Source: a virus. Taken from it: a stretch of DNA of 64,000 nucleotides. Positions within the stretch are counted from its first letter, which is position 1, and each line of letters begins with the position of its first letter. The notes under the pieces are model-generated. The model had not been told where the DNA came from. It saw only the letters and a program-made list of their open reading frames with translations, and did not search any database. Position numbers and translations under genes: made by a program. Of this stretch, positions 1 to 64,000 are shown piece after piece. Location: positions 1 through 64,000 of the IMG/VR virus record IMGVR_UViG_3300028840_006004, one strand, 5' to 3'.

Positions 1-90
1 ATTACAAAAACCGGAGAACATAGTCCCGGAAACCTCAAGAACTTTCTTGGTCCTGGCGATATACATTACTCTTCGGAGTATAAAATATAA
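1..90 (+). CDS. 3' end of a hypothetical protein running in from the window edge
   Basis: Frame 1 open from base 1 to TAA at 88-90 (ITKTGEHSPG...SEYKI*), followed by a terminator. Confidence 0.6.
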   Translation: MTKTGEHSPGNLKNFLGPGDIHYSSEYKI

Positions 91-109
91 TTGATTTATA
101 AATGATTTT

Positions 110-138
110 AAGCCTCCATCCTAAGTGGAGGCTTTTTT
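110..138 (+). terminator. Rho-independent terminator
   Basis: aagcctcca/tggaggctt stem followed by a T-run. Confidence 0.8.
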
Positions 139-144
139 AATGTT

Positions 145-333
145 ATGAAAAAAATAGGACTAAGAATATTAGGAATATCGTTTATGCTTGCCTTGATTGA
201 GAACGCATACTTTGGATGGAACATGGTACCAATGAGTCAGGCAGAATGGATTTTAGATATAATCATAGGATCCGGACTTGGTATTGGATATTCTATTTAT
301 GTCATCGGTTGGACAATATCAAAAACAAAATAA
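145..333 (+). CDS. small two-TM membrane protein
   Basis: 62 aa with two hydrophobic segments. Confidence 0.7.
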   Translation: MKKIGLRILGISFMLALIENAYFGWNMVPMSQAEWILDIIIGSGLGIGYSIYVIGWTISKTK

Positions 334-334
334 A

Positions 335-748
335 ATGAGAGCTATAAGAGATATACAATCAGCGCTATTAGAGTGCTACGAATTTAAAACACAGCATGAT
401 CCAAATGATATTGCTGAAATTAAAAATAATGAAGGCTGGATTGAAGCTTTAAAATTTGTTCTTGCAAACGAAAGAATGCCAATTGATCCTGCTCGTTTAT
501 CAGATAAAATCAAATCAAGGATAAATCTGATCCGTGCAAATGTAAAATCGAATAATGCTTTGAATATGATTTCGGGCGGGTTTTGTTCAATAATTGTTTT
601 GGAACCAGAAGAAATTGAACGCAAAGAAGCAGACCACGAATTCTACATTCTCCAGATAAAATATGGAGTTCAAAGTGATGTTGAGAATACAGTTCACACT
701 GTTTACGCTAAGCTTGATGTCAAAACATTAGAATATCAATACTTATAA
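335..748 (+). CDS. hypothetical protein
   Basis: ATG at 335, just after the previous stop, is more likely than the ORF-track start at 278. Confidence 0.7.
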   Translation: MRAIRDIQSALLECYEFKTQHDPNDIAEIKNNEGWIEALKFVLANERMPIDPARLSDKIKSRINLIRANVKSNNALNMISGGFCSIIVLEPEEIERKEADHEFYILQIKYGVQSDVENTVHTVYAKLDVKTLEYQYL

Positions 749-750
749 TC

Positions 751-1134
751 ATGGGATATTACACTTATCACTATATGCATATTTACGATGTTAGAGAAGG
801 TGATTACAACAACTTTGCCAGTGATGAAGATGTTGAAAAAATAATGAAGTTTTTCCAGGCACATTGTGAAGATGCTAATTATGCTCTTGAAGAAGATGGA
901 AGCGGAGCTGATTCTTCAAAATGGTATGAAAGCGAACAGGATATGGCATTCATAAGCTCATTCTTTCCTGGATTTCTATTTGCATTGCACGGAGATGGAG
1001 ATGACAGAGAAGATCAATGGACATGTTTCGGTCTGAATGGCAAATCCTATGTTGAACAGGTCGAATTTGTTTACCCGGTATTTGATGTAGAAATTTTAAA
1101 TTACAACCATGAAATCAAAAAGAAAAAATCCTGA
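751..1134 (+). CDS. acidic hypothetical protein
   Basis: 127-aa ORF in a tightly packed operon. Confidence 0.75.
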   Translation: MGYYTYHYMHIYDVREGDYNNFASDEDVEKIMKFFQAHCEDANYALEEDGSGADSSKWYESEQDMAFISSFFPGFLFALHGDGDDREDQWTCFGLNGKSYVEQVEFVYPVFDVEILNYNHEIKKKKS

Positions 1135-1294
1135 TTGCCCTCATTGCAGATCCTCTAATACATATTTCCTTGGAGAAGATAGTTGGATCCAATATTATCA
1201 CTGTACCTGCGGGCATGATTTTAAAGTAGATACCAAGGAATATGCATGGACTAAACAAGAAATCGATGAGCAGGAAAAGAAAGCTAAAAATTAA
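1109..1294 (+). CDS. small zinc-ribbon protein
   Basis: CPHC...HCTCGH. Confidence 0.7.
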   Translation: MKSKRKNPDCPHCRSSNTYFLGEDSWIQYYHCTCGHDFKVDTKEYAWTKQEIDEQEKKAKN

Positions 1295-1592
1295 GTTTGA
1301 GCAATTTATCATAAGATGGAAAGTTGTTTTCAAAATATTGCTAAATCCTAAGAGTAGATGGTTTGTTGCATTTCTTACAGATCAACAGCTTATTAATTTG
1401 TACAAAGGTGATGAATTTCTTATTGTTTTTCAATACCATAGGATTCAAAAAGACATTCTTATAAAAATGCTCAGGAATCTAAATGAATCAATAGATGAAT
1501 GGGATGAACTGTATTATGATATAGAAGCAAGCGTTAAAGCAGATGAGTATAAAACCACTAACGGCGGAACAAAAAATAAAAATAAAAGCTGA
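1266..1592 (+). CDS. hypothetical protein
   Basis: ORF 1242..1592; start probably the ATG at 1266. Confidence 0.6.
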   Translation: MSRKRKLKIKFEQFIIRWKVVFKILLNPKSRWFVAFLTDQQLINLYKGDEFLIVFQYHRIQKDILIKMLRNLNESIDEWDELYYDIEASVKADEYKTTNGGTKNKNKS

Positions 1593-1746
1593 CATCAAAG
1601 AAATGCATATCAGGCGCTACGGGACAAAGTTTGTTTTCGTTCCGGACCTCGATCGGCATTCTCATGTTCCAAAAAGAAAATCTTACGATATGGATCATTT
1701 GATGGATGATCTCGATTTCATATTTAACCATTTAACCATAGAATAA
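1543..1746 (+). CDS. hypothetical protein
   Basis: 67 aa; TAATG overlap with the next gene. Confidence 0.65.
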   Translation: MSIKPLTAEQKIKIKADIKEMHIRRYGTKFVFVPDLDRHSHVPKRKSYDMDHLMDDLDFIFNHLTIE

Positions 1747-2012
1747 TGGAATACCAAGTTGTATATACAATAGAAGTTGAAGCTGAAACAAATGAAGAAG
1801 CTGCAGCTCGAGTTATGGAAATTCTACAAGATCCGTATAATCAAGCCTGGAATTTTGAAGTTCGCGAAGAGCACGGCAAAGAAGGAATTTTGATTAATAT
1901 GGAGGAAGAGGGTTACTGTAAAGAATGTGACCTGTCAATGGAAGTTAAACCAGATGAGGGATACTGGATATGCCCACTGGGACATATTAAAAAATTTAAA
2001 AACCACGAATAA
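1746..2012 (+). CDS. hypothetical protein with C-terminal zinc ribbon
   Basis: YCKEC...WICPLGH. Confidence 0.7.
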   Translation: MEYQVVYTIEVEAETNEEAAARVMEILQDPYNQAWNFEVREEHGKEGILINMEEEGYCKECDLSMEVKPDEGYWICPLGHIKKFKNHE

Positions 2013-2014
2013 GA

Positions 2015-2407
2015 ATGAAACGATTTACCGATTTGAAAATAGGATCTTCAGTATGGAAAACCCGCGGTTATAATATTGAACTCCATAAAGTAACTTACTT
2101 GATGTTGGAGCCTGTTAACGAACCGCCATTGAAAACAGTCTGTAAAGATTACAAGAGCCGATCGATCTATGTTGAACGTGGAAATTTTGATCCAGGTTGT
2201 ACTCAAATAAAAGGCGAATATGGCGGAATATACTTTTTCAATCTCGAAGAAGCGATCAAGCATGTAAAACAAGAAATGATCAAAGACGTTCTTGAAGAGA
2301 GAAGAAAAATCTTAAAGTCTTTGGATCAAATTGATGAAATTCTACCACGATTTCTGAATTACCATCACGATTTGAATGAGGAACGAGGCTTGAATGAGGA
2401 TTTGTAG
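2015..2407 (+). CDS. hypothetical protein
   Basis: 130-aa ORF in operon. Confidence 0.7.
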   Translation: MKRFTDLKIGSSVWKTRGYNIELHKVTYLMLEPVNEPPLKTVCKDYKSRSIYVERGNFDPGCTQIKGEYGGIYFFNLEEAIKHVKQEMIKDVLEERRKILKSLDQIDEILPRFLNYHHDLNEERGLNEDL

Positions 2408-2415
2408 TATCTTCG
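2408..2415 (+). promoter_or_regulatory. possible Bacteroidota -7 promoter variant (TATCTTCG)
   Basis: One mismatch to TAnnTTTG, in the intergenic gap before 2455; no well-spaced -33 element. Confidence 0.35.
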
Positions 2416-2454
2416 CTGAGTAGTCCAATTAATAATCATTTAAACAGTAATCAG

Positions 2455-2769
2455 ATGGAAAAAGTACCTATTAAATTTGTGGTAGAAATCCAAGTAGGAC
2501 AAAATGGTGTAGTCAACACCCAGATTAGCTCGATAGACGGGCAAGCAATTATGTACAACGAGATTATCGGCGCAATGGAAACCTCCAAATCAATGTTCAT
2601 ACGACAGAATATTGCACTGGAAGAACAAGCACCTCCTCCTCCGAAAAAAGAAATTCCGATGATGGATGGTCCAACTAAGCCAGCTGTATTGGAAGTATCC
2701 AGGCCTAATAAAGAGCCAGAACCAGTTCGTGATCCTGGTGATATGATAGAGTCTGAAAATAAAAGTTGA
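2455..2769 (+). CDS. hypothetical protein with Pro-rich tail
   Basis: 104-aa ORF with an A-rich initiation region. Confidence 0.75.
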   Translation: MEKVPIKFVVEIQVGQNGVVNTQISSIDGQAIMYNEIIGAMETSKSMFIRQNIALEEQAPPPPKKEIPMMDGPTKPAVLEVSRPNKEPEPVRDPGDMIESENKS

Positions 2770-2795
2770 TAATCGGCAAAAGTTTTATACTTTTG
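2766..2795 (+). promoter_or_regulatory. Bacteroidota primary-sigma promoter (-33 TTG, 19-nt spacer, -7 TACTTTTG)
   Basis: TTG at 2766-2768; TAnnTTTG at 2788-2795. Confidence 0.7.
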
Positions 2796-2797
2796 TC

Positions 2798-2904
2798 ATG
2801 TGGAATTTGTGATTGATTATAGTAACGTATGTTCTTTGAGCGCAAGCTCATCAGTCATAAATTCCCATACCTACCCTTCACCTGCAAAGCTGGAGGGTTT
2901 TTTT
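2798..2904 (+). ncRNA. putative small structured RNA (about 105 nt)
   Basis: Bounded by a promoter and a terminator; 15-bp stem 2802-2816/2851-2865 with two G-U pairs; internal tgagc-GCAA-gctca hairpin at 2837-2850. Confidence 0.6.
2874..2904 (+). terminator. Rho-independent terminator
   Basis: cccttca/tggaggg stem followed by 7 T. Confidence 0.75.
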
Positions 2905-3190
2905 ATAGGCTGTTCTAAACATCGCTACAGCCAGGGAATTAGCCAACCCGAAACAAAAAGAGAATCAAAACCTGGTACTCGATCCCAACACGAACATAAC
3001 CCGAAGCAATGTCCCACCGCCGACAACTTCGTTGCGAAATATATGGTGGCCTTTAATTAGGTTTTCGCGAGAGTGTTACCTCGATAGAGGCGAGGAATGG
3101 ATTGTCACCAGTAGATTGGTTTGGCCGAAATGATTGCCAGTCGTCCCTATATTCTGACACCATGATCAGAGGGTAGGGCGGCTTGTATTT
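2905..3190. other. structured non-coding region (ncRNA, leader or origin candidate)
   Basis: Higher GC than flanks; stems 2908-2932, 3014-3049, 3079-3090 and 3139-3183; AACCCGAA at 2945 and 2998. Confidence 0.45.
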
Positions 3191-3209
3191 ACTCGTAAAA
3201 TCTTAATAA

Positions 3210-4001
3210 ATGAAAGAATCAGATAAATTAAAAAAGCAGTTAGATGCTGTGCTTAAAAATGAAGCCGAAGAAGCACACAAAAACAAAGTGGCTGAGGCTA
3301 CGAAATATGTCAAAAAGGCATATAAAAATGTAATAGTCAAAAGCAGATCGACTTACATTAATTACAAATGGTTTAAAGAAGTTAAGGTTGAAAATCCATA
3401 TAACGCCGGTGATCCTAAACGAATACTACTTGTGTACGAAACTGTTGCGGTTATGATAGATACTGCTTGGCGTACTGGTATCGAATATTATCGTAGAGGT
3501 AATGCTGAATTCTTGGATAAAGACATGTTCAGTTACGACAATATTTATAAATGGACCGAAATTCCGGAAGATGAATGGGGAGGAGTTGTTAAAGCTGTAA
3601 AAGCATTGACTAAAAACTTGATTGCTGAAATAGATGACGGCAAAATTAAACCTTTAAATCACATGTCCGGTGTAGAATATACATACCATAATGTTCGTGA
3701 AAAACAAAAACACTTGTTAGATCTACCTCACATAAAACTCGAAAAACGTGAACCCTTCTTGATAGGAGAAACGATCTTCCGTGTAGATGACCTGTACATC
3801 ATCTCACCACAATCTATCAAATACGCCATAGAGGTATTAGAAAGAAAGGCATATTCTGATCAAGACAGCACCAGAGTTCTCTCAGCAATGGGATATCGTA
3901 ATCGTCACGATGAATCAGCTGCTTGTTATAACCTAATCAATAAACTGGAAAACTATGAAAAATACCTCGTTCAAAGTGAGGATCAAAAAAGTGCATTATA
4001 A
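3210..4001 (+). CDS. hypothetical protein
   Basis: 263-aa ORF, no motif recognised. Confidence 0.85.
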   Translation: MKESDKLKKQLDAVLKNEAEEAHKNKVAEATKYVKKAYKNVIVKSRSTYINYKWFKEVKVENPYNAGDPKRILLVYETVAVMIDTAWRTGIEYYRRGNAEFLDKDMFSYDNIYKWTEIPEDEWGGVVKAVKALTKNLIAEIDDGKIKPLNHMSGVEYTYHNVREKQKHLLDLPHIKLEKREPFLIGETIFRVDDLYIISPQSIKYAIEVLERKAYSDQDSTRVLSAMGYRNRHDESAACYNLINKLENYEKYLVQSEDQKSAL

Positions 4002-4176
4002 ATACTCTGAAGTATTTAGTGTAGGAGATGTAGTTGAATTCAGCAAGAATGAGAAAACAGGAAACTATGTACTAAAGTCCAATGTCGATGGAGAGCTTTA
4101 TTCCGCTGAAGATTACGGGAAATGTTTCAAAATGCATGCAATTTACGATGAACTTTTCGAGAAGATTGACGAATAA
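3955..4176 (+). CDS. hypothetical protein
   Basis: 73-aa ORF. Confidence 0.65.
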   Translation: MKNTSFKVRIKKVHYKYSEVFSVGDVVEFSKNEKTGNYVLKSNVDGELYSAEDYGKCFKMHAIYDELFEKIDE

Positions 4177-4182
4177 ATTGTA

Positions 4183-4190
4183 TAATTTTG
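4183..4190 (+). promoter_or_regulatory. Bacteroidota -7 promoter element TAATTTTG
   Basis: Exact TAnnTTTG in the intergenic gap upstream of the sigma gene; -33 element unclear. Confidence 0.5.
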
Positions 4191-4229
4191 ACACGTACAT
4201 TTCTTATTAAATATTGTTGGTTTTTGATT

Positions 4230-4260
4230 CCGGGCTGGCCGTACACCAGCCTGGTTTTTT
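4230..4260 (+). terminator. Rho-independent terminator/attenuator directly before the sigma gene
   Basis: ccgggctgg/ccagcctgg stem plus 6 T; ATG at 4263. Confidence 0.75.
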
Positions 4261-4262
4261 CA

Positions 4263-4697
4263 ATGAAGAATTACGGGATATATAAAGGACTGGTCAGAAG
4301 AAGCATACATAACAAGCATGACGTAGATGATGTCTACCACAATGCTCTTCTAAAGTTCTATTCATACAATCCTGATCTAAACGACAGGTTCCCGCATTCA
4401 TTCTTATACCAAGCAATTCAATGGGCAATTACTGATTATTACAGGGATAAATACAGAATGCATCGTAAGTATTTACCGGAAGAGGTCTTAACACTGGCCG
4501 AATTTGATAGAGATTTCCGGGAATTATCCAACCTTGTATTATCAAAAGCTCCTCAACATGTACATTTACAGATCCAAGGATTTTCTCAAAAAGAAATAGC
4601 CAGGATTCTGAACACTACTGTAAATGCAGTAAAAGCAAAAAAATTCAAATTTATCAGGAAAGCAAGAAAATACTTGCTTAATGATATGTACGTATAA
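4263..4697 (+). CDS. ECF-type sigma-70 family RNA polymerase sigma factor
   Basis: Region-2-like DVDDVYHNALLKF...FLYQAIQWAITDYYR; region-4 HTH GFSQKEIARILNTTVNAVKAK; start reset to ATG 4263. Confidence 0.8.
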   Translation: MKNYGIYKGLVRRSIHNKHDVDDVYHNALLKFYSYNPDLNDRFPHSFLYQAIQWAITDYYRDKYRMHRKYLPEEVLTLAEFDRDFRELSNLVLSKAPQHVHLQIQGFSQKEIARILNTTVNAVKAKKFKFIRKARKYLLNDMYV

Positions 4698-4718
4698 CAT
4701 TTATTAAAATATTTTGTA

Positions 4719-5537
4719 ATGAAAAACAACGAAGTTGAATTCGTGAGTCCTTCTACGATTATGGTTGATGAAAGGATCACAAGTGTATTGAAGCCTTTAC
4801 CTGATGAAAGCTATCAAAGACTTAAATTATCTATAAAAGAGAATGGTATTGAGCAAGCTATTATGGTATCAGCAGGAATGCTTGTTGATGGTAGACACCG
4901 GTTAAAAGCAGCCAGTGAGCTCAAGCTCGAACAAGTTCCAGTTGTCAGGATCCCGTTCACCTCGATCGAGGAACTCCAGAGAAAAGCAGTTTCCATTCAG
5001 TTGGACAGGAGAAATATTACTGCTGAAGAAAGAAATTTACTTATCCTAAAACATTATGAGGATGTCAAGTCTGAACGTGGTGAATCCAGGGGAAGACCTA
5101 AATTAGCATCAAGTGATGCTAATTTTGTAGAGCCTGATAACACTGATGTTTCAGCAAAAATTGTCTTCAAGGGAAAAACGTCCGAAGAGGTCGCAAAAAG
5201 AGTATCTGAAGACCTGGGCCAGGAAGTATCTCAAGCAACAGTTGAGCGTGTCATTGCAAAAGATAAACCGAAAAAGAAAAAAGAGTTCAAGGAAAAGGAT
5301 ACGATCAAGATCTGCATCATTTTCACACGTAACTCATCAAATGAATGGGAGGCCTTCCGAACATTATTCCATTCCAAGAAAGAAGCTGAGGAATTCATGC
5401 AGGAATACTACGATGACGGAAACGACATGTTCGATGGTGCCAAGACTCATACTACTGTGGTTGATTTCTTCGATAAGTTCGATCAACAAACACTCTTAGG
5501 ATATACTCAGGAGGTAGAAGATGGAGATCAAGAATGA
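4719..5537 (+). CDS. ParB/Srx N-terminal domain protein
   Basis: LKLSIKENGIEQAIMV...LVDGRHRLKAA...VPV, followed by an HTH-like segment (SEEVAK...VSQATVER). Confidence 0.85.
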   Translation: MKNNEVEFVSPSTIMVDERITSVLKPLPDESYQRLKLSIKENGIEQAIMVSAGMLVDGRHRLKAASELKLEQVPVVRIPFTSIEELQRKAVSIQLDRRNITAEERNLLILKHYEDVKSERGESRGRPKLASSDANFVEPDNTDVSAKIVFKGKTSEEVAKRVSEDLGQEVSQATVERVIAKDKPKKKKEFKEKDTIKICIIFTRNSSNEWEAFRTLFHSKKEAEEFMQEYYDDGNDMFDGAKTHTTVVDFFDKFDQQTLLGYTQEVEDGDQE

Positions 5538-6090
5538 AAGAAGAGCCTATGGCTACTTGAAGTATAAAGGCCCGGTAGAAGAATTCAACGGAAACAAATT
5601 CCGGGCTTTTTCCATTCGTCATGTTCGTAAAACCGGTACGAGATATAGAGTTACTGATTACGGTTTTTCTGCAAGCAAAGGTGCTTTAGAATCTCTTCGC
5701 TTGATCGAGATTAATACTATGGTTCACGTCAAGTTCGAGATCAAGTCTAAAGAAGCTACAATTAAAATTGCTGGAAAAGAGAAATTAATATTTAAGACAT
5801 CTCTACGTGCACTGGATATATTTTCCTATGATGAGAAGGAAAAAGCTCCGGAATGGATTTGGAAACTGGATGATTATATGCTGATCAAGGATACCCAGGA
5901 AATAAAAAAACTTTTCCCGGAACCACCTGATATCTTAAAAAAAATGAAAAGCAATCCTGAACATCACGAAGCACATATCAATGAGTTTACTGACGTGAGC
6001 ACATTTAAACCAAAAGAAGTAGAAACAGCACCCGATTCAGAGGATCAGTTTCCTGACAGACCATCTGATGCGGATGATTTACCATTCTGA
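5521..6090 (+). CDS. SSB-like OB-fold protein (DUF3127-like)
   Basis: Beta-rich N-terminus (VHVKFEIKSKE...FKTSLRALDI) and an acidic tail ending DDLPF. Confidence 0.7.
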   Translation: MEIKNERRAYGYLKYKGPVEEFNGNKFRAFSIRHVRKTGTRYRVTDYGFSASKGALESLRLIEINTMVHVKFEIKSKEATIKIAGKEKLIFKTSLRALDIFSYDEKEKAPEWIWKLDDYMLIKDTQEIKKLFPEPPDILKKMKSNPEHHEAHINEFTDVSTFKPKEVETAPDSEDQFPDRPSDADDLPF

Positions 6091-6091
6091 T

Positions 6092-6496
6092 ATGGAAGAA
6101 AAATGGGAACAAATGATTGAAGATTGGATGCGTAATATCAAATACGACATTCATTTCAAAGTAAAGCCTGAAGCAGAAGAACTCGCCAAACAGATTGCTG
6201 AAAAACTTAATAAAGAACAAGATCTCTATATTGTTACAGTAAATAGAGGAACTGTTATTAAAAAAGACAATGAAGACAATCTGGACAATTATTTTCATAC
6301 AACAATTCCTGAGTGGAATCCAGCAATGGATGACTGGAAAGATAAATCAGTGAAAATAAGCCAACGTCATCAGCTTGCCAGAAAAATGTATCGTAAAGAT
6401 CCGAAAACAGGAAAAGAACTAATGAAAAAAGTTGTCTATCCTATTCCTGGTATTGAAAAATGGCAAGAGGAATATAATGAAATCATGGATTTATAA
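6092..6496 (+). CDS. hypothetical protein
   Basis: ATG at 6092 follows the previous stop. Confidence 0.75.
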   Translation: MEEKWEQMIEDWMRNIKYDIHFKVKPEAEELAKQIAEKLNKEQDLYIVTVNRGTVIKKDNEDNLDNYFHTTIPEWNPAMDDWKDKSVKISQRHQLARKMYRKDPKTGKELMKKVVYPIPGIEKWQEEYNEIMDL

Positions 6497-6526
6497 AAAC
6501 AATTACCAAACAAAAATGAAATTCAA

Positions 6527-7096
6527 ATGAGAGAAATTGATCCAGCACCAAAAGTGCTAACAATATGGCAACCCTGGGCATCATTACTGGTTCATGGAGT
6601 TAAAAAATATGAAACAAGGCCTGCTCCTACCAAACATAAAGGCAAATATTTAATTCATTCAGCTAAGACTTGGAATCGTAAATTATACGATGTTGCTATG
6701 AGTGACCCTTTTCTTAATCAATTAGTATTGTTAAATTATTATTTCCGTTCAGGAAAAACAATCGGATTCACATTTCCTGTGGGCCATATTATTGGTGAAG
6801 TAGAAATGGAGGCCTGTTATCGTATAGATCATCTTCAACGTGCTGGTGGAATGGGAGGGCCAGTGATTCAAGCTACTTGCGTTCTTGATATGGGAGGTAA
6901 AAATCCTAACGAAGTATTCACAATTAAAGAACCTGAATTAGCATACGGTGATTATACACCAGGAAGATATGTATGGGTAATGAAAAACCATCGATTATTG
7001 AAAAAGCCGATTCCTTATATAGGAAAACAGGGCTACTACAATCAATATAAAGGCGATTATGAGAAACTTGAATTTATAGAAGATGAAAATAATTAA
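6527..7096 (+). CDS. ASCH domain protein
   Basis: LTIWQPWASLLVHGVKKYETR...GKYLIHSA signature. Confidence 0.9.
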   Translation: MREIDPAPKVLTIWQPWASLLVHGVKKYETRPAPTKHKGKYLIHSAKTWNRKLYDVAMSDPFLNQLVLLNYYFRSGKTIGFTFPVGHIIGEVEMEACYRIDHLQRAGGMGGPVIQATCVLDMGGKNPNEVFTIKEPELAYGDYTPGRYVWVMKNHRLLKKPIPYIGKQGYYNQYKGDYEKLEFIEDENN

Positions 7097-7508
7097 GATG
7101 GCAGAATTTAAAGTAACAATAGAAACAGAAGGTGATTTCTGTGAAGATGACCTTCGTGAAGCACTAATTGATGGTATTGATAATGTAGGAAACTTTGAAG
7201 TACCTGAGAATTTTACGGTTCAGCGTATACTTCATCCTAAACAACAGCAGTTGCCGAGTGATGAGGAGATTGATATTTTACTCAAAAATCTGCACATTGT
7301 TTCAAAGGACGAAGCAAGAAAGGTTGTAGCAAAATGGCTTCGTGATAAGTACCAACCAAAGGAAGTTGAAGTTGATTGGGAAATGTTAAAAAGCATGATT
7401 AAACGTGAACATAATAAGTATTGTCGTAAAGCTATACACAACAGGAATGATGAAGAGGTTGATTGGCTACGTATAGCAATTAAAAGATTTAAACAACTCA
7501 ACACCTAA
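7083..7508 (+). CDS. hypothetical mosaic protein
   Basis: 141 aa; shares YQPKEVEVDW with 10194..10676. Confidence 0.75.
   Translation: MKIIKMAEFKVTIETEGDFCEDDLREALIDGIDNVGNFEVPENFTVQRILHPKQQQLPSDEEIDILLKNLHIVSKDEARKVVAKWLRDKYQPKEVEVDWEMLKSMIKREHNKYCRKAIHNRNDEEVDWLRIAIKRFKQLNT
7350..7381 (+). repeat. 32-bp direct repeat, copy 1
   Basis: taccaaccaaaggaagttgaagttgattggga, identical to 10518-10549. Confidence 0.95.
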
Positions 7509-7512
7509 AGAA

Positions 7513-8958
7513 ATGATTTGGAATGATATGTTCGCTGGTGGCGGCGGTACAAGCCACGGATTACATAATGTGAAAGGAGTACAAGTTGCTGCAGCTTTGA
7601 ATCATTGGAAAAATGCAGTTAATACTCATAAAATAAATTTTCGTGATACAAAACATTTTTGGGCAGATGTTTACGATACAGATGAACATATTCTCCCTAA
7701 GTGTGATGGTTTTTGGGCATCAATAGATTGTACTGATCATTCTAATGCTAAAGGAGGTCAGCCTAAAAATGCTGGATCTTATATGTTGGCTGATGAATTA
7801 CCACGTTTTATCAAATACAGCAATCCTGCTTATATTGTAATTGAAAATGTAAGAGAGTTTCTTAAATGGGGACCACTCAAAAACGGTAAAAGAACTAAAG
7901 CGACCGAAGGGCAATATTATCTAAGATGGGTAGAAAAAATTAAAGCTTTAGGATATCCTAATTATGAATATTCATTATTGAATGTTGCTGATTATGGTGA
8001 ACGTACATCAAGAACCAGGTTGATTATTGTCTTTTCAAAAACAGGATATGATATTACATGGCCACAGCCTACACATAATAAGAATGGAACTGATGGTCTG
8101 AAACGCTGGAATGGTTGTCGTGAAAAGATCGACCTGTCAAATGAAGGTCACTCTATCTTTGGAAGAAAGTACAATACAAAGCTTGCAAAGCATGTTAGAA
8201 GAGAAGTTTCTCCTAACACAAAAAGAAGAATTGTGGGAGGCATATTCAAATATCATCCTGAATTTGCTCAATTCTTAATGAGCTACTACAGCTCTGGGCA
8301 AAATGTAACATCATTAGAAGAACCATGCCCGGTAATCACAACCAAAGATCGTCACGCACTGGTTACGCTTCAGGTAGAAAAAGAGAAAATGCAATTTGTT
8401 ACAGATTATATATGGGGTGTACAATTACAACACCTCGATGATCCAATGAAAGTTATCACCACAAGAGAAAGCAAACATTTTATTACACTATATTATGGTA
8501 GAGATGACGCGATATCAGACTTGGAAGATCCTCTCCAGGTTATACCAACAGAGAATCGACATGCCCTTACAACGCTCAAGAAAGAAATTGAACAGGAGAA
8601 AAAGCAATTTATCTCAAATTTCTTCTCCGGGAATGGAAATCCTGAAGCACAGAATTCATCTCTTGAAGATCCTTTAGGCGCATTGACCACTATTAATAAA
8701 CGAGCATTAGCTACTTTATCTCAGAATGGAACTTTTGATATTAAGATGAGATTTCTGGATCATAAAGAACTGGCAGCAATAACCGGTTTTCCTGATGAAC
8801 ACAAATGGTTTGGCAGTAAGAAGGATATAATCAGGATGATCGGTAATGCTGTTCCTCCTAAACTTTCAGAAATAGTAGCTACAGAATGTAAAAAGAACTT
8901 TGATAAATACAAGCTAAAGAAGTATGAAAACAAGATTGGGAATATATCTACAAAGTAA
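7513..8958 (+). CDS. C5 cytosine DNA methyltransferase
   Basis: Motif I DMFAGGGG, motif IV variant SIDCTDHS, motif VI IENV, motif VIII TSRTRL, motif X GNAVPPKL; repetitive variable region. Confidence 0.92.
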   Translation: MIWNDMFAGGGGTSHGLHNVKGVQVAAALNHWKNAVNTHKINFRDTKHFWADVYDTDEHILPKCDGFWASIDCTDHSNAKGGQPKNAGSYMLADELPRFIKYSNPAYIVIENVREFLKWGPLKNGKRTKATEGQYYLRWVEKIKALGYPNYEYSLLNVADYGERTSRTRLIIVFSKTGYDITWPQPTHNKNGTDGLKRWNGCREKIDLSNEGHSIFGRKYNTKLAKHVRREVSPNTKRRIVGGIFKYHPEFAQFLMSYYSSGQNVTSLEEPCPVITTKDRHALVTLQVEKEKMQFVTDYIWGVQLQHLDDPMKVITTRESKHFITLYYGRDDAISDLEDPLQVIPTENRHALTTLKKEIEQEKKQFISNFFSGNGNPEAQNSSLEDPLGALTTINKRALATLSQNGTFDIKMRFLDHKELAAITGFPDEHKWFGSKKDIIRMIGNAVPPKLSEIVATECKKNFDKYKLKKYENKIGNISTK

Positions 8959-9949
8959 ACGAGAACAACTACAATTATCACGCTCGGAATTTGTTCTCCA
9001 GATGCCGAAAGAAACACGCATCACTTCATCTACGCTTGGACAAATTGAGAGAGGTAAAATAAAAACTCCTCCAAAAAAGCGATTGCAAGGATTTGCCAAA
9101 GTTCTGGGTGTAAAACTTGAAACATTACAGAAATTACTCATAGTAACATCGGTAGTGCTTACAGTAAATTCATTATTTCCAAGAGAAATTTCAGCTATTA
9201 AGACTATTCGTCAATACGAACCTATCGAAGGATATCACGTTGCTTTCTCAGGAGGTAAAGATTCTATTGTTGTTTTAGATCTCGTTAAAAAAGCACAAGT
9301 TCGATATCGTGCTTATATGAGTTTAACTACTGTAGATCCACCAGACCTGATACATTTCATAAAAGAACACTATCCGGAAGTTAATTTCCTGAAGCCAAAG
9401 ACATCAATGTTCAAGCTGATCATTGAAAAGCATTCATTACCTACCAGAATTGGCAGGTATTGTTGTGGGCCATTGAAAGAATATGCCGGGAAAGGTGAAT
9501 TTACTATTACTGGTATTAGAGCTGAAGAAAGTTCAAAACGTAGTAAACGTAAAATGTTCGAGGAAGATACACGTCCTGGTATGAAAGGAAAAATGTATCT
9601 AAATCCAATCATTAACTGGACTACATTAGATGTGTGGGACCATATTGATCATTATAATTTACGGTTCCCGATAGCGTATGAGGAAGGTATGAATAGAATT
9701 GGCTGCATAGGCTGTCCTTTAGCCACTCCTATTACAAGAAGAAAAGAGCTGGAAAAATATCCCAGATTCAAAAAAATGTATTTAAAAGCGATCAGAATCG
9801 CTATGTCAGAGAAAAAACAAAATGGAGAATCCTATGCTCTTTCAGTTCATTTTAAGGATGAATATGAGGCTTTGGACTGGTGGCTCTCAAATTTAAGTAT
9901 TAAAGACTGGAAAAATAATAAATCAGTTAAACAATTAAAATTGTGGTAA
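8924..9949 (+). CDS. XRE-HTH fused to a PAPS-reductase-family (PP-loop) domain
   Basis: N-terminal HTH (TLGQIERG...FAKVLGV), then AFSGGKDS, RYCCGPLKE, GIRAEES and RIGCIGCP. Confidence 0.88.
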   Translation: MKTRLGIYLQSKREQLQLSRSEFVLQMPKETRITSSTLGQIERGKIKTPPKKRLQGFAKVLGVKLETLQKLLIVTSVVLTVNSLFPREISAIKTIRQYEPIEGYHVAFSGGKDSIVVLDLVKKAQVRYRAYMSLTTVDPPDLIHFIKEHYPEVNFLKPKTSMFKLIIEKHSLPTRIGRYCCGPLKEYAGKGEFTITGIRAEESSKRSKRKMFEEDTRPGMKGKMYLNPIINWTTLDVWDHIDHYNLRFPIAYEEGMNRIGCIGCPLATPITRRKELEKYPRFKKMYLKAIRIAMSEKKQNGESYALSVHFKDEYEALDWWLSNLSIKDWKNNKSVKQLKLW

Positions 9950-9963
9950 GAAAGGAAATTAAA

Positions 9964-10146
9964 ATGTACAAAATTTATAACAACGTAGAAGATAAGATTG
10001 TTTTCAATGGCAACGAAAGAGAATTTATTGAATTTATGAATACTATCAGAGATGAAAATGGTGATGTTGATTACAGTATTCTTGGAGTAAGTGATGCTAT
10101 TGAGTATGTGGAAGATTATTGTGGGAACTTAGACTTGATAAGTTAA
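9964..10146 (+). CDS. hypothetical protein
   Basis: Acidic 60-aa ORF starting at ATG 9964. Confidence 0.65.
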   Translation: MYKIYNNVEDKIVFNGNEREFIEFMNTIRDENGDVDYSILGVSDAIEYVEDYCGNLDLIS

Positions 10147-10193
10147 TTGCATATAACTCCAGGATAACAGGAACTTTATTAAACTATAAAACT

Positions 10194-10676
10194 ATGAATA
10201 AAGCAAAAGCAGAACATGATATTAAATTATTAAATGAAATAATTGGTGAGATTGGGGGAGTTGAATTATTAGCACTTAATGAAACAGAGCAAGATAAAAT
10301 AAGGTTGGTAATGATGGAGTATGCTAATATTTGTACTTCTGTTGAAAATAGACTTACCGACTTCGCCAACAACCAACCAAAGATAGTTGTAGGTCGAAGC
10401 GAAGTATTAACCGCATTTAACGAATGGATTGATGAGAACCACCATAGTTTCAAAATTCCTGATATGATTTTACAAGATTACATACGCTATGGTGAAGTTA
10501 TTTGTGATAACGACCAATACCAACCAAAGGAAGTTGAAGTTGATTGGGATAACAAAATAGATAATGCTCTAAGTGAATTTGAAAATAAGCACAGTTTACC
10601 TATAATTGATGTGGACAGAAAGAAACTAATTCAAATAATCAAACAACACTTAAAAAAATGGGATTCGCAGAATTAG
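10194..10676 (+). CDS. hypothetical mosaic protein
   Basis: ATG 10194 follows an A-rich leader; contains NQPKIVVGRSE and YQPKEVEVDW. Confidence 0.75.
   Translation: MNKAKAEHDIKLLNEIIGEIGGVELLALNETEQDKIRLVMMEYANICTSVENRLTDFANNQPKIVVGRSEVLTAFNEWIDENHHSFKIPDMILQDYIRYGEVICDNDQYQPKEVEVDWDNKIDNALSEFENKHSLPIIDVDRKKLIQIIKQHLKKWDSQN
10518..10549 (+). repeat. 32-bp direct repeat, copy 2
   Basis: Identical to 7350-7381; a degenerate third copy lies at 10372-10396. Confidence 0.95.
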
Positions 10677-10942
10677 CAGACCAGCGTTATGATGAATATC
10701 GTGACCGGTTATACGATGCTATTGACAAAATGAGAATGGATTTTGATAGCGAAAGCATTACTATCTATCTTGACAATGGTGAAGAAGAACCTACAATATT
10801 GTTTTATTGGCACACTGAAGAACTACTCGAAGATGAAGGTAGTGAACCAGAAGCAAGTGTATTTTTAGCAATGATGAATGCAGTACATTTGTTTCATACA
10901 GATAAAAAACAATTACTTAAGCTCAGTACTTATGTCATTTGA
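10658..10942 (+). CDS. acidic hypothetical protein
   Basis: 94-aa ORF. Confidence 0.7.
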   Translation: MGFAELADQRYDEYRDRLYDAIDKMRMDFDSESITIYLDNGEEEPTILFYWHTEELLEDEGSEPEASVFLAMMNAVHLFHTDKKQLLKLSTYVI

Positions 10943-11255
10943 AGAATTGTTGAAAGAACAACTCAGCGGAGATATTATTAAAATTCTTAATGATGAATTC
11001 GCTATCGGTAACTATGCCATTGAAGGCAAACCCAAAGCGAGATCAGGCGCTTATGTATTTGCAAGGATTGGTGACAAATTAGGGCAATTTTGTGTTGTAT
11101 CTCCTAATTTCATATATTACAAACACTGGTTCAAGCTTCATAATATAGCTAATCTACCAGATGTTGATATCTACAAAAATGATTTACGTGAATGGCGTGA
11201 TAGAAACATACGTTTTATGAATTTAATAGCAAAAAATGAGAATTTTAGCAATTGA
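10932..11255 (+). CDS. hypothetical protein
   Basis: ATG 10932 overlaps the end of the previous gene. Confidence 0.7.
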   Translation: MSFEELLKEQLSGDIIKILNDEFAIGNYAIEGKPKARSGAYVFARIGDKLGQFCVVSPNFIYYKHWFKLHNIANLPDVDIYKNDLREWRDRNIRFMNLIAKNENFSN

Positions 11256-11679
11256 TCCAGCTACTAAATGTGGCTGGTCCATGGGAGAAGGCCTCTATGG
11301 AACCTGGGATCTCCAGACCAGAAAAGATGAAAGCTGGGGAATGAAATTGATTCGTTTCAATAAGAAATTGGAAGAAACCTACTCATCAATGTACTTTGAT
11401 ATGATTGTTTACGAAAGACCTGCAGGTAGAAATGCTCAGGCTATTATTACACAATCGAAAATTATCTCTCAGTTAGAGGTATTCTGCGAAGAACGCGAAA
11501 TCGAGTACCGGGCATACTCAGCTGGTGAAATCAAAAAGTTTGCTACCGGCAAAGGCAATAGCAATAAACAGGCTATGTTGGATGCAGCAAAGAAAAAGTA
11601 TGGCTATGAAGGTAACGATGATAATGAAGCTGATGCCATGCACCTGTATTACTTAGCAATGAGAGATTATGGGGAGTAG
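11236..11679 (+). CDS. RuvC-like Holliday junction resolvase
   Basis: MRILAIDP, VYERP, EIKKFATGKGNSNK, DDNEADA. Confidence 0.88.
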   Translation: MRILAIDPATKCGWSMGEGLYGTWDLQTRKDESWGMKLIRFNKKLEETYSSMYFDMIVYERPAGRNAQAIITQSKIISQLEVFCEEREIEYRAYSAGEIKKFATGKGNSNKQAMLDAAKKKYGYEGNDDNEADAMHLYYLAMRDYGE

Positions 11680-11863
11680 AAAATTGTATTATGAATGGTG
11701 GGCCGTTGATAAAGATGGCGTAAAGCATGCTGGTTATGTCGAAACCAAAAGTAATCGATATAATAAAGTACTGAAACAGCTTCAGGGAATTGTTGAATTT
11801 AACATCGATGAAGCAAAAGACTTCGGAATTCGCAAGATCAATAACCCACGTCCAGGAATGTAA
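11669..11863 (+). CDS. hypothetical protein
   Basis: 64-aa ORF. Confidence 0.65.
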   Translation: MGSRKLYYEWWAVDKDGVKHAGYVETKSNRYNKVLKQLQGIVEFNIDEAKDFGIRKINNPRPGM

Positions 11864-11865
11864 TT

Positions 11866-12453
11866 ATGGATAAATGTAGCGTAGAAGGTTGCTATCGAAA
11901 TATAGTAAACCAGACACATAAATTGTGTCAAGTTCACAATAAACAGCGACTTGAAGAAAGAAAGCTAAAATTGGTGGCTGAGGGACGTATGGAACTTCCT
12001 CCTGAACGATCTAAGAAAAAGAGTACGAATGGTCGCAGGCAGAAGAAGATCGCTCCTATGAGTGCTAAACGTGTCGAGGAGAATAAAAAATATAAGGAAA
12101 CTCGTGAGAAGAAGAGAGATTGGCAAAAGAAGAACGGATATTACAATTGTGTGTTTTGTAACAGCAGGTTGATTGATACAGATGATGAGGTTGCAGACTG
12201 TCATCACATGGTTGGCAGGGATGGGGATAACCTGGCGAAGTGGGCTAATCTTTTCTTCTCTCATCGAGATTGCCATACAAATTATCACGCTTGGAATATT
12301 GAACAGCTTATGGGTACATCTTGGTATTTGAAATTTGTTGATCGGTTGAAAACTTTTCACCGGGAAGGCTATAATCAGGAATTACGTAGGATGAACAAAG
12401 CAGGAGTGATCGATGATGATCAATATTTAAAGATGTATAGGCCTGAAAAATAA
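11866..12453 (+). CDS. HNH-type (His-Me finger) nuclease-like protein with N-terminal zinc finger
   Basis: CSVEGC...LCQVH; CVFC...DCHHMVGR...NLFFSHRDCHTNYH. Confidence 0.7.
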   Translation: MDKCSVEGCYRNIVNQTHKLCQVHNKQRLEERKLKLVAEGRMELPPERSKKKSTNGRRQKKIAPMSAKRVEENKKYKETREKKRDWQKKNGYYNCVFCNSRLIDTDDEVADCHHMVGRDGDNLAKWANLFFSHRDCHTNYHAWNIEQLMGTSWYLKFVDRLKTFHREGYNQELRRMNKAGVIDDDQYLKMYRPEK

Positions 12454-12478
12454 GTATCTTGCAGTAAATTTCAGAAAA

Positions 12479-13063
12479 ATGGGAAAATCACTCGAACAAA
12501 GAATTGCGCTTTTGGAAAGAAGACTTGCGGGAACCAGAACGCAAGGAGAAATAGGTCAATTCAATTTTAAAAAGATTACTGCTGCGGAAATTATCGCGGG
12601 AACAGAAGAGCGAAAAAGAAGCTTTTCTCCAAAAGATGTAGCTGATATGGCTCTTGCACATGGACCGGCACCAGCTACTTTAGAATATATGGTTCCTATA
12701 TGGGCTGAAGAAAATTCTAATCTTAATGATAACACTTATGAATGGGCATTTGGTAATGGAGCAAATACACCAACAAATGCAGGTATTACTATTTATGTTC
12801 CGTCTGGATGGGCTTGTACAATAGTAGCAATGACAGCAACAACCAATGTAGCTACCGGTACAAGTATCATTGAGGCTGATATTAACGGAGTTCTGCAAGG
12901 AGCAAATTGTAATGTCCAGCTTTCAGGCAGAAGTGGTGTGAATGATAGCTTTACTCCAGTTGCCATATCAAGTGGTGACAGACTGACTTTTAGAACAACG
13001 GCTGCAGGAAACAACGCTACACCAAATACTGTGACAGCCTGGTTACGATACGTAAAAACTTAA
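12479..13063 (+). CDS. virion/fibre-like protein
   Basis: ITAAEIIAGTEERKRSFSPKDV resembles the fibre motif IATQVETDAGVDDTRIVTPLKL in 14587..15789; Thr/Gly/Asn-rich beta C-terminus. Confidence 0.5.
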   Translation: MGKSLEQRIALLERRLAGTRTQGEIGQFNFKKITAAEIIAGTEERKRSFSPKDVADMALAHGPAPATLEYMVPIWAEENSNLNDNTYEWAFGNGANTPTNAGITIYVPSGWACTIVAMTATTNVATGTSIIEADINGVLQGANCNVQLSGRSGVNDSFTPVAISSGDRLTFRTTAAGNNATPNTVTAWLRYVKT

Positions 13064-13068
13064 AAATT

Positions 13069-13323
13069 ATGAGTTATAAACTTTGGGATTATCTTGTAGA
13101 GCAACATGATCTAACTTTGTTAGATAGTGAACTTGCCGAAATTGTACATCATGTTCATAAGGAACATGGTTACGATGAATTAAAAGAAGCTGTAAAAGAA
13201 ATGCGAGATGCTCAAAAAAGGTTTTTCAATGTGAAAACAGATGAGCGTAGAAAAGAATTGCTTATACTTTCTAAAAAATTGGAGGCTCGTGTAGACGAGC
13301 TGATTAGTGATAAATTGTTTTAA
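13069..13323 (+). CDS. hypothetical protein
   Basis: 84 aa; last plus-strand gene. Confidence 0.7.
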   Translation: MSYKLWDYLVEQHDLTLLDSELAEIVHHVHKEHGYDELKEAVKEMRDAQKRFFNVKTDERRKELLILSKKLEARVDELISDKLF

Positions 13324-13330
13324 TAAATGG

Positions 13331-13357
13331 AAAAAGGCCCGCGAGGGCCTTTTTTTT
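13331..13357. terminator. bidirectional Rho-independent terminator
   Basis: aaaaaggccc-gcga-gggcctttttttt between convergent gene arms. Confidence 0.9.
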
Positions 13358-13375
13358 ACTCTAAAAATTTTTGCA

Positions 13376-14575
13376 TTAGGCTGAAGAAAGAACTATCCAG
13401 TAATACGTACCATTTATATTGATACACCTGAATTTCCTTACTCTTCCATTATTAGTAGATGTCAATGTTGCTTGAGCTCCACCACTCCAGAATGGGTTTC
13501 CTGGACCCTGAAGCGTAATAACTTCTGAATTTATTGAGATCGAAATAGTTTCAAGTTCTCTTCCTTCATAAGCTACAGCTGGAGCAGGAAATGTAATTGA
13601 ATACGGATTTGTGTCATCTACATAAAGAACAATTGTATGATCAAATCCAGAAGCATCAACTACAACATTTGCATTCGATACATTTCTGGTTCTTTTTGCG
13701 ACACCTCCATTTACATAGAAATCAGCCTGAGCATGATCATCTGCATACGTTGAAGGATTAACCACAACACATCCTGTTCCTGATATATGCATCTGGGTAG
13801 TAGGACTAAGAGCGCTATTAATTGTTGAGAAGAACTCAACTACTGTTCCTGTACCAAGAGGTATCAAAGGATCATGTGTTTGAGTCGCAACAAGCCTCAT
13901 ACCACCACTGCTGGAAGTAGAATCACCAGCAATATATCCACTCATACCATATTGTGCAATTACATTACCAGGAGCAATAGAAGCTCCTAATGTATCGTAA
14001 GGCCTTAAAGCATGATACATTGGAATAGCGATTGTAGATCCTTCAAGTCTGAAAACATTGGTTCCTGTAAAGTATTTAAGTGTGGCTTGAGCTTCAAGAT
14101 TAGCTACCGCAGTTGCGCCTGAAAGCACAAGTCTTGCTATACCAGGATTATTAATACCAAGCCCACCACCTGCAGCTGCAATACTGGTAGGTTCCCATTT
14201 ACCGGTACCCGTATTATAAACCAAAGCTTGTCCATTGGTAGGAGGAGCCGGATAACTTACATCAGCAATATCTACAAGGTCTAAGTCAATTACTCCAGGT
14301 ATCCATTTTGCTGAGGATGAGCTCCAGATCATGTATTGCTTATCAGTTCCGGCGACAAATCCAGTAAAATCTGTATCTGTCAAAAGTTGTAATGTATCTG
14401 TTGCTAATGAACGATACGAAGTCCCATTATATACATAAGGAACTTTATCTGCTGTGTTATAATATAACTGACCTTCTACCGGTGTACCTATCGGTGTAGC
14501 ACTTGTATGAATTACAGCATTCTTTAATTCAAGCTTTTGAAGATCTATATTATTATGAAATTTTTTATCTGGCAT
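13376..14575 (-). CDS. tail fibre/receptor-binding protein
   Basis: EGQLYYNTADK...YNG and NGQALVYNTGTGKWEP fibre motifs; N-terminus paralogous to 14587..15789. Confidence 0.75.
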   Translation of the reverse strand: MPDKKFHNNIDLQKLELKNAVIHTSATPIGTPVEGQLYYNTADKVPYVYNGTSYRSLATDTLQLLTDTDFTGFVAGTDKQYMIWSSSSAKWIPGVIDLDLVDIADVSYPAPPTNGQALVYNTGTGKWEPTSIAAAGGGLGINNPGIARLVLSGATAVANLEAQATLKYFTGTNVFRLEGSTIAIPMYHALRPYDTLGASIAPGNVIAQYGMSGYIAGDSTSSSGGMRLVATQTHDPLIPLGTGTVVEFFSTINSALSPTTQMHISGTGCVVVNPSTYADDHAQADFYVNGGVAKRTRNVSNANVVVDASGFDHTIVLYVDDTNPYSITFPAPAVAYEGRELETISISINSEVITLQGPGNPFWSGGAQATLTSTNNGRVRKFRCININGTYYWIVLSSA

Positions 14576-14586
14576 TTTTCAAATTT

Positions 14587-15789
14587 TTAAGGGGTTAAGT
14601 CTTCGCCAAGCACTGTTACTGTCCATGCACCAGGAGATGCATCAACATCAGCTTGAACTGTATTGGCTGTTCGTGTAAATACTGCATCGATACTCTCACC
14701 TGTCGAGTTAAGATATGCGCCTACCTGGACATTGAGATTGTTGAAATTGTGAGTGACAGTAATTGTTGTACCTGCACCAGTGTTATTTGCCTCTTTGATT
14801 ACAGCTCGAACTGAATCAAGATAAGTTTTTAACTTCAATGGAGTAACAATACGTGTGTCATCTACACCAGCATCAGTTTCAACCTGTGTTGCTATTTCAG
14901 CAATACCTTGAACTGTTTCTGTGGCTGAGAGTACGGTAGCAGCTGCAATAATTGTCCAATTGGTTTCAGTCTGAGTTGCTGCTGCGTCTGCAGTTAGATC
15001 CAGGTTAGCAATGATTAAATCGTTTGGATTAACTGCTATGAGTGAAGCTCCAACCGTGCCGGCAGTTGTTACAACAAATTGATCGCCTTTTAAAATATCT
15101 TCAGATCCACCAAGAGCCTCTGGTGTATCGTATGATAAAGGCAAGTCATTTGTACCCGCCGCGCTTGTAGGATCAAATGGCACTTGCGGCCGAATCGCAG
15201 ATGGTATCATGTTATCCACATACCGCTTGATCGCATATTGCGAAGCTACTTTAAGATCAGATGGCGCACCTCCACCCAGGGTAGGATCTGTATCCAAATC
15301 TGATTGTTTTAATTCAAGGTGAGGGCGATTAGATGCCGGAGATCCTGAACCCATGTGAGCATATAAATATGCATCCAAAGCATTTACCGCAAGAAAACTT
15401 GTTGTACCGGTAATAATATTATTTCCTCCAGCAATAGGATCGTGAGGTACATCCTGGTCTGAAGATATTACTGACAAACTATCAAGCTTTGCTTTATCTG
15501 CAGCTGACATTGCACCATTAGTAAGAGTTGTAGCGTTACCAATCCCAATAATATACTGACCTGGAGCAGATAACGCCATTGTTATTGGTAATATCGGAGA
15601 AAGGCTTTGAACAAGTCCCATATATTGCCAAGAACTACCATTATAAAACATCGGTTGTTTATCTACCGTGCTGTAACAAAATCTCCCTTCTCTTGGAGCA
15701 ACTGGTAAAGGAGAACCTAAATTCTCAAGCACCACGGTTTGAATTTCGTGACTTTGTAAGTCAATATCGTTTAAGAATTTCTTTGCCAT
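14587..15789 (-). CDS. tail fibre protein
   Basis: ATTLTNGAMSAADKAKLD, ASQYAIKRYVD, ATETVQGIAEIATQVET and ITVTHNF motifs. Confidence 0.8.
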   Translation of the reverse strand: MAKKFLNDIDLQSHEIQTVVLENLGSPLPVAPREGRFCYSTVDKQPMFYNGSSWQYMGLVQSLSPILPITMALSAPGQYIIGIGNATTLTNGAMSAADKAKLDSLSVISSDQDVPHDPIAGGNNIITGTTSFLAVNALDAYLYAHMGSGSPASNRPHLELKQSDLDTDPTLGGGAPSDLKVASQYAIKRYVDNMIPSAIRPQVPFDPTSAAGTNDLPLSYDTPEALGGSEDILKGDQFVVTTAGTVGASLIAVNPNDLIIANLDLTADAAATQTETNWTIIAAATVLSATETVQGIAEIATQVETDAGVDDTRIVTPLKLKTYLDSVRAVIKEANNTGAGTTITVTHNFNNLNVQVGAYLNSTGESIDAVFTRTANTVQADVDASPGAWTVTVLGEDLTP

Positions 15790-15800
15790 GATAATTTATT

Positions 15801-16532
15801 TTATGAGCAATAGACTTTACCAGTCTGAGCTGAGGTAAAACGAACTTCGAGATTATTTTCGTCAATGTGGACCCATTCGGTTTCGATGATCTCGCCACCA
15901 ATCTCGATGTTAATATTGGGCCTCCATCCTAATGCATGATTTACACTCCAGGTAGCTGCTGCTACATCCTGAGAATGTGTATAAGAGAGTGCGCTTGCAG
16001 GTGGATTGCTTCCATCACTATATAAAGCGACTCCTTGAGAACCGCCTGGTAATAATATTGGAACTAATGTGCCTATGCCCGGATTTGCAGTAACAGCGGT
16101 AGCGATACTGGCAATATCGAATTCAAGTTGATAGCCAATACGTTTTCCGCCACCGAAAGAATGTATTACTCCGGTGATTTTTATACCACTACCCGTAACA
16201 GGTGCGCCTGGTGTAGATTCGTCTACTGGTGTAGACTCAGTGTACGTTCCTGTTACAGGCACCCCTACACTGGGAGCTTGATGAGGTTTTAATACGTACT
16301 GATTTCCTTTGTTTACTGCAGCATTGTTTCTGTTATTAATGACATTTTCGTCAGTATAAACTTTTACAAGTCCTTGTTGTGACGAAGAGGCCATGTCATC
16401 ACCTTCAGCAACGAAGGCTACGGATCCGAACAACTTATCATAAACTTCCTCAGTAGGAATATTCTGGGTCCGGAACCTTTGACCAGAACTGTTCTGCGGT
16501 GCATCAAAGAAATAAGATCTTTTGTATCGCAT
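15801..16532 (-). CDS. tail-fibre-associated structural protein
   Basis: C-terminal YTHSQ..AATWSVNHALGWRP...IDENNLEVRF domain of a kind seen beside fibre genes. Confidence 0.65.
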   Translation of the reverse strand: MRYKRSYFFDAPQNSSGQRFRTQNIPTEEVYDKLFGSVAFVAEGDDMASSSQQGLVKVYTDENVINNRNNAAVNKGNQYVLKPHQAPSVGVPVTGTYTESTPVDESTPGAPVTGSGIKITGVIHSFGGGKRIGYQLEFDIASIATAVTANPGIGTLVPILLPGGSQGVALYSDGSNPPASALSYTHSQDVAAATWSVNHALGWRPNINIEIGGEIIETEWVHIDENNLEVRFTSAQTGKVYCS

Positions 16533-16546
16533 GATTTTGATTTTAA

Positions 16547-16933
16547 TTAATTAACTCTATTTATTGGGATTGTTGTTCCAGATCCCTGAATTTGCATATA
16601 GCCTACTCCGTCAAGTCCTGATGTAGAATCGTCAAGGTCGCTACCGTCTGTATCGTCATACGATGGCGGAAAGATTTCTTCCATAACTGTAATATCTACA
16701 CCCATACAAAATAACCGCTCTCTTAGGCACTCCATATCCTCAGCCAGCGGTCTGCATGAGGCATAATTTTCGTTTCTCATCTGCATTAACAAATGAGCCA
16801 TTTGAAACAGGCCAATTCGATTTGGAATTTCCTTACCAATGATCATTGCATCAATAGCATCATTAATACCGTAAATCATCCATGATTCGTAAGCCTTATA
16901 AACCCTGTTCCGTAATTCATAATTATCTGTCAT
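16547..16933 (-). CDS. putative tail structural protein
   Basis: ATG 16933 follows the upstream stop; C-terminal GVGYMQI. Confidence 0.6.
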   Translation of the reverse strand: MTDNYELRNRVYKAYESWMIYGINDAIDAMIIGKEIPNRIGLFQMAHLLMQMRNENYASCRPLAEDMECLRERLFCMGVDITVMEEIFPPSYDDTDGSDLDDSTSGLDGVGYMQIQGSGTTIPINRVN

Positions 16934-16934
16934 C

Positions 16935-17903
16935 TTATTCAGTATTATCAGTGCAAGTACAATCTTCAATCAGCAAGCCAAGCTTTTTGATCATTAATCC
17001 CATAGTATTGATATATTCATCCCTGAGCGTTTCAGTTGAAACAAGCCCTATTCTTGCAGCCTGATCTACATAAATAGCATCTCTAAGCAACTGATAAGTT
17101 GTTACGAAATGCAATTGTTTATTATAAAGTGGACCAGGACAGTCATCACATTCTACACATTCGCAAAGAACGTTTTTGATGAGATCCAGATAGCATTGCT
17201 CTGCATCAGTAAAATCATAGATTTCTACATAATGAATAGAACGATCGTCAATTGTTAATTCTACATAATATGCTCCATCTTCAGTAAACGTAAACGTCAA
17301 TGTATTTGATGTAGCGCTTCCTGTTTCAACAAGTGCTCCCTGGTAATCACGAACAGTGTAAGAAAGAATATTTCCGCTTCCGTTCCATACTAAAGAAAAT
17401 TGATGATCATCAGTTTTGACCAATGTATAGTCGCCATCAGATGTGACATAGACAGCACGGAAGAAATAATCATTTTTCAGGTCATCAGGATGTGTATTTA
17501 ATTCATCAGTATTGGCATCAGTAATCTGAAGCCATAATGGATTCGATACTGAAGGAATTGTTGCTGTATTTGACAAACATTTCCATACAGCCTCGTCATA
17601 CCAAACGATATCACCAGTATTATATGTTGGCCCTATTGTAAAAATAGGCACACCATACATCCAAATATGATAATCATTGTTGACTGAGCTCAGGAATTTC
17701 TGATCCTCATTCCTGAAATAAACATTGTACGTTCCTGACGCACCCTCTTCTACTACCATACAGTCTACAACCTGCGACCTGTTATAGGTCAAAATTGGCC
17801 AGTCAATTGTACTGGTACCAAGCAAATCTTCATCGAACAGTTGGACATAAGCGCCTTCCTGGGTGATCAAGTGCTGGTATTTTTTAACTTTTGTGAGTGC
17901 CAT
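16935..17903 (-). CDS. putative tail hub/structural protein with a CBM5/12-like motif
   Basis: YNTGDIVWYDEAVWKCL...PSVSNPLW; Cys-rich C-terminal part. Confidence 0.6.
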   Translation of the reverse strand: MALTKVKKYQHLITQEGAYVQLFDEDLLGTSTIDWPILTYNRSQVVDCMVVEEGASGTYNVYFRNEDQKFLSSVNNDYHIWMYGVPIFTIGPTYNTGDIVWYDEAVWKCLSNTATIPSVSNPLWLQITDANTDELNTHPDDLKNDYFFRAVYVTSDGDYTLVKTDDHQFSLVWNGSGNILSYTVRDYQGALVETGSATSNTLTFTFTEDGAYYVELTIDDRSIHYVEIYDFTDAEQCYLDLIKNVLCECVECDDCPGPLYNKQLHFVTTYQLLRDAIYVDQAARIGLVSTETLRDEYINTMGLMIKKLGLLIEDCTCTDNTE

Positions 17904-17928
17904 AATTTATTTTGTTTGTAAAGATAAT

Positions 17929-20900
17929 TTATTCAAATAGATGTTCTGCTATTGATTCACCGGTTATTATATCGATAGGCTCATCAACCCATTGGTAAGC
18001 CTTTCTTCCTGGAATAAGATTTCTGAGATTTCTATAATCAAGATCTCCATAAGCTGTCGTGAACCCGCGAGTAAGGATACTGGTACCTGCAAGAGGATTA
18101 GTAAGCAATTGGATCACTTGCGGAAGAACCAACAATGAGTTTATCGCAAGTTTAACTGGCTGCATTGGCCTAAGATCTGCTATCGGTATATCATCATCAC
18201 CAACTTTAATATACCTTAATGCAAGGAATATCAAATTCGCTGCGCCAAGGATACTCATAGTAATTCCAAACTTGGCAATATTACGTTTCTGCCATGCATC
18301 CATCTGACTCCATTTCACGCGATCAGGATTTTTCATGTTGCTTACTTGATAAAGAGCCCACTTCCAGAATGTATTTACATACCCTTCTGCGGATAAACGT
18401 TCCCATTTCGGTATATAGTTTCCTTCTTCATCTTTCAAAGGATTTCCTTGCGAGTCTTTCTCTAAAGTAAGCACACCTCCCTGTTGTTTAAATCTGCCAG
18501 GTTTACCAAAAGCATTATGCCACGCTGAAACCAGCCAACGATTCAAGAATAATATTGATTGTCCGAATGCGTAATTCGAAAGAATACTTGCAGTCTTTTT
18601 ATCAAATTCGCCCACGATATACATATCAGAAAGAGCTTTAAACGTATTAGATGATTCAGTGTCATATCCTAATGGTAACGCACCACTGACATCCTCACCA
18701 TCAAGCTGGAGTTTTTTTCGCATTGCTTCTTTCAATGTAGCTCCACCTTCACCTTTCCATCTTTCGTCTTTAGCCTCAGTATAAACCATATCCCCATCAG
18801 AGTTTATACTATGAGCATCATAAGATCCTTCCTTAATCATCTGGGCCACCATTGCAATTAATCTGGATTTGCTATCCACTGTCCAGTTCAAATAATTCGA
18901 CCAGTAATCACTCAAAATTGCTTTATCAAGCTTTTTCCATTTCTGAAAGTGAGCCATATCGAATTCGCTTCGGTTAATAACCCCGTATTCCATTCCTATT
19001 TGCATGATCTTAGCAAATTCATTTTTATTTAATAGTTTCAGGAATGCCTGGTTGACTTCCTTTGGACCAAAATAAGGAGTATTAGCAATTTTATTTGACC
19101 ATGCTTCAATGTAGGTTTTTGTGGTATTCGCTACACCAGAAATAACAGCAACACTTGGATTGATTGCCATTACAATTGGACGAGCAACCATATCAATTGT
19201 TGAGAGTACTTTATCTACGGATACGCCCGCAACTTTCATATTAAGATTTCGTTTACGGCCAAGTACTGATTGCTCAGTAGTCATCTCTATATACTCTTCA
19301 ATTTCTCTCAGCGTTTCTTCTCCCCTTATTTCTCTGCGATGTTCTAACCATAGCTTTACTCCATTGATTATTGGAAGAACGTCTATTTCATACATTGGTG
19401 TGCGAACAGTAGTAAGGATAAGATAATCCATCAAATTTTCAATATCATAAGATAAATTATCATTTGTATCCGCATTTTCCAATATCCATATATTATTCCC
19501 TTCTTTATCGGCTTCGAGTTTTAATCCAAGCAATTCTTCGGTTCTTTGAAGACTACCATATTCGGTAGCAGCCTCAGCATTATAAGTACCGTAAGCTATT
19601 TGACTAAATAACCTGTCTTGAATTTGACGAACCAGTTTTTCATCTTCAAAATTGGCTGCATAATTAGGTGACTCCTCGAATATGGTAGAAATATCACTCA
19701 TTTGAGTAATTTGCTTTTTGGTAGCCCTGTACAACCTTCCTCTCGCAATTTTCTCATCAACTGTACTGTCCATCATTGGAATGAATCCGCGATAAAAAGC
19801 ACTGTTTTCATACAGCTCTTTTTTAGCATCTTCATAAGTAAATTCCTTACCATTCTTCACATCGTAATTATAATTGGAATAGATGTTGTTTCGGTAATGA
19901 AGCACACTCTTAACCATCAGATCCTCTATCTGGTCCACAAGCATTTTACCTACCTCGAGTTCTTCTTTGGTCAGGTTTTTATCCCTGGCTCTTCTTGCAA
20001 GAGCTTTTTCCTGTTCGCTCATAGAATCATCAACAACATCTGTCCAGTATATTGCGCCAGTACGCCATGTCTTTCCATCCTGGGTAATAGTATCGAATAA
20101 TTTTTCGTAATTTTTTTTGGATTTATTCAATGCACTTACAGTAGATATACCAGTAATCTCTTGCCATCTGTCAAGAGCTTTATGCATAATCTTTTTCTGT
20201 TTATCCTGTTCACGAGAAATTTTCTTTTCTGCCTGCAAGATTAATGATTGAATTAGGATCGAATTTTCTTCACCAATATTTTGTACACCATACAGGTAAC
20301 GCTCGATGTTGCCTATCTCCTCATACGGGTTCAATTGACGTGCAGAAATATCAGGAAGCTTCAGTTCAGTAATTGCTCCTCTGAGATAATCAATTTCTTT
20401 CCAGAATTGTGGTGAGCCTTTCATACCTCCCTCTATATATTCATCCACGAGCTGTCGCATACGTTCTGTATAGAGCTTTATCTTTTCGTAAGGCGTGAGC
20501 TCATTTATATTTTTCATTGCATCTGGGAGATTGCCACGGCCTTTTATCTGGTATTCATCCCAAAGAGCCTTCAGATAAATAGCCCAATTGAAAGTAGGGT
20601 CTACTACACCTTTTCTGCTGAAAGATTTTTTAAGTTCATTTCCCAATAATCCTTTGAATGCAGGAATTTTGCCCATCTTTAGTATTTGGGTATTCATGTG
20701 AGTCAGGTTTACCGAATAGAAGTTTTTACGATTCTTCCACAATCTTGCATAACCGGCTTCTCTAACCTTTATACTGGGATCTGCCTTCATTATATGATTT
20801 GCAATCAGAGCCATTTTAATTCCTGATTGATCTGAAGCATTTTTCGAAAGTGATACACCAAGCAATCTCTGATCATTCTTTCCAATTAGCGGTTCAAGTA

Positions 20901-23900
20901 TACCATTATCCTTATTAGATTTTTGAGTCATCGTTTGTTCGAGATCAATTATAGATATTACTCTCTCATTCTGCTCTTCATTATTGTAATCAATAGAAAT
21001 AATGATATTGTCTTCAGCAAATTCTGCTGGTACAATATTGCCAAGTCCCAATTCAGCTTCAAGATCTTTCAGCTTTACATAAACTTTTCCTTCTACCCAG
21101 CCAATCTCATTCAGGAATTTATCAAATGCTGATTTTTGAACAACATTTTTCTTGTCAATCTTTCCGAAAATCCTGTTCAACCATTCTTGCTTATCGGATG
21201 ATGAAAAATATCCCCCAATATCAGATAGTGCCGTTGCAATATTGTTCGTAATCTTTTTGCTACGGTTTTTCATATCCTTATTAAACTTTTTCACTGCAGG
21301 TGAATTAATCGTCAATCCATCAAGATCGAAATTTTCCTTTTTACCAGTATAATAATCCGGAACTTTGCCTTGAAATCTGTTTATCGTGTTCAATGCGTAA
21401 ATCAACTCTCTACGCTCGATTTGTTCAGTACCTTCTTCGAGATCACCATTACTTACAATCCATCTAAGTAAATCTTTTACGGTACGGATCTGGTTAGGCT
21501 TATGTGTGACCATTGCATACATTAACCTGTTCAGGTCAGTAGAAGTTATCTGAGATATGACCTCATTATTATTCATCGCTCTCTGAGCTTTAACAGCGAA
21601 TTCTTTTATGGTGTTATGCGCTATATCTACCGATGGAGCGATTCCGAAAGCATTTTTCAAGACATCCAGGATTGATTTCCAGGCATCACGTAAAAAATTC
21701 TTAATCGCGTTCCATACACCAGTAGCCTGGTTTCTTCCATTACGAATATCCATTGCCTCATATTCAGCTATCAGCTCTTCTTCAGAGTCAATATTCATAT
21801 AAGCCACAATCACCTCTTCTACGATCGCATCATTTTCCAAAAAGCTATGTTTAACTGCTACATATTTAGCAAATGGATCATTATTATCAAGCAATGATAT
21901 CGCTGCTCTACGAAGTCTGTTGTAAGCACCGGGATTGGATTCCCTTAAAAATACCAGGTAAAGGTGTCGTATTTCGTGAGGCTTGGTATCAGGAGTAATC
22001 ATATCACGATTGATATAAACAATCCCTTTATCGATATAAGAAGCTGCACCTGGTATTAGAGTATTGGAATTACTAACCTCTACAACCTTTAGATTAGGGA
22101 ACAATCTCGCAACTTTTGATTTCATACTCGATACCAGGGTAGCAGCTTGTTGTCTGCTAATATTTTCAGCATTTGTAGGATCCGGCATGTGTGTTACATT
22201 CGGAGTTCCATGAGTTTTAGCTTTAGATTCCCTCTTAATTGTTACTGTATTTTTATCAGCATCTACAATTCTTGCGGTTCCTCCATCTATCAGAAAAACA
22301 AGATCTCCCTTGTAAATTCTATTAACTGCAGTTGATTTATTGCGGTCCCTGGCTCTTAAACTTACGCCGTGTTTAAAAATCTTCAAGGTGACCTCTTTTT
22401 CTCCTAATTGTTCAAGCTCTTCCATTGACAGTTTCCTGAATACCGGTATATGGTTATAAGTTTTGATATCAGGATCGCCAGGATATGTATTAATCAGCGG
22501 TGAATAAGGCACATTCAATGGGAAGAACTGGTTATCCACAACCTCTACTGATTCTGGTAACAGATTCTCTGATGATGATTTGAATTGTTTTCCGAATGGA
22601 TTTAATATATATGCCGCTCTTGCATACAATTCACGAGGATCTATTGAATCAAATGGATTAACATCAGCCTCTTCAATCCAATTAGTAAACTGTTGCTCAA
22701 ATTCACTGTCAGTAGCACCACTCATATTTCCATCCTTACGGGTAAACCCATATACAAGTGCATTATATATGCGGAATATCTGTTTATCATCATCTGTCAA
22801 TTTCTGGAATCCATTTTCTTTAAGATCACGAAGTGTTTCCATTGAGGCACCCTCGGATCCTGATAAGTTATATATAGGAATAGGTCCTTTGGATGCTTTT
22901 TTCTTCAGCTTGGAGATAAAACTATTCAGAGGATACTTGCCGATAGCACGGATTTCTTTTACGTAATCCTGCATATCGATAACGAACTGTTGTCTTGCAG
23001 CTGGATCAGATAGCTCGTATGTCTGATCACCCATCCTTACTATTTCAACCTCAGTTGACAGAAATTGTGATATTGCTACGTGCTCTAATTCACTCATAAG
23101 TGAATTGAATGCTTTTTCATTACGCAGTGTGCGTTGTCCGGAAGTTTCAAGAACCTCTTTAAAAAAGTCACTTTGAAATCCTATAATAAATGTTTCGCCA
23201 TAAACCTTCTTTAGGTTTGCTAACACATTAATGTACTGGATAAATTGCGGAGTAGCTTTAATAATTCCTCTCAAATCGAAACCGGTAGCAGTACTTCTGA
23301 TTTCGGCTTCAGCTCCACGATCTTTCTCGAGCTCTTCGTCCGAGATTTTATTCTGTCCGATGTAATTTATCTGTGAGTTAATATCAGGATCTTCACCGGC
23401 AATAAAATCTTCGACTGATTGACCCAGGGCCGATTCTACCTGGTTAATCGTATTGTAAAGTCCCCACTCATTACCATCGATACCTTGTTGTAGCCCTATG
23501 ATTGTATTCATACGGCGGAGTTTCTCTCCGATATAGGCATATTGTAACCATTCCTCATACTGATCTTTCTCTTCTTTAGTGCCTGCTTTTTCAACTTTTT
23601 TTGCTAATCCCTGATCACCTTTCCAAATTGATCTGGATACAAAACCAGTTAACCTGGCTTTATTTGCACTGTTTTCCATTGCTCGGATATCAGGATGATT
23701 AGTAACAGCAACAATTTCTTCCAGTGTTTTTCCCATATAAATCATTCCTGATACTAATGGTGAAGTATATTCAGTAAAGCCAATCTTACCAAGAGCGCCA
23801 CCAAGACTATCGTTATCGGTAGCAGCATTAATCATTTCAGAAACTCTTCCAATCAGTTTAAGAACGTCATCAAATGATACACCTGGATTACGCTCACTTT

Positions 23901-26900
23901 TTCCTCTAACTACAGATCCTTTTGTTGTCAACGTGAATCGTAAATCAGCGGGAATGTGAAGAATCTTTGACAATGCGTTCTGTAAGTTAGCATAGTGACC
24001 GACAAGCTTTTTACCTGCGATCGAACGATCCCTAAGCATTGCAGCCGAATAAAGATCATCCGGATAGTACTGATCAGCTTTTGCTTCTTGATCTGCAAGT
24101 TTCGATACAGTTTCAGTTGTTACTCGTTGAAGAACAGCTTTTACATTTTTTGGTTGATAATAATAATCCCACATGGCATTAAAAATGGTAGCCCTATGTT
24201 CATACAATCTTTGCTTATCAGTTGCCACCTCTTCGCCTGTTTCAGGATCTTCAATAGCTTCTTCGCCTCCCAAGTCTTGAAATAATGGTTTATGAAATGT
24301 ATGAAGTTCATCGATATCATAGTCAGAACCATCCAGGATATTTTTCTCTGGTGATGTGAATATAGTATTGTCATATCCATAAGAGAATTCAACAATCCTT
24401 GAAGGAAACCCGGACGAAGCATTCGTTGTCGGAATTCTTACGGTAAACACATCCATTGCGTGATTCAACTGAGAGAAATATTTTGCTATTTGATAGATAA
24501 CTTTTTTGCGATCACCTTCATCAACAACATTCGGAGCTTTTTTCTTAATATACCTAATGATATCTGGATCCAAGTTTTCAGGATTAAGGATTTTATCAGT
24601 GTCCCATCCTTCATAAAAACTGGTAAGAATTTCAGCTTCACGTTGAGATGAATTATGAATCATCTGGCTGATATCAGTCCTGCGATTCTTATATCCTTTT
24701 GCAGTTCTTATGGTAAATAATTTAGATGCAGATTTTCCTGTAGAAATACCAAACTTATGCTGATGTACGAATGGCATGATTACTTCCTGAGGAGTAACAT
24801 ATATTTTTAATCCTAAAGTGGAATCTTTCAAGAGCTCTTCCCGGCTTTCGTATGGAACCAGGGTATTACCTTCTTTTTTCCAAAACTTGATCGGATTAAG
24901 TGAACGCTTAATGTACCCTCTTTCTTTCCAGTCTGTTGGTTGATTGCCTTCAGTATAAAGCTTACCTTTTCTTGTAGCATATATAGCCTCACGATAAGGC
25001 ACTTGCACAAGTGCAGATCCCGGAAGAGTAGGTTTCAAATATTTATTGGAATCAGAAGCGAGTGTAGAAACAGCTTTTCTTCTCCAGACATCCAGTGTGA
25101 TTTCACCATCATTGATGATTTCAGCCATCTTGCTGGATTCATTTGTTCTTGACACATTCTTTGCTGCTTTGGCCCTGATATATTGTGAGGCAAGCGTTCC
25201 AAGTTTTTCATAAAACTTGGCACCGTCTTCAGCAATATTTGATAAAGCTTTATTTAGGATAGCTACACGTTCAGTATTATGCTCACCAACTCCAATTATA
25301 TACAACTCCTGTGTAGGGATTTGTTTTTGGTTGTCAAACACGAAGTTTCCTGTATAAAGCTGCAATCGTAAACTGTCGGCATCGAGAATGTCAACTTCTT
25401 TATCGTTGTTCCATTCTGGTTTGAATAATCCATCCTGGAGATAATGCACTTTTTCAGTTCCGTTTTTCATAGCCAGGTCAAAATTGATCCAGCCAATCAT
25501 ATTATTCATCGCTGCAGAAAATTCACCATCAGAACGACCAAGTTCATCATATATTTCATCTGCTAAGCGGTGAATATGAAATTCAAATTTTTCTTCAGAC
25601 TCAAGCATCTCATCTGTCCACTCAGAACCTAAAAATGTTTTCATCATTGACAGATAGAAAGGATCGCTCATTTTATCGAATTGAGGAGCGAACATAGACA
25701 TCTTTAACTGCTTAACTTTATCTTCAGTGATTTTATATCCGTAATAAATCGTTTTCTGAGATGATCGTGTTACAGGTCCCATCTCATATCCTTTGCTTCT
25801 CCTCATTAATTCGAGCAAAACCGGGTTCAACGGAACTAATCCATCTGTTGCTGCGGTCAATACATAATCCTTTTCATCCTGGCGAGTTGTTTTCTCAACT
25901 GTTTCAGAGAAAATCTTATTAAACATAACGGGATCCACTGTGGTCAATGAGCGAATTTTCTTGCCCATATATCTTCTGGAAAATGTTTTTCCGATAGCAT
26001 CAAATCCCTTACCCCTCTTAACGTAATCGGACAAATCATTAAAGTTCTCAACTCCACCCCTGATATTCTGATTAAGTGTCTTATTGAATATATGGTGATT
26101 CCAAAATAGGACTTTAGCCATGTTTAATGCATCAGTACTCTTATTCAAATTATCAGAAAAAAGAAGGTCACGGATTTCCGCAATGTGAGGGTAATATTTC
26201 TCATTAAAATCGTTTTTTCCTTTGTCAGATTTCAGTCTTGCTATATCAATATCGTACTCAGCTTTAATTGTCTGATAAATTTTAATAGCATCACTACGCT
26301 GGATGGTATTGTTTTTATATCCTGATACCATTTTTGCGAGAGAATCGTAAGTACGTTTTCTTCCTTTAATTTTGCTAAGTTCAGAGAGAGCTTTATTAAT
26401 ACTGTTGAATTTTTTAGTCGAAAGCATTTCGCTGGCTTCTTCACCTATAATAGCTTCACTATCTCCTACAAATACATCACCAAGCCATTTCTCAAACGCA
26501 AGTACACGATCAGCAAATGCAGACTCAATTACTTTCATCATACCAGCAACGTCACCTTTAGCCATCATCGATCTCCATTGAGCGAGATTTATTTTGGTAT
26601 ACGGACTGTATTCCTGGCTGTAACCATTACCGATAACATAATTATCACCTTGCTTTTTATAATCCCTAAACTTAACCAGAGCAAACTCCAGATCCATTGC
26701 TTTCCGAGTCTTGATATTCTTAACCTTATCTTCCCAAATCGGGATTGTTCCGTTTTCATCAAGACCGGTAGCCTTTTTCCAGTTTTTCAGCGTAAGCTCT
26801 TTCTGTTTATGATCATGCTCGACAAAATCGTTTAGTATATTGACAAGCTGAGCCTCGTCAATTTCCAATATTTTCAAATTTCTTTTACGATCAAGCTGGC

Positions 26901-29900
26901 CTTTAAATAGTGGATTTTCACCATATTTTATTTTGGTAAATGGTATTTTTCCTTTGTCACCAATCATTTCTGCGAATACAGGAAACCAGTTTACATCTTT
27001 CTTTTTAGCAAACTCATCTTTAGTAAGGATAAACATCGATCGAATATATTCATAAGCCGACATATCGTTAGCCATGATCACACGATTACCCATTGCGATT
27101 GAGTCATTTGTTCCAAGTGGTTGGATAAACACTTTTCTATTCATCAAAGGATCCCGCCAGGTAACTTTACCACGAATCATTGATACACCAGGAACCTCAA
27201 CTGAACTTTCTTGAGCGATTCTTTCTGCTTCCTGAATCATATTATTTACGTACTCATCAGAAGCACCATTTTCTCCATCAGTAAGGAAATATTCATAAAG
27301 ATTGGTTGTTGTTTCCCGGGACTGCTTAATTGTACCATCGTCCATCATCTGAACTTTATCCCTGGACTGGGACTCAACATTTGCCATTTGATAAGCGATA
27401 TTATTACGAATAAACCGGTGTGCATCAACTGGTGAGAATAACTGGATTCCATCTTCTCTTGCAGGATCAGATAATTGAAAATCGTTAGGGTAAACCTTAT
27501 AAATCTTTTCTAATTGAGCATCGATCGCTTTAGTTTTTTCAGATTTTGTCCATACAATTTCTTCGTTTTGTAGATCTCCTGTTTCATTAAAATCCTGAGT
27601 ATTCAGAACTGCAGAATATAACGCTAAGTACATTACATAGATATCTCGAGCATAATTCGGAATTCTGAATTCTTTTCCTTGATTAAGAATTATTGCTTCA
27701 GCAATATCAGCAGTAATGCTACTGTCATCTGTAATATATTGAAGGACTTGTTTTGCGTAATTATTAAGACTTTCTGTTTCTTCGTATCCGACAACCGGTT
27801 TTGAAGTGTCAAGTGATATTAACTGACGCATCTGGCCATCGATATTCATATACAATCCTGTGCCATCAATCCTGATATTTGGATTTTCTCCAGTAAAGTC
27901 ATCAATTACACTTTGGCTTACAGATCCGCTACGGCCCTGATAGAATTTATTTTGAATACCGTCACGAAGATCACCATGGATCATGGTTGCAACCTCATTT
28001 CCATACTCAGTGATATTTGAATATCTACCAGCGCGGGATATTTTAACTCTCCTCATATTCATAATACCGCGTGTGGCACTCTCAATCAAAGCAGAAACTT
28101 TCTTAAAATTGTATGCTTTTGCAATCAGCTGTTCAGTATAACTGGAAGGAGCATCGAATTTATCGAAATAATCTTCAATAAATGCTTCCAAATTCTTTTC
28201 AAGATAGTAGTATCCTACACCGCTGATTGTTCCCATTGGTGTAGCTAAATTGGTGGTATCCTCTAAAGGAGCCTGTTTATTTAGCTTCGTACTATTAGCA
28301 ATCTCTCCTCCGAATTCAACCAGAAAAGTGTGAAGGTTTCGTCTTACTTTACCAGGAGCTATATTATCACGTTTTTCACGGATCGATTCCAAAATCGTAT
28401 CAATATTAACATCTCTTCCCCTGGACACTAACCGTTCACTTGCTTTGAATAATTCATCAAGCATTAGATAAGCATCCATGTAATTATCATCTCCATAGAA
28501 ATCATCAGATACACCATTAGCGGTAAGCCTATATTCACGAAGACGTGTTGAGTTGAACATTGCAGTCAGAAAGGAAGAAACATTCTTAGAAGGGCTCTCC
28601 TGCTCTTTATCGGCTATTATATTTCCTTCTAATGTAAAGAAAGGATCCCCTGACTTAGTTGTTTTAGTCATATCCACATTACCGAATATGGTTTGAACCA
28701 GGTTATAAAAGATTGTTTTACCAGCAGGATTTGTTGCCTGTTTGGATGCAGGCCTGGTAAGCTCTTGAATAATGTAAGCATCAATGAGCTTTTTATTTTC
28801 AGCATAGGAAGCCTGTTCAACATCTTTATAAATAGATAAACTCTTATTCTTCAGCTCACGCATTGTTTTGCTAACAGCGATATATACAGAATTAGGGATC
28901 TCACCATAAACAACATAAGGCTTCTCTTCTCCTTCGATTATTTCAGACCCATCGAAATAACGGAATACTTTTCCAGCTTCACGCCTTGACATATAATAGT
29001 CGTGATATTCCATTAAGGTCTGATACACTTTCTGAACTGCACTTTGGAACGAATGTACTCCAGCAAACTTTTCTTTAGCAGATACGGATTTACCTATACC
29101 GTAGAAAGAGAAGATCATTGGAGCAATGTTTCGTTCTGCCCAGAAATCTATATTCTCATTACTACCGAACAGGAATGTTTTCTGTTTACGTACTATATCA
29201 GTGTTGAATTCATTTTCGATATCAGCTACTTTTGGGAAAATGATGGCTTCCGGATTAGATGGTATTTTATATTCGTTGTTGGCAAAGTATCCATCATCAA
29301 CCTGAGCCAAAATAGTCTGGATATCGCTGGAGAATAATTTGAATTTCGAGTACAACCATTTCTTAATCTGAAGAAGTACTCTGCCGATGTAGGTAGTTGG
29401 TCGATAATTTTCGTATTCAAACTTTTCGGCAAGATACTCATGCGCATCGCCATAAGTTGCACCTGCAGGTAATTCTTTCTTTGCAGCATTGATCAGAGAA
29501 ATTCTTTGTTTGTCACCCATTAAGTATTCGATAACAAAGTGAAGTGATTCGTGATCAGGAGTAGTTCCTTCAATTCCTTTACTTATCTGAGCGATCTTCA
29601 TCAGACCGTTCTTAACAATTCCCCAGTGAGCTGTTCCCTTATAAATAATCAGTCCATCTTCAAAACCAAGATACTTCTGAGCATTCTCACTACCGATCAA
29701 TTGTGCTATTCTCTGCAGTGCAGCTTCTTTTGAAATATAGGTAGTTTGACCTGGCACCCATTTCTTGCCATACTTTTTAAATCCAGTCTGGAATGGATTA
29801 TCGTTATCACTTGTTTGACCTATATCTTCTTGTCCAGTCTTTGCGTCTTTTGGTTTTGGGCCAATGTTTGCAGATTTGCTACGAGCAACAGATTGGTTCA

Positions 29901-32900
29901 CGCCAATAGTATTGGTTGTCAAATATTCGACATTAACCTTCTTGCTATCATCATCGCGAACAATAACTGGGTAATAAAAGCGTAAAGGCCGTGACCTTCC
30001 TGCAATCTTTGTTGTTGCGGTAAGATTTCCATTCTGATCAGCATAACGATTCTCAATCGCCTTAATAATATGCGGAACAGCTGCCTTGAGATTCAGGAGC
30101 CTTTGTTTATAGGTACCTCCTTTAACCTGAATATTTTTATAAGTTACCCCGCTTTTAGAGGTAACTTCTTTTGTTTTGAAAAAACGCTCAAGATTAGGAT
30201 CGGAAGCTATCATGGACGTAGCCATTTCTGAATTTGCATCCATCCATCTCGAGATTAACGATTCTCTTACAATACCATCCTGAGCACGTTTTGTTAACGC
30301 TTTAAATTCAGGATTATCTTCGATATCCTCATTCCACATTTCCTCTATTTCCTGGACCAAAGCATCATATTTTTTCAACTCTTGAGTAGCGCCGGTAAAG
30401 AAAGATTTAATCACATCGATATCGCTCTCATTCGATTTTGGTGCTCTTTTCATTGGAGCAGCATCAAATATTACATCCACAATATTACCATCTGGATCTT
30501 TGAAACTGATCAGGATATTAAACCTGCCTCCTCGTTTGTCCCTGCTATATTTCAACGGAGTAATAAATCCTTCATCATCGAGATCTTGAACTAAGCTAAA
30601 ACCATCATTTTGCATCTGTTCTAACAGACCGATAAAAGACATACGTTGCGCTCTGGAAGGCATCAGAAGATTTTTTTCAATCGTAACTTTCGTACCAGTA
30701 GTTCCCGGTGTTTGATTATTGTGAGCTTTATGAACCTGAACAAACTTGGCCACATTCATATCGATAGTATTCTCCAGTAATTCCTGGTTTTTAATTGACT
30801 TAGCAAAACTATCTTCCAAATATGCATAAACAGCTTGCTTTGCATCTTTAAATGGCATTCCTAACCATTTATTGAACTCAGGAACTTTAGACAGCCAGTT
30901 GTCAGAGAATTTTTTATCCTTATTATTAGGAACACGAGCCTCAGCCGGTGTATCGATACCAACGAAATCAAGGCCGAGCTCTTTCATTTGTTTTTTACTG
31001 ATACCAATTTCTTTTGCTACAAAATCTAATTGTTCTTCAGTAAAGCGTATTTCAAATACGTTATTATAGATCTCACCTTCATAGGACCTGGTGCTACGAT
31101 TTGGTACAGTATAAACTGCGCTTACACGATAAATCTTGTCCAGGACTGACATCTTAGCCGGAAGTTTAGTGATCGCATCCAGTGATTTTAATTTCAGATC
31201 GAACCATTTATTTTTCTTACGATTAAACATATTGGCACCTGAACCCATTTTCTTTTTCCACTCAGCCTCATTAAAATCAGGACTGGATTGTGGAGCAAGC
31301 ATGTGTGTAACATAGATCGTGCGATCTGTTTTATATTCAATTGCACTACGCTCACGAATAAGTTCCGGAGTTCCTTCGACAGGATTCCAGATATTATGTG
31401 TTAAATAACTTTGCGGAACTGTAATTATTTCTCCCGTTACCTGGTTTTCAAGATTAGCAATTAATCCGTTTTTATCAAGCAGAAGATCTCTAACAAAATA
31501 AGCTTCGCCCGTTTCTTTTTCTACAATAGGATCAGAGGTAAATATATCTACACCATCTCCAAGATGAGCAACATCGATTTTGCGTTTTAAGGCAAAGAGA
31601 ACGGTAGGATCCGCAATACGAAATTCAGTTCTTTTTAATCCAATTGCTTTGGCAACATCTTCAATAGGAACATCAGTTGATTCAACTTGATCAACAAAAT
31701 ATTCTGCTGGTAAATCACTTTTCTCAATTTCTATCCAGGATTTACTATCAGCGATATTAACGTTGTACACATTGTTAACAATCCATCCTTTTTCTTCAGC
31801 AATGAACCGGTAGGTGTGGGCCAATGCTTGACCGTACTTATTCAGTTCTCTCGGGTGGAGTGTATAAGTTCGTGTAAATATGTCTACGATAGGATTTCCA
31901 TTTTCATCATAACCGACAGTTTTGATCATATATGGACTTCCTTGAATATCCAGATCTTTTGGTTTAATATTTGGACGATGGACGCTGAATTCATTATAAC
32001 CCATAGTTTCTGCTACTTCTTGGGCAACAGCGATCATTCTACGCTTAAAACCATTAACCCTTCCGTTCCATCTTGCGGTTCCTTTACCCTGATTCTCTTT
32101 ATCAGCATCTTTCTCTTCCTTGTTCATTGGACGATACTTTCTGATTAAAGAATCGAGCAGGTTTTCAATTGATTCAACTTCATCTTCTTTCGCTATCACG
32201 CGCTGGAAAGCAACATCAAATATTGCTCGGCGTTCTTTAAGTTGTTTATTCTCGAGAATTTGGCTTTCAGTTTTTTCCTGCTTATCCTGTAACCATTGAG
32301 CAGCTATGTCAGAAGCGTGACGGAAACCGGGATATGTTTTTGTTTCAGTTGTTTTCTTGAATGCAGCTTCAGCATCATCAATATTATAACCACCATCTCC
32401 AAAATACATCTGCGAATCAACCTTATACAGGTCATCAAGTTTCGCTTTCTTTTTACCCTTACGTTTCTTTTTCTTCTTCTTTTTATCAGTGCCTTCTTCT
32501 TCGTCAGTAACTTCTTTTTCCTCAGTTCCAACGATTTCAAAATATGCAGCACGTTCCATTCGCTGTGCTGTTAAGCGGGCGAGCACATCCTCATCAGTTT
32601 CTATTGTTGTGGAATATCCACTGATAGGAGTATTGTCAGTAACTTTTCCTGAAATCTCAGGATTACCAAACATTTCAACATATTGTGAAGCGCGGGATAC
32701 AGCAGTAAGCATAATTGCTACAGCGTCACCTTCTCTGCCACCACTTTCAGGTAATGCAAAAAGACCGGCATCGCCTTCAAGCATTGAAGCCATATCAAAT
32801 GGAATGAATACCTGGTCAGCTTTCAATCCTGAAGCATTATACTTAAATCGTTTTGAATCCTGGCGGATCTTCTTAGCATCATATTCAAGAGTGAATATTT

Positions 32901-35900
32901 TATCTTTATGCATTCCAAGCCTGTCACCATACTTATCAATTAGCTGTTCCATATTTGCATAAGTAGGAACCAAAAGCATTTGTGTTTTACCGGTTTCATT
33001 TGCTTCAGCAAATTCAACTTGATCTAAAAAGTTTTGTACAATCTGATCAAGTCCCTCTGTCCTTTTAATATATCGAACACCGACATTACCATCAGGAGAT
33101 GTTTTCCATTTAGTTTCGGTAGTTCCGATAGCTTCATCAATTTGTTCAGTAGTTACTCCAAGAGCCCTGCGATATCCTTCCTGTAATGCACGGATATAAA
33201 TAATTCCTGTACGGAAAATCTGATTCAACGCATTTGTTTTCTCACCAAAATTATCAACAGGATATAATGCATGTGAGTTGTTTAAACTCTTTACCTGGCC
33301 TTCATCACCGAGAATAACTACACGTTTTTTATGTTCACGTTGCCATGATCTGAGTAAATTTCCTTCTTCTTTAGCATTTTCTTCAACTGGATCCGGAGCA
33401 GGAATGGTTGACCCTTCTTCATAAATAATGATATCAGCATCCTTATAAAGATCCTCATTATTTACCAGATCGTGTGCCGGGATAAAAACAGGATTAATTG
33501 TAGCTTCGGAACCTATTTCTGAAAGCCGTGTATTGATTTCTTCAACAGCATCACTATGAATTTTTTCTACTCCTTTTGTAGGAATAATGTAGAGTACATC
33601 AATAGCTTTGTTTTCCAGCGCTGCATAATATAACAAAGCATTCTTCGCTACCATTGCGCTTTTACCACTACCTGCATAACCACGTACAAATAGGGTATGA
33701 TCGATAAGCATTTCCCTGGTTCCTTCAGGATAGTTCCAGTCTTCTTTATCCTGGGACTGCATGAAAGCAACAACATCAACAATAGCATCCAGTTGCTCGA
33801 ATGTTTCCAGGTCGTCATTATTAGCTTTTGTAAGATTATTCAAGTTGAGCTTCTCAGCCTGAGCAAGCATCTGTCTTCTGGTATTGGTCTTTCCATTACC
33901 AAGTGAATTTGCTACTGATAAGAATTGGAAATAGCTAAAAGTATAGAGCGAATATTCATATTCTTCCTGTCTGAATTTTTGTTCCTGAATATATTCAGAA
34001 GCGCTTTTCTTTCCGCCTTCTTTTTTATAATCAGAGAAAGATTTCCATACAACTCTACCGTCATCATATTTTCTAACCGAAGCAAGTCCATCGTATGTCC
34101 CGGAAGACATATTGTATACAGGCTCATCGGCAATCTCGGTGCTTATGTAAGGAAGTTCATTATTGGAAGTTTTTTTAACATGCTCAATAAAACCACCAAG
34201 TTTACCCGAGAAAATCTCTTCGATGTCCATTAGCTCTTTATCAATTAAAGCAATAGCGGCTTTTACACTATTTTTTTCAGGAGATTTTCCATCTGACGTA
34301 TAAATGCTATTGTAATAGAGAGGGTATAATTGTTCCGGATAAACATGATCATTGTCAGCATTTTCAACATCAGAAGTGGTTTTGTACTTACTGATTGTCT
34401 TTTTTATGATTTCACTGATCTTTCTGCTTTTGTTGGTGACAGTAGCAATATCGTCCTTTGTGAGTTTATGTTTAATGTCATCGTTACCCGCATCGATAGC
34501 AACAGATCTCATGTGATGAAGCATCCTGGACTGGTTTCCAAGTTTAACTTTCACGCTTTCACGTTCAGTACTTGCTGACTCCAGCCGTTTATCCATCTTC
34601 CACGAATCATTGATCACTTTCTTGAACCGCTTAACGAATTCATCGATGAACTGACGTTCTTCTCCAAATGGATCCAATCGCCATTTTGAATTATCGTCTT
34701 GGTGATAAATCGAGTGCTCGTTGCCTTGACCTGAAGGTAATTTCTCAATATGATTCTGGGTAACATCTACCATTAATTCCATCATTGTGGTAATTGTATC
34801 CAGTAATTGATCAGCAATATCAAGTTTATTAATCCACTCTGCTCCATTGTCGATCGGGAGATTTGGATTTCCGAATACAATCTGAGCGTCATTGATGATA
34901 TCAGCAATGGAGGTTTCAGCTCCATTTGATAATGTGAATTTATTATTCAGCATTCCCAGTAAAAGTCCCAGCTTATATGTACCGATCTTTGCATCACGGA
35001 AAGCCTGCGATCTGCCATCCTCATCAATTTCAAATAGATCCTTGATAGTTTGAGGCGCATTACGAAGCATTTCTCTTAAATGTTCCTGCATAACAACTTC
35101 AGGCATCGCATCAATTGTACCCTCATATTTAGCCAGTATACCGGCATCACGCTTAGTATTGAATTGTTCGACATCAGCTACTCTCTGAGCAAGATCACCT
35201 TCATCTACAATATCATCACCTATTCCTGTTTCAACAGGTTTTCCTTCGATAACTTCAACTGCATTATCATAAATCAGATTCATTATTTCGACAGCTCTCT
35301 TACCCTGCTCAAGCGCACCGGTAAATACGCCAACAGCGGTTTCATCATAGAGCATCGCTTTTACATTGCCGAATACCTTAACAGCATTTTCGATATACTT
35401 ATTGATTTCAGTATTCAAACGCTGTCCCTTCTTAATCATTTGTCTGCCATATTCCCCTCTGGCAATAACTTCATTGATAGCATCCACTATCCCAAGACCA
35501 GTTTTCTTTGGAAATAATACTGCTGGTTTTCCTTCGCCTTCTTCAATTGTTGTTGCAACTTCACGACCAGCTGTTTCGGAAACACCTGCCTCTTCCTGAA
35601 TTCTAATTTCCTCTTCCCATTCTGCTATCTGAGCATCGAGCCCTTCATCCTTGCTTCCACGTTTTTTCCTGGCTTTCATATCAGCCAGTTCTTTACGTAA
35701 TACTGTCAATGGTTTTGCAACCTTAGCTGCAGCTTTTCCTTTTTTAGGAGGCTGTTCCAAGACTTCTTCAAAGTCAAATGTTTCACCCTCGATCCTTGCC
35801 ATTTCAGCAAGCGGTGACTGTAGGTCAAGATTTTCCAGATTACTTTCCTGCGCCCTGGAATTGTGAGCATCAATTACTGACTGAAGACCATTCGGTCCCC

Positions 35901-38361
35901 ATTCTTTAAGAGCTTTGGTCAGCATTTCCCATACAGGATATATTTTACGATCATTCAACGCCTCGAGTATTACCTGGCTGGTTGAATTTTTGATCTTTTT
36001 CATTTCCTTTTGGTAGGCATCTACTGGAACAACATCACCATAACGTTCCTCGATATTCTTCTTGGCTTTTTCAGAGATCAGTACATCAACTGCATACAGA
36101 CCGTTCATTTTTTCAGTGAATACTTGAGAGGTAGTAACCTCAACACCATCAACTACATTGGTCTTTTTTTCTGTAAGCATTTTCTCATAAGCATCATTAC
36201 GTTCAATCCAGGCTTGAATTTCCTTTTCGTCAGTAATACGCTTAACACCTATTTTATCCCATTCAGCATTAAGAGCCTGCTCTCTCGCTTCAGGTTCTAA
36301 TTGCTCATTATCCATAATCGCCAAAATCCCTTTAAGGGATTTGGTTGTTTCTTTTGTCTGTAAAAGGTCGAACAGAAAAGATTTATCACCTCCGAGTGTT
36401 TTTATTAACTCAGGATTATCCAGATTATGTTCATTGATTGCGGCAACATAATATTCAAGATCTTGACGGAAACCTACTTTAACATCATCTCCGACATTTT
36501 TTTCGAGATGGCCCATCTTAACCCAGCTGTCCACCATACCATCAATTTTATCGAATACGGTAGGATCATCTTTGGCTCTCATAGCAAGATCCATCATCTG
36601 TTGTCCCTGGCGATTTTGACCTGCAGTAATATTATGAGCGATACCCATAGTAAAAGTAGATGATAGAAACGCAATAGCAGGCTCCTCCCAACTGAAACTC
36701 TCATCAAGCGTTCTGGATCCATCGAGGATACCTTTAGAAAATTCGATTTGACGCTCAATTTTCCTCTTCTCTTTCTCGTTCACACGATCAATTGTAATAC
36801 CATTGGAATTCTTCATGGCATAATCACCACCAGGTAGCGGATCGAATGTAGCACCTCCATTCTTACGGAGATTATTTTTAGCCATATTCCTTTCAATAGC
36901 ATTAAAAAGCGAAGCGAAAGTCATGTGACCTACACCCTCAGCTGCCTCTTCAAAACCTTCTTCAACACCTGCGCCTACAGCTTTGCCTGCTCCTTTAAGC
37001 AATCCTTTTCCCGCAGCCATCTTATGAAAGTTCCTTCTCAAAGCTCCAGTATATTTATTGGCCCAGAATCCTTTTGCCGGCATTTCTAATGCTTCAGCTT
37101 CAGCTAATCCTTTTACCATTCCTCCGGACACATCCTCGATTACTTCGGCTGCAGAAACTCTACTGAGATTATTAAATATTCTCTGTCCTTGCTTCACACC
37201 AAATCTTTGTACAAGGTTAGCTGAGATAATATTTTCTGAACCGTGAGTAATAAGTCCGAACATTAATCCCATTGCTTCAGCCTCCTGGGCTGAGTATCCT
37301 TTTCTGACAAGATCATTACGTGTAAGATCATATACTGTAAGAGATCCTATACTGATTGACATTTGAGTAGCAAGTTTGGTTCCGACACCAGCTGCGCCCA
37401 GGGAGAAACCTGATGCGATCATCGGTAAGAATTGACCAACTCCGTCCCAAAATGAATACAATATTGAATTGGCATTATCAAACACACCTACAGCTTCGTC
37501 ATAATTTTGACGTTGCATTGCTGAGGCTGCATTTGACCATTGGTTCGCAAGATCATTTAATTGACTTGCGTTGACCGCTTCTGTATAAGAACGATCTGTA
37601 CCGACCATCAAAGCCGGTGCTGCAACAGCATTAAGTACATGGAGTAATCCACCTCCAGCCTGAACAGTTTTTCCTACTGCGCCAGAAATAGTACCTCGAG
37701 ATGCAGATCCTAACCAGGTAGAGTTTAGCTCCCGCGCTCCTCCTACCCATTCATAAGGTTTAATCTTAGCAGGATCCCCGAGCTCACCATCCTTGAGCTC
37801 CCGATAAACCCATGTATTTAGTTTTTCATCCCACTCATTCTGAAGTTTATTTGTGTTGGAACGTTTGTCGTATTCCTCTAATGGAAGAAGAATACCATTA
37901 CGATCATAATAAAGCTCATTCTTTTCAGCGATCTGATCCTGATGTTCTATGATTACTGGTTGTTCAAGTCCAAGAAAATTGGCATAATTGGAAGGGCCTG
38001 TATTAATCCAGGATTCATCTTTATCGAACCATTTTAACTGGCCTTTCTCAGCCTCGGTTCCACCACCCGTATCATAAGTGCCTTCATAATCATAAAGATT
38101 CCACCTGCGGTTTTTATAAATATCAAATTCCGCCTGCGCATGACCATAAGCAAATTTAAGATCTTCTTCAGGTATTTCCTTATCGGTTTTTGACTGCATT
38201 AAGGTAGAGAATTCCTCGTATGATTCGAGCTCTACCGGTAAATTGAAGTTTTTTTCTGCCTGGTAGATTGCTGTCAAGTCATGTTCCTGCATACGCGATT
38301 GGACATAATTGATCGCTGTTGGCTGCCTACCCTGGCCGTCACTTCCTGCTAATTTTGTCAT
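17929..38361 (-). CDS. giant (6810 aa) virion-packaged polyvalent protein containing a crAss-type DNA-dependent RNA polymerase
   Basis: GSDYDIDEL (about aa 4680, nt 24310-24324), RIPTTN and TDG motifs; SF1 helicase motifs GYAGSGKS, IIYEE, LGDEGQ and TAVSRA; HESLH and HEIRH zincin-like motifs; located after the ejection genes. Confidence 0.88.
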   Translation of the reverse strand: MTKLAGSDGQGRQPTAINYVQSRMQEHDLTAIYQAEKNFNLPVELESYEEFSTLMQSKTDKEIPEEDLKFAYGHAQAEFDIYKNRRWNLYDYEGTYDTGGGTEAEKGQLKWFDKDESWINTGPSNYANFLGLEQPVIIEHQDQIAEKNELYYDRNGILLPLEEYDKRSNTNKLQNEWDEKLNTWVYRELKDGELGDPAKIKPYEWVGGARELNSTWLGSASRGTISGAVGKTVQAGGGLLHVLNAVAAPALMVGTDRSYTEAVNASQLNDLANQWSNAASAMQRQNYDEAVGVFDNANSILYSFWDGVGQFLPMIASGFSLGAAGVGTKLATQMSISIGSLTVYDLTRNDLVRKGYSAQEAEAMGLMFGLITHGSENIISANLVQRFGVKQGQRIFNNLSRVSAAEVIEDVSGGMVKGLAEAEALEMPAKGFWANKYTGALRRNFHKMAAGKGLLKGAGKAVGAGVEEGFEEAAEGVGHMTFASLFNAIERNMAKNNLRKNGGATFDPLPGGDYAMKNSNGITIDRVNEKEKRKIERQIEFSKGILDGSRTLDESFSWEEPAIAFLSSTFTMGIAHNITAGQNRQGQQMMDLAMRAKDDPTVFDKIDGMVDSWVKMGHLEKNVGDDVKVGFRQDLEYYVAAINEHNLDNPELIKTLGGDKSFLFDLLQTKETTKSLKGILAIMDNEQLEPEAREQALNAEWDKIGVKRITDEKEIQAWIERNDAYEKMLTEKKTNVVDGVEVTTSQVFTEKMNGLYAVDVLISEKAKKNIEERYGDVVPVDAYQKEMKKIKNSTSQVILEALNDRKIYPVWEMLTKALKEWGPNGLQSVIDAHNSRAQESNLENLDLQSPLAEMARIEGETFDFEEVLEQPPKKGKAAAKVAKPLTVLRKELADMKARKKRGSKDEGLDAQIAEWEEEIRIQEEAGVSETAGREVATTIEEGEGKPAVLFPKKTGLGIVDAINEVIARGEYGRQMIKKGQRLNTEINKYIENAVKVFGNVKAMLYDETAVGVFTGALEQGKRAVEIMNLIYDNAVEVIEGKPVETGIGDDIVDEGDLAQRVADVEQFNTKRDAGILAKYEGTIDAMPEVVMQEHLREMLRNAPQTIKDLFEIDEDGRSQAFRDAKIGTYKLGLLLGMLNNKFTLSNGAETSIADIINDAQIVFGNPNLPIDNGAEWINKLDIADQLLDTITTMMELMVDVTQNHIEKLPSGQGNEHSIYHQDDNSKWRLDPFGEERQFIDEFVKRFKKVINDSWKMDKRLESASTERESVKVKLGNQSRMLHHMRSVAIDAGNDDIKHKLTKDDIATVTNKSRKISEIIKKTISKYKTTSDVENADNDHVYPEQLYPLYYNSIYTSDGKSPEKNSVKAAIALIDKELMDIEEIFSGKLGGFIEHVKKTSNNELPYISTEIADEPVYNMSSGTYDGLASVRKYDDGRVVWKSFSDYKKEGGKKSASEYIQEQKFRQEEYEYSLYTFSYFQFLSVANSLGNGKTNTRRQMLAQAEKLNLNNLTKANNDDLETFEQLDAIVDVVAFMQSQDKEDWNYPEGTREMLIDHTLFVRGYAGSGKSAMVAKNALLYYAALENKAIDVLYIIPTKGVEKIHSDAVEEINTRLSEIGSEATINPVFIPAHDLVNNEDLYKDADIIIYEEGSTIPAPDPVEENAKEEGNLLRSWQREHKKRVVILGDEGQVKSLNNSHALYPVDNFGEKTNALNQIFRTGIIYIRALQEGYRRALGVTTEQIDEAIGTTETKWKTSPDGNVGVRYIKRTEGLDQIVQNFLDQVEFAEANETGKTQMLLVPTYANMEQLIDKYGDRLGMHKDKIFTLEYDAKKIRQDSKRFKYNASGLKADQVFIPFDMASMLEGDAGLFALPESGGREGDAVAIMLTAVSRASQYVEMFGNPEISGKVTDNTPISGYSTTIETDEDVLARLTAQRMERAAYFEIVGTEEKEVTDEEEGTDKKKKKKKRKGKKKAKLDDLYKVDSQMYFGDGGYNIDDAEAAFKKTTETKTYPGFRHASDIAAQWLQDKQEKTESQILENKQLKERRAIFDVAFQRVIAKEDEVESIENLLDSLIRKYRPMNKEEKDADKENQGKGTARWNGRVNGFKRRMIAVAQEVAETMGYNEFSVHRPNIKPKDLDIQGSPYMIKTVGYDENGNPIVDIFTRTYTLHPRELNKYGQALAHTYRFIAEEKGWIVNNVYNVNIADSKSWIEIEKSDLPAEYFVDQVESTDVPIEDVAKAIGLKRTEFRIADPTVLFALKRKIDVAHLGDGVDIFTSDPIVEKETGEAYFVRDLLLDKNGLIANLENQVTGEIITVPQSYLTHNIWNPVEGTPELIRERSAIEYKTDRTIYVTHMLAPQSSPDFNEAEWKKKMGSGANMFNRKKNKWFDLKLKSLDAITKLPAKMSVLDKIYRVSAVYTVPNRSTRSYEGEIYNNVFEIRFTEEQLDFVAKEIGISKKQMKELGLDFVGIDTPAEARVPNNKDKKFSDNWLSKVPEFNKWLGMPFKDAKQAVYAYLEDSFAKSIKNQELLENTIDMNVAKFVQVHKAHNNQTPGTTGTKVTIEKNLLMPSRAQRMSFIGLLEQMQNDGFSLVQDLDDEGFITPLKYSRDKRGGRFNILISFKDPDGNIVDVIFDAAPMKRAPKSNESDIDVIKSFFTGATQELKKYDALVQEIEEMWNEDIEDNPEFKALTKRAQDGIVRESLISRWMDANSEMATSMIASDPNLERFFKTKEVTSKSGVTYKNIQVKGGTYKQRLLNLKAAVPHIIKAIENRYADQNGNLTATTKIAGRSRPLRFYYPVIVRDDDSKKVNVEYLTTNTIGVNQSVARSKSANIGPKPKDAKTGQEDIGQTSDNDNPFQTGFKKYGKKWVPGQTTYISKEAALQRIAQLIGSENAQKYLGFEDGLIIYKGTAHWGIVKNGLMKIAQISKGIEGTTPDHESLHFVIEYLMGDKQRISLINAAKKELPAGATYGDAHEYLAEKFEYENYRPTTYIGRVLLQIKKWLYSKFKLFSSDIQTILAQVDDGYFANNEYKIPSNPEAIIFPKVADIENEFNTDIVRKQKTFLFGSNENIDFWAERNIAPMIFSFYGIGKSVSAKEKFAGVHSFQSAVQKVYQTLMEYHDYYMSRREAGKVFRYFDGSEIIEGEEKPYVVYGEIPNSVYIAVSKTMRELKNKSLSIYKDVEQASYAENKKLIDAYIIQELTRPASKQATNPAGKTIFYNLVQTIFGNVDMTKTTKSGDPFFTLEGNIIADKEQESPSKNVSSFLTAMFNSTRLREYRLTANGVSDDFYGDDNYMDAYLMLDELFKASERLVSRGRDVNIDTILESIREKRDNIAPGKVRRNLHTFLVEFGGEIANSTKLNKQAPLEDTTNLATPMGTISGVGYYYLEKNLEAFIEDYFDKFDAPSSYTEQLIAKAYNFKKVSALIESATRGIMNMRRVKISRAGRYSNITEYGNEVATMIHGDLRDGIQNKFYQGRSGSVSQSVIDDFTGENPNIRIDGTGLYMNIDGQMRQLISLDTSKPVVGYEETESLNNYAKQVLQYITDDSSITADIAEAIILNQGKEFRIPNYARDIYVMYLALYSAVLNTQDFNETGDLQNEEIVWTKSEKTKAIDAQLEKIYKVYPNDFQLSDPAREDGIQLFSPVDAHRFIRNNIAYQMANVESQSRDKVQMMDDGTIKQSRETTTNLYEYFLTDGENGASDEYVNNMIQEAERIAQESSVEVPGVSMIRGKVTWRDPLMNRKVFIQPLGTNDSIAMGNRVIMANDMSAYEYIRSMFILTKDEFAKKKDVNWFPVFAEMIGDKGKIPFTKIKYGENPLFKGQLDRKRNLKILEIDEAQLVNILNDFVEHDHKQKELTLKNWKKATGLDENGTIPIWEDKVKNIKTRKAMDLEFALVKFRDYKKQGDNYVIGNGYSQEYSPYTKINLAQWRSMMAKGDVAGMMKVIESAFADRVLAFEKWLGDVFVGDSEAIIGEEASEMLSTKKFNSINKALSELSKIKGRKRTYDSLAKMVSGYKNNTIQRSDAIKIYQTIKAEYDIDIARLKSDKGKNDFNEKYYPHIAEIRDLLFSDNLNKSTDALNMAKVLFWNHHIFNKTLNQNIRGGVENFNDLSDYVKRGKGFDAIGKTFSRRYMGKKIRSLTTVDPVMFNKIFSETVEKTTRQDEKDYVLTAATDGLVPLNPVLLELMRRSKGYEMGPVTRSSQKTIYYGYKITEDKVKQLKMSMFAPQFDKMSDPFYLSMMKTFLGSEWTDEMLESEEKFEFHIHRLADEIYDELGRSDGEFSAAMNNMIGWINFDLAMKNGTEKVHYLQDGLFKPEWNNDKEVDILDADSLRLQLYTGNFVFDNQKQIPTQELYIIGVGEHNTERVAILNKALSNIAEDGAKFYEKLGTLASQYIRAKAAKNVSRTNESSKMAEIINDGEITLDVWRRKAVSTLASDSNKYLKPTLPGSALVQVPYREAIYATRKGKLYTEGNQPTDWKERGYIKRSLNPIKFWKKEGNTLVPYESREELLKDSTLGLKIYVTPQEVIMPFVHQHKFGISTGKSASKLFTIRTAKGYKNRRTDISQMIHNSSQREAEILTSFYEGWDTDKILNPENLDPDIIRYIKKKAPNVVDEGDRKKVIYQIAKYFSQLNHAMDVFTVRIPTTNASSGFPSRIVEFSYGYDNTIFTSPEKNILDGSDYDIDELHTFHKPLFQDLGGEEAIEDPETGEEVATDKQRLYEHRATIFNAMWDYYYQPKNVKAVLQRVTTETVSKLADQEAKADQYYPDDLYSAAMLRDRSIAGKKLVGHYANLQNALSKILHIPADLRFTLTTKGSVVRGKSERNPGVSFDDVLKLIGRVSEMINAATDNDSLGGALGKIGFTEYTSPLVSGMIYMGKTLEEIVAVTNHPDIRAMENSANKARLTGFVSRSIWKGDQGLAKKVEKAGTKEEKDQYEEWLQYAYIGEKLRRMNTIIGLQQGIDGNEWGLYNTINQVESALGQSVEDFIAGEDPDINSQINYIGQNKISDEELEKDRGAEAEIRSTATGFDLRGIIKATPQFIQYINVLANLKKVYGETFIIGFQSDFFKEVLETSGQRTLRNEKAFNSLMSELEHVAISQFLSTEVEIVRMGDQTYELSDPAARQQFVIDMQDYVKEIRAIGKYPLNSFISKLKKKASKGPIPIYNLSGSEGASMETLRDLKENGFQKLTDDDKQIFRIYNALVYGFTRKDGNMSGATDSEFEQQFTNWIEEADVNPFDSIDPRELYARAAYILNPFGKQFKSSSENLLPESVEVVDNQFFPLNVPYSPLINTYPGDPDIKTYNHIPVFRKLSMEELEQLGEKEVTLKIFKHGVSLRARDRNKSTAVNRIYKGDLVFLIDGGTARIVDADKNTVTIKRESKAKTHGTPNVTHMPDPTNAENISRQQAATLVSSMKSKVARLFPNLKVVEVSNSNTLIPGAASYIDKGIVYINRDMITPDTKPHEIRHLYLVFLRESNPGAYNRLRRAAISLLDNNDPFAKYVAVKHSFLENDAIVEEVIVAYMNIDSEEELIAEYEAMDIRNGRNQATGVWNAIKNFLRDAWKSILDVLKNAFGIAPSVDIAHNTIKEFAVKAQRAMNNNEVISQITSTDLNRLMYAMVTHKPNQIRTVKDLLRWIVSNGDLEEGTEQIERRELIYALNTINRFQGKVPDYYTGKKENFDLDGLTINSPAVKKFNKDMKNRSKKITNNIATALSDIGGYFSSSDKQEWLNRIFGKIDKKNVVQKSAFDKFLNEIGWVEGKVYVKLKDLEAELGLGNIVPAEFAEDNIIISIDYNNEEQNERVISIIDLEQTMTQKSNKDNGILEPLIGKNDQRLLGVSLSKNASDQSGIKMALIANHIMKADPSIKVREAGYARLWKNRKNFYSVNLTHMNTQILKMGKIPAFKGLLGNELKKSFSRKGVVDPTFNWAIYLKALWDEYQIKGRGNLPDAMKNINELTPYEKIKLYTERMRQLVDEYIEGGMKGSPQFWKEIDYLRGAITELKLPDISARQLNPYEEIGNIERYLYGVQNIGEENSILIQSLILQAEKKISREQDKQKKIMHKALDRWQEITGISTVSALNKSKKNYEKLFDTITQDGKTWRTGAIYWTDVVDDSMSEQEKALARRARDKNLTKEELEVGKMLVDQIEDLMVKSVLHYRNNIYSNYNYDVKNGKEFTYEDAKKELYENSAFYRGFIPMMDSTVDEKIARGRLYRATKKQITQMSDISTIFEESPNYAANFEDEKLVRQIQDRLFSQIAYGTYNAEAATEYGSLQRTEELLGLKLEADKEGNNIWILENADTNDNLSYDIENLMDYLILTTVRTPMYEIDVLPIINGVKLWLEHRREIRGEETLREIEEYIEMTTEQSVLGRKRNLNMKVAGVSVDKVLSTIDMVARPIVMAINPSVAVISGVANTTKTYIEAWSNKIANTPYFGPKEVNQAFLKLLNKNEFAKIMQIGMEYGVINRSEFDMAHFQKWKKLDKAILSDYWSNYLNWTVDSKSRLIAMVAQMIKEGSYDAHSINSDGDMVYTEAKDERWKGEGGATLKEAMRKKLQLDGEDVSGALPLGYDTESSNTFKALSDMYIVGEFDKKTASILSNYAFGQSILFLNRWLVSAWHNAFGKPGRFKQQGGVLTLEKDSQGNPLKDEEGNYIPKWERLSAEGYVNTFWKWALYQVSNMKNPDRVKWSQMDAWQKRNIAKFGITMSILGAANLIFLALRYIKVGDDDIPIADLRPMQPVKLAINSLLVLPQVIQLLTNPLAGTSILTRGFTTAYGDLDYRNLRNLIPGRKAYQWVDEPIDIITGESIAEHLFE

Positions 38362-40907
38362 TCTTCTTTATACTTTAAACTAAATGCATTTGTTAATGAT
38401 TTTGGAGTTTCGTCTATTTCAGCTCCTCTTACTTTTCTGTTTTCTGCCCATTGCTCTGTGGTGAAATTCTTGTCCCTTATTAACCAGAACGGAATCATGT
38501 ACATACCCTCAAAGGCATCTTCTTCAGCCTTCAGACTTTCTGTAATACCGAACCGGCCTAAAGCCTTCAGATATTCGCGTATTTCAGGTCTTCCTGATTT
38601 GTACATACTGGCAACTGAATATTTATCCACATCACCATAGATCTCATGGTATTTATGCTCTTTTCCTTCACGATCAGTCCAGCCGTACTTTTCAAGATCA
38701 TCTTCACTAACGACAACCATAGTTTCTGTGTACAACTCATTTTTACCTCCGAATCCGAGCCCTATTGATTTTTCTCCTGCAACAAAGAAACCTGACTTCA
38801 TAAGTTCCTTCTGTCTTGTTACAGGATCATAATAATAAACATCACCTGCACCGGAATATTCGCCTATATATGGTGAATACTCATTCATGCTGGTAATATC
38901 TTGTCTGATGATATCTATTGTACCACCTTTACTTGCTTCCATTATAATTTTATCGCCAATATCCTGCTCAGCTGACGGGCCAACTGCAGCTGCAATATAG
39001 TTGTCAACTGACCATAATTGCTTTTGTTCTTGAGTTGAAAGATTTTCTTTTGCCCATTTCTGAAAATCGGGATGACGCATCACTGAACCCCAGTCCATGT
39101 GTGCAATGTTATCCAATATAAAACCGTGTTTTCCGCTTACTTGGATACCAGCATCATATTTAGTCTGAACTTCTCCTACTTTACCAGCAACACCTGGTCC
39201 GGATCTTCTATCGATACCACGATCGATACCGCCACTGATTGTTCCCTGATGGATTTCAACGAATGTTTCTCCTTGAAGAATTTTAGGATTTTTTGTTAAC
39301 GCAGTAATAAATTTATCCAGGATATCACCCTTGCTTTCTTTTATCAGATAAGGTGATATTCTTTCCTGATAACCATTATCACTCCAGAATTTCATTTCAT
39401 CAAGTTTGTTACCCTGAGTAGCAACATACTCCATTGCTCTGTCAACTTTTCGATCGCTACTCAATGTATATGCGGCAGCATTACCAGCTAAGTAGTCATC
39501 AGCTATTTTTACACCTGTACCATCAACAACTTTGCGATAAGGTGAAGCGAGAACCGGAAACTCAAATTTACCTGTCTGAGCAAGCCTGATCAGTCTACCT
39601 GCAGCATACTTAAATTCTTTTCCTCTTGGGATTTTATAATATGATGATAGAGCTGTGATCTCATCTCTCATCTGCTCTTCCAAAAAGATTTGTCCTTTTG
39701 CATTTGAGGTGATTATTGATTCTTCAGCATTGGCAAATAGCAAAGAATTTTCTACAAGAAGTCTGTTGGAAAGCAATTTCTCGTACTGGGCTTTTTGTTG
39801 TTCAGTAAGAGTTTCATCTGCTTTGACAAGATCAATTATTCTTCCAGTGTTTCCGAGCAGGAATTCATCAAATGATTCTATTCCAACCTGGTCCTTGATA
39901 TCAGAAAGCATTGTAAAAGCATTATTGTAACCATCTCGTTCTATCTGTGTGGCTTTTCTCAGGTTATAGGCTCTCTCATCAGCTTTGTTATTCAGCATTA
40001 CTGAACGATTCCTTTGTAAGGTAGGATCATTTGGAACATAGTTTTCGTGGAATTGCTGTATCAGGTTTCCAATTTGCTCTGAATCCATTGTAACAACATA
40101 TCTGTCACCATCTTCTCCGACTTTTGTTGTGCCATGCATTTTAGCAAGCTCTTCCATTGCTGCATAATATTCTCCAATATCCAGGGCCATCACGTCATCA
40201 AAACCATAACCAAGCGGAAGAAGATCTTGCATCGCTATACGGGCTTCCTTATTCAGATAGAATGGATTTTTATTCTCAGCGATATAATTTAACAACTGTT
40301 CACCCTTTAAGTTTTTCACCTCAGGATCTTTGCCGTCAATTCCAAGATATGCAAGCGTTGTATTTCTTTCTCTATCAAGTGCAGTAACAAGAGCTTCGCC
40401 TTTAAGTACATCATCAGATCTCATACGATTTCCAATTGCATCATACAATGGTGTACCTGGTGCCATCTGATAAAGATCACTCTCTTTAAACTCGCTCATT
40501 TCTTTTTGAGCCAGAGCGTGATATTGCTGAACCCTGTTTCTTTCCTGGATAACTTTTGCAGTTGCATTATGGACAGTTCCCTGTTCGTTTTTCCAGAATT
40601 CCTGGAAGTTTCCTCCATATTGATCAAATGTTGCTTGTAATGCAATATTAACATCAGCTTCAGCCAGCTCAATATTTGTCTTCATATTAAAATAATCAGA
40701 AACTCGGCTGTCAAAAGCATCAATTTCTGCAGTAAGATCATTACCCGGTGTTTCGATAAAATCTGAAATATCGAAAGCCTGTTTTTGAACTGCTTGCGAT
40801 CCTGATTTTTTACTACTTGATTGCCTCAAGGCTCCTGCTCCTGAAGGAATACTAAGAGCGTATGATCCATGGACCAGACCTGAAGGGCTATTTTGCTGTT
40901 GTGCCAT
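38358..40907 (-). CDS. putative ejection/cargo protein
   Basis: 849 aa, helical-looking; lies between muzzle and vRNAP as in crAss-like phages. Confidence 0.55.
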   Translation of the reverse strand: MAQQQNSPSGLVHGSYALSIPSGAGALRQSSSKKSGSQAVQKQAFDISDFIETPGNDLTAEIDAFDSRVSDYFNMKTNIELAEADVNIALQATFDQYGGNFQEFWKNEQGTVHNATAKVIQERNRVQQYHALAQKEMSEFKESDLYQMAPGTPLYDAIGNRMRSDDVLKGEALVTALDRERNTTLAYLGIDGKDPEVKNLKGEQLLNYIAENKNPFYLNKEARIAMQDLLPLGYGFDDVMALDIGEYYAAMEELAKMHGTTKVGEDGDRYVVTMDSEQIGNLIQQFHENYVPNDPTLQRNRSVMLNNKADERAYNLRKATQIERDGYNNAFTMLSDIKDQVGIESFDEFLLGNTGRIIDLVKADETLTEQQKAQYEKLLSNRLLVENSLLFANAEESIITSNAKGQIFLEEQMRDEITALSSYYKIPRGKEFKYAAGRLIRLAQTGKFEFPVLASPYRKVVDGTGVKIADDYLAGNAAAYTLSSDRKVDRAMEYVATQGNKLDEMKFWSDNGYQERISPYLIKESKGDILDKFITALTKNPKILQGETFVEIHQGTISGGIDRGIDRRSGPGVAGKVGEVQTKYDAGIQVSGKHGFILDNIAHMDWGSVMRHPDFQKWAKENLSTQEQKQLWSVDNYIAAAVGPSAEQDIGDKIIMEASKGGTIDIIRQDITSMNEYSPYIGEYSGAGDVYYYDPVTRQKELMKSGFFVAGEKSIGLGFGGKNELYTETMVVVSEDDLEKYGWTDREGKEHKYHEIYGDVDKYSVASMYKSGRPEIREYLKALGRFGITESLKAEEDAFEGMYMIPFWLIRDKNFTTEQWAENRKVRGAEIDETPKSLTNAFSLKYKEE

Positions 40908-40909
40908 GG

Positions 40910-41881
40910 TTAATATATCGATGGTTTAACTGATTTTCCTCTTAACATATTTGTTACAATACGCTTCTCTCTATCTGTGAGCTGTTCATAAGGTATGTTA
41001 GGCCTAACACCGGGAATACCTTTCTTAATTTCTTTGTCTGCCTTAATAACTTCTTCGGTGCTGAATGGTATATCGTCAATTTCTTCTTCCTGATCAAGAT
41101 TAAATTTAGTTGCGTCCTGAGTGTAAACATAATCATTCTTGTCAAGTCCGATATTTTTCATTTCTCTGTTCATCACCTCAAAATTAAATAACCCGCTTTC
41201 ATCCGCTGTTTGATTTTGAGGATGTGCCGACCTCCAAAGATTATAATCATCAACTTTTTTCATTTTATTAAAATCGTAATCTATAAGCTTTTGGCGTTCA
41301 GAAAGTCCTTTTATTCCAAGCTCCGCACTCAAGCGATTAGCAGCGTCCCTTGAAATAATATTCGACACATTTGCAATCCTGCCGGTAAAGTCTGACAGAG
41401 CTTTGGATTTCATTCCAGCCCTGGCTCCTTTAGCGCGAAATTCCATTTCTGCATCTTTAGCAGCCATTTGAGTATTTACAAGGTCTGCTTTCATTCCAGC
41501 TTCAAAGTTAAGCTGAGCTTCAGTATCCCTTCTTTGAACATCAAGCTTTGCCTGTTGCTCATCAATCGCTGCTACGCCTTTCTGGAACCCTGCGATCAGA
41601 CTTGCTCCAACATCCTGACCTGTTTCTCTTGAAAACTTCAGGTTTGTCAAAAGAGCTTTGTTCAGATCTTTCATTGCTTCTCTTCTCACATCAATACCGG
41701 TAAGGCTGATTGTGCGGGGAGTCATTCTGGCTGGTGGCTCATATTTGACTTGATTGGCAAGATTTGTTTGGCCCAGATAATCACCTATGCCAAGAGCGGT
41801 CTGGAGTGTTGCTCCAGCTAATGTAGCATCCTTGCTATATTTCTCATAGTCTTTAAAAATATCTTCGTATTTACGTGCCAT
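40910..41881 (-). CDS. putative ejection/cargo protein
   Basis: Ala/Gly hydrophobic N-terminal segment, coiled-coil-like body, gene order. Confidence 0.55.
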   Translation of the reverse strand: MARKYEDIFKDYEKYSKDATLAGATLQTALGIGDYLGQTNLANQVKYEPPARMTPRTISLTGIDVRREAMKDLNKALLTNLKFSRETGQDVGASLIAGFQKGVAAIDEQQAKLDVQRRDTEAQLNFEAGMKADLVNTQMAAKDAEMEFRAKGARAGMKSKALSDFTGRIANVSNIISRDAANRLSAELGIKGLSERQKLIDYDFNKMKKVDDYNLWRSAHPQNQTADESGLFNFEVMNREMKNIGLDKNDYVYTQDATKFNLDQEEEIDDIPFSTEEVIKADKEIKKGIPGVRPNIPYEQLTDREKRIVTNMLRGKSVKPSIY

Positions 41882-41892
41882 AACGGTATTTT

Positions 41893-42216
41893 TTATGCTG
41901 TTTCTTCTTCTACAAGCTCTTCATCAGGTTCAGGTTCTTTAACCTGCTTGGTTCCCATATTCATTAATCCACCAAGAGCAACGGTGAATTGTCCAGTTCC
42001 CATTAAACCTCTTTTGAGCTTTTCGTTTTCATCAATTATGTTACTATGAACCTGTTCGTTTAATGAAGCAACCTGGTTGCCGAACAGACCTGCATTTCTC
42101 AACGATATCGGATCTGGAGAGAATGTTTTGTGCGTTTCGGTTACATTCTTAGTACCAATCGCTCCAGCAGCTATTTCTGCAGCTGTTCCTACTGCCTGTG
42201 TTATTAATCCTATCAT
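41893..42216 (-). CDS. small putative ejection protein
   Basis: Gly/Ala-rich hydrophobic helices, gene order. Confidence 0.5.
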   Translation of the reverse strand: MIGLITQAVGTAAEIAAGAIGTKNVTETHKTFSPDPISLRNAGLFGNQVASLNEQVHSNIIDENEKLKRGLMGTGQFTVALGGLMNMGTKQVKEPEPDEELVEEETA

Positions 42217-45200
42217 ACAAAACTCTGTTTAAATTGTGTAAAGATATCGCTGATATAAAATTTAGAATTACCTCTGAAATATAAGCTTATTTTTATCCAC
42301 TTTCCGCGGAAAACACTGTCATCTTCATAATATTCATCATCACTATCTTCTATTTCTCTGATAATCGGTGTATACCAAGCGCCTTCTTGCCATTCGCTAT
42401 CTTTCCAAAAATCGCTACTATCCTCGCTGAACGTGTAAGTGCCGGTTTGAAGTTCGGTTTCGTATTCAATACGATCAAGTACCTGATGAGGAGAATGAAT
42501 CTCTATGCTTTCAAATATTTTCGTCAATGCAGATGTGTTCTCTTTTTCTGTATTACCATTAACAATGAATGATAAAGTATTTAGCTTGCTTTGACCATAA
42601 AAAGTTGGCAATGCATTTTCAGCATCATTTTTATAAACATCGTGGGAAGAAGCTCCATTTCCATTTAAGGTCATCAGCTGACCTTTTTTAAACTTAATGA
42701 AAGTCGAAGATATGTCGTCAGAGGTTCCGATAAAGAAACTCAGTCCTTCACTGAAAATCAAATTCTGAGATGACTCTCCATTAATGAAAGAAAAATACAC
42801 CTCATCGTAATCCTCATTATAACCGAGCGAAATTCCGTTCATATCCATCGGAGTAGTTCTATTTTCATTCAGTGTAGCAATAATTTCTTTTAGCTCTTTT
42901 TCTATCATCAGGGTCTTTGACAACTGGTTTACTTTTGGTGTAGTAGCACCAGTAGTGGTTCTCTCAATCGATATCCTGGCAATCATCTCATATTTGGTAT
43001 CAACGATATAAATCGCATCTTTTGTTTTCAGGAAACCATGCCAGTCTTGTAAACCATAATAAGCTAACGGGACAGCTTCATCTGAGAGATATATTAATGA
43101 ATCATCGTATTGCAGATTTTCAGTTATTTTCTTCTGACCAACCGAGTGACGCATGATTGCTTCATTTCTGATTGTGATAAGAAATCCATACAATTCCTCG
43201 ATACGTACAATTTCTCCATAATTAGTTTCAAAATCCTCTTTGTTTTTGATGTCCATGGACCGGTACCCATCACGGAAAGAATCTACTATTCTACGTTCAG
43301 AAAAAGCGATTCTGGTTTTCTTATTCTGAGAATCAAATGGAAGATCAGTATCTACTCCAATAGCTTCAACATAAGCATCAGTCTTGTTATACCCATCATT
43401 AATATTAACAGATTCGACCAAGTCTTGCAGTTGGGATGAAGAGAATATCCATGAGAGCGGATCCAGTGAATCTGCTACTTGAGGAAAAAATGTGTAGATT
43501 ACATCGCTTCCGTCTTCATTGGTGATCTCAAGAACTGATCTTAACGAAACATTTCTTCTGTTCTGAGTAAACATACCATACATTATTCCATGACCATAAG
43601 CTGCATCAAGCAGGTATGCGCTTTTCAAATATTCTTTCTCTGAAAATACACCGGTATCCTGGAATACTTTCCTGTACCATGAACGAAAACCATTGGAAGC
43701 GTATCCGGAATCAGTATTATCATCATAATCTACTTGATGGGACATTCTGAACCAGGACATTGATTTAAAGTTATCGCCTTTATACAGCGTTTTCTCAATA
43801 TCAGTATCATCTATTTTGATCATATTAGAAATAGACCAATACCTCGAGTATTTTGGATTATATGCATTAAGCGAATTGTTGAAGAAATCAGCTCCACGAG
43901 GATCATCTTTATAAACTCTGACCATATAGGATTTTCCATCTTCGTAAACAATACGTCCTTCATTGACAATCACACCCATATAAGCTGGAGTCTGATAAGA
44001 TCTGTTATAGTGCACCAGTGCAAAGGATCCTTCGACCGCACCAACTGGTGCAGCGCAAGTATGGATCAATCTTCCTTCAAGCGTATAATATCCTCGTTTT
44101 CCCTGGATATTGTATTCTTTACCATCTTCAGCGTATGAAGAGAATTTGCCTCTTCCTTTATGAACTCCTTTTTCGATATTATATATACGAACTGAATGAT
44201 ATTCCGGAATAAATGAAGGCGGAAGTGATTCAGGCGGAATTTCATAAGGGCCGTCACTGGCACAGACTGGTCTTACCCAGTTATCACCATCTCTGACTGA
44301 CATAGGAAATTCGTAAACTCCTCTTTCCTGACTGTAAACTTCCATTGTAAGAACTTCAGCCCAATATGGTCCTGCTGATGGAGATCCACCTGGCTCAAAA
44401 TCATCAATTGTTTCACGCTGAATTATAACTTTAATACAAACCCAAATTTTACCGGCATGAGTAACAAAACTGTCCAGGTTCGCATTATATGGCAATGTAT
44501 AAACTCCACTTCCGATTGGCTTTGCTATTGCAGGAACATAATCACTACCTTCTGTCCATGCCAAAAGACCAATATAATCAGTCGGACAACCTGCAATCCA
44601 CTCTAATGGATTTTTCTGGCTTACACCTCCAGCTGTTAATGCCTCAATTTCTTTATAAATAAATGTATTGAATGTTGCAGGCTCCAGAGAAGTTCCACTG
44701 CCAATTTCAAATACGCGAGTTCTCGAAGGTTTTAAATGCACATGTTCATTTCCCTGGGGAGTTAATCCATAAGTTCCCTGAGAATAATCAGGATAGTCTA
44801 TTCTCCGATAAATTTCCAACCAGTAATCACTACCGCTTTGAGTGAGGTGATCTTCTTCAGTCATAAAGTCTGGTGAAAATATCGCAAAATGATCATCAGA
44901 TATTTTTAATCGTGTATCAATTGCTTCCTGGACTGTAAGATTAACGCCTGCGTCACCTTCAGTACCAGTATCATTGCTATCCTGAATTGCTGCAGGAACA
45001 TCAACAGCAAGTGAATATTCCCATTTTGGCCTTTCTTTACCAGTAAGCAGATCTTCTATAAAATCAGGAACAGCTGAAGTAAATTCAGAACGTTCATTAC
45101 CGTTGTCATTATAAACAGCGTGAGGAAATATGTACTTAGTTTCACTCAATGGATATTGTTGATTCTCGATAACGTGATTTATCTTGAATACAGGAACATG

Positions 45201-46865
45201 GTAAGCACCATTTTCGTCTTCAGAAGCAAACCATAAGTCTTGCTGATTGTAATACCAGCATTGTTTACCATTATTTTTACCAGTAACTTCCTTCAAGGTT
45301 TTACGATTTTGACTAAGCCTTATACCGTTTGCTGTTTTTTCCAGCATACCATCATAGAGCATATTTACGATACGTTCACCACGCAGGATGTAAATACCCC
45401 TTATTTTAGTATACCTACTGTCCGAATTGATGAGATCTACTGCTTCCTTGATCCTGGCTTTAACTCCAATAATATTGATCTCTTTGTTAGGAAGGTATGG
45501 CCGAAATAAACCTTTAATATTTGTCGTACCGTATTTTTCATCTTTTCCTTTTACAGGATATGCGTCTGTTATCGTTCCATCACTCAGTAAGAACTTGGCT
45601 GCAAATGGATATATTTCCTGATCGAAATAACCCAGGTACTTATAAATATTTGCCGGATCCTGGTAAGTCATCAACTCAGTCCTCGAAAGATTGACAATAT
45701 CATTATAACTCGCTCTGGATACTTCGTTTCCTTCGTGAGATGATAATGTAATTAATTGCGCAAGCTCTTCAAAAATGGTCTTATCGTAAACATTCGCCTT
45801 TAGGTTGGCTTTCCAGATCCGTGAATTGTAAAAACAGTGATCACCACTGATTCTTTCCTTCAGGTATAAATTGTAAAGCGTACCTGCATCCAGGATAACG
45901 GTATCTTCATTACCGGTTATCTCGATCTCGAGTGTATCGCCATCGATGAAATGATCCTGGGCCACCTCATATTCTTCATGGAAGAGATTTCCATCTCCAT
46001 TCCCAAAGAACCGCATAATACCAACTGATACATATTTATAGTCTTCATCGATATTTGAAAGATTCAGAACAATCTTTTTATTGGTATAGTTAATGTTGTC
46101 ATCGGAATCTTTATCAAGTTCACCGTATGTATCTGTGATCGAATCGCCATAAGCTACGCTTATTGGAAAAGACTCGGTACCATATTCAGTACGATCGAAT
46201 GAGGCTGTTTTGTAGGCAAAGAAAATATGGTATTGCCCGGGACGTAATGTTCCTCCTCTTGGAACGGAAACATCTTCTATCTTCGGAGGATCCAGAGAAT
46301 ATAGAACATGGTTGATTTTTCCATCAAAATCACTTGCCGTGTAAACAAAATCATTTATGGTGCCATCAATTCTGAAGCCAGAGTTGACTGCTTTATCCAT
46401 ATTTACCCCATCACAGAGGTAAAGATTTACACTTTCATCAAAGGCATCATCGATAATAAGTTTTAATTTCGATTGAGCAGTGTATCCAAAAAGTTCGGTC
46501 CGGAAGTCAATTCTTGATATTGGTTTTGCCAGGGAATAATTCTTCAGTGCGCGATATTCATCCGAAAACCCATCGGTTCCATTTATCCACTGATTAGGGT
46601 ATGGATAGCACCCGATTTCAGTATTAGTGCCATCAGAGCTAACCAAATAAACTATTCCACGATGTTCTTCGGCTGCTACTACAGTAAAACCTTCACCAAT
46701 CTCAAAGAGCTTCTCGTTACCGAGTTTTGATGAAACGACAAATCCCTGACCTCTTTTATTGTATATACGAATATTGTGAGTAGGAAATACCCAGTTATCA
46801 GGCTTCACATGATTATAAGCAAGATCAGCAACGATACCTTTTATGAATGCGTTGTTCTGTTTCAT
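42213..46865 (-). CDS. tail stabilisation/muzzle protein (P22 gp10-like)
   Basis: 1550 aa; N-terminal NAFIKGIVADL...HNIRI and C-terminal KIFESIEI...FRGKWIKISL patterns; follows the ring protein genes. Confidence 0.75.
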   Translation of the reverse strand: MKQNNAFIKGIVADLAYNHVKPDNWVFPTHNIRIYNKRGQGFVVSSKLGNEKLFEIGEGFTVVAAEEHRGIVYLVSSDGTNTEIGCYPYPNQWINGTDGFSDEYRALKNYSLAKPISRIDFRTELFGYTAQSKLKLIIDDAFDESVNLYLCDGVNMDKAVNSGFRIDGTINDFVYTASDFDGKINHVLYSLDPPKIEDVSVPRGGTLRPGQYHIFFAYKTASFDRTEYGTESFPISVAYGDSITDTYGELDKDSDDNINYTNKKIVLNLSNIDEDYKYVSVGIMRFFGNGDGNLFHEEYEVAQDHFIDGDTLEIEITGNEDTVILDAGTLYNLYLKERISGDHCFYNSRIWKANLKANVYDKTIFEELAQLITLSSHEGNEVSRASYNDIVNLSRTELMTYQDPANIYKYLGYFDQEIYPFAAKFLLSDGTITDAYPVKGKDEKYGTTNIKGLFRPYLPNKEINIIGVKARIKEAVDLINSDSRYTKIRGIYILRGERIVNMLYDGMLEKTANGIRLSQNRKTLKEVTGKNNGKQCWYYNQQDLWFASEDENGAYHVPVFKINHVIENQQYPLSETKYIFPHAVYNDNGNERSEFTSAVPDFIEDLLTGKERPKWEYSLAVDVPAAIQDSNDTGTEGDAGVNLTVQEAIDTRLKISDDHFAIFSPDFMTEEDHLTQSGSDYWLEIYRRIDYPDYSQGTYGLTPQGNEHVHLKPSRTRVFEIGSGTSLEPATFNTFIYKEIEALTAGGVSQKNPLEWIAGCPTDYIGLLAWTEGSDYVPAIAKPIGSGVYTLPYNANLDSFVTHAGKIWVCIKVIIQRETIDDFEPGGSPSAGPYWAEVLTMEVYSQERGVYEFPMSVRDGDNWVRPVCASDGPYEIPPESLPPSFIPEYHSVRIYNIEKGVHKGRGKFSSYAEDGKEYNIQGKRGYYTLEGRLIHTCAAPVGAVEGSFALVHYNRSYQTPAYMGVIVNEGRIVYEDGKSYMVRVYKDDPRGADFFNNSLNAYNPKYSRYWSISNMIKIDDTDIEKTLYKGDNFKSMSWFRMSHQVDYDDNTDSGYASNGFRSWYRKVFQDTGVFSEKEYLKSAYLLDAAYGHGIMYGMFTQNRRNVSLRSVLEITNEDGSDVIYTFFPQVADSLDPLSWIFSSSQLQDLVESVNINDGYNKTDAYVEAIGVDTDLPFDSQNKKTRIAFSERRIVDSFRDGYRSMDIKNKEDFETNYGEIVRIEELYGFLITIRNEAIMRHSVGQKKITENLQYDDSLIYLSDEAVPLAYYGLQDWHGFLKTKDAIYIVDTKYEMIARISIERTTTGATTPKVNQLSKTLMIEKELKEIIATLNENRTTPMDMNGISLGYNEDYDEVYFSFINGESSQNLIFSEGLSFFIGTSDDISSTFIKFKKGQLMTLNGNGASSHDVYKNDAENALPTFYGQSKLNTLSFIVNGNTEKENTSALTKIFESIEIHSPHQVLDRIEYETELQTGTYTFSEDSSDFWKDSEWQEGAWYTPIIREIEDSDDEYYEDDSVFRGKWIKISLYFRGNSKFYISDIFTQFKQSFV

Positions 46866-47827
46866 CCTGTAAGTAAATCTTTAATTTTTCGCATATAGCC
46901 ACCTTCATCAAATTCGACCTCTTGTCCAGGTTCAGCCATGAATAATCGTTGTTCATTTTTCCTTCTTCTGACTAGTCCGCGTAATCTCTCACCAGAACCA
47001 TAAACAAATCCTTTCTGAGGGTCAAATGCTTCAACATTAAATTCTTCCATGTTTCCTTCAAGCAATGCTTTCCGTGCATTTGATTTATACCAGCTTTCAG
47101 GACTTACGTTATAAAGCATTGAAACCAATGCAGCACGTTGGTTGTAATTTAACTTACCTCCAAGGGCATCGTTGATCTTGTCAACCTCATTTATCCTCAT
47201 TGACAAATCCCGGTTAAGCCTATCGAGAGCTTCTTCTTCAGTTATGGTAAAACCCTCTTTAATATCATCATAATTTAAGCTGGTAGATCCATAACCTATT
47301 GAAACAATCCCTCTCTCCTTTTCCTTTTCAGTAGCATAGTAAGCATTAGGACGGAACAACTCGTGTTTTTTGATGTAGTCAGTAGCAATTTTACGCATAT
47401 ACTCATCTTCCCTGGCTTTGATCAATTGCTCTCTTTCAAGCGCCTCCTTAGTTGGTATTTTTGGTTTAGGCAATACCTCAATCGGAGGACTCGGCACAAT
47501 TGGATTAGGATCATAATCTTCTTCAGCTGAAGGGTCGATTATTTCTTGCACTTGGTTTTCTGGCTCAGTTTTTTTAACCGGCTCTGGCTTTGGTGTTTTT
47601 TCAATGATTTCATTGTTTCTTTTTAATTCATTAACTTTTTCGTTTGTAATTGCACCGATGGTATTATCAAGCTGTAACATTCTTTCCTCAGAAATGGTAG
47701 AGATGATATCTTCACCAACCCTGTTCCATAAACTATTGGTTATGGTTTCCCTGGCTACATCTTCGGTTACACCGGTTATATCTTTATCAACAGGAATTAT
47801 TCCTGATTCTTCAAACAGAGGTGGCAT
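46862..47827 (-). CDS. GH24 (T4-type) lysozyme with a long N-terminal extension
   Basis: IKKHE...AY...SIGYG, ITEEEA, LNYNQRAALVSMLYNV, GLVRRRKNE. Confidence 0.85.
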   Translation of the reverse strand: MPPLFEESGIIPVDKDITGVTEDVARETITNSLWNRVGEDIISTISEERMLQLDNTIGAITNEKVNELKRNNEIIEKTPKPEPVKKTEPENQVQEIIDPSAEEDYDPNPIVPSPPIEVLPKPKIPTKEALEREQLIKAREDEYMRKIATDYIKKHELFRPNAYYATEKEKERGIVSIGYGSTSLNYDDIKEGFTITEEEALDRLNRDLSMRINEVDKINDALGGKLNYNQRAALVSMLYNVSPESWYKSNARKALLEGNMEEFNVEAFDPQKGFVYGSGERLRGLVRRRKNEQRLFMAEPGQEVEFDEGGYMRKIKDLLTG

Positions 47828-48446
47828 TGTTTGTGTATTTATGTGCTAATGGTTGAAATCCGATTTTGGGTATCTCGTCACCCATTATAATGGTCATGTC
47901 AGCAAACTCTTGCGCTCCCCAATCTCTAACATCTGCTTTTGGAGCCTGGATCATACCATCAAAACGTTGTTCCCAAGTGTTGTAGGTTGATAGGTTGATT
48001 CCTGACTGAGTATAAAGACTCTCGGCCTTGAATCCATTCAACTGGCAGAGTGTAACACAAGCAATGAAGTGTGTTTCGTGGATATAAGGGATACAGGTTT
48101 TGGTATTCATTGGAGTGCCAATATAATTTACCCAAATCACGTCACCCTCGAAATTATACAAATTTTTTACAACATTCCCTTGTCGATTGTATCTTACCCT
48201 CACATTATTATTATTCTTATCGAACACATCCAATAATTTGTAAAGGTTATCAGGAAGATAAAACTTGCTATTATTAACCACATTGAGAGGAATTTCCATG
48301 TATTTCCACATCGCATCAGGATCAGCAATATAAAGAGTTTCTATTTGCTGACACCAACGGTAGACCATGGCTTCATCCCATTTTTTATCCGGGAACTGAT
48401 CTTCCAGTTCTCGCAAAACTGCTTCATGTGTTATATAACTCGGCAT
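47811..48446 (-). CDS. tail ring (tubular) protein
   Basis: 211 aa; size and position match the crAss ring/P22 gp4-like protein. Confidence 0.6.
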   Translation of the reverse strand: MPSYITHEAVLRELEDQFPDKKWDEAMVYRWCQQIETLYIADPDAMWKYMEIPLNVVNNSKFYLPDNLYKLLDVFDKNNNNVRVRYNRQGNVVKNLYNFEGDVIWVNYIGTPMNTKTCIPYIHETHFIACVTLCQLNGFKAESLYTQSGINLSTYNTWEQRFDGMIQAPKADVRDWGAQEFADMTIIMGDEIPKIGFQPLAHKYTNNATSV

Positions 48447-49063
48447 TATTTCTGTTTTTTAAGTATCGTATACCATTCTTTGCTAAAGATCATTCGCTCT
48501 TTTTCAATCTTATGAGAAATCATTCCTGACATCAGTGGTGTATAAAAAGCATCGATTCTCATTACCCGGTGATGAACCCTCTTTTTGATGGCCCTGGGAA
48601 ATAAGATAATCGGTGAAATTGCTACCCTGATTACAGGATAAATCCCTCTAAGCTTTCTAAAATACTTATAAGGGACATTTCCCAATTTTCTATGTGTTGG
48701 AAGCTGTGTAATATGCATTGACATGAAGGAGTTATAAAAAAGGATCCTGTTACCCTTGAGTAACTGATCAAGCAGGATCCTGACTAACACTCTGGCATAA
48801 ATACCAATTATTACTCTCCTTACCTGTCTGTACCTTACACTATCACGCTTCAATCGTTTATTGTTACGCGACAAAACCTTTTCCATGAATAAATGGAACC
48901 GGTTATTAAAATCTTCCGTTTCAAAGAACTCTTTATCAATAATATTTTTTTCGATCGCACCATCCTGTTCCGTCAACCTGAGCTTTTTTCGCTTATCCTT
49001 AATATATACTATTCCTTTAGGATGATCCGCCGTATCTTTTATCAATTCGCCGTTTAGTTTCAT
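48446..49063 (-). CDS. basic HU/IHF-like protein
   Basis: ILLDQLLKGNRILF..FMSMHI pattern, very basic; IHF-like genes occupy this position in crAss-like phages. Confidence 0.5.
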   Translation of the reverse strand: MKLNGELIKDTADHPKGIVYIKDKRKKLRLTEQDGAIEKNIIDKEFFETEDFNNRFHLFMEKVLSRNNKRLKRDSVRYRQVRRVIIGIYARVLVRILLDQLLKGNRILFYNSFMSMHITQLPTHRKLGNVPYKYFRKLRGIYPVIRVAISPIILFPRAIKKRVHHRVMRIDAFYTPLMSGMISHKIEKERMIFSKEWYTILKKQK

Positions 49064-49442
49064 ACCATTCTCCTCGATAATCGGATTGATCTGCCCTCTT
49101 TTTAACTGGGTCAGCGATATTAAATGTTTCTTTCCAAGCTTTCACATAATTCCCATCTTCAACATACGCATCAGTGGTGATCTTTTGATTCCATGCTGGA
49201 TGTGTATAATCATTGTTGTATATTTCTGCTTCAGCATCACTGAGCTCTGCAATATAAGTTCCAGGAATGGTATAAATCACACCATCTACCTGTAATCTGA
49301 ATTTCCATTTTATCTTATCTGCACAATCAGTACACGGATCCGTATCAACGAACTCGTATTTATCCAAGTATTCCCAAATAGAATTTCTCAGGAATGTTAC
49401 CTGGCGGTCGATCGTGTAGTTTTCATGGAATTTAATCTGCAT
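49017..49442 (-). CDS. hypothetical protein
   Basis: ATG 49442 overlaps the end of the upstream gene. Confidence 0.65.
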   Translation of the reverse strand: MQIKFHENYTIDRQVTFLRNSIWEYLDKYEFVDTDPCTDCADKIKWKFRLQVDGVIYTIPGTYIAELSDAEAEIYNNDYTHPAWNQKITTDAYVEDGNYVKAWKETFNIADPVKKRADQSDYRGEWYETKRRIDKRYGGSS

Positions 49443-50109
49443 CTCTTTCTTTTTGTTTTGGTGGTTGAGCCAAAACTCTTTGCGCATCACTGATCAGGTC
49501 AGGAGGAAATCCCAACGCTTGACCAATATGTTGTACAGTTAATATTTCCAGGTTCCTTTCGGAAGGTGTAGGGAATTCATCATCAGCACTCCAGCTACTC
49601 ACCTGCCGTGGATCTCTCCATAACCCATTTACGTTAACATATTTTTGTCCTGCAATATCAGATTTTCTGAATAGCAGGTATTCTCTTGAAAAAGCAAAGG
49701 AAGGTTTCGGAAGATCTAAGTACCCGGTAGGGCCTCTCAGGAGGCTTTTAAGCGACTTTTCTACAAAGAGGACCGAGTAATCAACATTGGAAACGAAATC
49801 AATCGCTTTACCCTTTAATCCGCTGATCAACGGCTTTAAGTCTGCATAACAGAACAGGGTGTGATTGTTGATTGAGATACCTTCGATCTCGAATGACTGA
49901 TTGAATGATTTAATTTCGAGTTTCTCATCCAGCATATACAAAGTCTGATCAAGCCGGCGTTCATCGTTTGCCTTCCTGATCAGTGTCATATTCTGAGTGA
50001 TGAGTTGATCCTCTATCCAAAGATTTGTAATAGGAAAATCGTCTGTATGATTGAAACTTGATACTGCTTCAAGTACACTATAAGTTAACTCTTTCAATGA
50101 TTTTGACAT
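49432..50109 (-). CDS. tail ring protein
   Basis: 225 aa; gene order; VNVNGLWRDP...DDEFP pattern. Confidence 0.6.
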   Translation of the reverse strand: MSKSLKELTYSVLEAVSSFNHTDDFPITNLWIEDQLITQNMTLIRKANDERRLDQTLYMLDEKLEIKSFNQSFEIEGISINNHTLFCYADLKPLISGLKGKAIDFVSNVDYSVLFVEKSLKSLLRGPTGYLDLPKPSFAFSREYLLFRKSDIAGQKYVNVNGLWRDPRQVSSWSADDEFPTPSERNLEILTVQHIGQALGFPPDLISDAQRVLAQPPKQKERDAD

Positions 50110-50122
50110 AGCTGCAGATTTG

Positions 50123-50156
50123 AAAAAAGGGTGGGCGAAATATTCCGTCCACCCTT
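50123..50156 (-). terminator. Rho-independent terminator after the capsid operon
   Basis: Minus strand gggtggacg/cgcccaccc stem plus 6 T. Confidence 0.8.
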
Positions 50157-50179
50157 AAATTACGAAATTAAACTATCGT

Positions 50180-51532
50180 TTATACGGCTGCAGCCCAGGC
50201 ATCAAATAATGTCTTCAGGTCAGCAACACAACCGGCGACACCAGTGGTGGCACCGTTGTCAGCAACATATAGAACGAGCCCGTTAAGGTAATCGTTTCCA
50301 TGTGAAGCTCCGTGCATATTCCCGACTGATTGCGTGGTCTTCAGAATAAACTTAGACCAGTTGTACACATTAGCCGGTTTCTCCTTAGCCCAGTGATTAC
50401 TCAGCGGAACATCGTGTCCCATGTGAGTGAATTCACGATACACATCTTTCCATGGCATTAATTCAAATGCTCCCTGGACTTCAATGGTGGCTACACCATC
50501 AACTTCCTGTAATTGGAAAGTGGTTTCATCCTGGTACTCATCCTTGGTTACTAAATGGATGCTATGCTCAACCAGAGTTTCAGCTCCGGGAACGTGAACG
50601 ATAAATCCGTAACCAGGATTAGTAATACCGGCAGCGCGGTTGACTACTGTTTCTGGCTCTGCAGCAACAGTAACGGTAGCGCCAGCGGCATTTGTCCATG
50701 GCTGACTTACAGTAAGCACGGTATTCACGGCTCCAACCTCAATTTTGGTAATAACCTGAGAAGCTGGAGTAGCTACACCAATGGTCAATTCCTGTCCAAC
50801 ATACAATGACGCGGCAAACGCATTGGTCATTGTTAAGGTATTATCACCAATAACTGTATTACCTACAGTAGCAACACCAGCTTTTACGAGCGGGCTGTCA
50901 ATGTAAGCAGCGGCAGCGGCAAGGGTAACTCCATAAAGACCTGCAGCTGGAATATCAAATGTACCGGCAGCTACAGTACCGCTGAACTCCATTCTCACGG
51001 TAGGCTCAACGATCGCCTCAACATTTCCTTGCATGTGACCGTTGTAACGGCCAGCGTCATCAGTGATTTGCTGTGAGATGTCCTCGTAGGCTCTCATTAC
51101 ATCAAGATCGGAAATATATCCGCCTGATAATGGATCAAGTGCTTTAAATTTATGAGAATAAGTACGGAGCTGACCATACAGATTATCATTCATAACACCA
51201 GGTTTGCGGTTAATTGCTTTCACAATAAAACCAAGTTCGTGATCGCATTCGTCACATGGACCACGATCATCAAGAACAGCTTTTATCATTCTTGCGATTG
51301 AATCTTCGTGATCTACCTGAACTACGGTAGCTCCGCGAGCTGCTCCGCCAGGGATATAATCGCCCGAACCCTCAATAAAGAGAACGCTTGCGGCTACAAC
51401 GCCTGGATTAATACCGGCATCAACAACGAGCCTGAACTCCTGTGGTGCCACTCCTGGGTTTGCAATGATCCCAAAAGAATTCCTGAATTGTTTGTTTTCA
51501 GGATAAGTTAAATTTCCTCCGTATCCTTTCAT
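50180..51532 (-). CDS. auxiliary capsid/decoration protein
   Basis: 450 aa, Ala/Gly/Thr/Val-rich; third gene after the MCP; followed by a terminator. Confidence 0.6.
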   Translation of the reverse strand: MKGYGGNLTYPENKQFRNSFGIIANPGVAPQEFRLVVDAGINPGVVAASVLFIEGSGDYIPGGAARGATVVQVDHEDSIARMIKAVLDDRGPCDECDHELGFIVKAINRKPGVMNDNLYGQLRTYSHKFKALDPLSGGYISDLDVMRAYEDISQQITDDAGRYNGHMQGNVEAIVEPTVRMEFSGTVAAGTFDIPAAGLYGVTLAAAAAYIDSPLVKAGVATVGNTVIGDNTLTMTNAFAASLYVGQELTIGVATPASQVITKIEVGAVNTVLTVSQPWTNAAGATVTVAAEPETVVNRAAGITNPGYGFIVHVPGAETLVEHSIHLVTKDEYQDETTFQLQEVDGVATIEVQGAFELMPWKDVYREFTHMGHDVPLSNHWAKEKPANVYNWSKFILKTTQSVGNMHGASHGNDYLNGLVLYVADNGATTGVAGCVADLKTLFDAWAAAV

Positions 51533-51618
51533 TTTTTCTTTTTTTAAGGATAAATAAATCTATTTAGTTACCGTTGCGTTTATAAAAACGTCTTCCATCT
51601 GGGCACTAACTGTCTGTA

Positions 51619-52347
51619 TTATTTAGGTATCGAACCCTTGACTGGTATTGCAGTCTGTAAACGAGGATTCTCGACCACTTCAAGATATTGCACTACTGCA
51701 AGATCAACTATTTCTTTATTTTGTGCGGGTTTAAAACTTCCTGCTTCATCTACTCCGTCACCGTATTTGATCTCATCGGGATAACTGTAATATTCGAGTA
51801 TCAATCGGTTGAACTCCTTTTCCTTTGATATCCCATATATATAACCTCCACGATTCTCGAAATACATCCAGGTTTCATCATCTGGCTGACGATAAGGATT
51901 GTCCTTCCGGACAACCCTGTTATCAGCTCTAAGAATCTTTCCTGGTACCTGATAATTCAAAGAAATAACAACGCTATTAGGGACTCCCCTAATATCATCG
52001 TCACCATCATCAACAGCATCACTGTTAATGTTGCCAAACTCCGCTGATAAGCCATGCATATAAGCAGGATGATCTTCTGAACTGTAAGGTATTTGAAAAA
52101 TATTCGAGATATTGTTGAAAGCTTTTATATATGGATACTGGCGACCATCGGTGAGGACTTTGATAGCCTCCAGGTCGTCAATACGCTTCTGAGTAAATTC
52201 ATTTTCTGGCAATTTTGTTTTTATCCAATCAATTACGACAGGATTAATAAAATCAGTCCACCTCTGAGGTGTAATGACTATCGTTCTCGTTTTCCTGATT
52301 TCTTGCAGGAAATACTTGAACATTTTTTCGCCAGTGTCCAGTATCAT
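51619..52347 (-). CDS. ring/neck structural protein
   Basis: EFTQKRIDDLEAIKV...EIVDLAVVQYLE..ENPR pattern; gene order. Confidence 0.65.
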   Translation of the reverse strand: MILDTGEKMFKYFLQEIRKTRTIVITPQRWTDFINPVVIDWIKTKLPENEFTQKRIDDLEAIKVLTDGRQYPYIKAFNNISNIFQIPYSSEDHPAYMHGLSAEFGNINSDAVDDGDDDIRGVPNSVVISLNYQVPGKILRADNRVVRKDNPYRQPDDETWMYFENRGGYIYGISKEKEFNRLILEYYSYPDEIKYGDGVDEAGSFKPAQNKEIVDLAVVQYLEVVENPRLQTAIPVKGSIPK

Positions 52348-52348
52348 T

Positions 52349-53197
52349 TTAAGCCTCTATTTTTGCTTTCATTTCTTCCAATAAACGTCCCCATTTTGAC
52401 ACACTCGAATCATTATCTCTCTTGGCAATGAAGCGAAGGAATTCAGTTGAATCAGAGCAAATGAATTTCTGACCATCATAATATCCGTCAGGACGGCGGG
52501 CAAGGATCTTTTTCTCTACCAATTGGGAGAAGAAAATAAGATCTTTACCTTGTTCTGAGAATATTCTTACGATCGAAGCAGGATCCCGCTCGGCTTGTTT
52601 GAGCAGAACCTCTTTGAGCCTGTTTGAATTCATTGGCCTCCAGTCAACATGGAAACCCTGTACTGAAAGGTTTAAAGCCATTACAAGTTCTGAGTACTCA
52701 CTAACATTAGCCTCCTCGTGAATCTTCTTCTGAGCCGCGTAGACTTCATCGGCCTGTGAAACAAAGAGCTTGGCAGCCTCTTCTTTATCATCGAGATAAA
52801 ACTTGTGCGTTGACTGTGCTTTAGCTTCAGTCGGCGCAACCAGGCTTGTCTGCTCAATAATAAATTGTGCCTCCCAATAATCTTTGGGATTCACCGGTAT
52901 ACCCTTGTCGTCTAACCGACAATCGTATGGCTTGTTATGAATAATCAGAACAGTAGTATGCTGATCTATCCTGGGCGAGAATTTAGCCTTTCTTGCTTTA
53001 GGAGCGACTTCAATCTCTCCGATGATCTCTTCTTGAGTCAGAAAACCTGTTCTATCCGGATCTGATGGATCAGCATGCTGTCCTGTAACGTAAATGTTCA
53101 ACTTTGTGTCTAACGGTGCTACTGCAGGATAGGGTGTTGAACGATACTTCCTATCGTGTGCAATGAAGCGTACAATCTTTCCGTCTAATTTTCTCAT
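52349..53197 (-). CDS. conserved crAss-like protein downstream of the MCP
   Basis: 282 aa; called from gene order only. Confidence 0.55.
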   Translation of the reverse strand: MRKLDGKIVRFIAHDRKYRSTPYPAVAPLDTKLNIYVTGQHADPSDPDRTGFLTQEEIIGEIEVAPKARKAKFSPRIDQHTTVLIIHNKPYDCRLDDKGIPVNPKDYWEAQFIIEQTSLVAPTEAKAQSTHKFYLDDKEEAAKLFVSQADEVYAAQKKIHEEANVSEYSELVMALNLSVQGFHVDWRPMNSNRLKEVLLKQAERDPASIVRIFSEQGKDLIFFSQLVEKKILARRPDGYYDGQKFICSDSTEFLRFIAKRDNDSSVSKWGRLLEEMKAKIEA

Positions 53198-53239
53198 TTT
53201 TTCTCTGTTAATCTAAGTTATAATTAAAATAATCAACTA

Positions 53240-54712
53240 CTATGAGTTGTAAGGTCTGAATATACGATAAATTTTGTGACGTGAAATAATACCTGACTGT
53301 ACAAGTACATGTTTTGAGGTACCATCAACTGAAGAAGCCATTTCACCACCTTTGTCAATACCGCTCACGGTACCAGACTTAGCTGGACGAAGCTGGATCA
53401 ATTCCAGTCCTTTGTCACCTGTTTCAGTCATTCCCATAGGAACAACGAAACCGTCCCATGAACCTTTGGTAGATCCATCAGACAAATATTTGTTTGGACG
53501 CTCAATTGAGTCGAACCAGCGAATGCGTTTTGGAATGATGCGAACATCACCATACTGATAGTATGCGTAGTCCATATTAACGCCTTTGTCAGAACCGTCA
53601 CCAACAACATTGTTATTCTGTGTGACAAAACCTTTGTCGGCCATATAATCAGCAAATCCCTGGATCAGCTCCCATCCACCTGCAAGCAGGACTTCTTTAT
53701 GCCCGTCTTTACCGGCACGAATGTCGATATCACGTAGCAATCCATGGAGGAATTTCTGTGTCCAGCCATTCATCGGTTTGTCATAAGCACCTTCACCTTG
53801 GTACAACAGTCCGTCACCACCCATGATCTCACGACCACGTTTGTCTTTCAGGATTGTTTCACCGTCAACTGTTACAGTTGAACGACCAAAGATCATTTGG
53901 TACTCGTGATACGCTGCAATGCGTTTCCACATTGTTTTCTCAGCATAATCGATGTAACCGGTAACATTTTGACCTTTCGCATTCTGGAAAGCATACCAGG
54001 AAGCATCAGCACCCATAGCAGCTGCGGTACCTGAATAGCTCATCTTAACCCTTTGCAGAGTCATGTAAGCGTGTCCCCAACCATCATAAGTATACTTCTC
54101 GTGGCCTGTTTCTGAAAAGTCGTGCTCATACATGGTCATACCAACACCTGTTTCATTTCCTTCTTCGAAGAGAGCAGTATTAAATGAATCGGATTTTTCG
54201 TTGGTGACAAGCTTGATAGCATAGATCCATGCACCATTGACCTCAATCGGTTCTTCATGGTCATAAATGAATCCTTTGGTTTCGTTATCATTGAACTCAA
54301 GAACTTCATTTGGGCGAGCCCAGTTCGAGTCAAGAGCAATATAAACAACGGATTGGTATTTACCTGGCTCAGTTGTATAAGCTGGGCAATAATATGTGGC
54401 TGATGCAGCTCCACCAACTACTGTCATGTCGGCTGCGATCAGACGAGGTTTACGAACATCACTGTTCTTGATTGGATACATTACATGGTTACTCTTAACC
54501 ACGCGATATGCGCTTGTGTTCATTCCGTCCACAAGACCTTTCGATGTCAGCCCTTTGGCTGCAAGCAGCGCTGATAAAGGAGCTTCTTCATCTGCAAAAA
54601 CCTGCCACACACGAGGGAGTACATCAGGATTGTTAACCGCGGCACGAATCAGGGAATACGAACTTATACTCTCACCTGCAACGTCTAACGGTTGACCTGG
54701 TAATAATCTCAT
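53240..54712 (-). CDS. major capsid protein
   Basis: 490 aa; follows portal and scaffold; ends ...GEMASSVDGTSKHVLVQSGII; contains REIMGGDGLLYQ. Confidence 0.85.
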   Translation of the reverse strand: MRLLPGQPLDVAGESISSYSLIRAAVNNPDVLPRVWQVFADEEAPLSALLAAKGLTSKGLVDGMNTSAYRVVKSNHVMYPIKNSDVRKPRLIAADMTVVGGAASATYYCPAYTTEPGKYQSVVYIALDSNWARPNEVLEFNDNETKGFIYDHEEPIEVNGAWIYAIKLVTNEKSDSFNTALFEEGNETGVGMTMYEHDFSETGHEKYTYDGWGHAYMTLQRVKMSYSGTAAAMGADASWYAFQNAKGQNVTGYIDYAEKTMWKRIAAYHEYQMIFGRSTVTVDGETILKDKRGREIMGGDGLLYQGEGAYDKPMNGWTQKFLHGLLRDIDIRAGKDGHKEVLLAGGWELIQGFADYMADKGFVTQNNNVVGDGSDKGVNMDYAYYQYGDVRIIPKRIRWFDSIERPNKYLSDGSTKGSWDGFVVPMGMTETGDKGLELIQLRPAKSGTVSGIDKGGEMASSVDGTSKHVLVQSGIISRHKIYRIFRPYNS

Positions 54713-54735
54713 TTTTTTAAGATTTAAAAATTAAA

Positions 54736-55767
54736 TTAAGCAAAATCCTCCGGCTTCGGAACTGCAACTGTATGCAGCGAGCCATCTTGTTTTCTTGGAG
54801 CAAGTCTGGTTTTGTCTAATAATTCTTGCTTATACTCTTCTTTGAAGTTGCTGAGAAAATTCTTCAGCCCTCCCTCACTCTGTTTCAATTTATGATAAAT
54901 GAAAAGAGTGTCATATAAGACTTCATCATCACTGAATAATTCGCGTGTCCTGGAGTAACCTGTTTCAGGATTAATCTCAACAGCATCAGTGAAAATTTGT
55001 TTGAACGCTTCCTGTTCCTGTGGCGTGTGTGGAATTCCTCCGATATCCGTAGCGGAAGCTTTTTTTGCGAACAGCGCATCGACTGTCTGTTTCACCGTAG
55101 TAGCATTTGCTTTCTCAGCTTCAACCCGGATATTCTCCGATAACTTTGCCTGGTGCTTTTCGTTTTCCAGGTCAATGTTTTGATATAACTGATTTTTACG
55201 CTCATTGGCTTTCGTATCCCTGTCAATGGGGTTCATATTGTCTACATAGGATTCAACATCTTCCCTGGTCCATCCATTAGGATTTTCCTCTGTTTTTCCA
55301 TTTTCTTGAATCAAACTCTGAATGAGAAAATCTCTGCTCGGCATTGCTTTTACCGTTTCGGCAAGCATTTGCTGACGGATAAACTCTTCAGAATTTAAGC
55401 CTTGTTCTTTTGCCTTGTTATAAGACTGAACAAATGGATCATCAGTTGAAGATGTTACCCCGCTGGTAACATTCTGTTTAAAAAAATCATACTGCTCCTG
55501 AGGTGACATTGTTGAAAAGTTTTCAGGGAGAGTAAACTCTTTCCCATTAATTTTCATGTCATTCAAAAACGCAGTATTAAAGTCTGCAGCCGGTGTTGGA
55601 TCCGCTGGCGGGTCTTTTGGCGGGTCTGCGGGTGGAGTTGCCGGTGGATTAGCTGGTGGGCTTGCCGGCGATGTTGGATTAGGATCTGGTGTCGGCGGAT
55701 TTGCCGGGCCTGGAGGCTGTGGTCCGTTAATGGACTCCTCAATAGAAATAAATTTACTTCCTTCCAT
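54736..55767 (-). CDS. putative scaffolding protein
   Basis: Between portal and MCP; Pro-rich disordered N-terminus and acidic helical body. Confidence 0.65.
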   Translation of the reverse strand: MEGSKFISIEESINGPQPPGPANPPTPDPNPTSPASPPANPPATPPADPPKDPPADPTPAADFNTAFLNDMKINGKEFTLPENFSTMSPQEQYDFFKQNVTSGVTSSTDDPFVQSYNKAKEQGLNSEEFIRQQMLAETVKAMPSRDFLIQSLIQENGKTEENPNGWTREDVESYVDNMNPIDRDTKANERKNQLYQNIDLENEKHQAKLSENIRVEAEKANATTVKQTVDALFAKKASATDIGGIPHTPQEQEAFKQIFTDAVEINPETGYSRTRELFSDDEVLYDTLFIYHKLKQSEGGLKNFLSNFKEEYKQELLDKTRLAPRKQDGSLHTVAVPKPEDFA

Positions 55768-55771
55768 GGTA

Positions 55772-55802
55772 CAAAATTAATTTAAAATTTAAAAAATATC
55801 AA
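55772..55802 (-). promoter_or_regulatory. Bacteroidota primary-sigma promoter for the scaffold/MCP operon
   Basis: Minus strand TTG (55802-55800), 20-nt spacer, TAATTTTG (55779-55772); ATG 4 nt downstream. Confidence 0.6.
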
Positions 55803-55823
55803 TAAGTGTCATAATTTATAATT

Positions 55824-58376
55824 TTAACCAACCTGAATGCCTCTCGACACTCCAGTTGTTTTTAACAATGCTTCTAATTGTAATTCGGAAGTTTTCAAGA
55901 TCTCATCTGCCCTGTTTGCTCTTTCAACTTCTGACTGCTTACGATCTTCAGCCATTATATCGCTCGCGTCTTTATTTGCTTTTAGTGCAGTATCGCTCGC
56001 ATCCTTCTGGATTTTTGCATCTGTTTCTCTCTCCTTGATATCGAGTTCGCGGTTCTTCAGATATTCATCGATTTTTATCTTGGCTTCCTGCAGTTTGGTT
56101 TCCATTGCTTTCATCTGAGCCTCGAACTGTTGTTCCATTGCAGTTTGCTTTTCTTTTGCTTTCGCCTCAGCCTCGATTGTGCCAAGCGCATTCAATCTTG
56201 CGATTTCCTGCTGTTTCTCTGTCTGCAACTCAACCAGGTGCTCCATTTCTTTAATAGAATCAATGGAAAATATATTGAATAGAAATTCAAATGGAAGATT
56301 TCCGTTTGCAGTCATTTGAGCTGACATGCGTTTAAGTTCATCAAGGTCCATATCCTGTTTTGATGAATTCAAAAGCTTCATTCGGAATTTTCTGTCAGGC
56401 ATATCCCAGGGAATCCTGATTAGTTCAGTTTCTTCATCGGATACATCAACAACCTGGTTTGGCTTATATCCATACTGCATGGCCAGATTAAGTAACGCTT
56501 CTTGTGCCTTGATCTCAATCTGGTCATGTTCAGCATAGAGGATCTCTGTAACCAACGCAGCCTGACGGTTGCTTTGATCAAAAGTTCCAACTTGGTCTGT
56601 TGCTTGCACTTCTCCTTGCCGTTGACGTGGCACACCCATTATAGTACCAATTTGGTATTCGATGCCCTGCAAGATTGCCTCGAAATACTGAATTGAATTG
56701 GTTAGCGTCTGATCTACACGGCTGAATTGATTATATGAAAGATTTTTCCTTGCTCCTGTTTTTGTTAAAGTCTGAATTAGGTAACGGCCAAGCTTCATGT
56801 GATAAAACCATTCTTCTTTAGTCATACCATCAGGTTTCTGGCTGAGGTCAAAGACAACACCAGAAGCACCTGCGAGAGCGAATGTCAGTTCCCTATGGTA
56901 TGTTACTATCCAGTACTGTTTTTGCAGTTCTGTCGTGGCCCATATAATTGAATAAGGAAACTCACCGATACCATTATATGTTCTGCCGACTATCGGCAAT
57001 GGAGTGTAGTGGTAATTGTCGTGAGGATGTGGCTGAACCATATCCTCTCCTTCTAAAAGAAGAACATTTCCAATATTTACTCCCCAGTATCGTTTATCAA
57101 AATACCTGGTTTCCTTAGTTTGTCCTTTGGATGAGTTATAGGTTTTTACTTCATCTTTTTTTCTTTCGATGCCTGTCTTTTTATCCCGGTAAATATTTTC
57201 TTTCTGATCAAATTCGTTTTCCTGGGTATCGATCAGATCCCTGTCGGTAACGAACATTGTAAGCTTTTGATCTTTGTTGTATTTATTTGGTGATTGAATT
57301 GCCTCGAGCTTTTGATCACATCTCCACCATACCTGACGTACACGGATACCTTCTCCGGTAATATTGTATTTGCGGGACTGGTCATCTCTTTTGTTATCAA
57401 GAACAACAACCTGTCCAGGACCAGTAACGAATGCTCCCTGCTGGGAACTTTCGATAAAGGATATTCCATCGAGCGTTTTCAATTGAGTTGCATCAAGATT
57501 CCAGTTGTTGCGGATCTGCTCTTTGGTCATGTGGGACTCAACCATAATCCAGGGAAGATCCTGTGTCCATTTGATTGATTCGATATTTGGATAATAAACA
57601 CGATATGGGTTAACCGCAGCATATTCGAGCTCATCTAACCTGGCATTGTAATTCACATAATAATACTCCCTTCCAACAACAACCTTATTTCTCATATTCT
57701 CAAGGCTGACATCTTTGGCATCCATTTCCTCGCGTATTTTCACCAATAATTTATGAGCATATACCTCATATAAATCCTGATAATCGTCTTTTATCTTGTT
57801 TTGAAATTTATCATGCTCTTCTTTAGTCAACTCCATTGCCGTTGTCATATTATCAGTAACAAGTTGTATGTTGAACTTAATCTGAGGAAGAGCTTCGCGA
57901 ATCATGGATTGCTGCTGTTGAATTTCTGCATTTTCAGCTGGCTCTTGAAGAACCTGCTCCATTTGAGCTACTTGTTGATTTAATTGCGTGATTTGAAATT
58001 CTATTGTGCGATATTTTTGGTTTAGAAGAGATGTGTACATCATCATCATTGCCTTGTAAAGCCGGCTGATCTTTTCGTTGATCCCATGCTTATCGATGAT
58101 TCTTATACCGTATCGTGGATTTCGTAAGGATTGTTGTGATAGCAGGATATTTGCCTTAGATCGTTGTATTGGAATTCTGCGGATCTTTGCCGGTAATGAG
58201 AATTCACCGACCTGGGTAAGAAAAGTAAATTCCTGTTCATCACCCGTATTATTAAACATTTGCCAGCATTCATCATCCCGGGCCCTTAAATAACTATTGT
58301 CTACTCTTTCAGTAAGCTGTTTGACGACTTTTTTCCTGCCGTCAGAGGTTTTGGATAATTTTTCAATATTGTCCAT
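55824..58376 (-). CDS. portal protein
   Basis: 850 aa, directly after the terminase; IMGVPRQRQGEV and coiled-coil C-terminus as in crAss/P22-like portals. Confidence 0.85.
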   Translation of the reverse strand: MDNIEKLSKTSDGRKKVVKQLTERVDNSYLRARDDECWQMFNNTGDEQEFTFLTQVGEFSLPAKIRRIPIQRSKANILLSQQSLRNPRYGIRIIDKHGINEKISRLYKAMMMMYTSLLNQKYRTIEFQITQLNQQVAQMEQVLQEPAENAEIQQQQSMIREALPQIKFNIQLVTDNMTTAMELTKEEHDKFQNKIKDDYQDLYEVYAHKLLVKIREEMDAKDVSLENMRNKVVVGREYYYVNYNARLDELEYAAVNPYRVYYPNIESIKWTQDLPWIMVESHMTKEQIRNNWNLDATQLKTLDGISFIESSQQGAFVTGPGQVVVLDNKRDDQSRKYNITGEGIRVRQVWWRCDQKLEAIQSPNKYNKDQKLTMFVTDRDLIDTQENEFDQKENIYRDKKTGIERKKDEVKTYNSSKGQTKETRYFDKRYWGVNIGNVLLLEGEDMVQPHPHDNYHYTPLPIVGRTYNGIGEFPYSIIWATTELQKQYWIVTYHRELTFALAGASGVVFDLSQKPDGMTKEEWFYHMKLGRYLIQTLTKTGARKNLSYNQFSRVDQTLTNSIQYFEAILQGIEYQIGTIMGVPRQRQGEVQATDQVGTFDQSNRQAALVTEILYAEHDQIEIKAQEALLNLAMQYGYKPNQVVDVSDEETELIRIPWDMPDRKFRMKLLNSSKQDMDLDELKRMSAQMTANGNLPFEFLFNIFSIDSIKEMEHLVELQTEKQQEIARLNALGTIEAEAKAKEKQTAMEQQFEAQMKAMETKLQEAKIKIDEYLKNRELDIKERETDAKIQKDASDTALKANKDASDIMAEDRKQSEVERANRADEILKTSELQLEALLKTTGVSRGIQVG

Positions 58377-58391
58377 AACTCATTTCGAGAT

Positions 58392-60485
58392 TTACCATGT
58401 TTGAACTATTTTTCCTCCTTGCATTTTGAAGACAGGCATGCCTTCATCAGCTTCAATCTCGGATTCTGAAATAACTTCCATTTCTCTAATATCTTCTGCA
58501 TAGGTTTCACAAAGTGATGTAGAAATGGTAATATCACAATTGTACCTGATCCTACCCGGTGCATATTTAAACTTAGCCCAGGCTTTCAATAACTCAGGAA
58601 ACATGCATTTTTCAATATTTTCTCTCACGTTCAGGTATTCTGCCATCATCGTAAGCCAATGTATCTTAGTCGAAGGATCAATTCCATAAAAATTGGCACC
58701 CTTTGATTTCTCGATCATCTTTGCAAGAACGAATTCAGGACGCTCTTTAAGCAGTCCTTCAAGCCCGTTTCTGATGTACCATTCTGTAATCAGAATTTTA
58801 CTCCACTCAACGAGATTTTTACAAAAGTAATACATTGTTAATAGAGCTGTATGCTCGTAGAATAAATTTTTACCTCCCTCAGCTGTCTTAGGCCTTTCAA
58901 CAACACCTGCTACATAAGTATTATAGGTCGATTCAGAGTTCAAGAATCTTTTTTTCACCCAACAACTTCCCTGAGATGTTGTTGTGTAGCTTTCATCCTG
59001 ATCATAACTGTCAGTAGCGGCTACATATAAATTATGGTATGGATTTCCATCTCTATCACGAATAGGATGTTCAGCGATCATAAACGGACCTTCCGGATCA
59101 GCTTCAAAATAAACACCTTTCCATGGATCCTTACGATCTTTCCACCTTAACCAGCCACGCTCGACAATCTGTTCTTCGCGGTGAGTCTGAATGTGAGCAA
59201 GACGCTCGTTGCACCAGTTTGCGACTTCTTCGCCGAAGAAACCACCTGTTTTGATGAGAAAAGCGTCTGATGCATAGAGCGCCTGCTGTGTGATATGAGT
59301 ATAACGATCTTTTGGCTTTTTAGTCTTTCGATCTGCCAGGACTTTTTCTCTTCCAAGCTGTTTGAATGAATTACCATCGTCATCGATAATCGTAAACAGA
59401 TCTGCTGGAGTAAAGTGGCCTGTCCTTGCAGTAACATTTTCATCACGGTCCCATTCGTTTTCAAAACTCAGCGCATTGATAGCATCAGGATCGTAGTGGA
59501 AATCCTGAAGATCCTGGGCACCTTCTTCCATATCACCACCGGTTCCGATATAGAGGGCGTAACCGGTCTTTACACCCTCTGCATTCAGTGAGGCTTCAAC
59601 AAATTCCCTTGCTTCTTTGATCAGACCGGCCTTCCATTTTCCTACCTCTTCGTATACAACGAAAGATGGAGAGAAACGTGAAAGGGCTTGCGCGTTATCC
59701 TTACAGGATATCGAGCGGATCTCAGAGCGGAAGTTCTTGGCCCTCCAGTAATCAGATTTATTTTTATCTCTTTCTTTATAGAATTGAGTATTGACTAATT
59801 GACGTAAGCCACGTTGGGTTCTTTCCATGGTATAGTCAGCATCATCTGACATACCACCAGCAACAATATTGAGAGAGGATCTATGAAACGTATAGTTATA
59901 TCCCAGTTTGCAGGAGAGCTTCTCTGACATCCCCTGCTGGCGGGACTTTGCCTCTATACCGTCTTTTTCCTGTTCGACCATCATATCCAGCCTTCGCCAG
60001 AAAAAAAAATCAGTGTCCAGAAACTTTGGCGGAAGCACGTCTTTCCGCTTGGCATCATCCATCTTACGATAGATCTTCCAGAAATTTAGGTAAAAATAAT
60101 GTTCGCCCGTGATGTGAACTTCTCGATTGCGAATAAGTAAATCGTATTGCGGAATGTAGCAAGAATTTGGAGGGATTGTGTAATCGTATTTTTTAAGGTA
60201 TCGTGTTTCGGTTGTGCTATCATTCCAAAAACAGTGTTTTTCGTCAACGTATGCGTCACCTCCCTTTTCAATAGCCGCTGGCACAGTATAACCCTCAACA
60301 CATCTTCGATATTGTTCATTCCACCACTCTGTATCAGTTACTATATTATGAGTTTCGATATAATCCTGATATCCTTTGGAAGTTTCAGGCACAGATTCAG
60401 GTTCATGGTGAAACAAATCGTATTCCCATGGCTTATCATCTCCAAAGATGACGGGTGAAAATCTCTTAGTGTCAACAAATCTCAT
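58392..60485 (-). CDS. terL: terminase large subunit
   Basis: HITGEHYFYLNF, AKSRQQGMS (Walker A), VVYEEVG (Walker B), IGTGG, nuclease ATDSYDQD. Confidence 0.92.
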   Translation of the reverse strand: MRFVDTKRFSPVIFGDDKPWEYDLFHHEPESVPETSKGYQDYIETHNIVTDTEWWNEQYRRCVEGYTVPAAIEKGGDAYVDEKHCFWNDSTTETRYLKKYDYTIPPNSCYIPQYDLLIRNREVHITGEHYFYLNFWKIYRKMDDAKRKDVLPPKFLDTDFFFWRRLDMMVEQEKDGIEAKSRQQGMSEKLSCKLGYNYTFHRSSLNIVAGGMSDDADYTMERTQRGLRQLVNTQFYKERDKNKSDYWRAKNFRSEIRSISCKDNAQALSRFSPSFVVYEEVGKWKAGLIKEAREFVEASLNAEGVKTGYALYIGTGGDMEEGAQDLQDFHYDPDAINALSFENEWDRDENVTARTGHFTPADLFTIIDDDGNSFKQLGREKVLADRKTKKPKDRYTHITQQALYASDAFLIKTGGFFGEEVANWCNERLAHIQTHREEQIVERGWLRWKDRKDPWKGVYFEADPEGPFMIAEHPIRDRDGNPYHNLYVAATDSYDQDESYTTTSQGSCWVKKRFLNSESTYNTYVAGVVERPKTAEGGKNLFYEHTALLTMYYFCKNLVEWSKILITEWYIRNGLEGLLKERPEFVLAKMIEKSKGANFYGIDPSTKIHWLTMMAEYLNVRENIEKCMFPELLKAWAKFKYAPGRIRYNCDITISTSLCETYAEDIREMEVISESEIEADEGMPVFKMQGGKIVQTW

Positions 60486-60686
60486 TTATTTCTTTTTCCA
60501 CTTTCTTGCATTAGCGGCAAATGTGGCTTTTTTTCTTATTGCCGATGAGGATGACCTTTTTCCTGCAGCAATACAGTCTGAAGTTACTCCCCCATATCCT
60601 TTCTTTTTACACCAGTTGGTGAATGTTCCGCGTTTACTCGGTTTTATATAGATTGTTGACTTAGCTTTATTATTATGTAAGGCCAT
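60486..60686 (-). CDS. small basic protein
   Basis: IYIKPSKRGTFT...IRKKATFAANARKWK; fills the gap between its neighbours exactly. Confidence 0.7.
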   Translation of the reverse strand: MALHNNKAKSTIYIKPSKRGTFTNWCKKKGYGGVTSDCIAAGKRSSSSAIRKKATFAANARKWKKK

Positions 60687-60696
60687 GTCACTTATT

Positions 60697-61314
60697 TTAG
60701 TTGTCGAATTGTCGTGTTAAGGAAGTCTTTTTCAAATCATTTTCAATCTGCTCTTTTTTCAGAGCTTCTTTTAGAACAGCTTCACGCTTGAGCAGCTTAT
60801 CAATAACGTCCATCGCTTTAATTTTTTCTTCCGAATTATCGATTGTCACACGAACCGATAATGGAATAGTTTCCGTTTCCTCTTTCTCAGTTTTTTTCGA
60901 GTACCAGGTGACTTCCTTTTCTCCGATAACTCGAGCTGTTTTTGTCAGTTCAATCTTGGAAAGTTTATCCATCATTACTTCGATATCATTCAAGAGGCGG
61001 ATATAAATCTTCTCCTTAAAAGAATAACACATATCGATGTAAACATCGATGAGATCTTTCATTCCGGATATTCCTTTGAAATAACTCACGGTTTTATCCG
61101 GAAAGACCATCGTGACCACTTTTTTCTCTCTTTCCTTTGGCATGTAGTTTCGATATATCGAATCCCTGTGCCATACGTGATACACGAACCGCATCCATTT
61201 CTCAAAGGATACTTTATGATTACTTTTATCGGCTTTATAGACTTTTTTAACGATAGCGAGTTCCATGCCCTGCTCGTTTACTACTGCTTTTCCTTCTACC
61301 AGGCTTATAAACAT
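60697..61314 (-). CDS. hypothetical protein, terminase small subunit candidate
   Basis: 205 aa, helical, upstream of terL. Confidence 0.45.
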   Translation of the reverse strand: MFISLVEGKAVVNEQGMELAIVKKVYKADKSNHKVSFEKWMRFVYHVWHRDSIYRNYMPKEREKKVVTMVFPDKTVSYFKGISGMKDLIDVYIDMCYSFKEKIYIRLLNDIEVMMDKLSKIELTKTARVIGEKEVTWYSKKTEKEETETIPLSVRVTIDNSEEKIKAMDVIDKLLKREAVLKEALKKEQIENDLKKTSLTRQFDN

Positions 61315-61937
61315 TATTTCTTCTTCCTCCCCTTATTAAAGCACCAATACATAGTAACATACAGATCCCTGTTGAGTATATCATAATGAGCTGAATAAGC
61401 ATTTCTTTTCTTTGAAATGAACATAAAGGACGGTGCCAGTCCAAACTCGGTCGGCGATCGTCCAAGTCCGATTCCTCCGTAGAATTCAGCTTTATAAATT
61501 CTCTCAGTTCTTTCTACATAATGTGTATGAATGACAGGTTCATATAAAAAAGAACGGTGAACGATCCTATTCTCGCTCACCGAATCTTTGACTATTACTC
61601 TTCCATTGGTATCGTCTACCAATACATCTTCATAATAATTTATTGCATAATACTCAACGAATAATTGTTCGCATTGTTTAATGAATTCCAGTGTATCAAT
61701 ATTCTGCTCTTTCCATTGTATCAGAATCTTCGTAGATCCTGTATCCCTATACTTGATTTCCGGCACCTTCTCTATAACTGGATACGGAATGAGAGAATCT
61801 CTCCACTCGATAACATATTCAACATTATCATCACACGGCTCTGGTGAACTACATTCTCGTAAGAACATAATATAAACAAAGGCTGCTACAAGTAGCAACC
61901 CCATCACCATATTCATTGATTTACTTAGACTGATCAT
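61314..61937 (-). CDS. membrane-anchored spanin-like protein
   Basis: N-terminal TM followed by Cys; C-terminal amphipathic beta strands; adjacent to the holin. Confidence 0.5.
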   Translation of the reverse strand: MISLSKSMNMVMGLLLVAAFVYIMFLRECSSPEPCDDNVEYVIEWRDSLIPYPVIEKVPEIKYRDTGSTKILIQWKEQNIDTLEFIKQCEQLFVEYYAINYYEDVLVDDTNGRVIVKDSVSENRIVHRSFLYEPVIHTHYVERTERIYKAEFYGGIGLGRSPTEFGLAPSFMFISKKRNAYSAHYDILNRDLYVTMYWCFNKGRKKK

Positions 61938-62160
61938 TACGCATAGCTTTTTCGAGAATCTTAGTCTTGTCAGAACTTCCTTTTGAGCTACCGTAATGAT
62001 AATTGATTATTGTAGTGAATGCTGCGATTACTGCGCCTATCAAAAGATTGACTGCAGATTCATACTTTCCGGTGCTGATCAGATAGAACATGACTGAAAA
62101 AAACCCGAGGGTGACTACAATGGATAAACTGATCTTTATCCAGGATGTTACTTTCTCCAT
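61921..62160 (-). CDS. holin
   Basis: Two TM helices followed by YHYGSSKGSSDK. Confidence 0.7.
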   Translation of the reverse strand: MEKVTSWIKISLSIVVTLGFFSVMFYLISTGKYESAVNLLIGAVIAAFTTIINYHYGSSKGSSDKTKILEKAMRNDQSK

Positions 62161-62165
62161 AAGAT

Positions 62166-62642
62166 TTAATTTATTGGTAAACTATTATAATTCCACCAGA
62201 TCAGTCCGATTCCGACCAACAGGAAAAATACTTTGATCGCAATCTGTAATCCAGTGCTTTTTGTTACTTGATCAGTCTTGGCAACTGTACCCGTATAAAA
62301 GGGAAGCATGCCTCTAAACCAATTTAAATTCAGATCAAACCAGAACCATCTTATCGCAAAGGCGAGTTCTGCAAATATTAAAATCCACCAACTCAACCCA
62401 ACAAATGCAAAAATAAGCCAAGCGACAACCCATCCTTTGACAATAGAGTCAATTAGGTGCCATCGCTTGTTAGCCTTTAAAGATTTTTCTTGAAAATCTT
62501 TTTTAATATCAGGCGTTTTGAATTTTGCAGCCTTTACCGCAAACTGTTTGTCTTTTAAGACTTCTGAATCATGCCATGCATCCAATGTAAAATAACCCAG
62601 CAGGAAGACCACCAGGTAAATAATGATAAGTAAAATTGTCAT
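62166..62642 (-). CDS. multi-pass membrane protein
   Basis: About 4 hydrophobic segments; ATG 62642 overlaps the upstream stop. Confidence 0.7.
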   Translation of the reverse strand: MTILLIIIYLVVFLLGYFTLDAWHDSEVLKDKQFAVKAAKFKTPDIKKDFQEKSLKANKRWHLIDSIVKGWVVAWLIFAFVGLSWWILIFAELAFAIRWFWFDLNLNWFRGMLPFYTGTVAKTDQVTKSTGLQIAIKVFFLLVGIGLIWWNYNSLPIN

Positions 62643-63124
62643 TTGCCATTCTTTTTGTACACTACGATAATGTAAGTTTCTTCTTGCGAAGATAATACGA
62701 AATGCCATTCACCGGGTTCCACAATTTCAATTTCACCAATTTCTGTCAATGAAGCTTCCCTTACAATCTTTAACATATCAGCGTCTTCATAGACTTTTAC
62801 TGTAAATTTTCCTTTGATTAAAATAAATTTTTCCACCATGTTATGATGGTGGTGAAAGATTGATTTTGAATTTGGATAAAGTTTTGTAATTGAGTAACTC
62901 CAATTTGAGCTGTCTTCGCCTAAACCCATTATCTTCATGTAACCGCATTCAATAGCCTCCCTCGGCACCGGCATCCACATATCCTGACGAATTTCAGCAA
63001 TAGGTCTTCCTTTGGCCTCAAGTGTTATTTTTTCCATGACATTATCAAGGGCTTTTACAGCTTCTCTTGATGCTATTTCAGGATCGTTACACATAGGTTT
63101 AATTTTTAGTATTGTTTTGAACAT
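62639..63124 (-). CDS. cupin-domain protein
   Basis: HHHHNMVEKFILIKG...VEPGEWH cupin motifs. Confidence 0.8.
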   Translation of the reverse strand: MFKTILKIKPMCNDPEIASREAVKALDNVMEKITLEAKGRPIAEIRQDMWMPVPREAIECGYMKIMGLGEDSSNWSYSITKLYPNSKSIFHHHHNMVEKFILIKGKFTVKVYEDADMLKIVREASLTEIGEIEIVEPGEWHFVLSSQEETYIIVVYKKNGK

Positions 63125-63485
63125 TGATCAGTATTTCGTGATCTCTGTCCTGGTTATTCAAAATCTTTTCATGCTCTCTTGATATCATATCGCTTTTAAC
63201 ATCGTAAAGTGAAGCGACTGAAAGAGCTTTGTCAGCAAGATCATTTATTCTGTCATCCCTTTTTTTTAATTCCTCTTTATGAGCATCACAGGTTTCCAGA
63301 CAGGCTTTCTCATGCTTATCAATAATGTCTTTGATCATTTGTTTATGCTCTTTTTTTAATTGCTTGGTATCCTTATACTGATACCACGCAATGAGCCCAA
63401 GCAAGACAATTATTGGAGGCTGCATAAACAGCCAACCCCACTGGTCCGACACAGGAACCTGCAATATGACGAACAATTCATCCAT
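63099..63485 (-). CDS. single-TM coiled-coil membrane protein (holin/antiholin-like)
   Basis: QPPIIVLLGLIAWYQY followed by a charged coiled coil. Confidence 0.55.
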   Translation of the reverse strand: MDELFVILQVPVSDQWGWLFMQPPIIVLLGLIAWYQYKDTKQLKKEHKQMIKDIIDKHEKACLETCDAHKEELKKRDDRINDLADKALSVASLYDVKSDMISREHEKILNNQDRDHEILINVQNNTKN

Positions 63486-63502
63486 AACAAAATTAACCCA
63501 AT

Positions 63503-64000
63503 TTACTTTATGTATTCATTCCTGCTTCCCCAGGAATCTATTTGATAGTGAATATCAAATTCAAGAAGTTTTGCATCTGCTCCATAACCATCTCCACCAT
63601 CACCACCAATCCTGGCAATTTCAACTTTCATCATGGCACTTACAGAATCGATACCAGTCATGTCAATATCTCCAAGCTCTGTTAATAAATGCTCTCCTGC
63701 AGTATCATTATCAGTAATGATAGAGGTGGTTTTAATACCAAGATCAGTCCATGTTCCAGGATAAACATCTCCAAGTTTAGCAATCTGATATCTCATCCTC
63801 CATGCAACATTTCCTGTTGCTGAGGTTGTTTTATGCCAGTGAACATGTGGACTTACTATTGATTCTAATTTCCATTTATGTGGAAACTGCACCTGAAAAA
63901 ATAGAAGCTCAGTAGAGCCAGGATCAAACAACCAGCATCCGTCAGTTGGATCAATATCAGGATCCGAAGCAGCTCCCGGTGGATTTACTGCTGAAGCGGG
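63503..64000 (-). CDS. partial virion structural protein (5' end outside the window)
   Basis: Frame stays open from 64000 (PASAVNPPGAASDPD...); beta-rich. Confidence 0.65.
   Translation of the reverse strand, partial: PASAVNPPGAASDPDIDPTDGCWLFDPGSTELLFFQVQFPHKWKLESIVSPHVHWHKTTSATGNVAWRMRYQIAKLGDVYPGTWTDLGIKTTSIITDNDTAGEHLLTELGDIDMTGIDSVSAMMKVEIARIGGDGGDGYGADAKLLEFDIHYQIDSWGSRNEYIK

Follow-up and report, generated by a model that had tools for sequence, protein, structure and literature searches.

A candidate gene for a structured small RNA of about 105 nt in a divergent crAss-like phage

Introduction

Lambdoid phages carry compact units in which a host-type promoter is followed by a structured RNA and an intrinsic terminator. 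The OOP RNA, the "6S" transcript of pR'–tR', and the put RNAs of HK022 are of this kind. OOP is a trans-acting antisense RNA; pR'–tR' and put are the visible part of an antitermination switch.

The primary sigma factor of Bacteroidota has TAnnTTTG as its −7 box, and an intergenic small RNA (sRNA) of Bacteroides counts as high-confidence when it has a primary-sigma promoter and an intrinsic terminator (PMC7366714). [quoted passage not shown] This pair of unexplained, very abundant intergenic RNAs is the only published hint that we found for RNAs of crAss-like phages. Few viruses of the gut and of other Bacteroidota-rich habitats are as abundant as these phages, and their RNA biology is almost unknown.

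Here we describe a locus in a stretch of 64,000 nucleotides (the window), which is the first part of a 92,626-bp viral record (IMGVR_UViG_3300028840_006004). An earlier note had proposed a self-contained phage sRNA gene at 2766–2904, and all the elements that it listed can be read in the sequence where it placed them. By the features used for intergenic sRNAs of Bacteroidota (Ryan et al. 2020), the locus has a promoter with a predicted start, a 3' terminator, and an intergenic, non-coding position. The best explanation, at a probability of about 0.5, is a non-coding RNA of ~105 nt with a gene of its own, a stand-alone small RNA of a crAss-like phage. The small-RNA interpretation as a whole is partly supported.

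Results

The locus lies in a large gene-free gap of a divergent phage

The viral record contains a 6810-aa ORF, its structural genes form the usual block on the minus strand, and its 144-bp terminal repeat looks like the overlap of a circular assembly. The terminase (TerL) is only 24–28% identical to those of known Crassvirales, and the source is therefore taken to be a deeply divergent crAss-like phage. A single relative of TerL, at 65% identity, sits on a 4.9-kb contig. A block of rightward genes extends from ~73 kb through the end of the record to ~13 kb. The RNA locus lies inside this block, in a 440-bp gap (2770–3209) that is the second-largest gene-free stretch of a gene-dense genome. 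The GC content of the gap (0.43) is the highest among all gaps, compared with 0.38 for the genome overall. The largest gene-free gap, at 81566–82071 (506 bp), has a GC content of 0.40. Recoding of stop codons in the gap was rejected, as the 6810-aa ORF and neighbors are open under table 11.

The elements of the locus, all on the plus strand, are as follows.

2766..2769, plus strand: TTGA, a candidate −33 element that shares bases with the TGA stop of ORF 2455..2769
2775..2797, plus strand: 9-bp inverted repeat GGCAAAAGT / ACTTTTGTC with a 5-nt loop, folding as a hairpin
2788..2795, plus strand: candidate −7 box TACTTTTG, intergenic, fitting the Bacteroidota primary-sigma consensus TAnnTTTG
2798..2868, plus strand: 5'-terminal long hairpin (−25.5 kcal/mol alone, z −5.4), with the predicted transcription start (2798–2802) at its foot
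2869..2873, plus strand: single-stranded linker ACCUA, predicted unpaired with a probability of about 0.9 or more
2874..2904, plus strand: intrinsic terminator with an imperfect 9-bp stem, a GCAA loop, and U7
2800..3060, plus strand: 86-aa ORF overlapping the RNA, judged spurious

The remainder of the gap (2905–3209) is richer in GC (0.46–0.48). Its fold is not significant overall (z −1.7), so the RNA module appears as a discrete unit. An exception within this remainder is a long hairpin at ~3141–3186, just ahead of ORF 3210. The sequence CCTACCCTT (2871–2879), which spans the linker and the 5' arm of the terminator, is complementary to GAGGGTAGG at ~3170–3178 in the 3' arm of that hairpin.

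The −7 box is of a type that the phage uses

TAnnTTTG is depleted in the window. It occurs 40 times where 65 are expected, and all 100 shuffles hold at least 40. The motif ends 3–9 nt before the ATG of five minus-strand genes, compared with an expectation of 0.33–0.49 and a maximum of 4 in 2000 shuffles. These perfect boxes are the following.

55772–55779 of the window, minus strand: perfect TAnnTTTG before an ATG
63488–63495 of the window, minus strand: perfect TAnnTTTG before an ATG
68745 of the genome, minus strand: perfect TAnnTTTG before an ATG
72832 of the genome, minus strand: perfect TAnnTTTG before an ATG
76638 of the genome, minus strand: perfect TAnnTTTG before an ATG

This enrichment suggests that the phage uses the motif and that the five genes are leaderless or nearly so, with mRNAs that host polymerase would make, and it makes a Bacteroidota host probable. 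The host-type promoter of the earlier note is borne out to this extent: its box belongs to a type that the phage places before its own genes.

The box at 2788 is one of 10 intergenic copies of TAnnTTTG. It follows TTGA by a spacer of 19 nt, and TTGA at a spacing of 19–20 nt also accompanies two of the five pre-ATG copies, 55772(−) and 68745(−). The −33 element at 2766–2769 is TTGA and not TTTG, and the window shows no excess of the bipartite pattern TTGA-N17-20-TAnnTTTG, with 3 copies where 2.1 are expected. We consider the promoter call at 2766–2795 reasonable, with a credibility that comes from its context and not from the bipartite pattern. Transcription is predicted to start 3–7 nt past the −7 box, where the pairing of the long stem begins.

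The inverted repeat at 2775–2797 takes up the promoter spacer and runs into the −7 box. It could be a hairpin at the 3' end of the upstream mRNA or, in the DNA, an operator that a dimeric repressor binds.

The locus can also be read from its upstream side, as a module at the end of an operon. The hairpins and the terminator would then be the 3' UTR of the upstream early operon (~145–2769), and the promoter-like box would be a chance match or a minor promoter. The role of the long stem would be to shield the mRNA at its 3' end or to serve as a processing site for a double-strand RNase, and any sRNA would be derived from the 3' UTR. Early mRNAs of T7 have processing sites of this kind. Several observations agree with such a module. 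The genes between 145 and 2769 (~2.6 kb) are packed without gaps on the plus strand, and the only nearby plus-strand terminators are at 112–138, 2874–2904, and 4230–4260. As there is no other, the terminator at 2874–2904 must end the 145–2769 unit. Because the element directly follows the packed genes, its hairpin and terminator would also stand at the 3' end of the operon mRNA, whether or not the promoter fires. The further hairpin at 2775–2797 comes directly after the stop codon, the bipartite promoter pattern lacks enrichment, and 3'-UTR-derived sRNAs are known in Bacteroides (PMC7366714). Two points count against it. A terminator alone would suffice to end the operon, and the extra 71-nt hairpin, among the most stable structures of the genome, needs a reason of its own. 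A perfect TAnnTTTG in a genome that avoids the motif, with a start exactly at the foot of the stem, would also be an unlikely coincidence. We rate the operon-end module as unlikely, though a serious contender, and it can be compatible with a stand-alone sRNA.

The predicted RNA is highly structured on one strand

The 105-nt RNA has a folding energy of −37.1 kcal/mol, compared with −19.5 ± 2.95 for shuffled sequences (n = 200; z −5.97), none of which folds as well. Among 12,338 windows of 105 nt from both strands of the whole 92.6-kb genome, the element ranks in the top 14. Its stability is specific to the plus strand, as the reverse complement folds at −27.9 kcal/mol (z −3.2), 9 kcal/mol worse. 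The structure described in the earlier note is confirmed by these values.

The core of the fold is a 15-bp stem (2802–2816/2851–2865) with only two non-Watson–Crick positions, G2809–U2858 and U2813–G2854. Pairing of AUG (2798–2800) with CAU (2866–2868) brings the stem to 18 bp and leaves U2801 as a bulge. The stem encloses a largely unpaired, A/U-rich loop (2817–2837, ~20 nt) and a 4-bp hairpin capped by GCAA (GAGC-GCAA-GCUC, 2838–2849). GNRA (GCAA) loops are found on both hairpins. All three non-Watson–Crick pairs, two in the stem and one in the terminator, are G–U on the plus strand. The earlier note had taken the G–U pairs as a sign of selection on RNA structure. Both stem positions are indeed G–U; as an argument for selection the observation is statistically weak, since three G–U pairs and no A–C mismatch have a chance of about 1 in 8 under neutrality.

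The most stable fold of the genome is elsewhere, at 55561–55740, in a local GC island (about 0.6). That segment encodes a Pro/Ala/Asn/Asp-rich, low-complexity N-terminal stretch of a 343-aa protein (54736..55767, minus strand). Its fold is a compositional effect and not an RNA element.

The 15-bp arms and their 34-bp spacer form an inverted repeat in DNA too. The element might thus act as DNA, either as a protein-binding site (operator, partition, or replication site) or as a MITE inserted into the gap. There is a ParB-like gene 1.8 kb downstream, and MITEs common to Bacteroidota and their phages have been described (PMC11602168). Against a role as DNA, the arms are complementary at only 13 of 15 positions as DNA and fall outside the 25 longest inverted repeats in the window; the locus is distinctive only when G–U pairs count. 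There is no turn in GC skew at the site. The element is single-copy in the phage genome, no direct target-site duplication flanks it, and the genomes of 185,579 species lack its internal 20-mers, for which metagenomes gave one chance match only. A MITE was rejected on the single copy, the missing flanking repeat, and the absence of the internal 20-mer from the genome collection. An element acting at the DNA level is very improbable.

The terminator is not part of a detectable switch

The terminator stem (2874–2897, −10.4 kcal/mol, with one G–U pair) is followed by a run of seven T at 2898–2904. It is fully intergenic. A scan of the 92.6-kb genome found only about seven canonical intergenic terminators, this one included, and so the terminator that the earlier note had placed after the stem is well founded. 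In folding tests, it still forms when the 5' arm of the long stem is blocked. When its own 5' arm was forced to pair upstream, no antiterminator partner was found. Classical attenuation or a riboswitch is unsupported, because no mutually exclusive antiterminator structure folds. A classical attenuator or a riboswitch leader was rejected: whether or not the long stem is formed, the terminator folds.

Terminator hairpins with T-runs also occur at 112–138 and 4230–4260 and, in genome coordinates, at 78639–78666 and 91743–91765. All four lie ~35 nt or less from the next ATG, and three of them 2–11 nt. Terminators that abut ATGs in this way, with little or no room for a promoter, suggest that termination is leaky or that another polymerase reads the rightward genes.

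One of these sites belongs to a second promoter–terminator unit. A box, TAATTTTG, lies at 4183–4190, 7 nt past the stop of ORF 3955..4176. It is followed by a U-rich, unstructured stretch of ~35 nt and then by the strong terminator at 4230–4260 (−16.1 kcal/mol, T6). The ATG of a sigma-70-like gene follows the terminator by 2 nt, at 4263. From its layout, the 4183–4263 unit could encode an sRNA of ~65 nt with a single-stranded 5' part, or it could be a terminator-gated leader of the sigma gene.

The two units raise the question of whether the terminator at 2874–2904 is regulated. In such a scheme, host polymerase would start at the 2788–2795 box and normally stop at 2904. A phage factor, or the hairpin acting in cis, would allow read-through into the 305-nt leader and genes 3210..4176, and the 105-nt RNA would be a by-product. 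Lambda pR'–tR', which yields the short "6S" transcript, and the put RNAs of HK022 work by this logic. No perfect TAnnTTTG lies between the terminator and ORF 3210, which agrees with transcription from the upstream box. The order of stop codon, box, terminator, and gene recurs 1.4 kb downstream at 4183–4263, before the sigma-like gene, and the boxes at 2788 and 4183 are the only perfect intergenic TAnnTTTG on the plus strand in the first 13 kb. Other evidence disfavors the scheme: the failure of any mutually exclusive antiterminator to fold, the lack of a match to an Rfam cis-regulatory family, and a 305-nt spacer past the terminator that is unusual for such a switch. The flanking plus-strand genes are without host-type promoters and so probably use another polymerase, as the early genes of phi14:2 do, which counts against it as well. 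We therefore regard a regulated terminator next to its promoter as doubtful.

The region has the codon usage of spurious ORFs

ORF 2800..3060 has a codon score of −0.06. Called small genes have a mean of +0.18 and a minimum of −0.05, and spurious ORFs a mean of −0.13. The ORF thus scores as spurious ORFs do and lower than any called small gene. The ORF has no match in Pfam or PHROG. Among 1.84 billion protein representatives it has two matches, both giant repeat-containing proteins. The aligned match is to a repeat unit of such a protein and covers residues 51–86, which lie outside the RNA; the cysteines of the repeat are absent, and the match is inflated by repetition. On codon usage and these matches, the ORF looks spurious and the region looks non-coding.

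A second frame opens at ATG 2798 and has four codons (M-W-N-L-stop). We judge it a coincidence because its AUG is paired within the stem.

A protein-coding gene in place of an RNA would have to be one of these two, the 86-aa ORF or a leaderless four-codon mini-ORF. The former is open under table 11. The latter has its ATG 3 nt past the −7 box, like the leaderless-looking genes of the phage. The larger ORF would need reading through the terminator and has only repeat-protein artifacts as database matches, with no family behind them; the mini-ORF has its AUG held by CAU 2866–2868. We give a coding function almost no credence.

The RNA and its neighbors match no known family

With Rfam 15, in a library that includes models of Bacteroides sRNAs, no family matches anywhere in the 64-kb window at gathering thresholds. 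At E ≤ 10 in 2650–3350, the best score is ~20 bits (E about 1), compared with thresholds of 55–111. The model RF04177 reaches 13 bits elsewhere in the genome and not at the RNA, and its Bacteroides thetaiotaomicron control passes. The earlier note had not recognized the family, which agrees with these searches. With regard to an RNA anti-CRISPR, which would be a solitary repeat unit, the CRISPR-DR families of Rfam, whose repeats may not include those of the host, gave no match at E ≤ 10 in 2650–3350. A search of the region rejected a tRNA or tmRNA.

Homologues were sought in DNA and protein collections. Neither blastn of 2400–3400 nor tblastn of both flanking ORFs matched any of 50,697 phage records. 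In IMG/VR, neither peptide patterns from the 263-aa ORF and the ParB-like ORF nor an exact 21-mer gave a match. A 20-mer searched in JGI metagenome contigs had a single chance match, in an unrelated GC-rich contig that shares nothing else. A 20-mer from the RNA and, separately, TerL were absent from the genomes of 185,579 species. Against 5.8 billion proteins, the 263-aa, 272-aa, and 104-aa ORFs matched only themselves. By these searches, both genes that flank the gap and the downstream ParB-like gene are ORFans. A covariance model built from the single RNA sequence (R1) found only itself in its own genome, and against phi14:2 and four other Crassvirales genomes it found nothing credible (best E 0.2).

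Discussion

We favor a stand-alone sRNA gene at 2766–2904. Host RNA polymerase with its primary sigma factor would bind TTGA–19 nt–TACTTTTG and initiate at ~2798–2802, independently of the upstream operon. The 5' end of the transcript would immediately be locked into the 18-bp stem, and transcription would stop at the intrinsic terminator (U7, 2898–2904). With a paired 5' end and a 3' terminator hairpin, the RNA would be expected to be long-lived. It could be made from DNA entry onward, because a host-type promoter needs no phage factor. The host is probably a member of Bacteroidota.

As to function, the only sizeable exposed part of the RNA is the loop at 2817–2837 (~20 nt), which most likely would base-pair in trans with a host transcript. 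Pairing of the loop with a target had also been proposed by the earlier note, and within the phage this part found no support. Against all 100 phage translation start regions, the best pairing was −16.7 kcal/mol (p = 0.15 compared with shuffled loops), and against the downstream leader the pairing was no better than for shuffles. A role of the long helix as a protein-binding decoy would be less likely than pairing in trans through the loop.

The RNA might also not be a base-pairing regulator at all. Made by host polymerase at DNA entry, it would then act in counter-defence or on the polymerase, which we consider a long shot. For counter-defence, the long helix or the loop might titrate an RNA-binding or RNA-sensing immune protein of the host. 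For action on the polymerase, the hairpin might work in cis, letting transcripts from its own promoter pass the terminator while those started upstream stop. If this cis-acting form were true, the RNA and its twin unit at 4183–4263 would make a timing switch of a kind undescribed for crAss-like phages.

Taken alone, the 2798–2904 RNA adds a candidate rather than a mechanism. The candidate is compact and cleanly bounded: 140 bp take in its promoter, 5' stem, exposed loop, and terminator. It is easy to put through in vitro transcription and reporter tests.

Comparison with known systems

The predicted gene resembles those of the Bacteroides sRNAs GibS, BTnc201/MasB, and FopS (PMC7366714, PMC11697453). 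They share an intergenic position, a promoter of the TAnnTTTG type, a length of ~100 nt, and a Rho-independent terminator. The phage RNA differs from all three in having no similarity to them in sequence or by covariance model, and in being phage-borne where they are chromosomal. GibS and FopS have a single-stranded 5' seed before the terminator, whereas the 5' end of the phage RNA would be buried in the 18-bp stem and the exposed part would be an internal loop.

The abundant early non-coding RNAs of phi14:2 come from another crAss-like phage and, like the RNA described here, from an unusually long gap between small rightward genes. For phi14:2, transcription runs in the direction of the genes and expression was measured, whereas the 2798–2904 RNA is predicted from sequence. 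The gene-free regions of phi14:2 are also longer (~1.7 kb, compared with 440 bp here). No homology to its intergenic RNAs was found by nhmmer, by blastn, or with R1 on the whole phi14:2 record, and no canonical terminator was found inside its intergenic regions. In phi14:2 (NC_021806), a TAnnTTTG box, TACCTTTG, at 2929–2936, 25 nt past the stop of g004, heads a 1.7-kb gene-free stretch. Because this box heads the stretch, the abundant phi14:2 RNA may start at a host-type promoter.

With the lambdoid OOP, "6S", and put RNAs, the phage RNA was compared by architecture alone, and it shares with them the succession of promoter, structured RNA, and terminator. Its phage lineage and host phylum are unrelated to theirs, and it has no overlapping antisense target gene and no identifiable antitermination factor or site. 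By analogy, its position, a hairpin between a promoter and a terminator, would fit an element like put of HK022.

Follow-up and report, generated by a model that had tools for sequence, protein, structure and literature searches.

A single uninterrupted gene of 20.4 kb in the window (the whole 64,000-nucleotide stretch of viral DNA analysed here) joins a predicted crAss-type two-barrel RNA polymerase (RNAP), an SF1 helicase and two zincin-like HExxH domains in one chain of 6,810 amino acids, as a preliminary description of this DNA had proposed. The giant protein is probably the fused transcription and cargo block of a very divergent crAss-like marine phage, with three modules in the gene order of phage phi14:2. 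The frame and its modules are as follows.

17929-38361, minus strand: whole open reading frame, 6,810 codons with an ATG start and no internal stop; this ATG shares bases with the TGA stop of the 849-aa gene upstream (ATGA)
aa ~1-3100, within this frame: module 1, ending in a domain homologous to the C-terminus of crAss001 gp47
aa ~3100-5250, within this frame: module 2, with a profile match to gp66/gp50
aa ~5250-6810, within this frame: module 3, with a profile match to gp65/gp49

The source genome, which we assign to a very divergent crAss-like marine phage, is a single record of 92,626 bases. Its first 144 bases recur at the end as direct terminal repeats and it is classed as 100% complete, so that one gene takes up 22% of a complete 92.6-kb genome, an illustration of the lengths that gene fusion can reach in a phage. 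The minus strand carries all genes from TerL (58392-60485) down to position 13376. TerL, portal and major capsid protein (MCP) matched PHROGs families, and TerL matched Crassvirales and Flavobacterium/Cellulophaga phages at just 24-28% identity. Among the neighbouring genes, Pfam and PHROGs recognised an endolysin-type domain, MCP, portal and TerL, together with a weak match to Pfam CBM_5_12; the other neighbours received no Pfam or PHROG assignment, and the portal was the sole match when neighbouring genes were compared with phi14:2 proteins by phmmer. The giant gene follows the tail-region genes, the equivalent of the position that gp67-gp66-gp65 occupy in phi14:2.

Comparison with Crassvirales loci, as the preliminary description had suggested, found the parts as separate genes in phi14:2 and crAss001, which raises the alternative that an assembly or sequencing artefact joined such genes here. 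We regard this as extremely improbable. A search with aa 4061-5250 among 1.84 billion representative proteins yielded 92 relatives, of which 51 had E <= 1e-30. At least 37 are giants themselves (5,800-7,388 aa), and their polymerase region falls at about residues 3,600-5,400. These 37 represent 50%-identity clusters from many metagenomes, in which helicase-bearing fused giants are widespread. BLAST aligned the giant relatives in collinear blocks over their full length at 22-30% identity, and the collinearity of the 37 spans all module junctions. In the 37-sequence alignment, conservation is highest in four parts: the helicase, the region of the first HExxH, the polymerase core and the last 1,400 residues. 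Moreover, an 89,342-base Logan contig is present in each of two public runs (sediment 2018 and seawater 2021); at ~25x depth, both contigs agree fully with the window over 18200-38199, with no stops, differences, indels or joints. As the two contigs are equal in length, the runs may be one data set filed twice, and possibly the source data; we therefore counted them as independent re-assembly only. The collinear giants and the identical re-assembly exclude a chimera, and the completeness of the genome with its terminal repeats likewise argues for a genuine frame.

Neither tblastn of an RNAP piece and a helicase piece against 50,697 phage records nor a search of viral contigs for related loci with the RNAP piece found a relative; none of 8,000 candidate shorter proteins matched aa 1500-3100 at E <= 0.001; and among PDB sequences phmmer turned up nothing useful for aa 3901-5300 or aa 1301-2700. 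The motifs listed in the preliminary description were all present at the positions given there; with the helicase motifs spelled out, the sites are GSGKS (aa 1564), GDEGQ (1685), HESLH (2937), TDG (4172), RIP (4642), DYDID (4680) and HEIRH (5462). Across the 37 giants, Walker A is kept in 35 and DxDxD in all, which is more than chance.

Fusion as such is already known. In some crAss-like phages the three cargo proteins form one huge polyprotein (Drobysheva et al., bioRxiv 10.1101/2020.03.07.982082), a 'single huge polyprotein' that these authors credit to Yutin et al. 2018, and RNAP genes of up to ~6,000 aa are a hallmark of the crAss-like group (2023 review, PMC10136315). The reported polyprotein embodies the same idea, with a zincin-like protease proposed to process it. 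The giant described here is thus a very divergent new member of the known fused crAss-type cargo/RNAP giants, in a helicase-bearing form.

To relate the modules to characterised phages, we built HMMs from windows of the 37-sequence alignment and ran them against phi14:2 and crAss001 proteins (Z = 100,000); reversed and shuffled decoys scored at most 6 bits. Taken together with gene order, the matches point with good confidence to a head-to-tail, collinear fusion of the crassvirus cargo block in the order found in phi14:2. Where phi14:2 has three genes, gp67-gp66-gp65 (1,797 + 2,180 + 1,421 aa), there is one 6,810-aa gene here. The crAss001 proteins matched by the profiles, gp47, gp50 and gp49, are RNAP-associated cargo proteins (Bayfield et al. 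2023) that sum to ~6,100 aa; they are separate genes on two strands, and we found no helicase motifs in them. Module sizes also fit, at about 3,100 + 2,150 + 1,550 aa compared with 2,341 + 2,412 + 1,349 aa in crAss001. The preliminary description had likened the protein to phi14:2 gp66; the RNAP homology stood, but gp66 alone proved too narrow a counterpart, as the whole gp67-gp66-gp65 block appears to be fused.

Module 2 holds the polymerase core.

22612-26181, minus strand: two-barrel RNA polymerase core, aa 4061-5250, by model and profile
24310-24324, minus strand: catalytic DxDxD, DYDID at aa 4680-4684, counterpart of gp66 DFDID 1361-1365
26182-29061, minus strand: region aa ~3101-4060, collinear with roughly the first 850 residues of gp66

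AlphaFold2, given 27 aligned sequences, modelled aa 4061-5250 with a pLDDT of 81.5 and a pTM of 0.82. Foldseek against the PDB returned the phi14:2 virion polymerase as best match (6vr4_A, E 1.8e-19, probability 1.00), followed by QDE-1, with model residues 14-1182 corresponding to gp66 852-1997. The profile of the polymerase window scored 66.4 bits with gp66 and 125.1 bits with crAss001 gp50, compared with the 6-bit ceiling of the decoys, and R4642, P4644, D4680, D4682 and D4684 are invariant in 46 aligned sequences. The double-psi-barrel match to 6VR4 thus bears out the earlier reading of TDG, RIP and DYDID as RNAP motifs, and aa 4061-5250 is a predicted member of the crAss-type two-barrel virion RNAP family. 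Mutagenesis of gp66 has been reported (Drobysheva et al., bioRxiv 10.1101/2020.03.07.982082). The collinear model range suggests that aa ~3101-4060 corresponds to about 850 residues at the start of gp66; a profile of this region matched none of the phi14:2 and crAss001 proteins.

Module 3 is the gp65/gp49-like part.

20632-21489, minus strand: weak, possible PD-(D/E)xK-like fold, aa ~5625-5910, within the gp65-like module, with D-x-T and no catalytic Lys seen
18292-20514, minus strand: conserved helical C-terminal domain, aa ~5950-6690, homologous to the gp65 and gp49 C-termini
18187-18279, minus strand: C-terminal hydrophobic helix, aa 6695-6720 (Kyte-Doolittle 1.72), then an acidic patch (DDD)

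The profile of aa 5801-6810 matched residues 1176-1376 of gp65 (45.5 bits) and residues 1122-1287 of gp49 (31.4 bits), and that of the HEIRH window matched gp65 240-479, which includes HEIMH 245, at 16.7 bits. Outside the polymerase core, aa 6101-6700 form the best-conserved stretch of the protein. A moderate model of aa 5390-6589 (pLDDT 68.5) retrieved phi14:2 gp65 (S0A048) from BFVD by Foldseek at E 2.4e-7 and crAss-like proteins at E 2.8e-13 to 1e-4; the same model had no PDB match at E <= 0.001. The hydrophobic C-terminal helix seen earlier is the strongest in the protein and, with the acidic patch, is kept in all 37 giants; its counterparts are gp65 1291-1311, followed by KDEDDEE, and gp49 1212-1230, with acidic residues after it. 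The gp65/gp49-type traits are therefore all present: homology of the C-terminal domain, an HExxH near the start of the module and a C-terminal hydrophobic helix. As a separate observation, the C-terminal model showed a weak likeness to podovirus internal-core/ejectosome proteins.

In module 1, two conserved parts changed in reading.

36262-37764, minus strand: conserved N-terminal region, aa ~200-700, rich in Gly/Ala; its hydrophobic segments span aa 233-253 and 308-326
31762-32010, minus strand: sub-clade-specific conserved module, aa 2118-2200, PIVDIxD...KxGxYA

Gly and Ala make up 24-25% of aa 201-600 versus 10-14% of most other 200-aa blocks. The segments described earlier as Gly/Ala hydrophobic helices are indeed glycine-rich and hydrophobic; with Kyte-Doolittle peaks of 1.3-1.5 (19-residue window) they are not clear transmembrane helices. 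In phi14:2 gp67 and crAss001 gp47, comparable Gly-rich and hydrophobic stretches occur close to the N-terminus. Profiles of aa 1-2850 had no match to gp47 or gp67, and when profiles and hhalign were applied to N-terminal windows against gp67, gp66, gp65 and crAss001 gp45-gp47, the gp47 C-terminus alone was matched; the bulk of the N-terminal 2,800 residues matched nothing known. For its part, gp67 lacks Walker A and HExxH and has no similarity that we could detect to the first 3,100 aa of the giant. With ~2,800 N-terminal residues free of detectable similarity, the equivalence to gp67/gp47 rests on position, the zincin match and the similar hydrophobic segments. The ESM Atlas returned viral hypothetical clusters only for the N-terminal region, one of them with LPD22 in 12% of its members, a link that is only a lead.

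The region around aa 2125-2200 had been taken for PD-(D/E)xK-like, a reading that found no support. About 15 of the 37 giants lack the conserved module, no Lys follows its acidic pair anywhere in the family, the giant itself lacks the second Asp, and a family profile of aa 1951-2850 did not match E. coli RecB.

The helicase distinguishes this protein from the cargo blocks of phi14:2 and crAss001.

32512-33864, minus strand: SF1B (RecD/Dda-type) helicase domain, aa ~1500-1950, by motifs and family profile; motifs Q-like EQ, I GSGKS 1564, II EE, III GDEGQ 1685, FRTG and VI TAVSRA

The family profile scored 47.5 bits with E. coli RecD and 36.6 bits with T4 Dda, compared with 10 bits for the SF1A helicase RecB and no match for shuffles. 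Together with the ordered motifs I, II, III and VI, a set shared with RecD and Dda and kept in 35 of 37 representatives, this supports the SF1 helicase previously placed at aa 1561-1890. Differences from RecD and Dda are its embedding in a 6,810-aa chain, a divergent motif V and a motif II (Walker B) that reads EE rather than DE here and in 5 other representatives. Pfam AAA_30 (PF13604) reached 18.2 bits on this sequence, below the cut-off of 27 (15.5 bits in the genome search), and was the only match in Pfam and PHROGs scans of five overlapping pieces of the protein; the relatives P0006-P0011 carry PF13604/PF13245 in precomputed annotation. PF13604 found no helicase in the phi14:2 record. In the literature searched, which lay outside Yutin et al. 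2018, we found no description of an SF1B helicase in a crAss-like cargo block.

Two zincin-like domains, at the end of the gp47-like module and at the start of the gp65-like module, bracket the polymerase module.

29062-29754, minus strand: zincin-like domain 1 at aa ~2870-3100 with HESLH 2937, a homologue of the crAss001 gp47 HEAFH domain
21682-22104, minus strand: zincin-like domain 2, aa ~5420-5560, HEIRH 5462 with conserved Glu 5516, aligning with gp65 HEIMH 245

The HESLH window matched the C-terminal 240 residues of crAss001 gp47 (2096-2335, with HEAFH 2157) at 52.7 bits and marks the end of the gp47-like module. Compared with each other by hhalign, the two HExxH windows gave a probability of 90.9% and E 1.2e-6, which makes the domains paralogous. 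The first HExxH is kept in 32 of 37 giants; the second site has an HxxxH-type motif in all 37, mostly HExxH, with a Glu ~50 residues downstream in 33. The two zincins of the preliminary description therefore hold as two zincin-like HExxH domains conserved in most giants, with a weak fold match. In the C-terminal model, three strands (model residues 36-62) precede the HExxH helix of domain 2, Pfam matched neither domain, and the structure search gave weak rows only; its best, anthrax lethal factor at E 0.15, leaves the zincin fold unconfirmed.

The giant has the architecture of polyvalent virion proteins, which combine many enzymatic domains and a zincin-like peptidase in a single chain whose gene lies among those of the virion. 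Early transcription in phage N4 relies on a packaged enzyme that prefers single-stranded DNA. That polymerase is T7-like and single-subunit rather than two-barrel, and its catalytic core has no homology to the giant; N4 gp50 nevertheless also combines, in one giant injected protein, an RNAP with one or more zincin-like metallopeptidase domains. Zincin-like peptidases in polyvalent virion proteins, among them N4 gp50, have been described (Iyer et al. 2017, PMC5512222), and gp65 carries a zincin-like protease domain (bioRxiv 10.1101/2020.03.07.982082).

Self-processing by the flanking domains is plausible from their arrangement: both sit where phi14:2 and crAss001 have a gene boundary between modules, and most of the 37 divergent representatives retain, at each of the two sites, HExxH with a Glu downstream of it. 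These two points count against a chain that acts uncleaved, its HExxH domains attacking the host envelope or host proteins or persisting as structural relics. Such an uncleaved machine is possible, if doubtful; peptidoglycan digestion and host targets have been proposed for such domains (bioRxiv 10.1101/2020.03.07.982082; PMC5512222), the structure search confirmed no zincin fold, and in one relative the second site reads HVMGH, showing that the Glu is not strictly kept there.

Access to promoters on injected duplex DNA poses a problem for crAss-type polymerases, since gp66 favours single-stranded DNA: it is efficient on single-stranded or denatured templates, leaves duplex M13 untranscribed and transcribes duplex phi14:2 weakly. 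Neurospora QDE-1 needs the helicase QDE-3. For these two reasons the helicase of the giant is a natural candidate for template supply. QDE-3 is a RecQ-type (SF2) helicase, not SF1B, and QDE-1 and QDE-3 are eukaryotic and separate proteins. On this analogy we suggest, tentatively and with low confidence, that helicase and polymerase are coupled.

A helicase unrelated to transcription would be another possibility, to which we also give limited credence: an injected anti-defence enzyme, a DNA-entry motor that pulls the genome or displaces host proteins, or an inactive ATP-binding scaffold. The EE in Walker B, here and in 5 other representatives, would suit such a role, as would a second SF1-like ORF in the replication region (positions 82498-83994 of the complete genome) and the frequency of anti-defence enzymes in polyvalent virion proteins (PMC5512222). 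Retention of motifs I, II, III and VI in 35 of 37 giants argues for activity, however, and the domain is linked to an RNAP whose characterised homologue needs single-stranded DNA; QDE-1, too, depends on a helicase.

By extrapolation from phi14:2 and crAss001, the giant protein would be made late and packed in the capsid. The chain would travel through the tail in a partly unfolded state, before the DNA or together with it; crAss001 cargo proteins are proposed to cross constrictions under 50 A in such a state. Once ejected, it would refold in the cell and transcribe early genes, as phi14:2 gp66 does in its rifampicin-resistant early transcription (PMC10136315). The two bracketing zincin domains may cut the polymerase module free or activate the polymerase, while the helicase would open the incoming duplex into the single-stranded template that gp66 prefers in vitro. 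The protein could then be an injected device that both unwinds and transcribes DNA by itself, a viral equivalent of QDE-3/QDE-1 joined covalently, in which border zincins time release or activation of the polymerase after ejection, a proposal we consider speculative. A large uncultured family whose polymerase is covalently tied to a conserved RecD/Dda-type helicase, with protease-like domains on either side, nonetheless offers a concrete hypothesis on promoter access, one that can be tested with recombinant fragments and needs no phage culture.

These proposals presuppose a virion protein. Helicase and possible nuclease domains are typical of replication proteins, and the giant could instead be an intracellular transcription-replication factory protein; we judge this very unlikely. 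Its gene follows TerL, portal, MCP and tail-region genes on the strand of the structural genes and is translationally coupled to the upstream gene, and the three proteins to which it is homologous were detected in phi14:2 and crAss001 virions by mass spectrometry. It is also depleted of cysteine like the phi14:2 and crAss001 cargo proteins. There is no cysteine in its 6,810 aa and 0-1 in most relatives, compared with 1-3 in each of the six counterparts (gp67/gp66/gp65 and gp47/gp50/gp49), and such near-total absence fits passage through the tail and periplasm. The two proteins encoded upstream of the giant gene (849 and 323 aa) are likewise without cysteine, and this simple sequence mark may help to recognise ejected cargo proteins.

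The giant fused crAss-type RNAP (6,810 residues; window 17929-38361, minus strand) contains no cysteine, compared with one in gp65, two in gp66 and one in gp67, the separate counterparts of its modules in Cellulophaga phage phi14:2. Its relatives likewise mostly carry zero or one each. Two proteins encoded upstream also lack the residue:

window 38358-40907, upstream protein of 849 aa, no cysteines
window 40910-41881, upstream protein of 323 aa, no cysteines

Unlike these three proteins, TerL of the same phage has 11 cysteines. Low cysteine content may be a mark of ejected cargo proteins. The 849-aa protein, in which no hydrophobic helix was seen, is close in size to the crAss001 cargo protein gp45 (842 aa).

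Within the gp65-like module of the giant protein, aa ~5625-5910 (window 20632-21489, minus strand) gave a weak but consistent structural match to PD-(D/E)xK nucleases of the Cas4/MGME1/EXO5 type, and 'Exonuclease V' and 'PD-(D/E)XK endonuclease-like' are among the names that UniProt gives to BFVD relatives. Elsewhere in the protein, two Lys/Arg-rich tracts form low-complexity linkers within poorly conserved inter-domain regions, where they could bind DNA, provide flexibility or be cleaved:

window ~35540-35650, minus strand, KKGKAAAK-type stretch, aa ~905-940
window ~32380-32440, minus strand, Lys/Arg run after the helicase, aa ~1975-1995

Two further reading frames and a second helicase-like gene, the last lying beyond the window in the genome's other half, were also recorded:

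window 32489-32962, plus strand, 157-aa ORF with a GTG start, opposite the helicase-coding region
window 16935-17903, minus strand, 322-aa gene directly downstream of the giant gene, 9 cysteines
G000:C1 (the 92,626-base whole-genome record) 82498-83994, plus strand, separate SF1-like helicase ORF of 498 aa

The antisense ORF is most likely a chance frame. The downstream product, with a weak, sub-cut-off match to the carbohydrate-binding family CBM_5_12 (E 6e-4), is perhaps a receptor-binding or fibre protein. The 498-aa ORF, which scored 19.6 bits against AAA_30, under the cut-off, presumably belongs to the replication module. The record itself carries the classification 'direct terminal repeats' and is rated 100% complete; positions 1-144 recur exactly at its far end, beyond the window (92483-92626).
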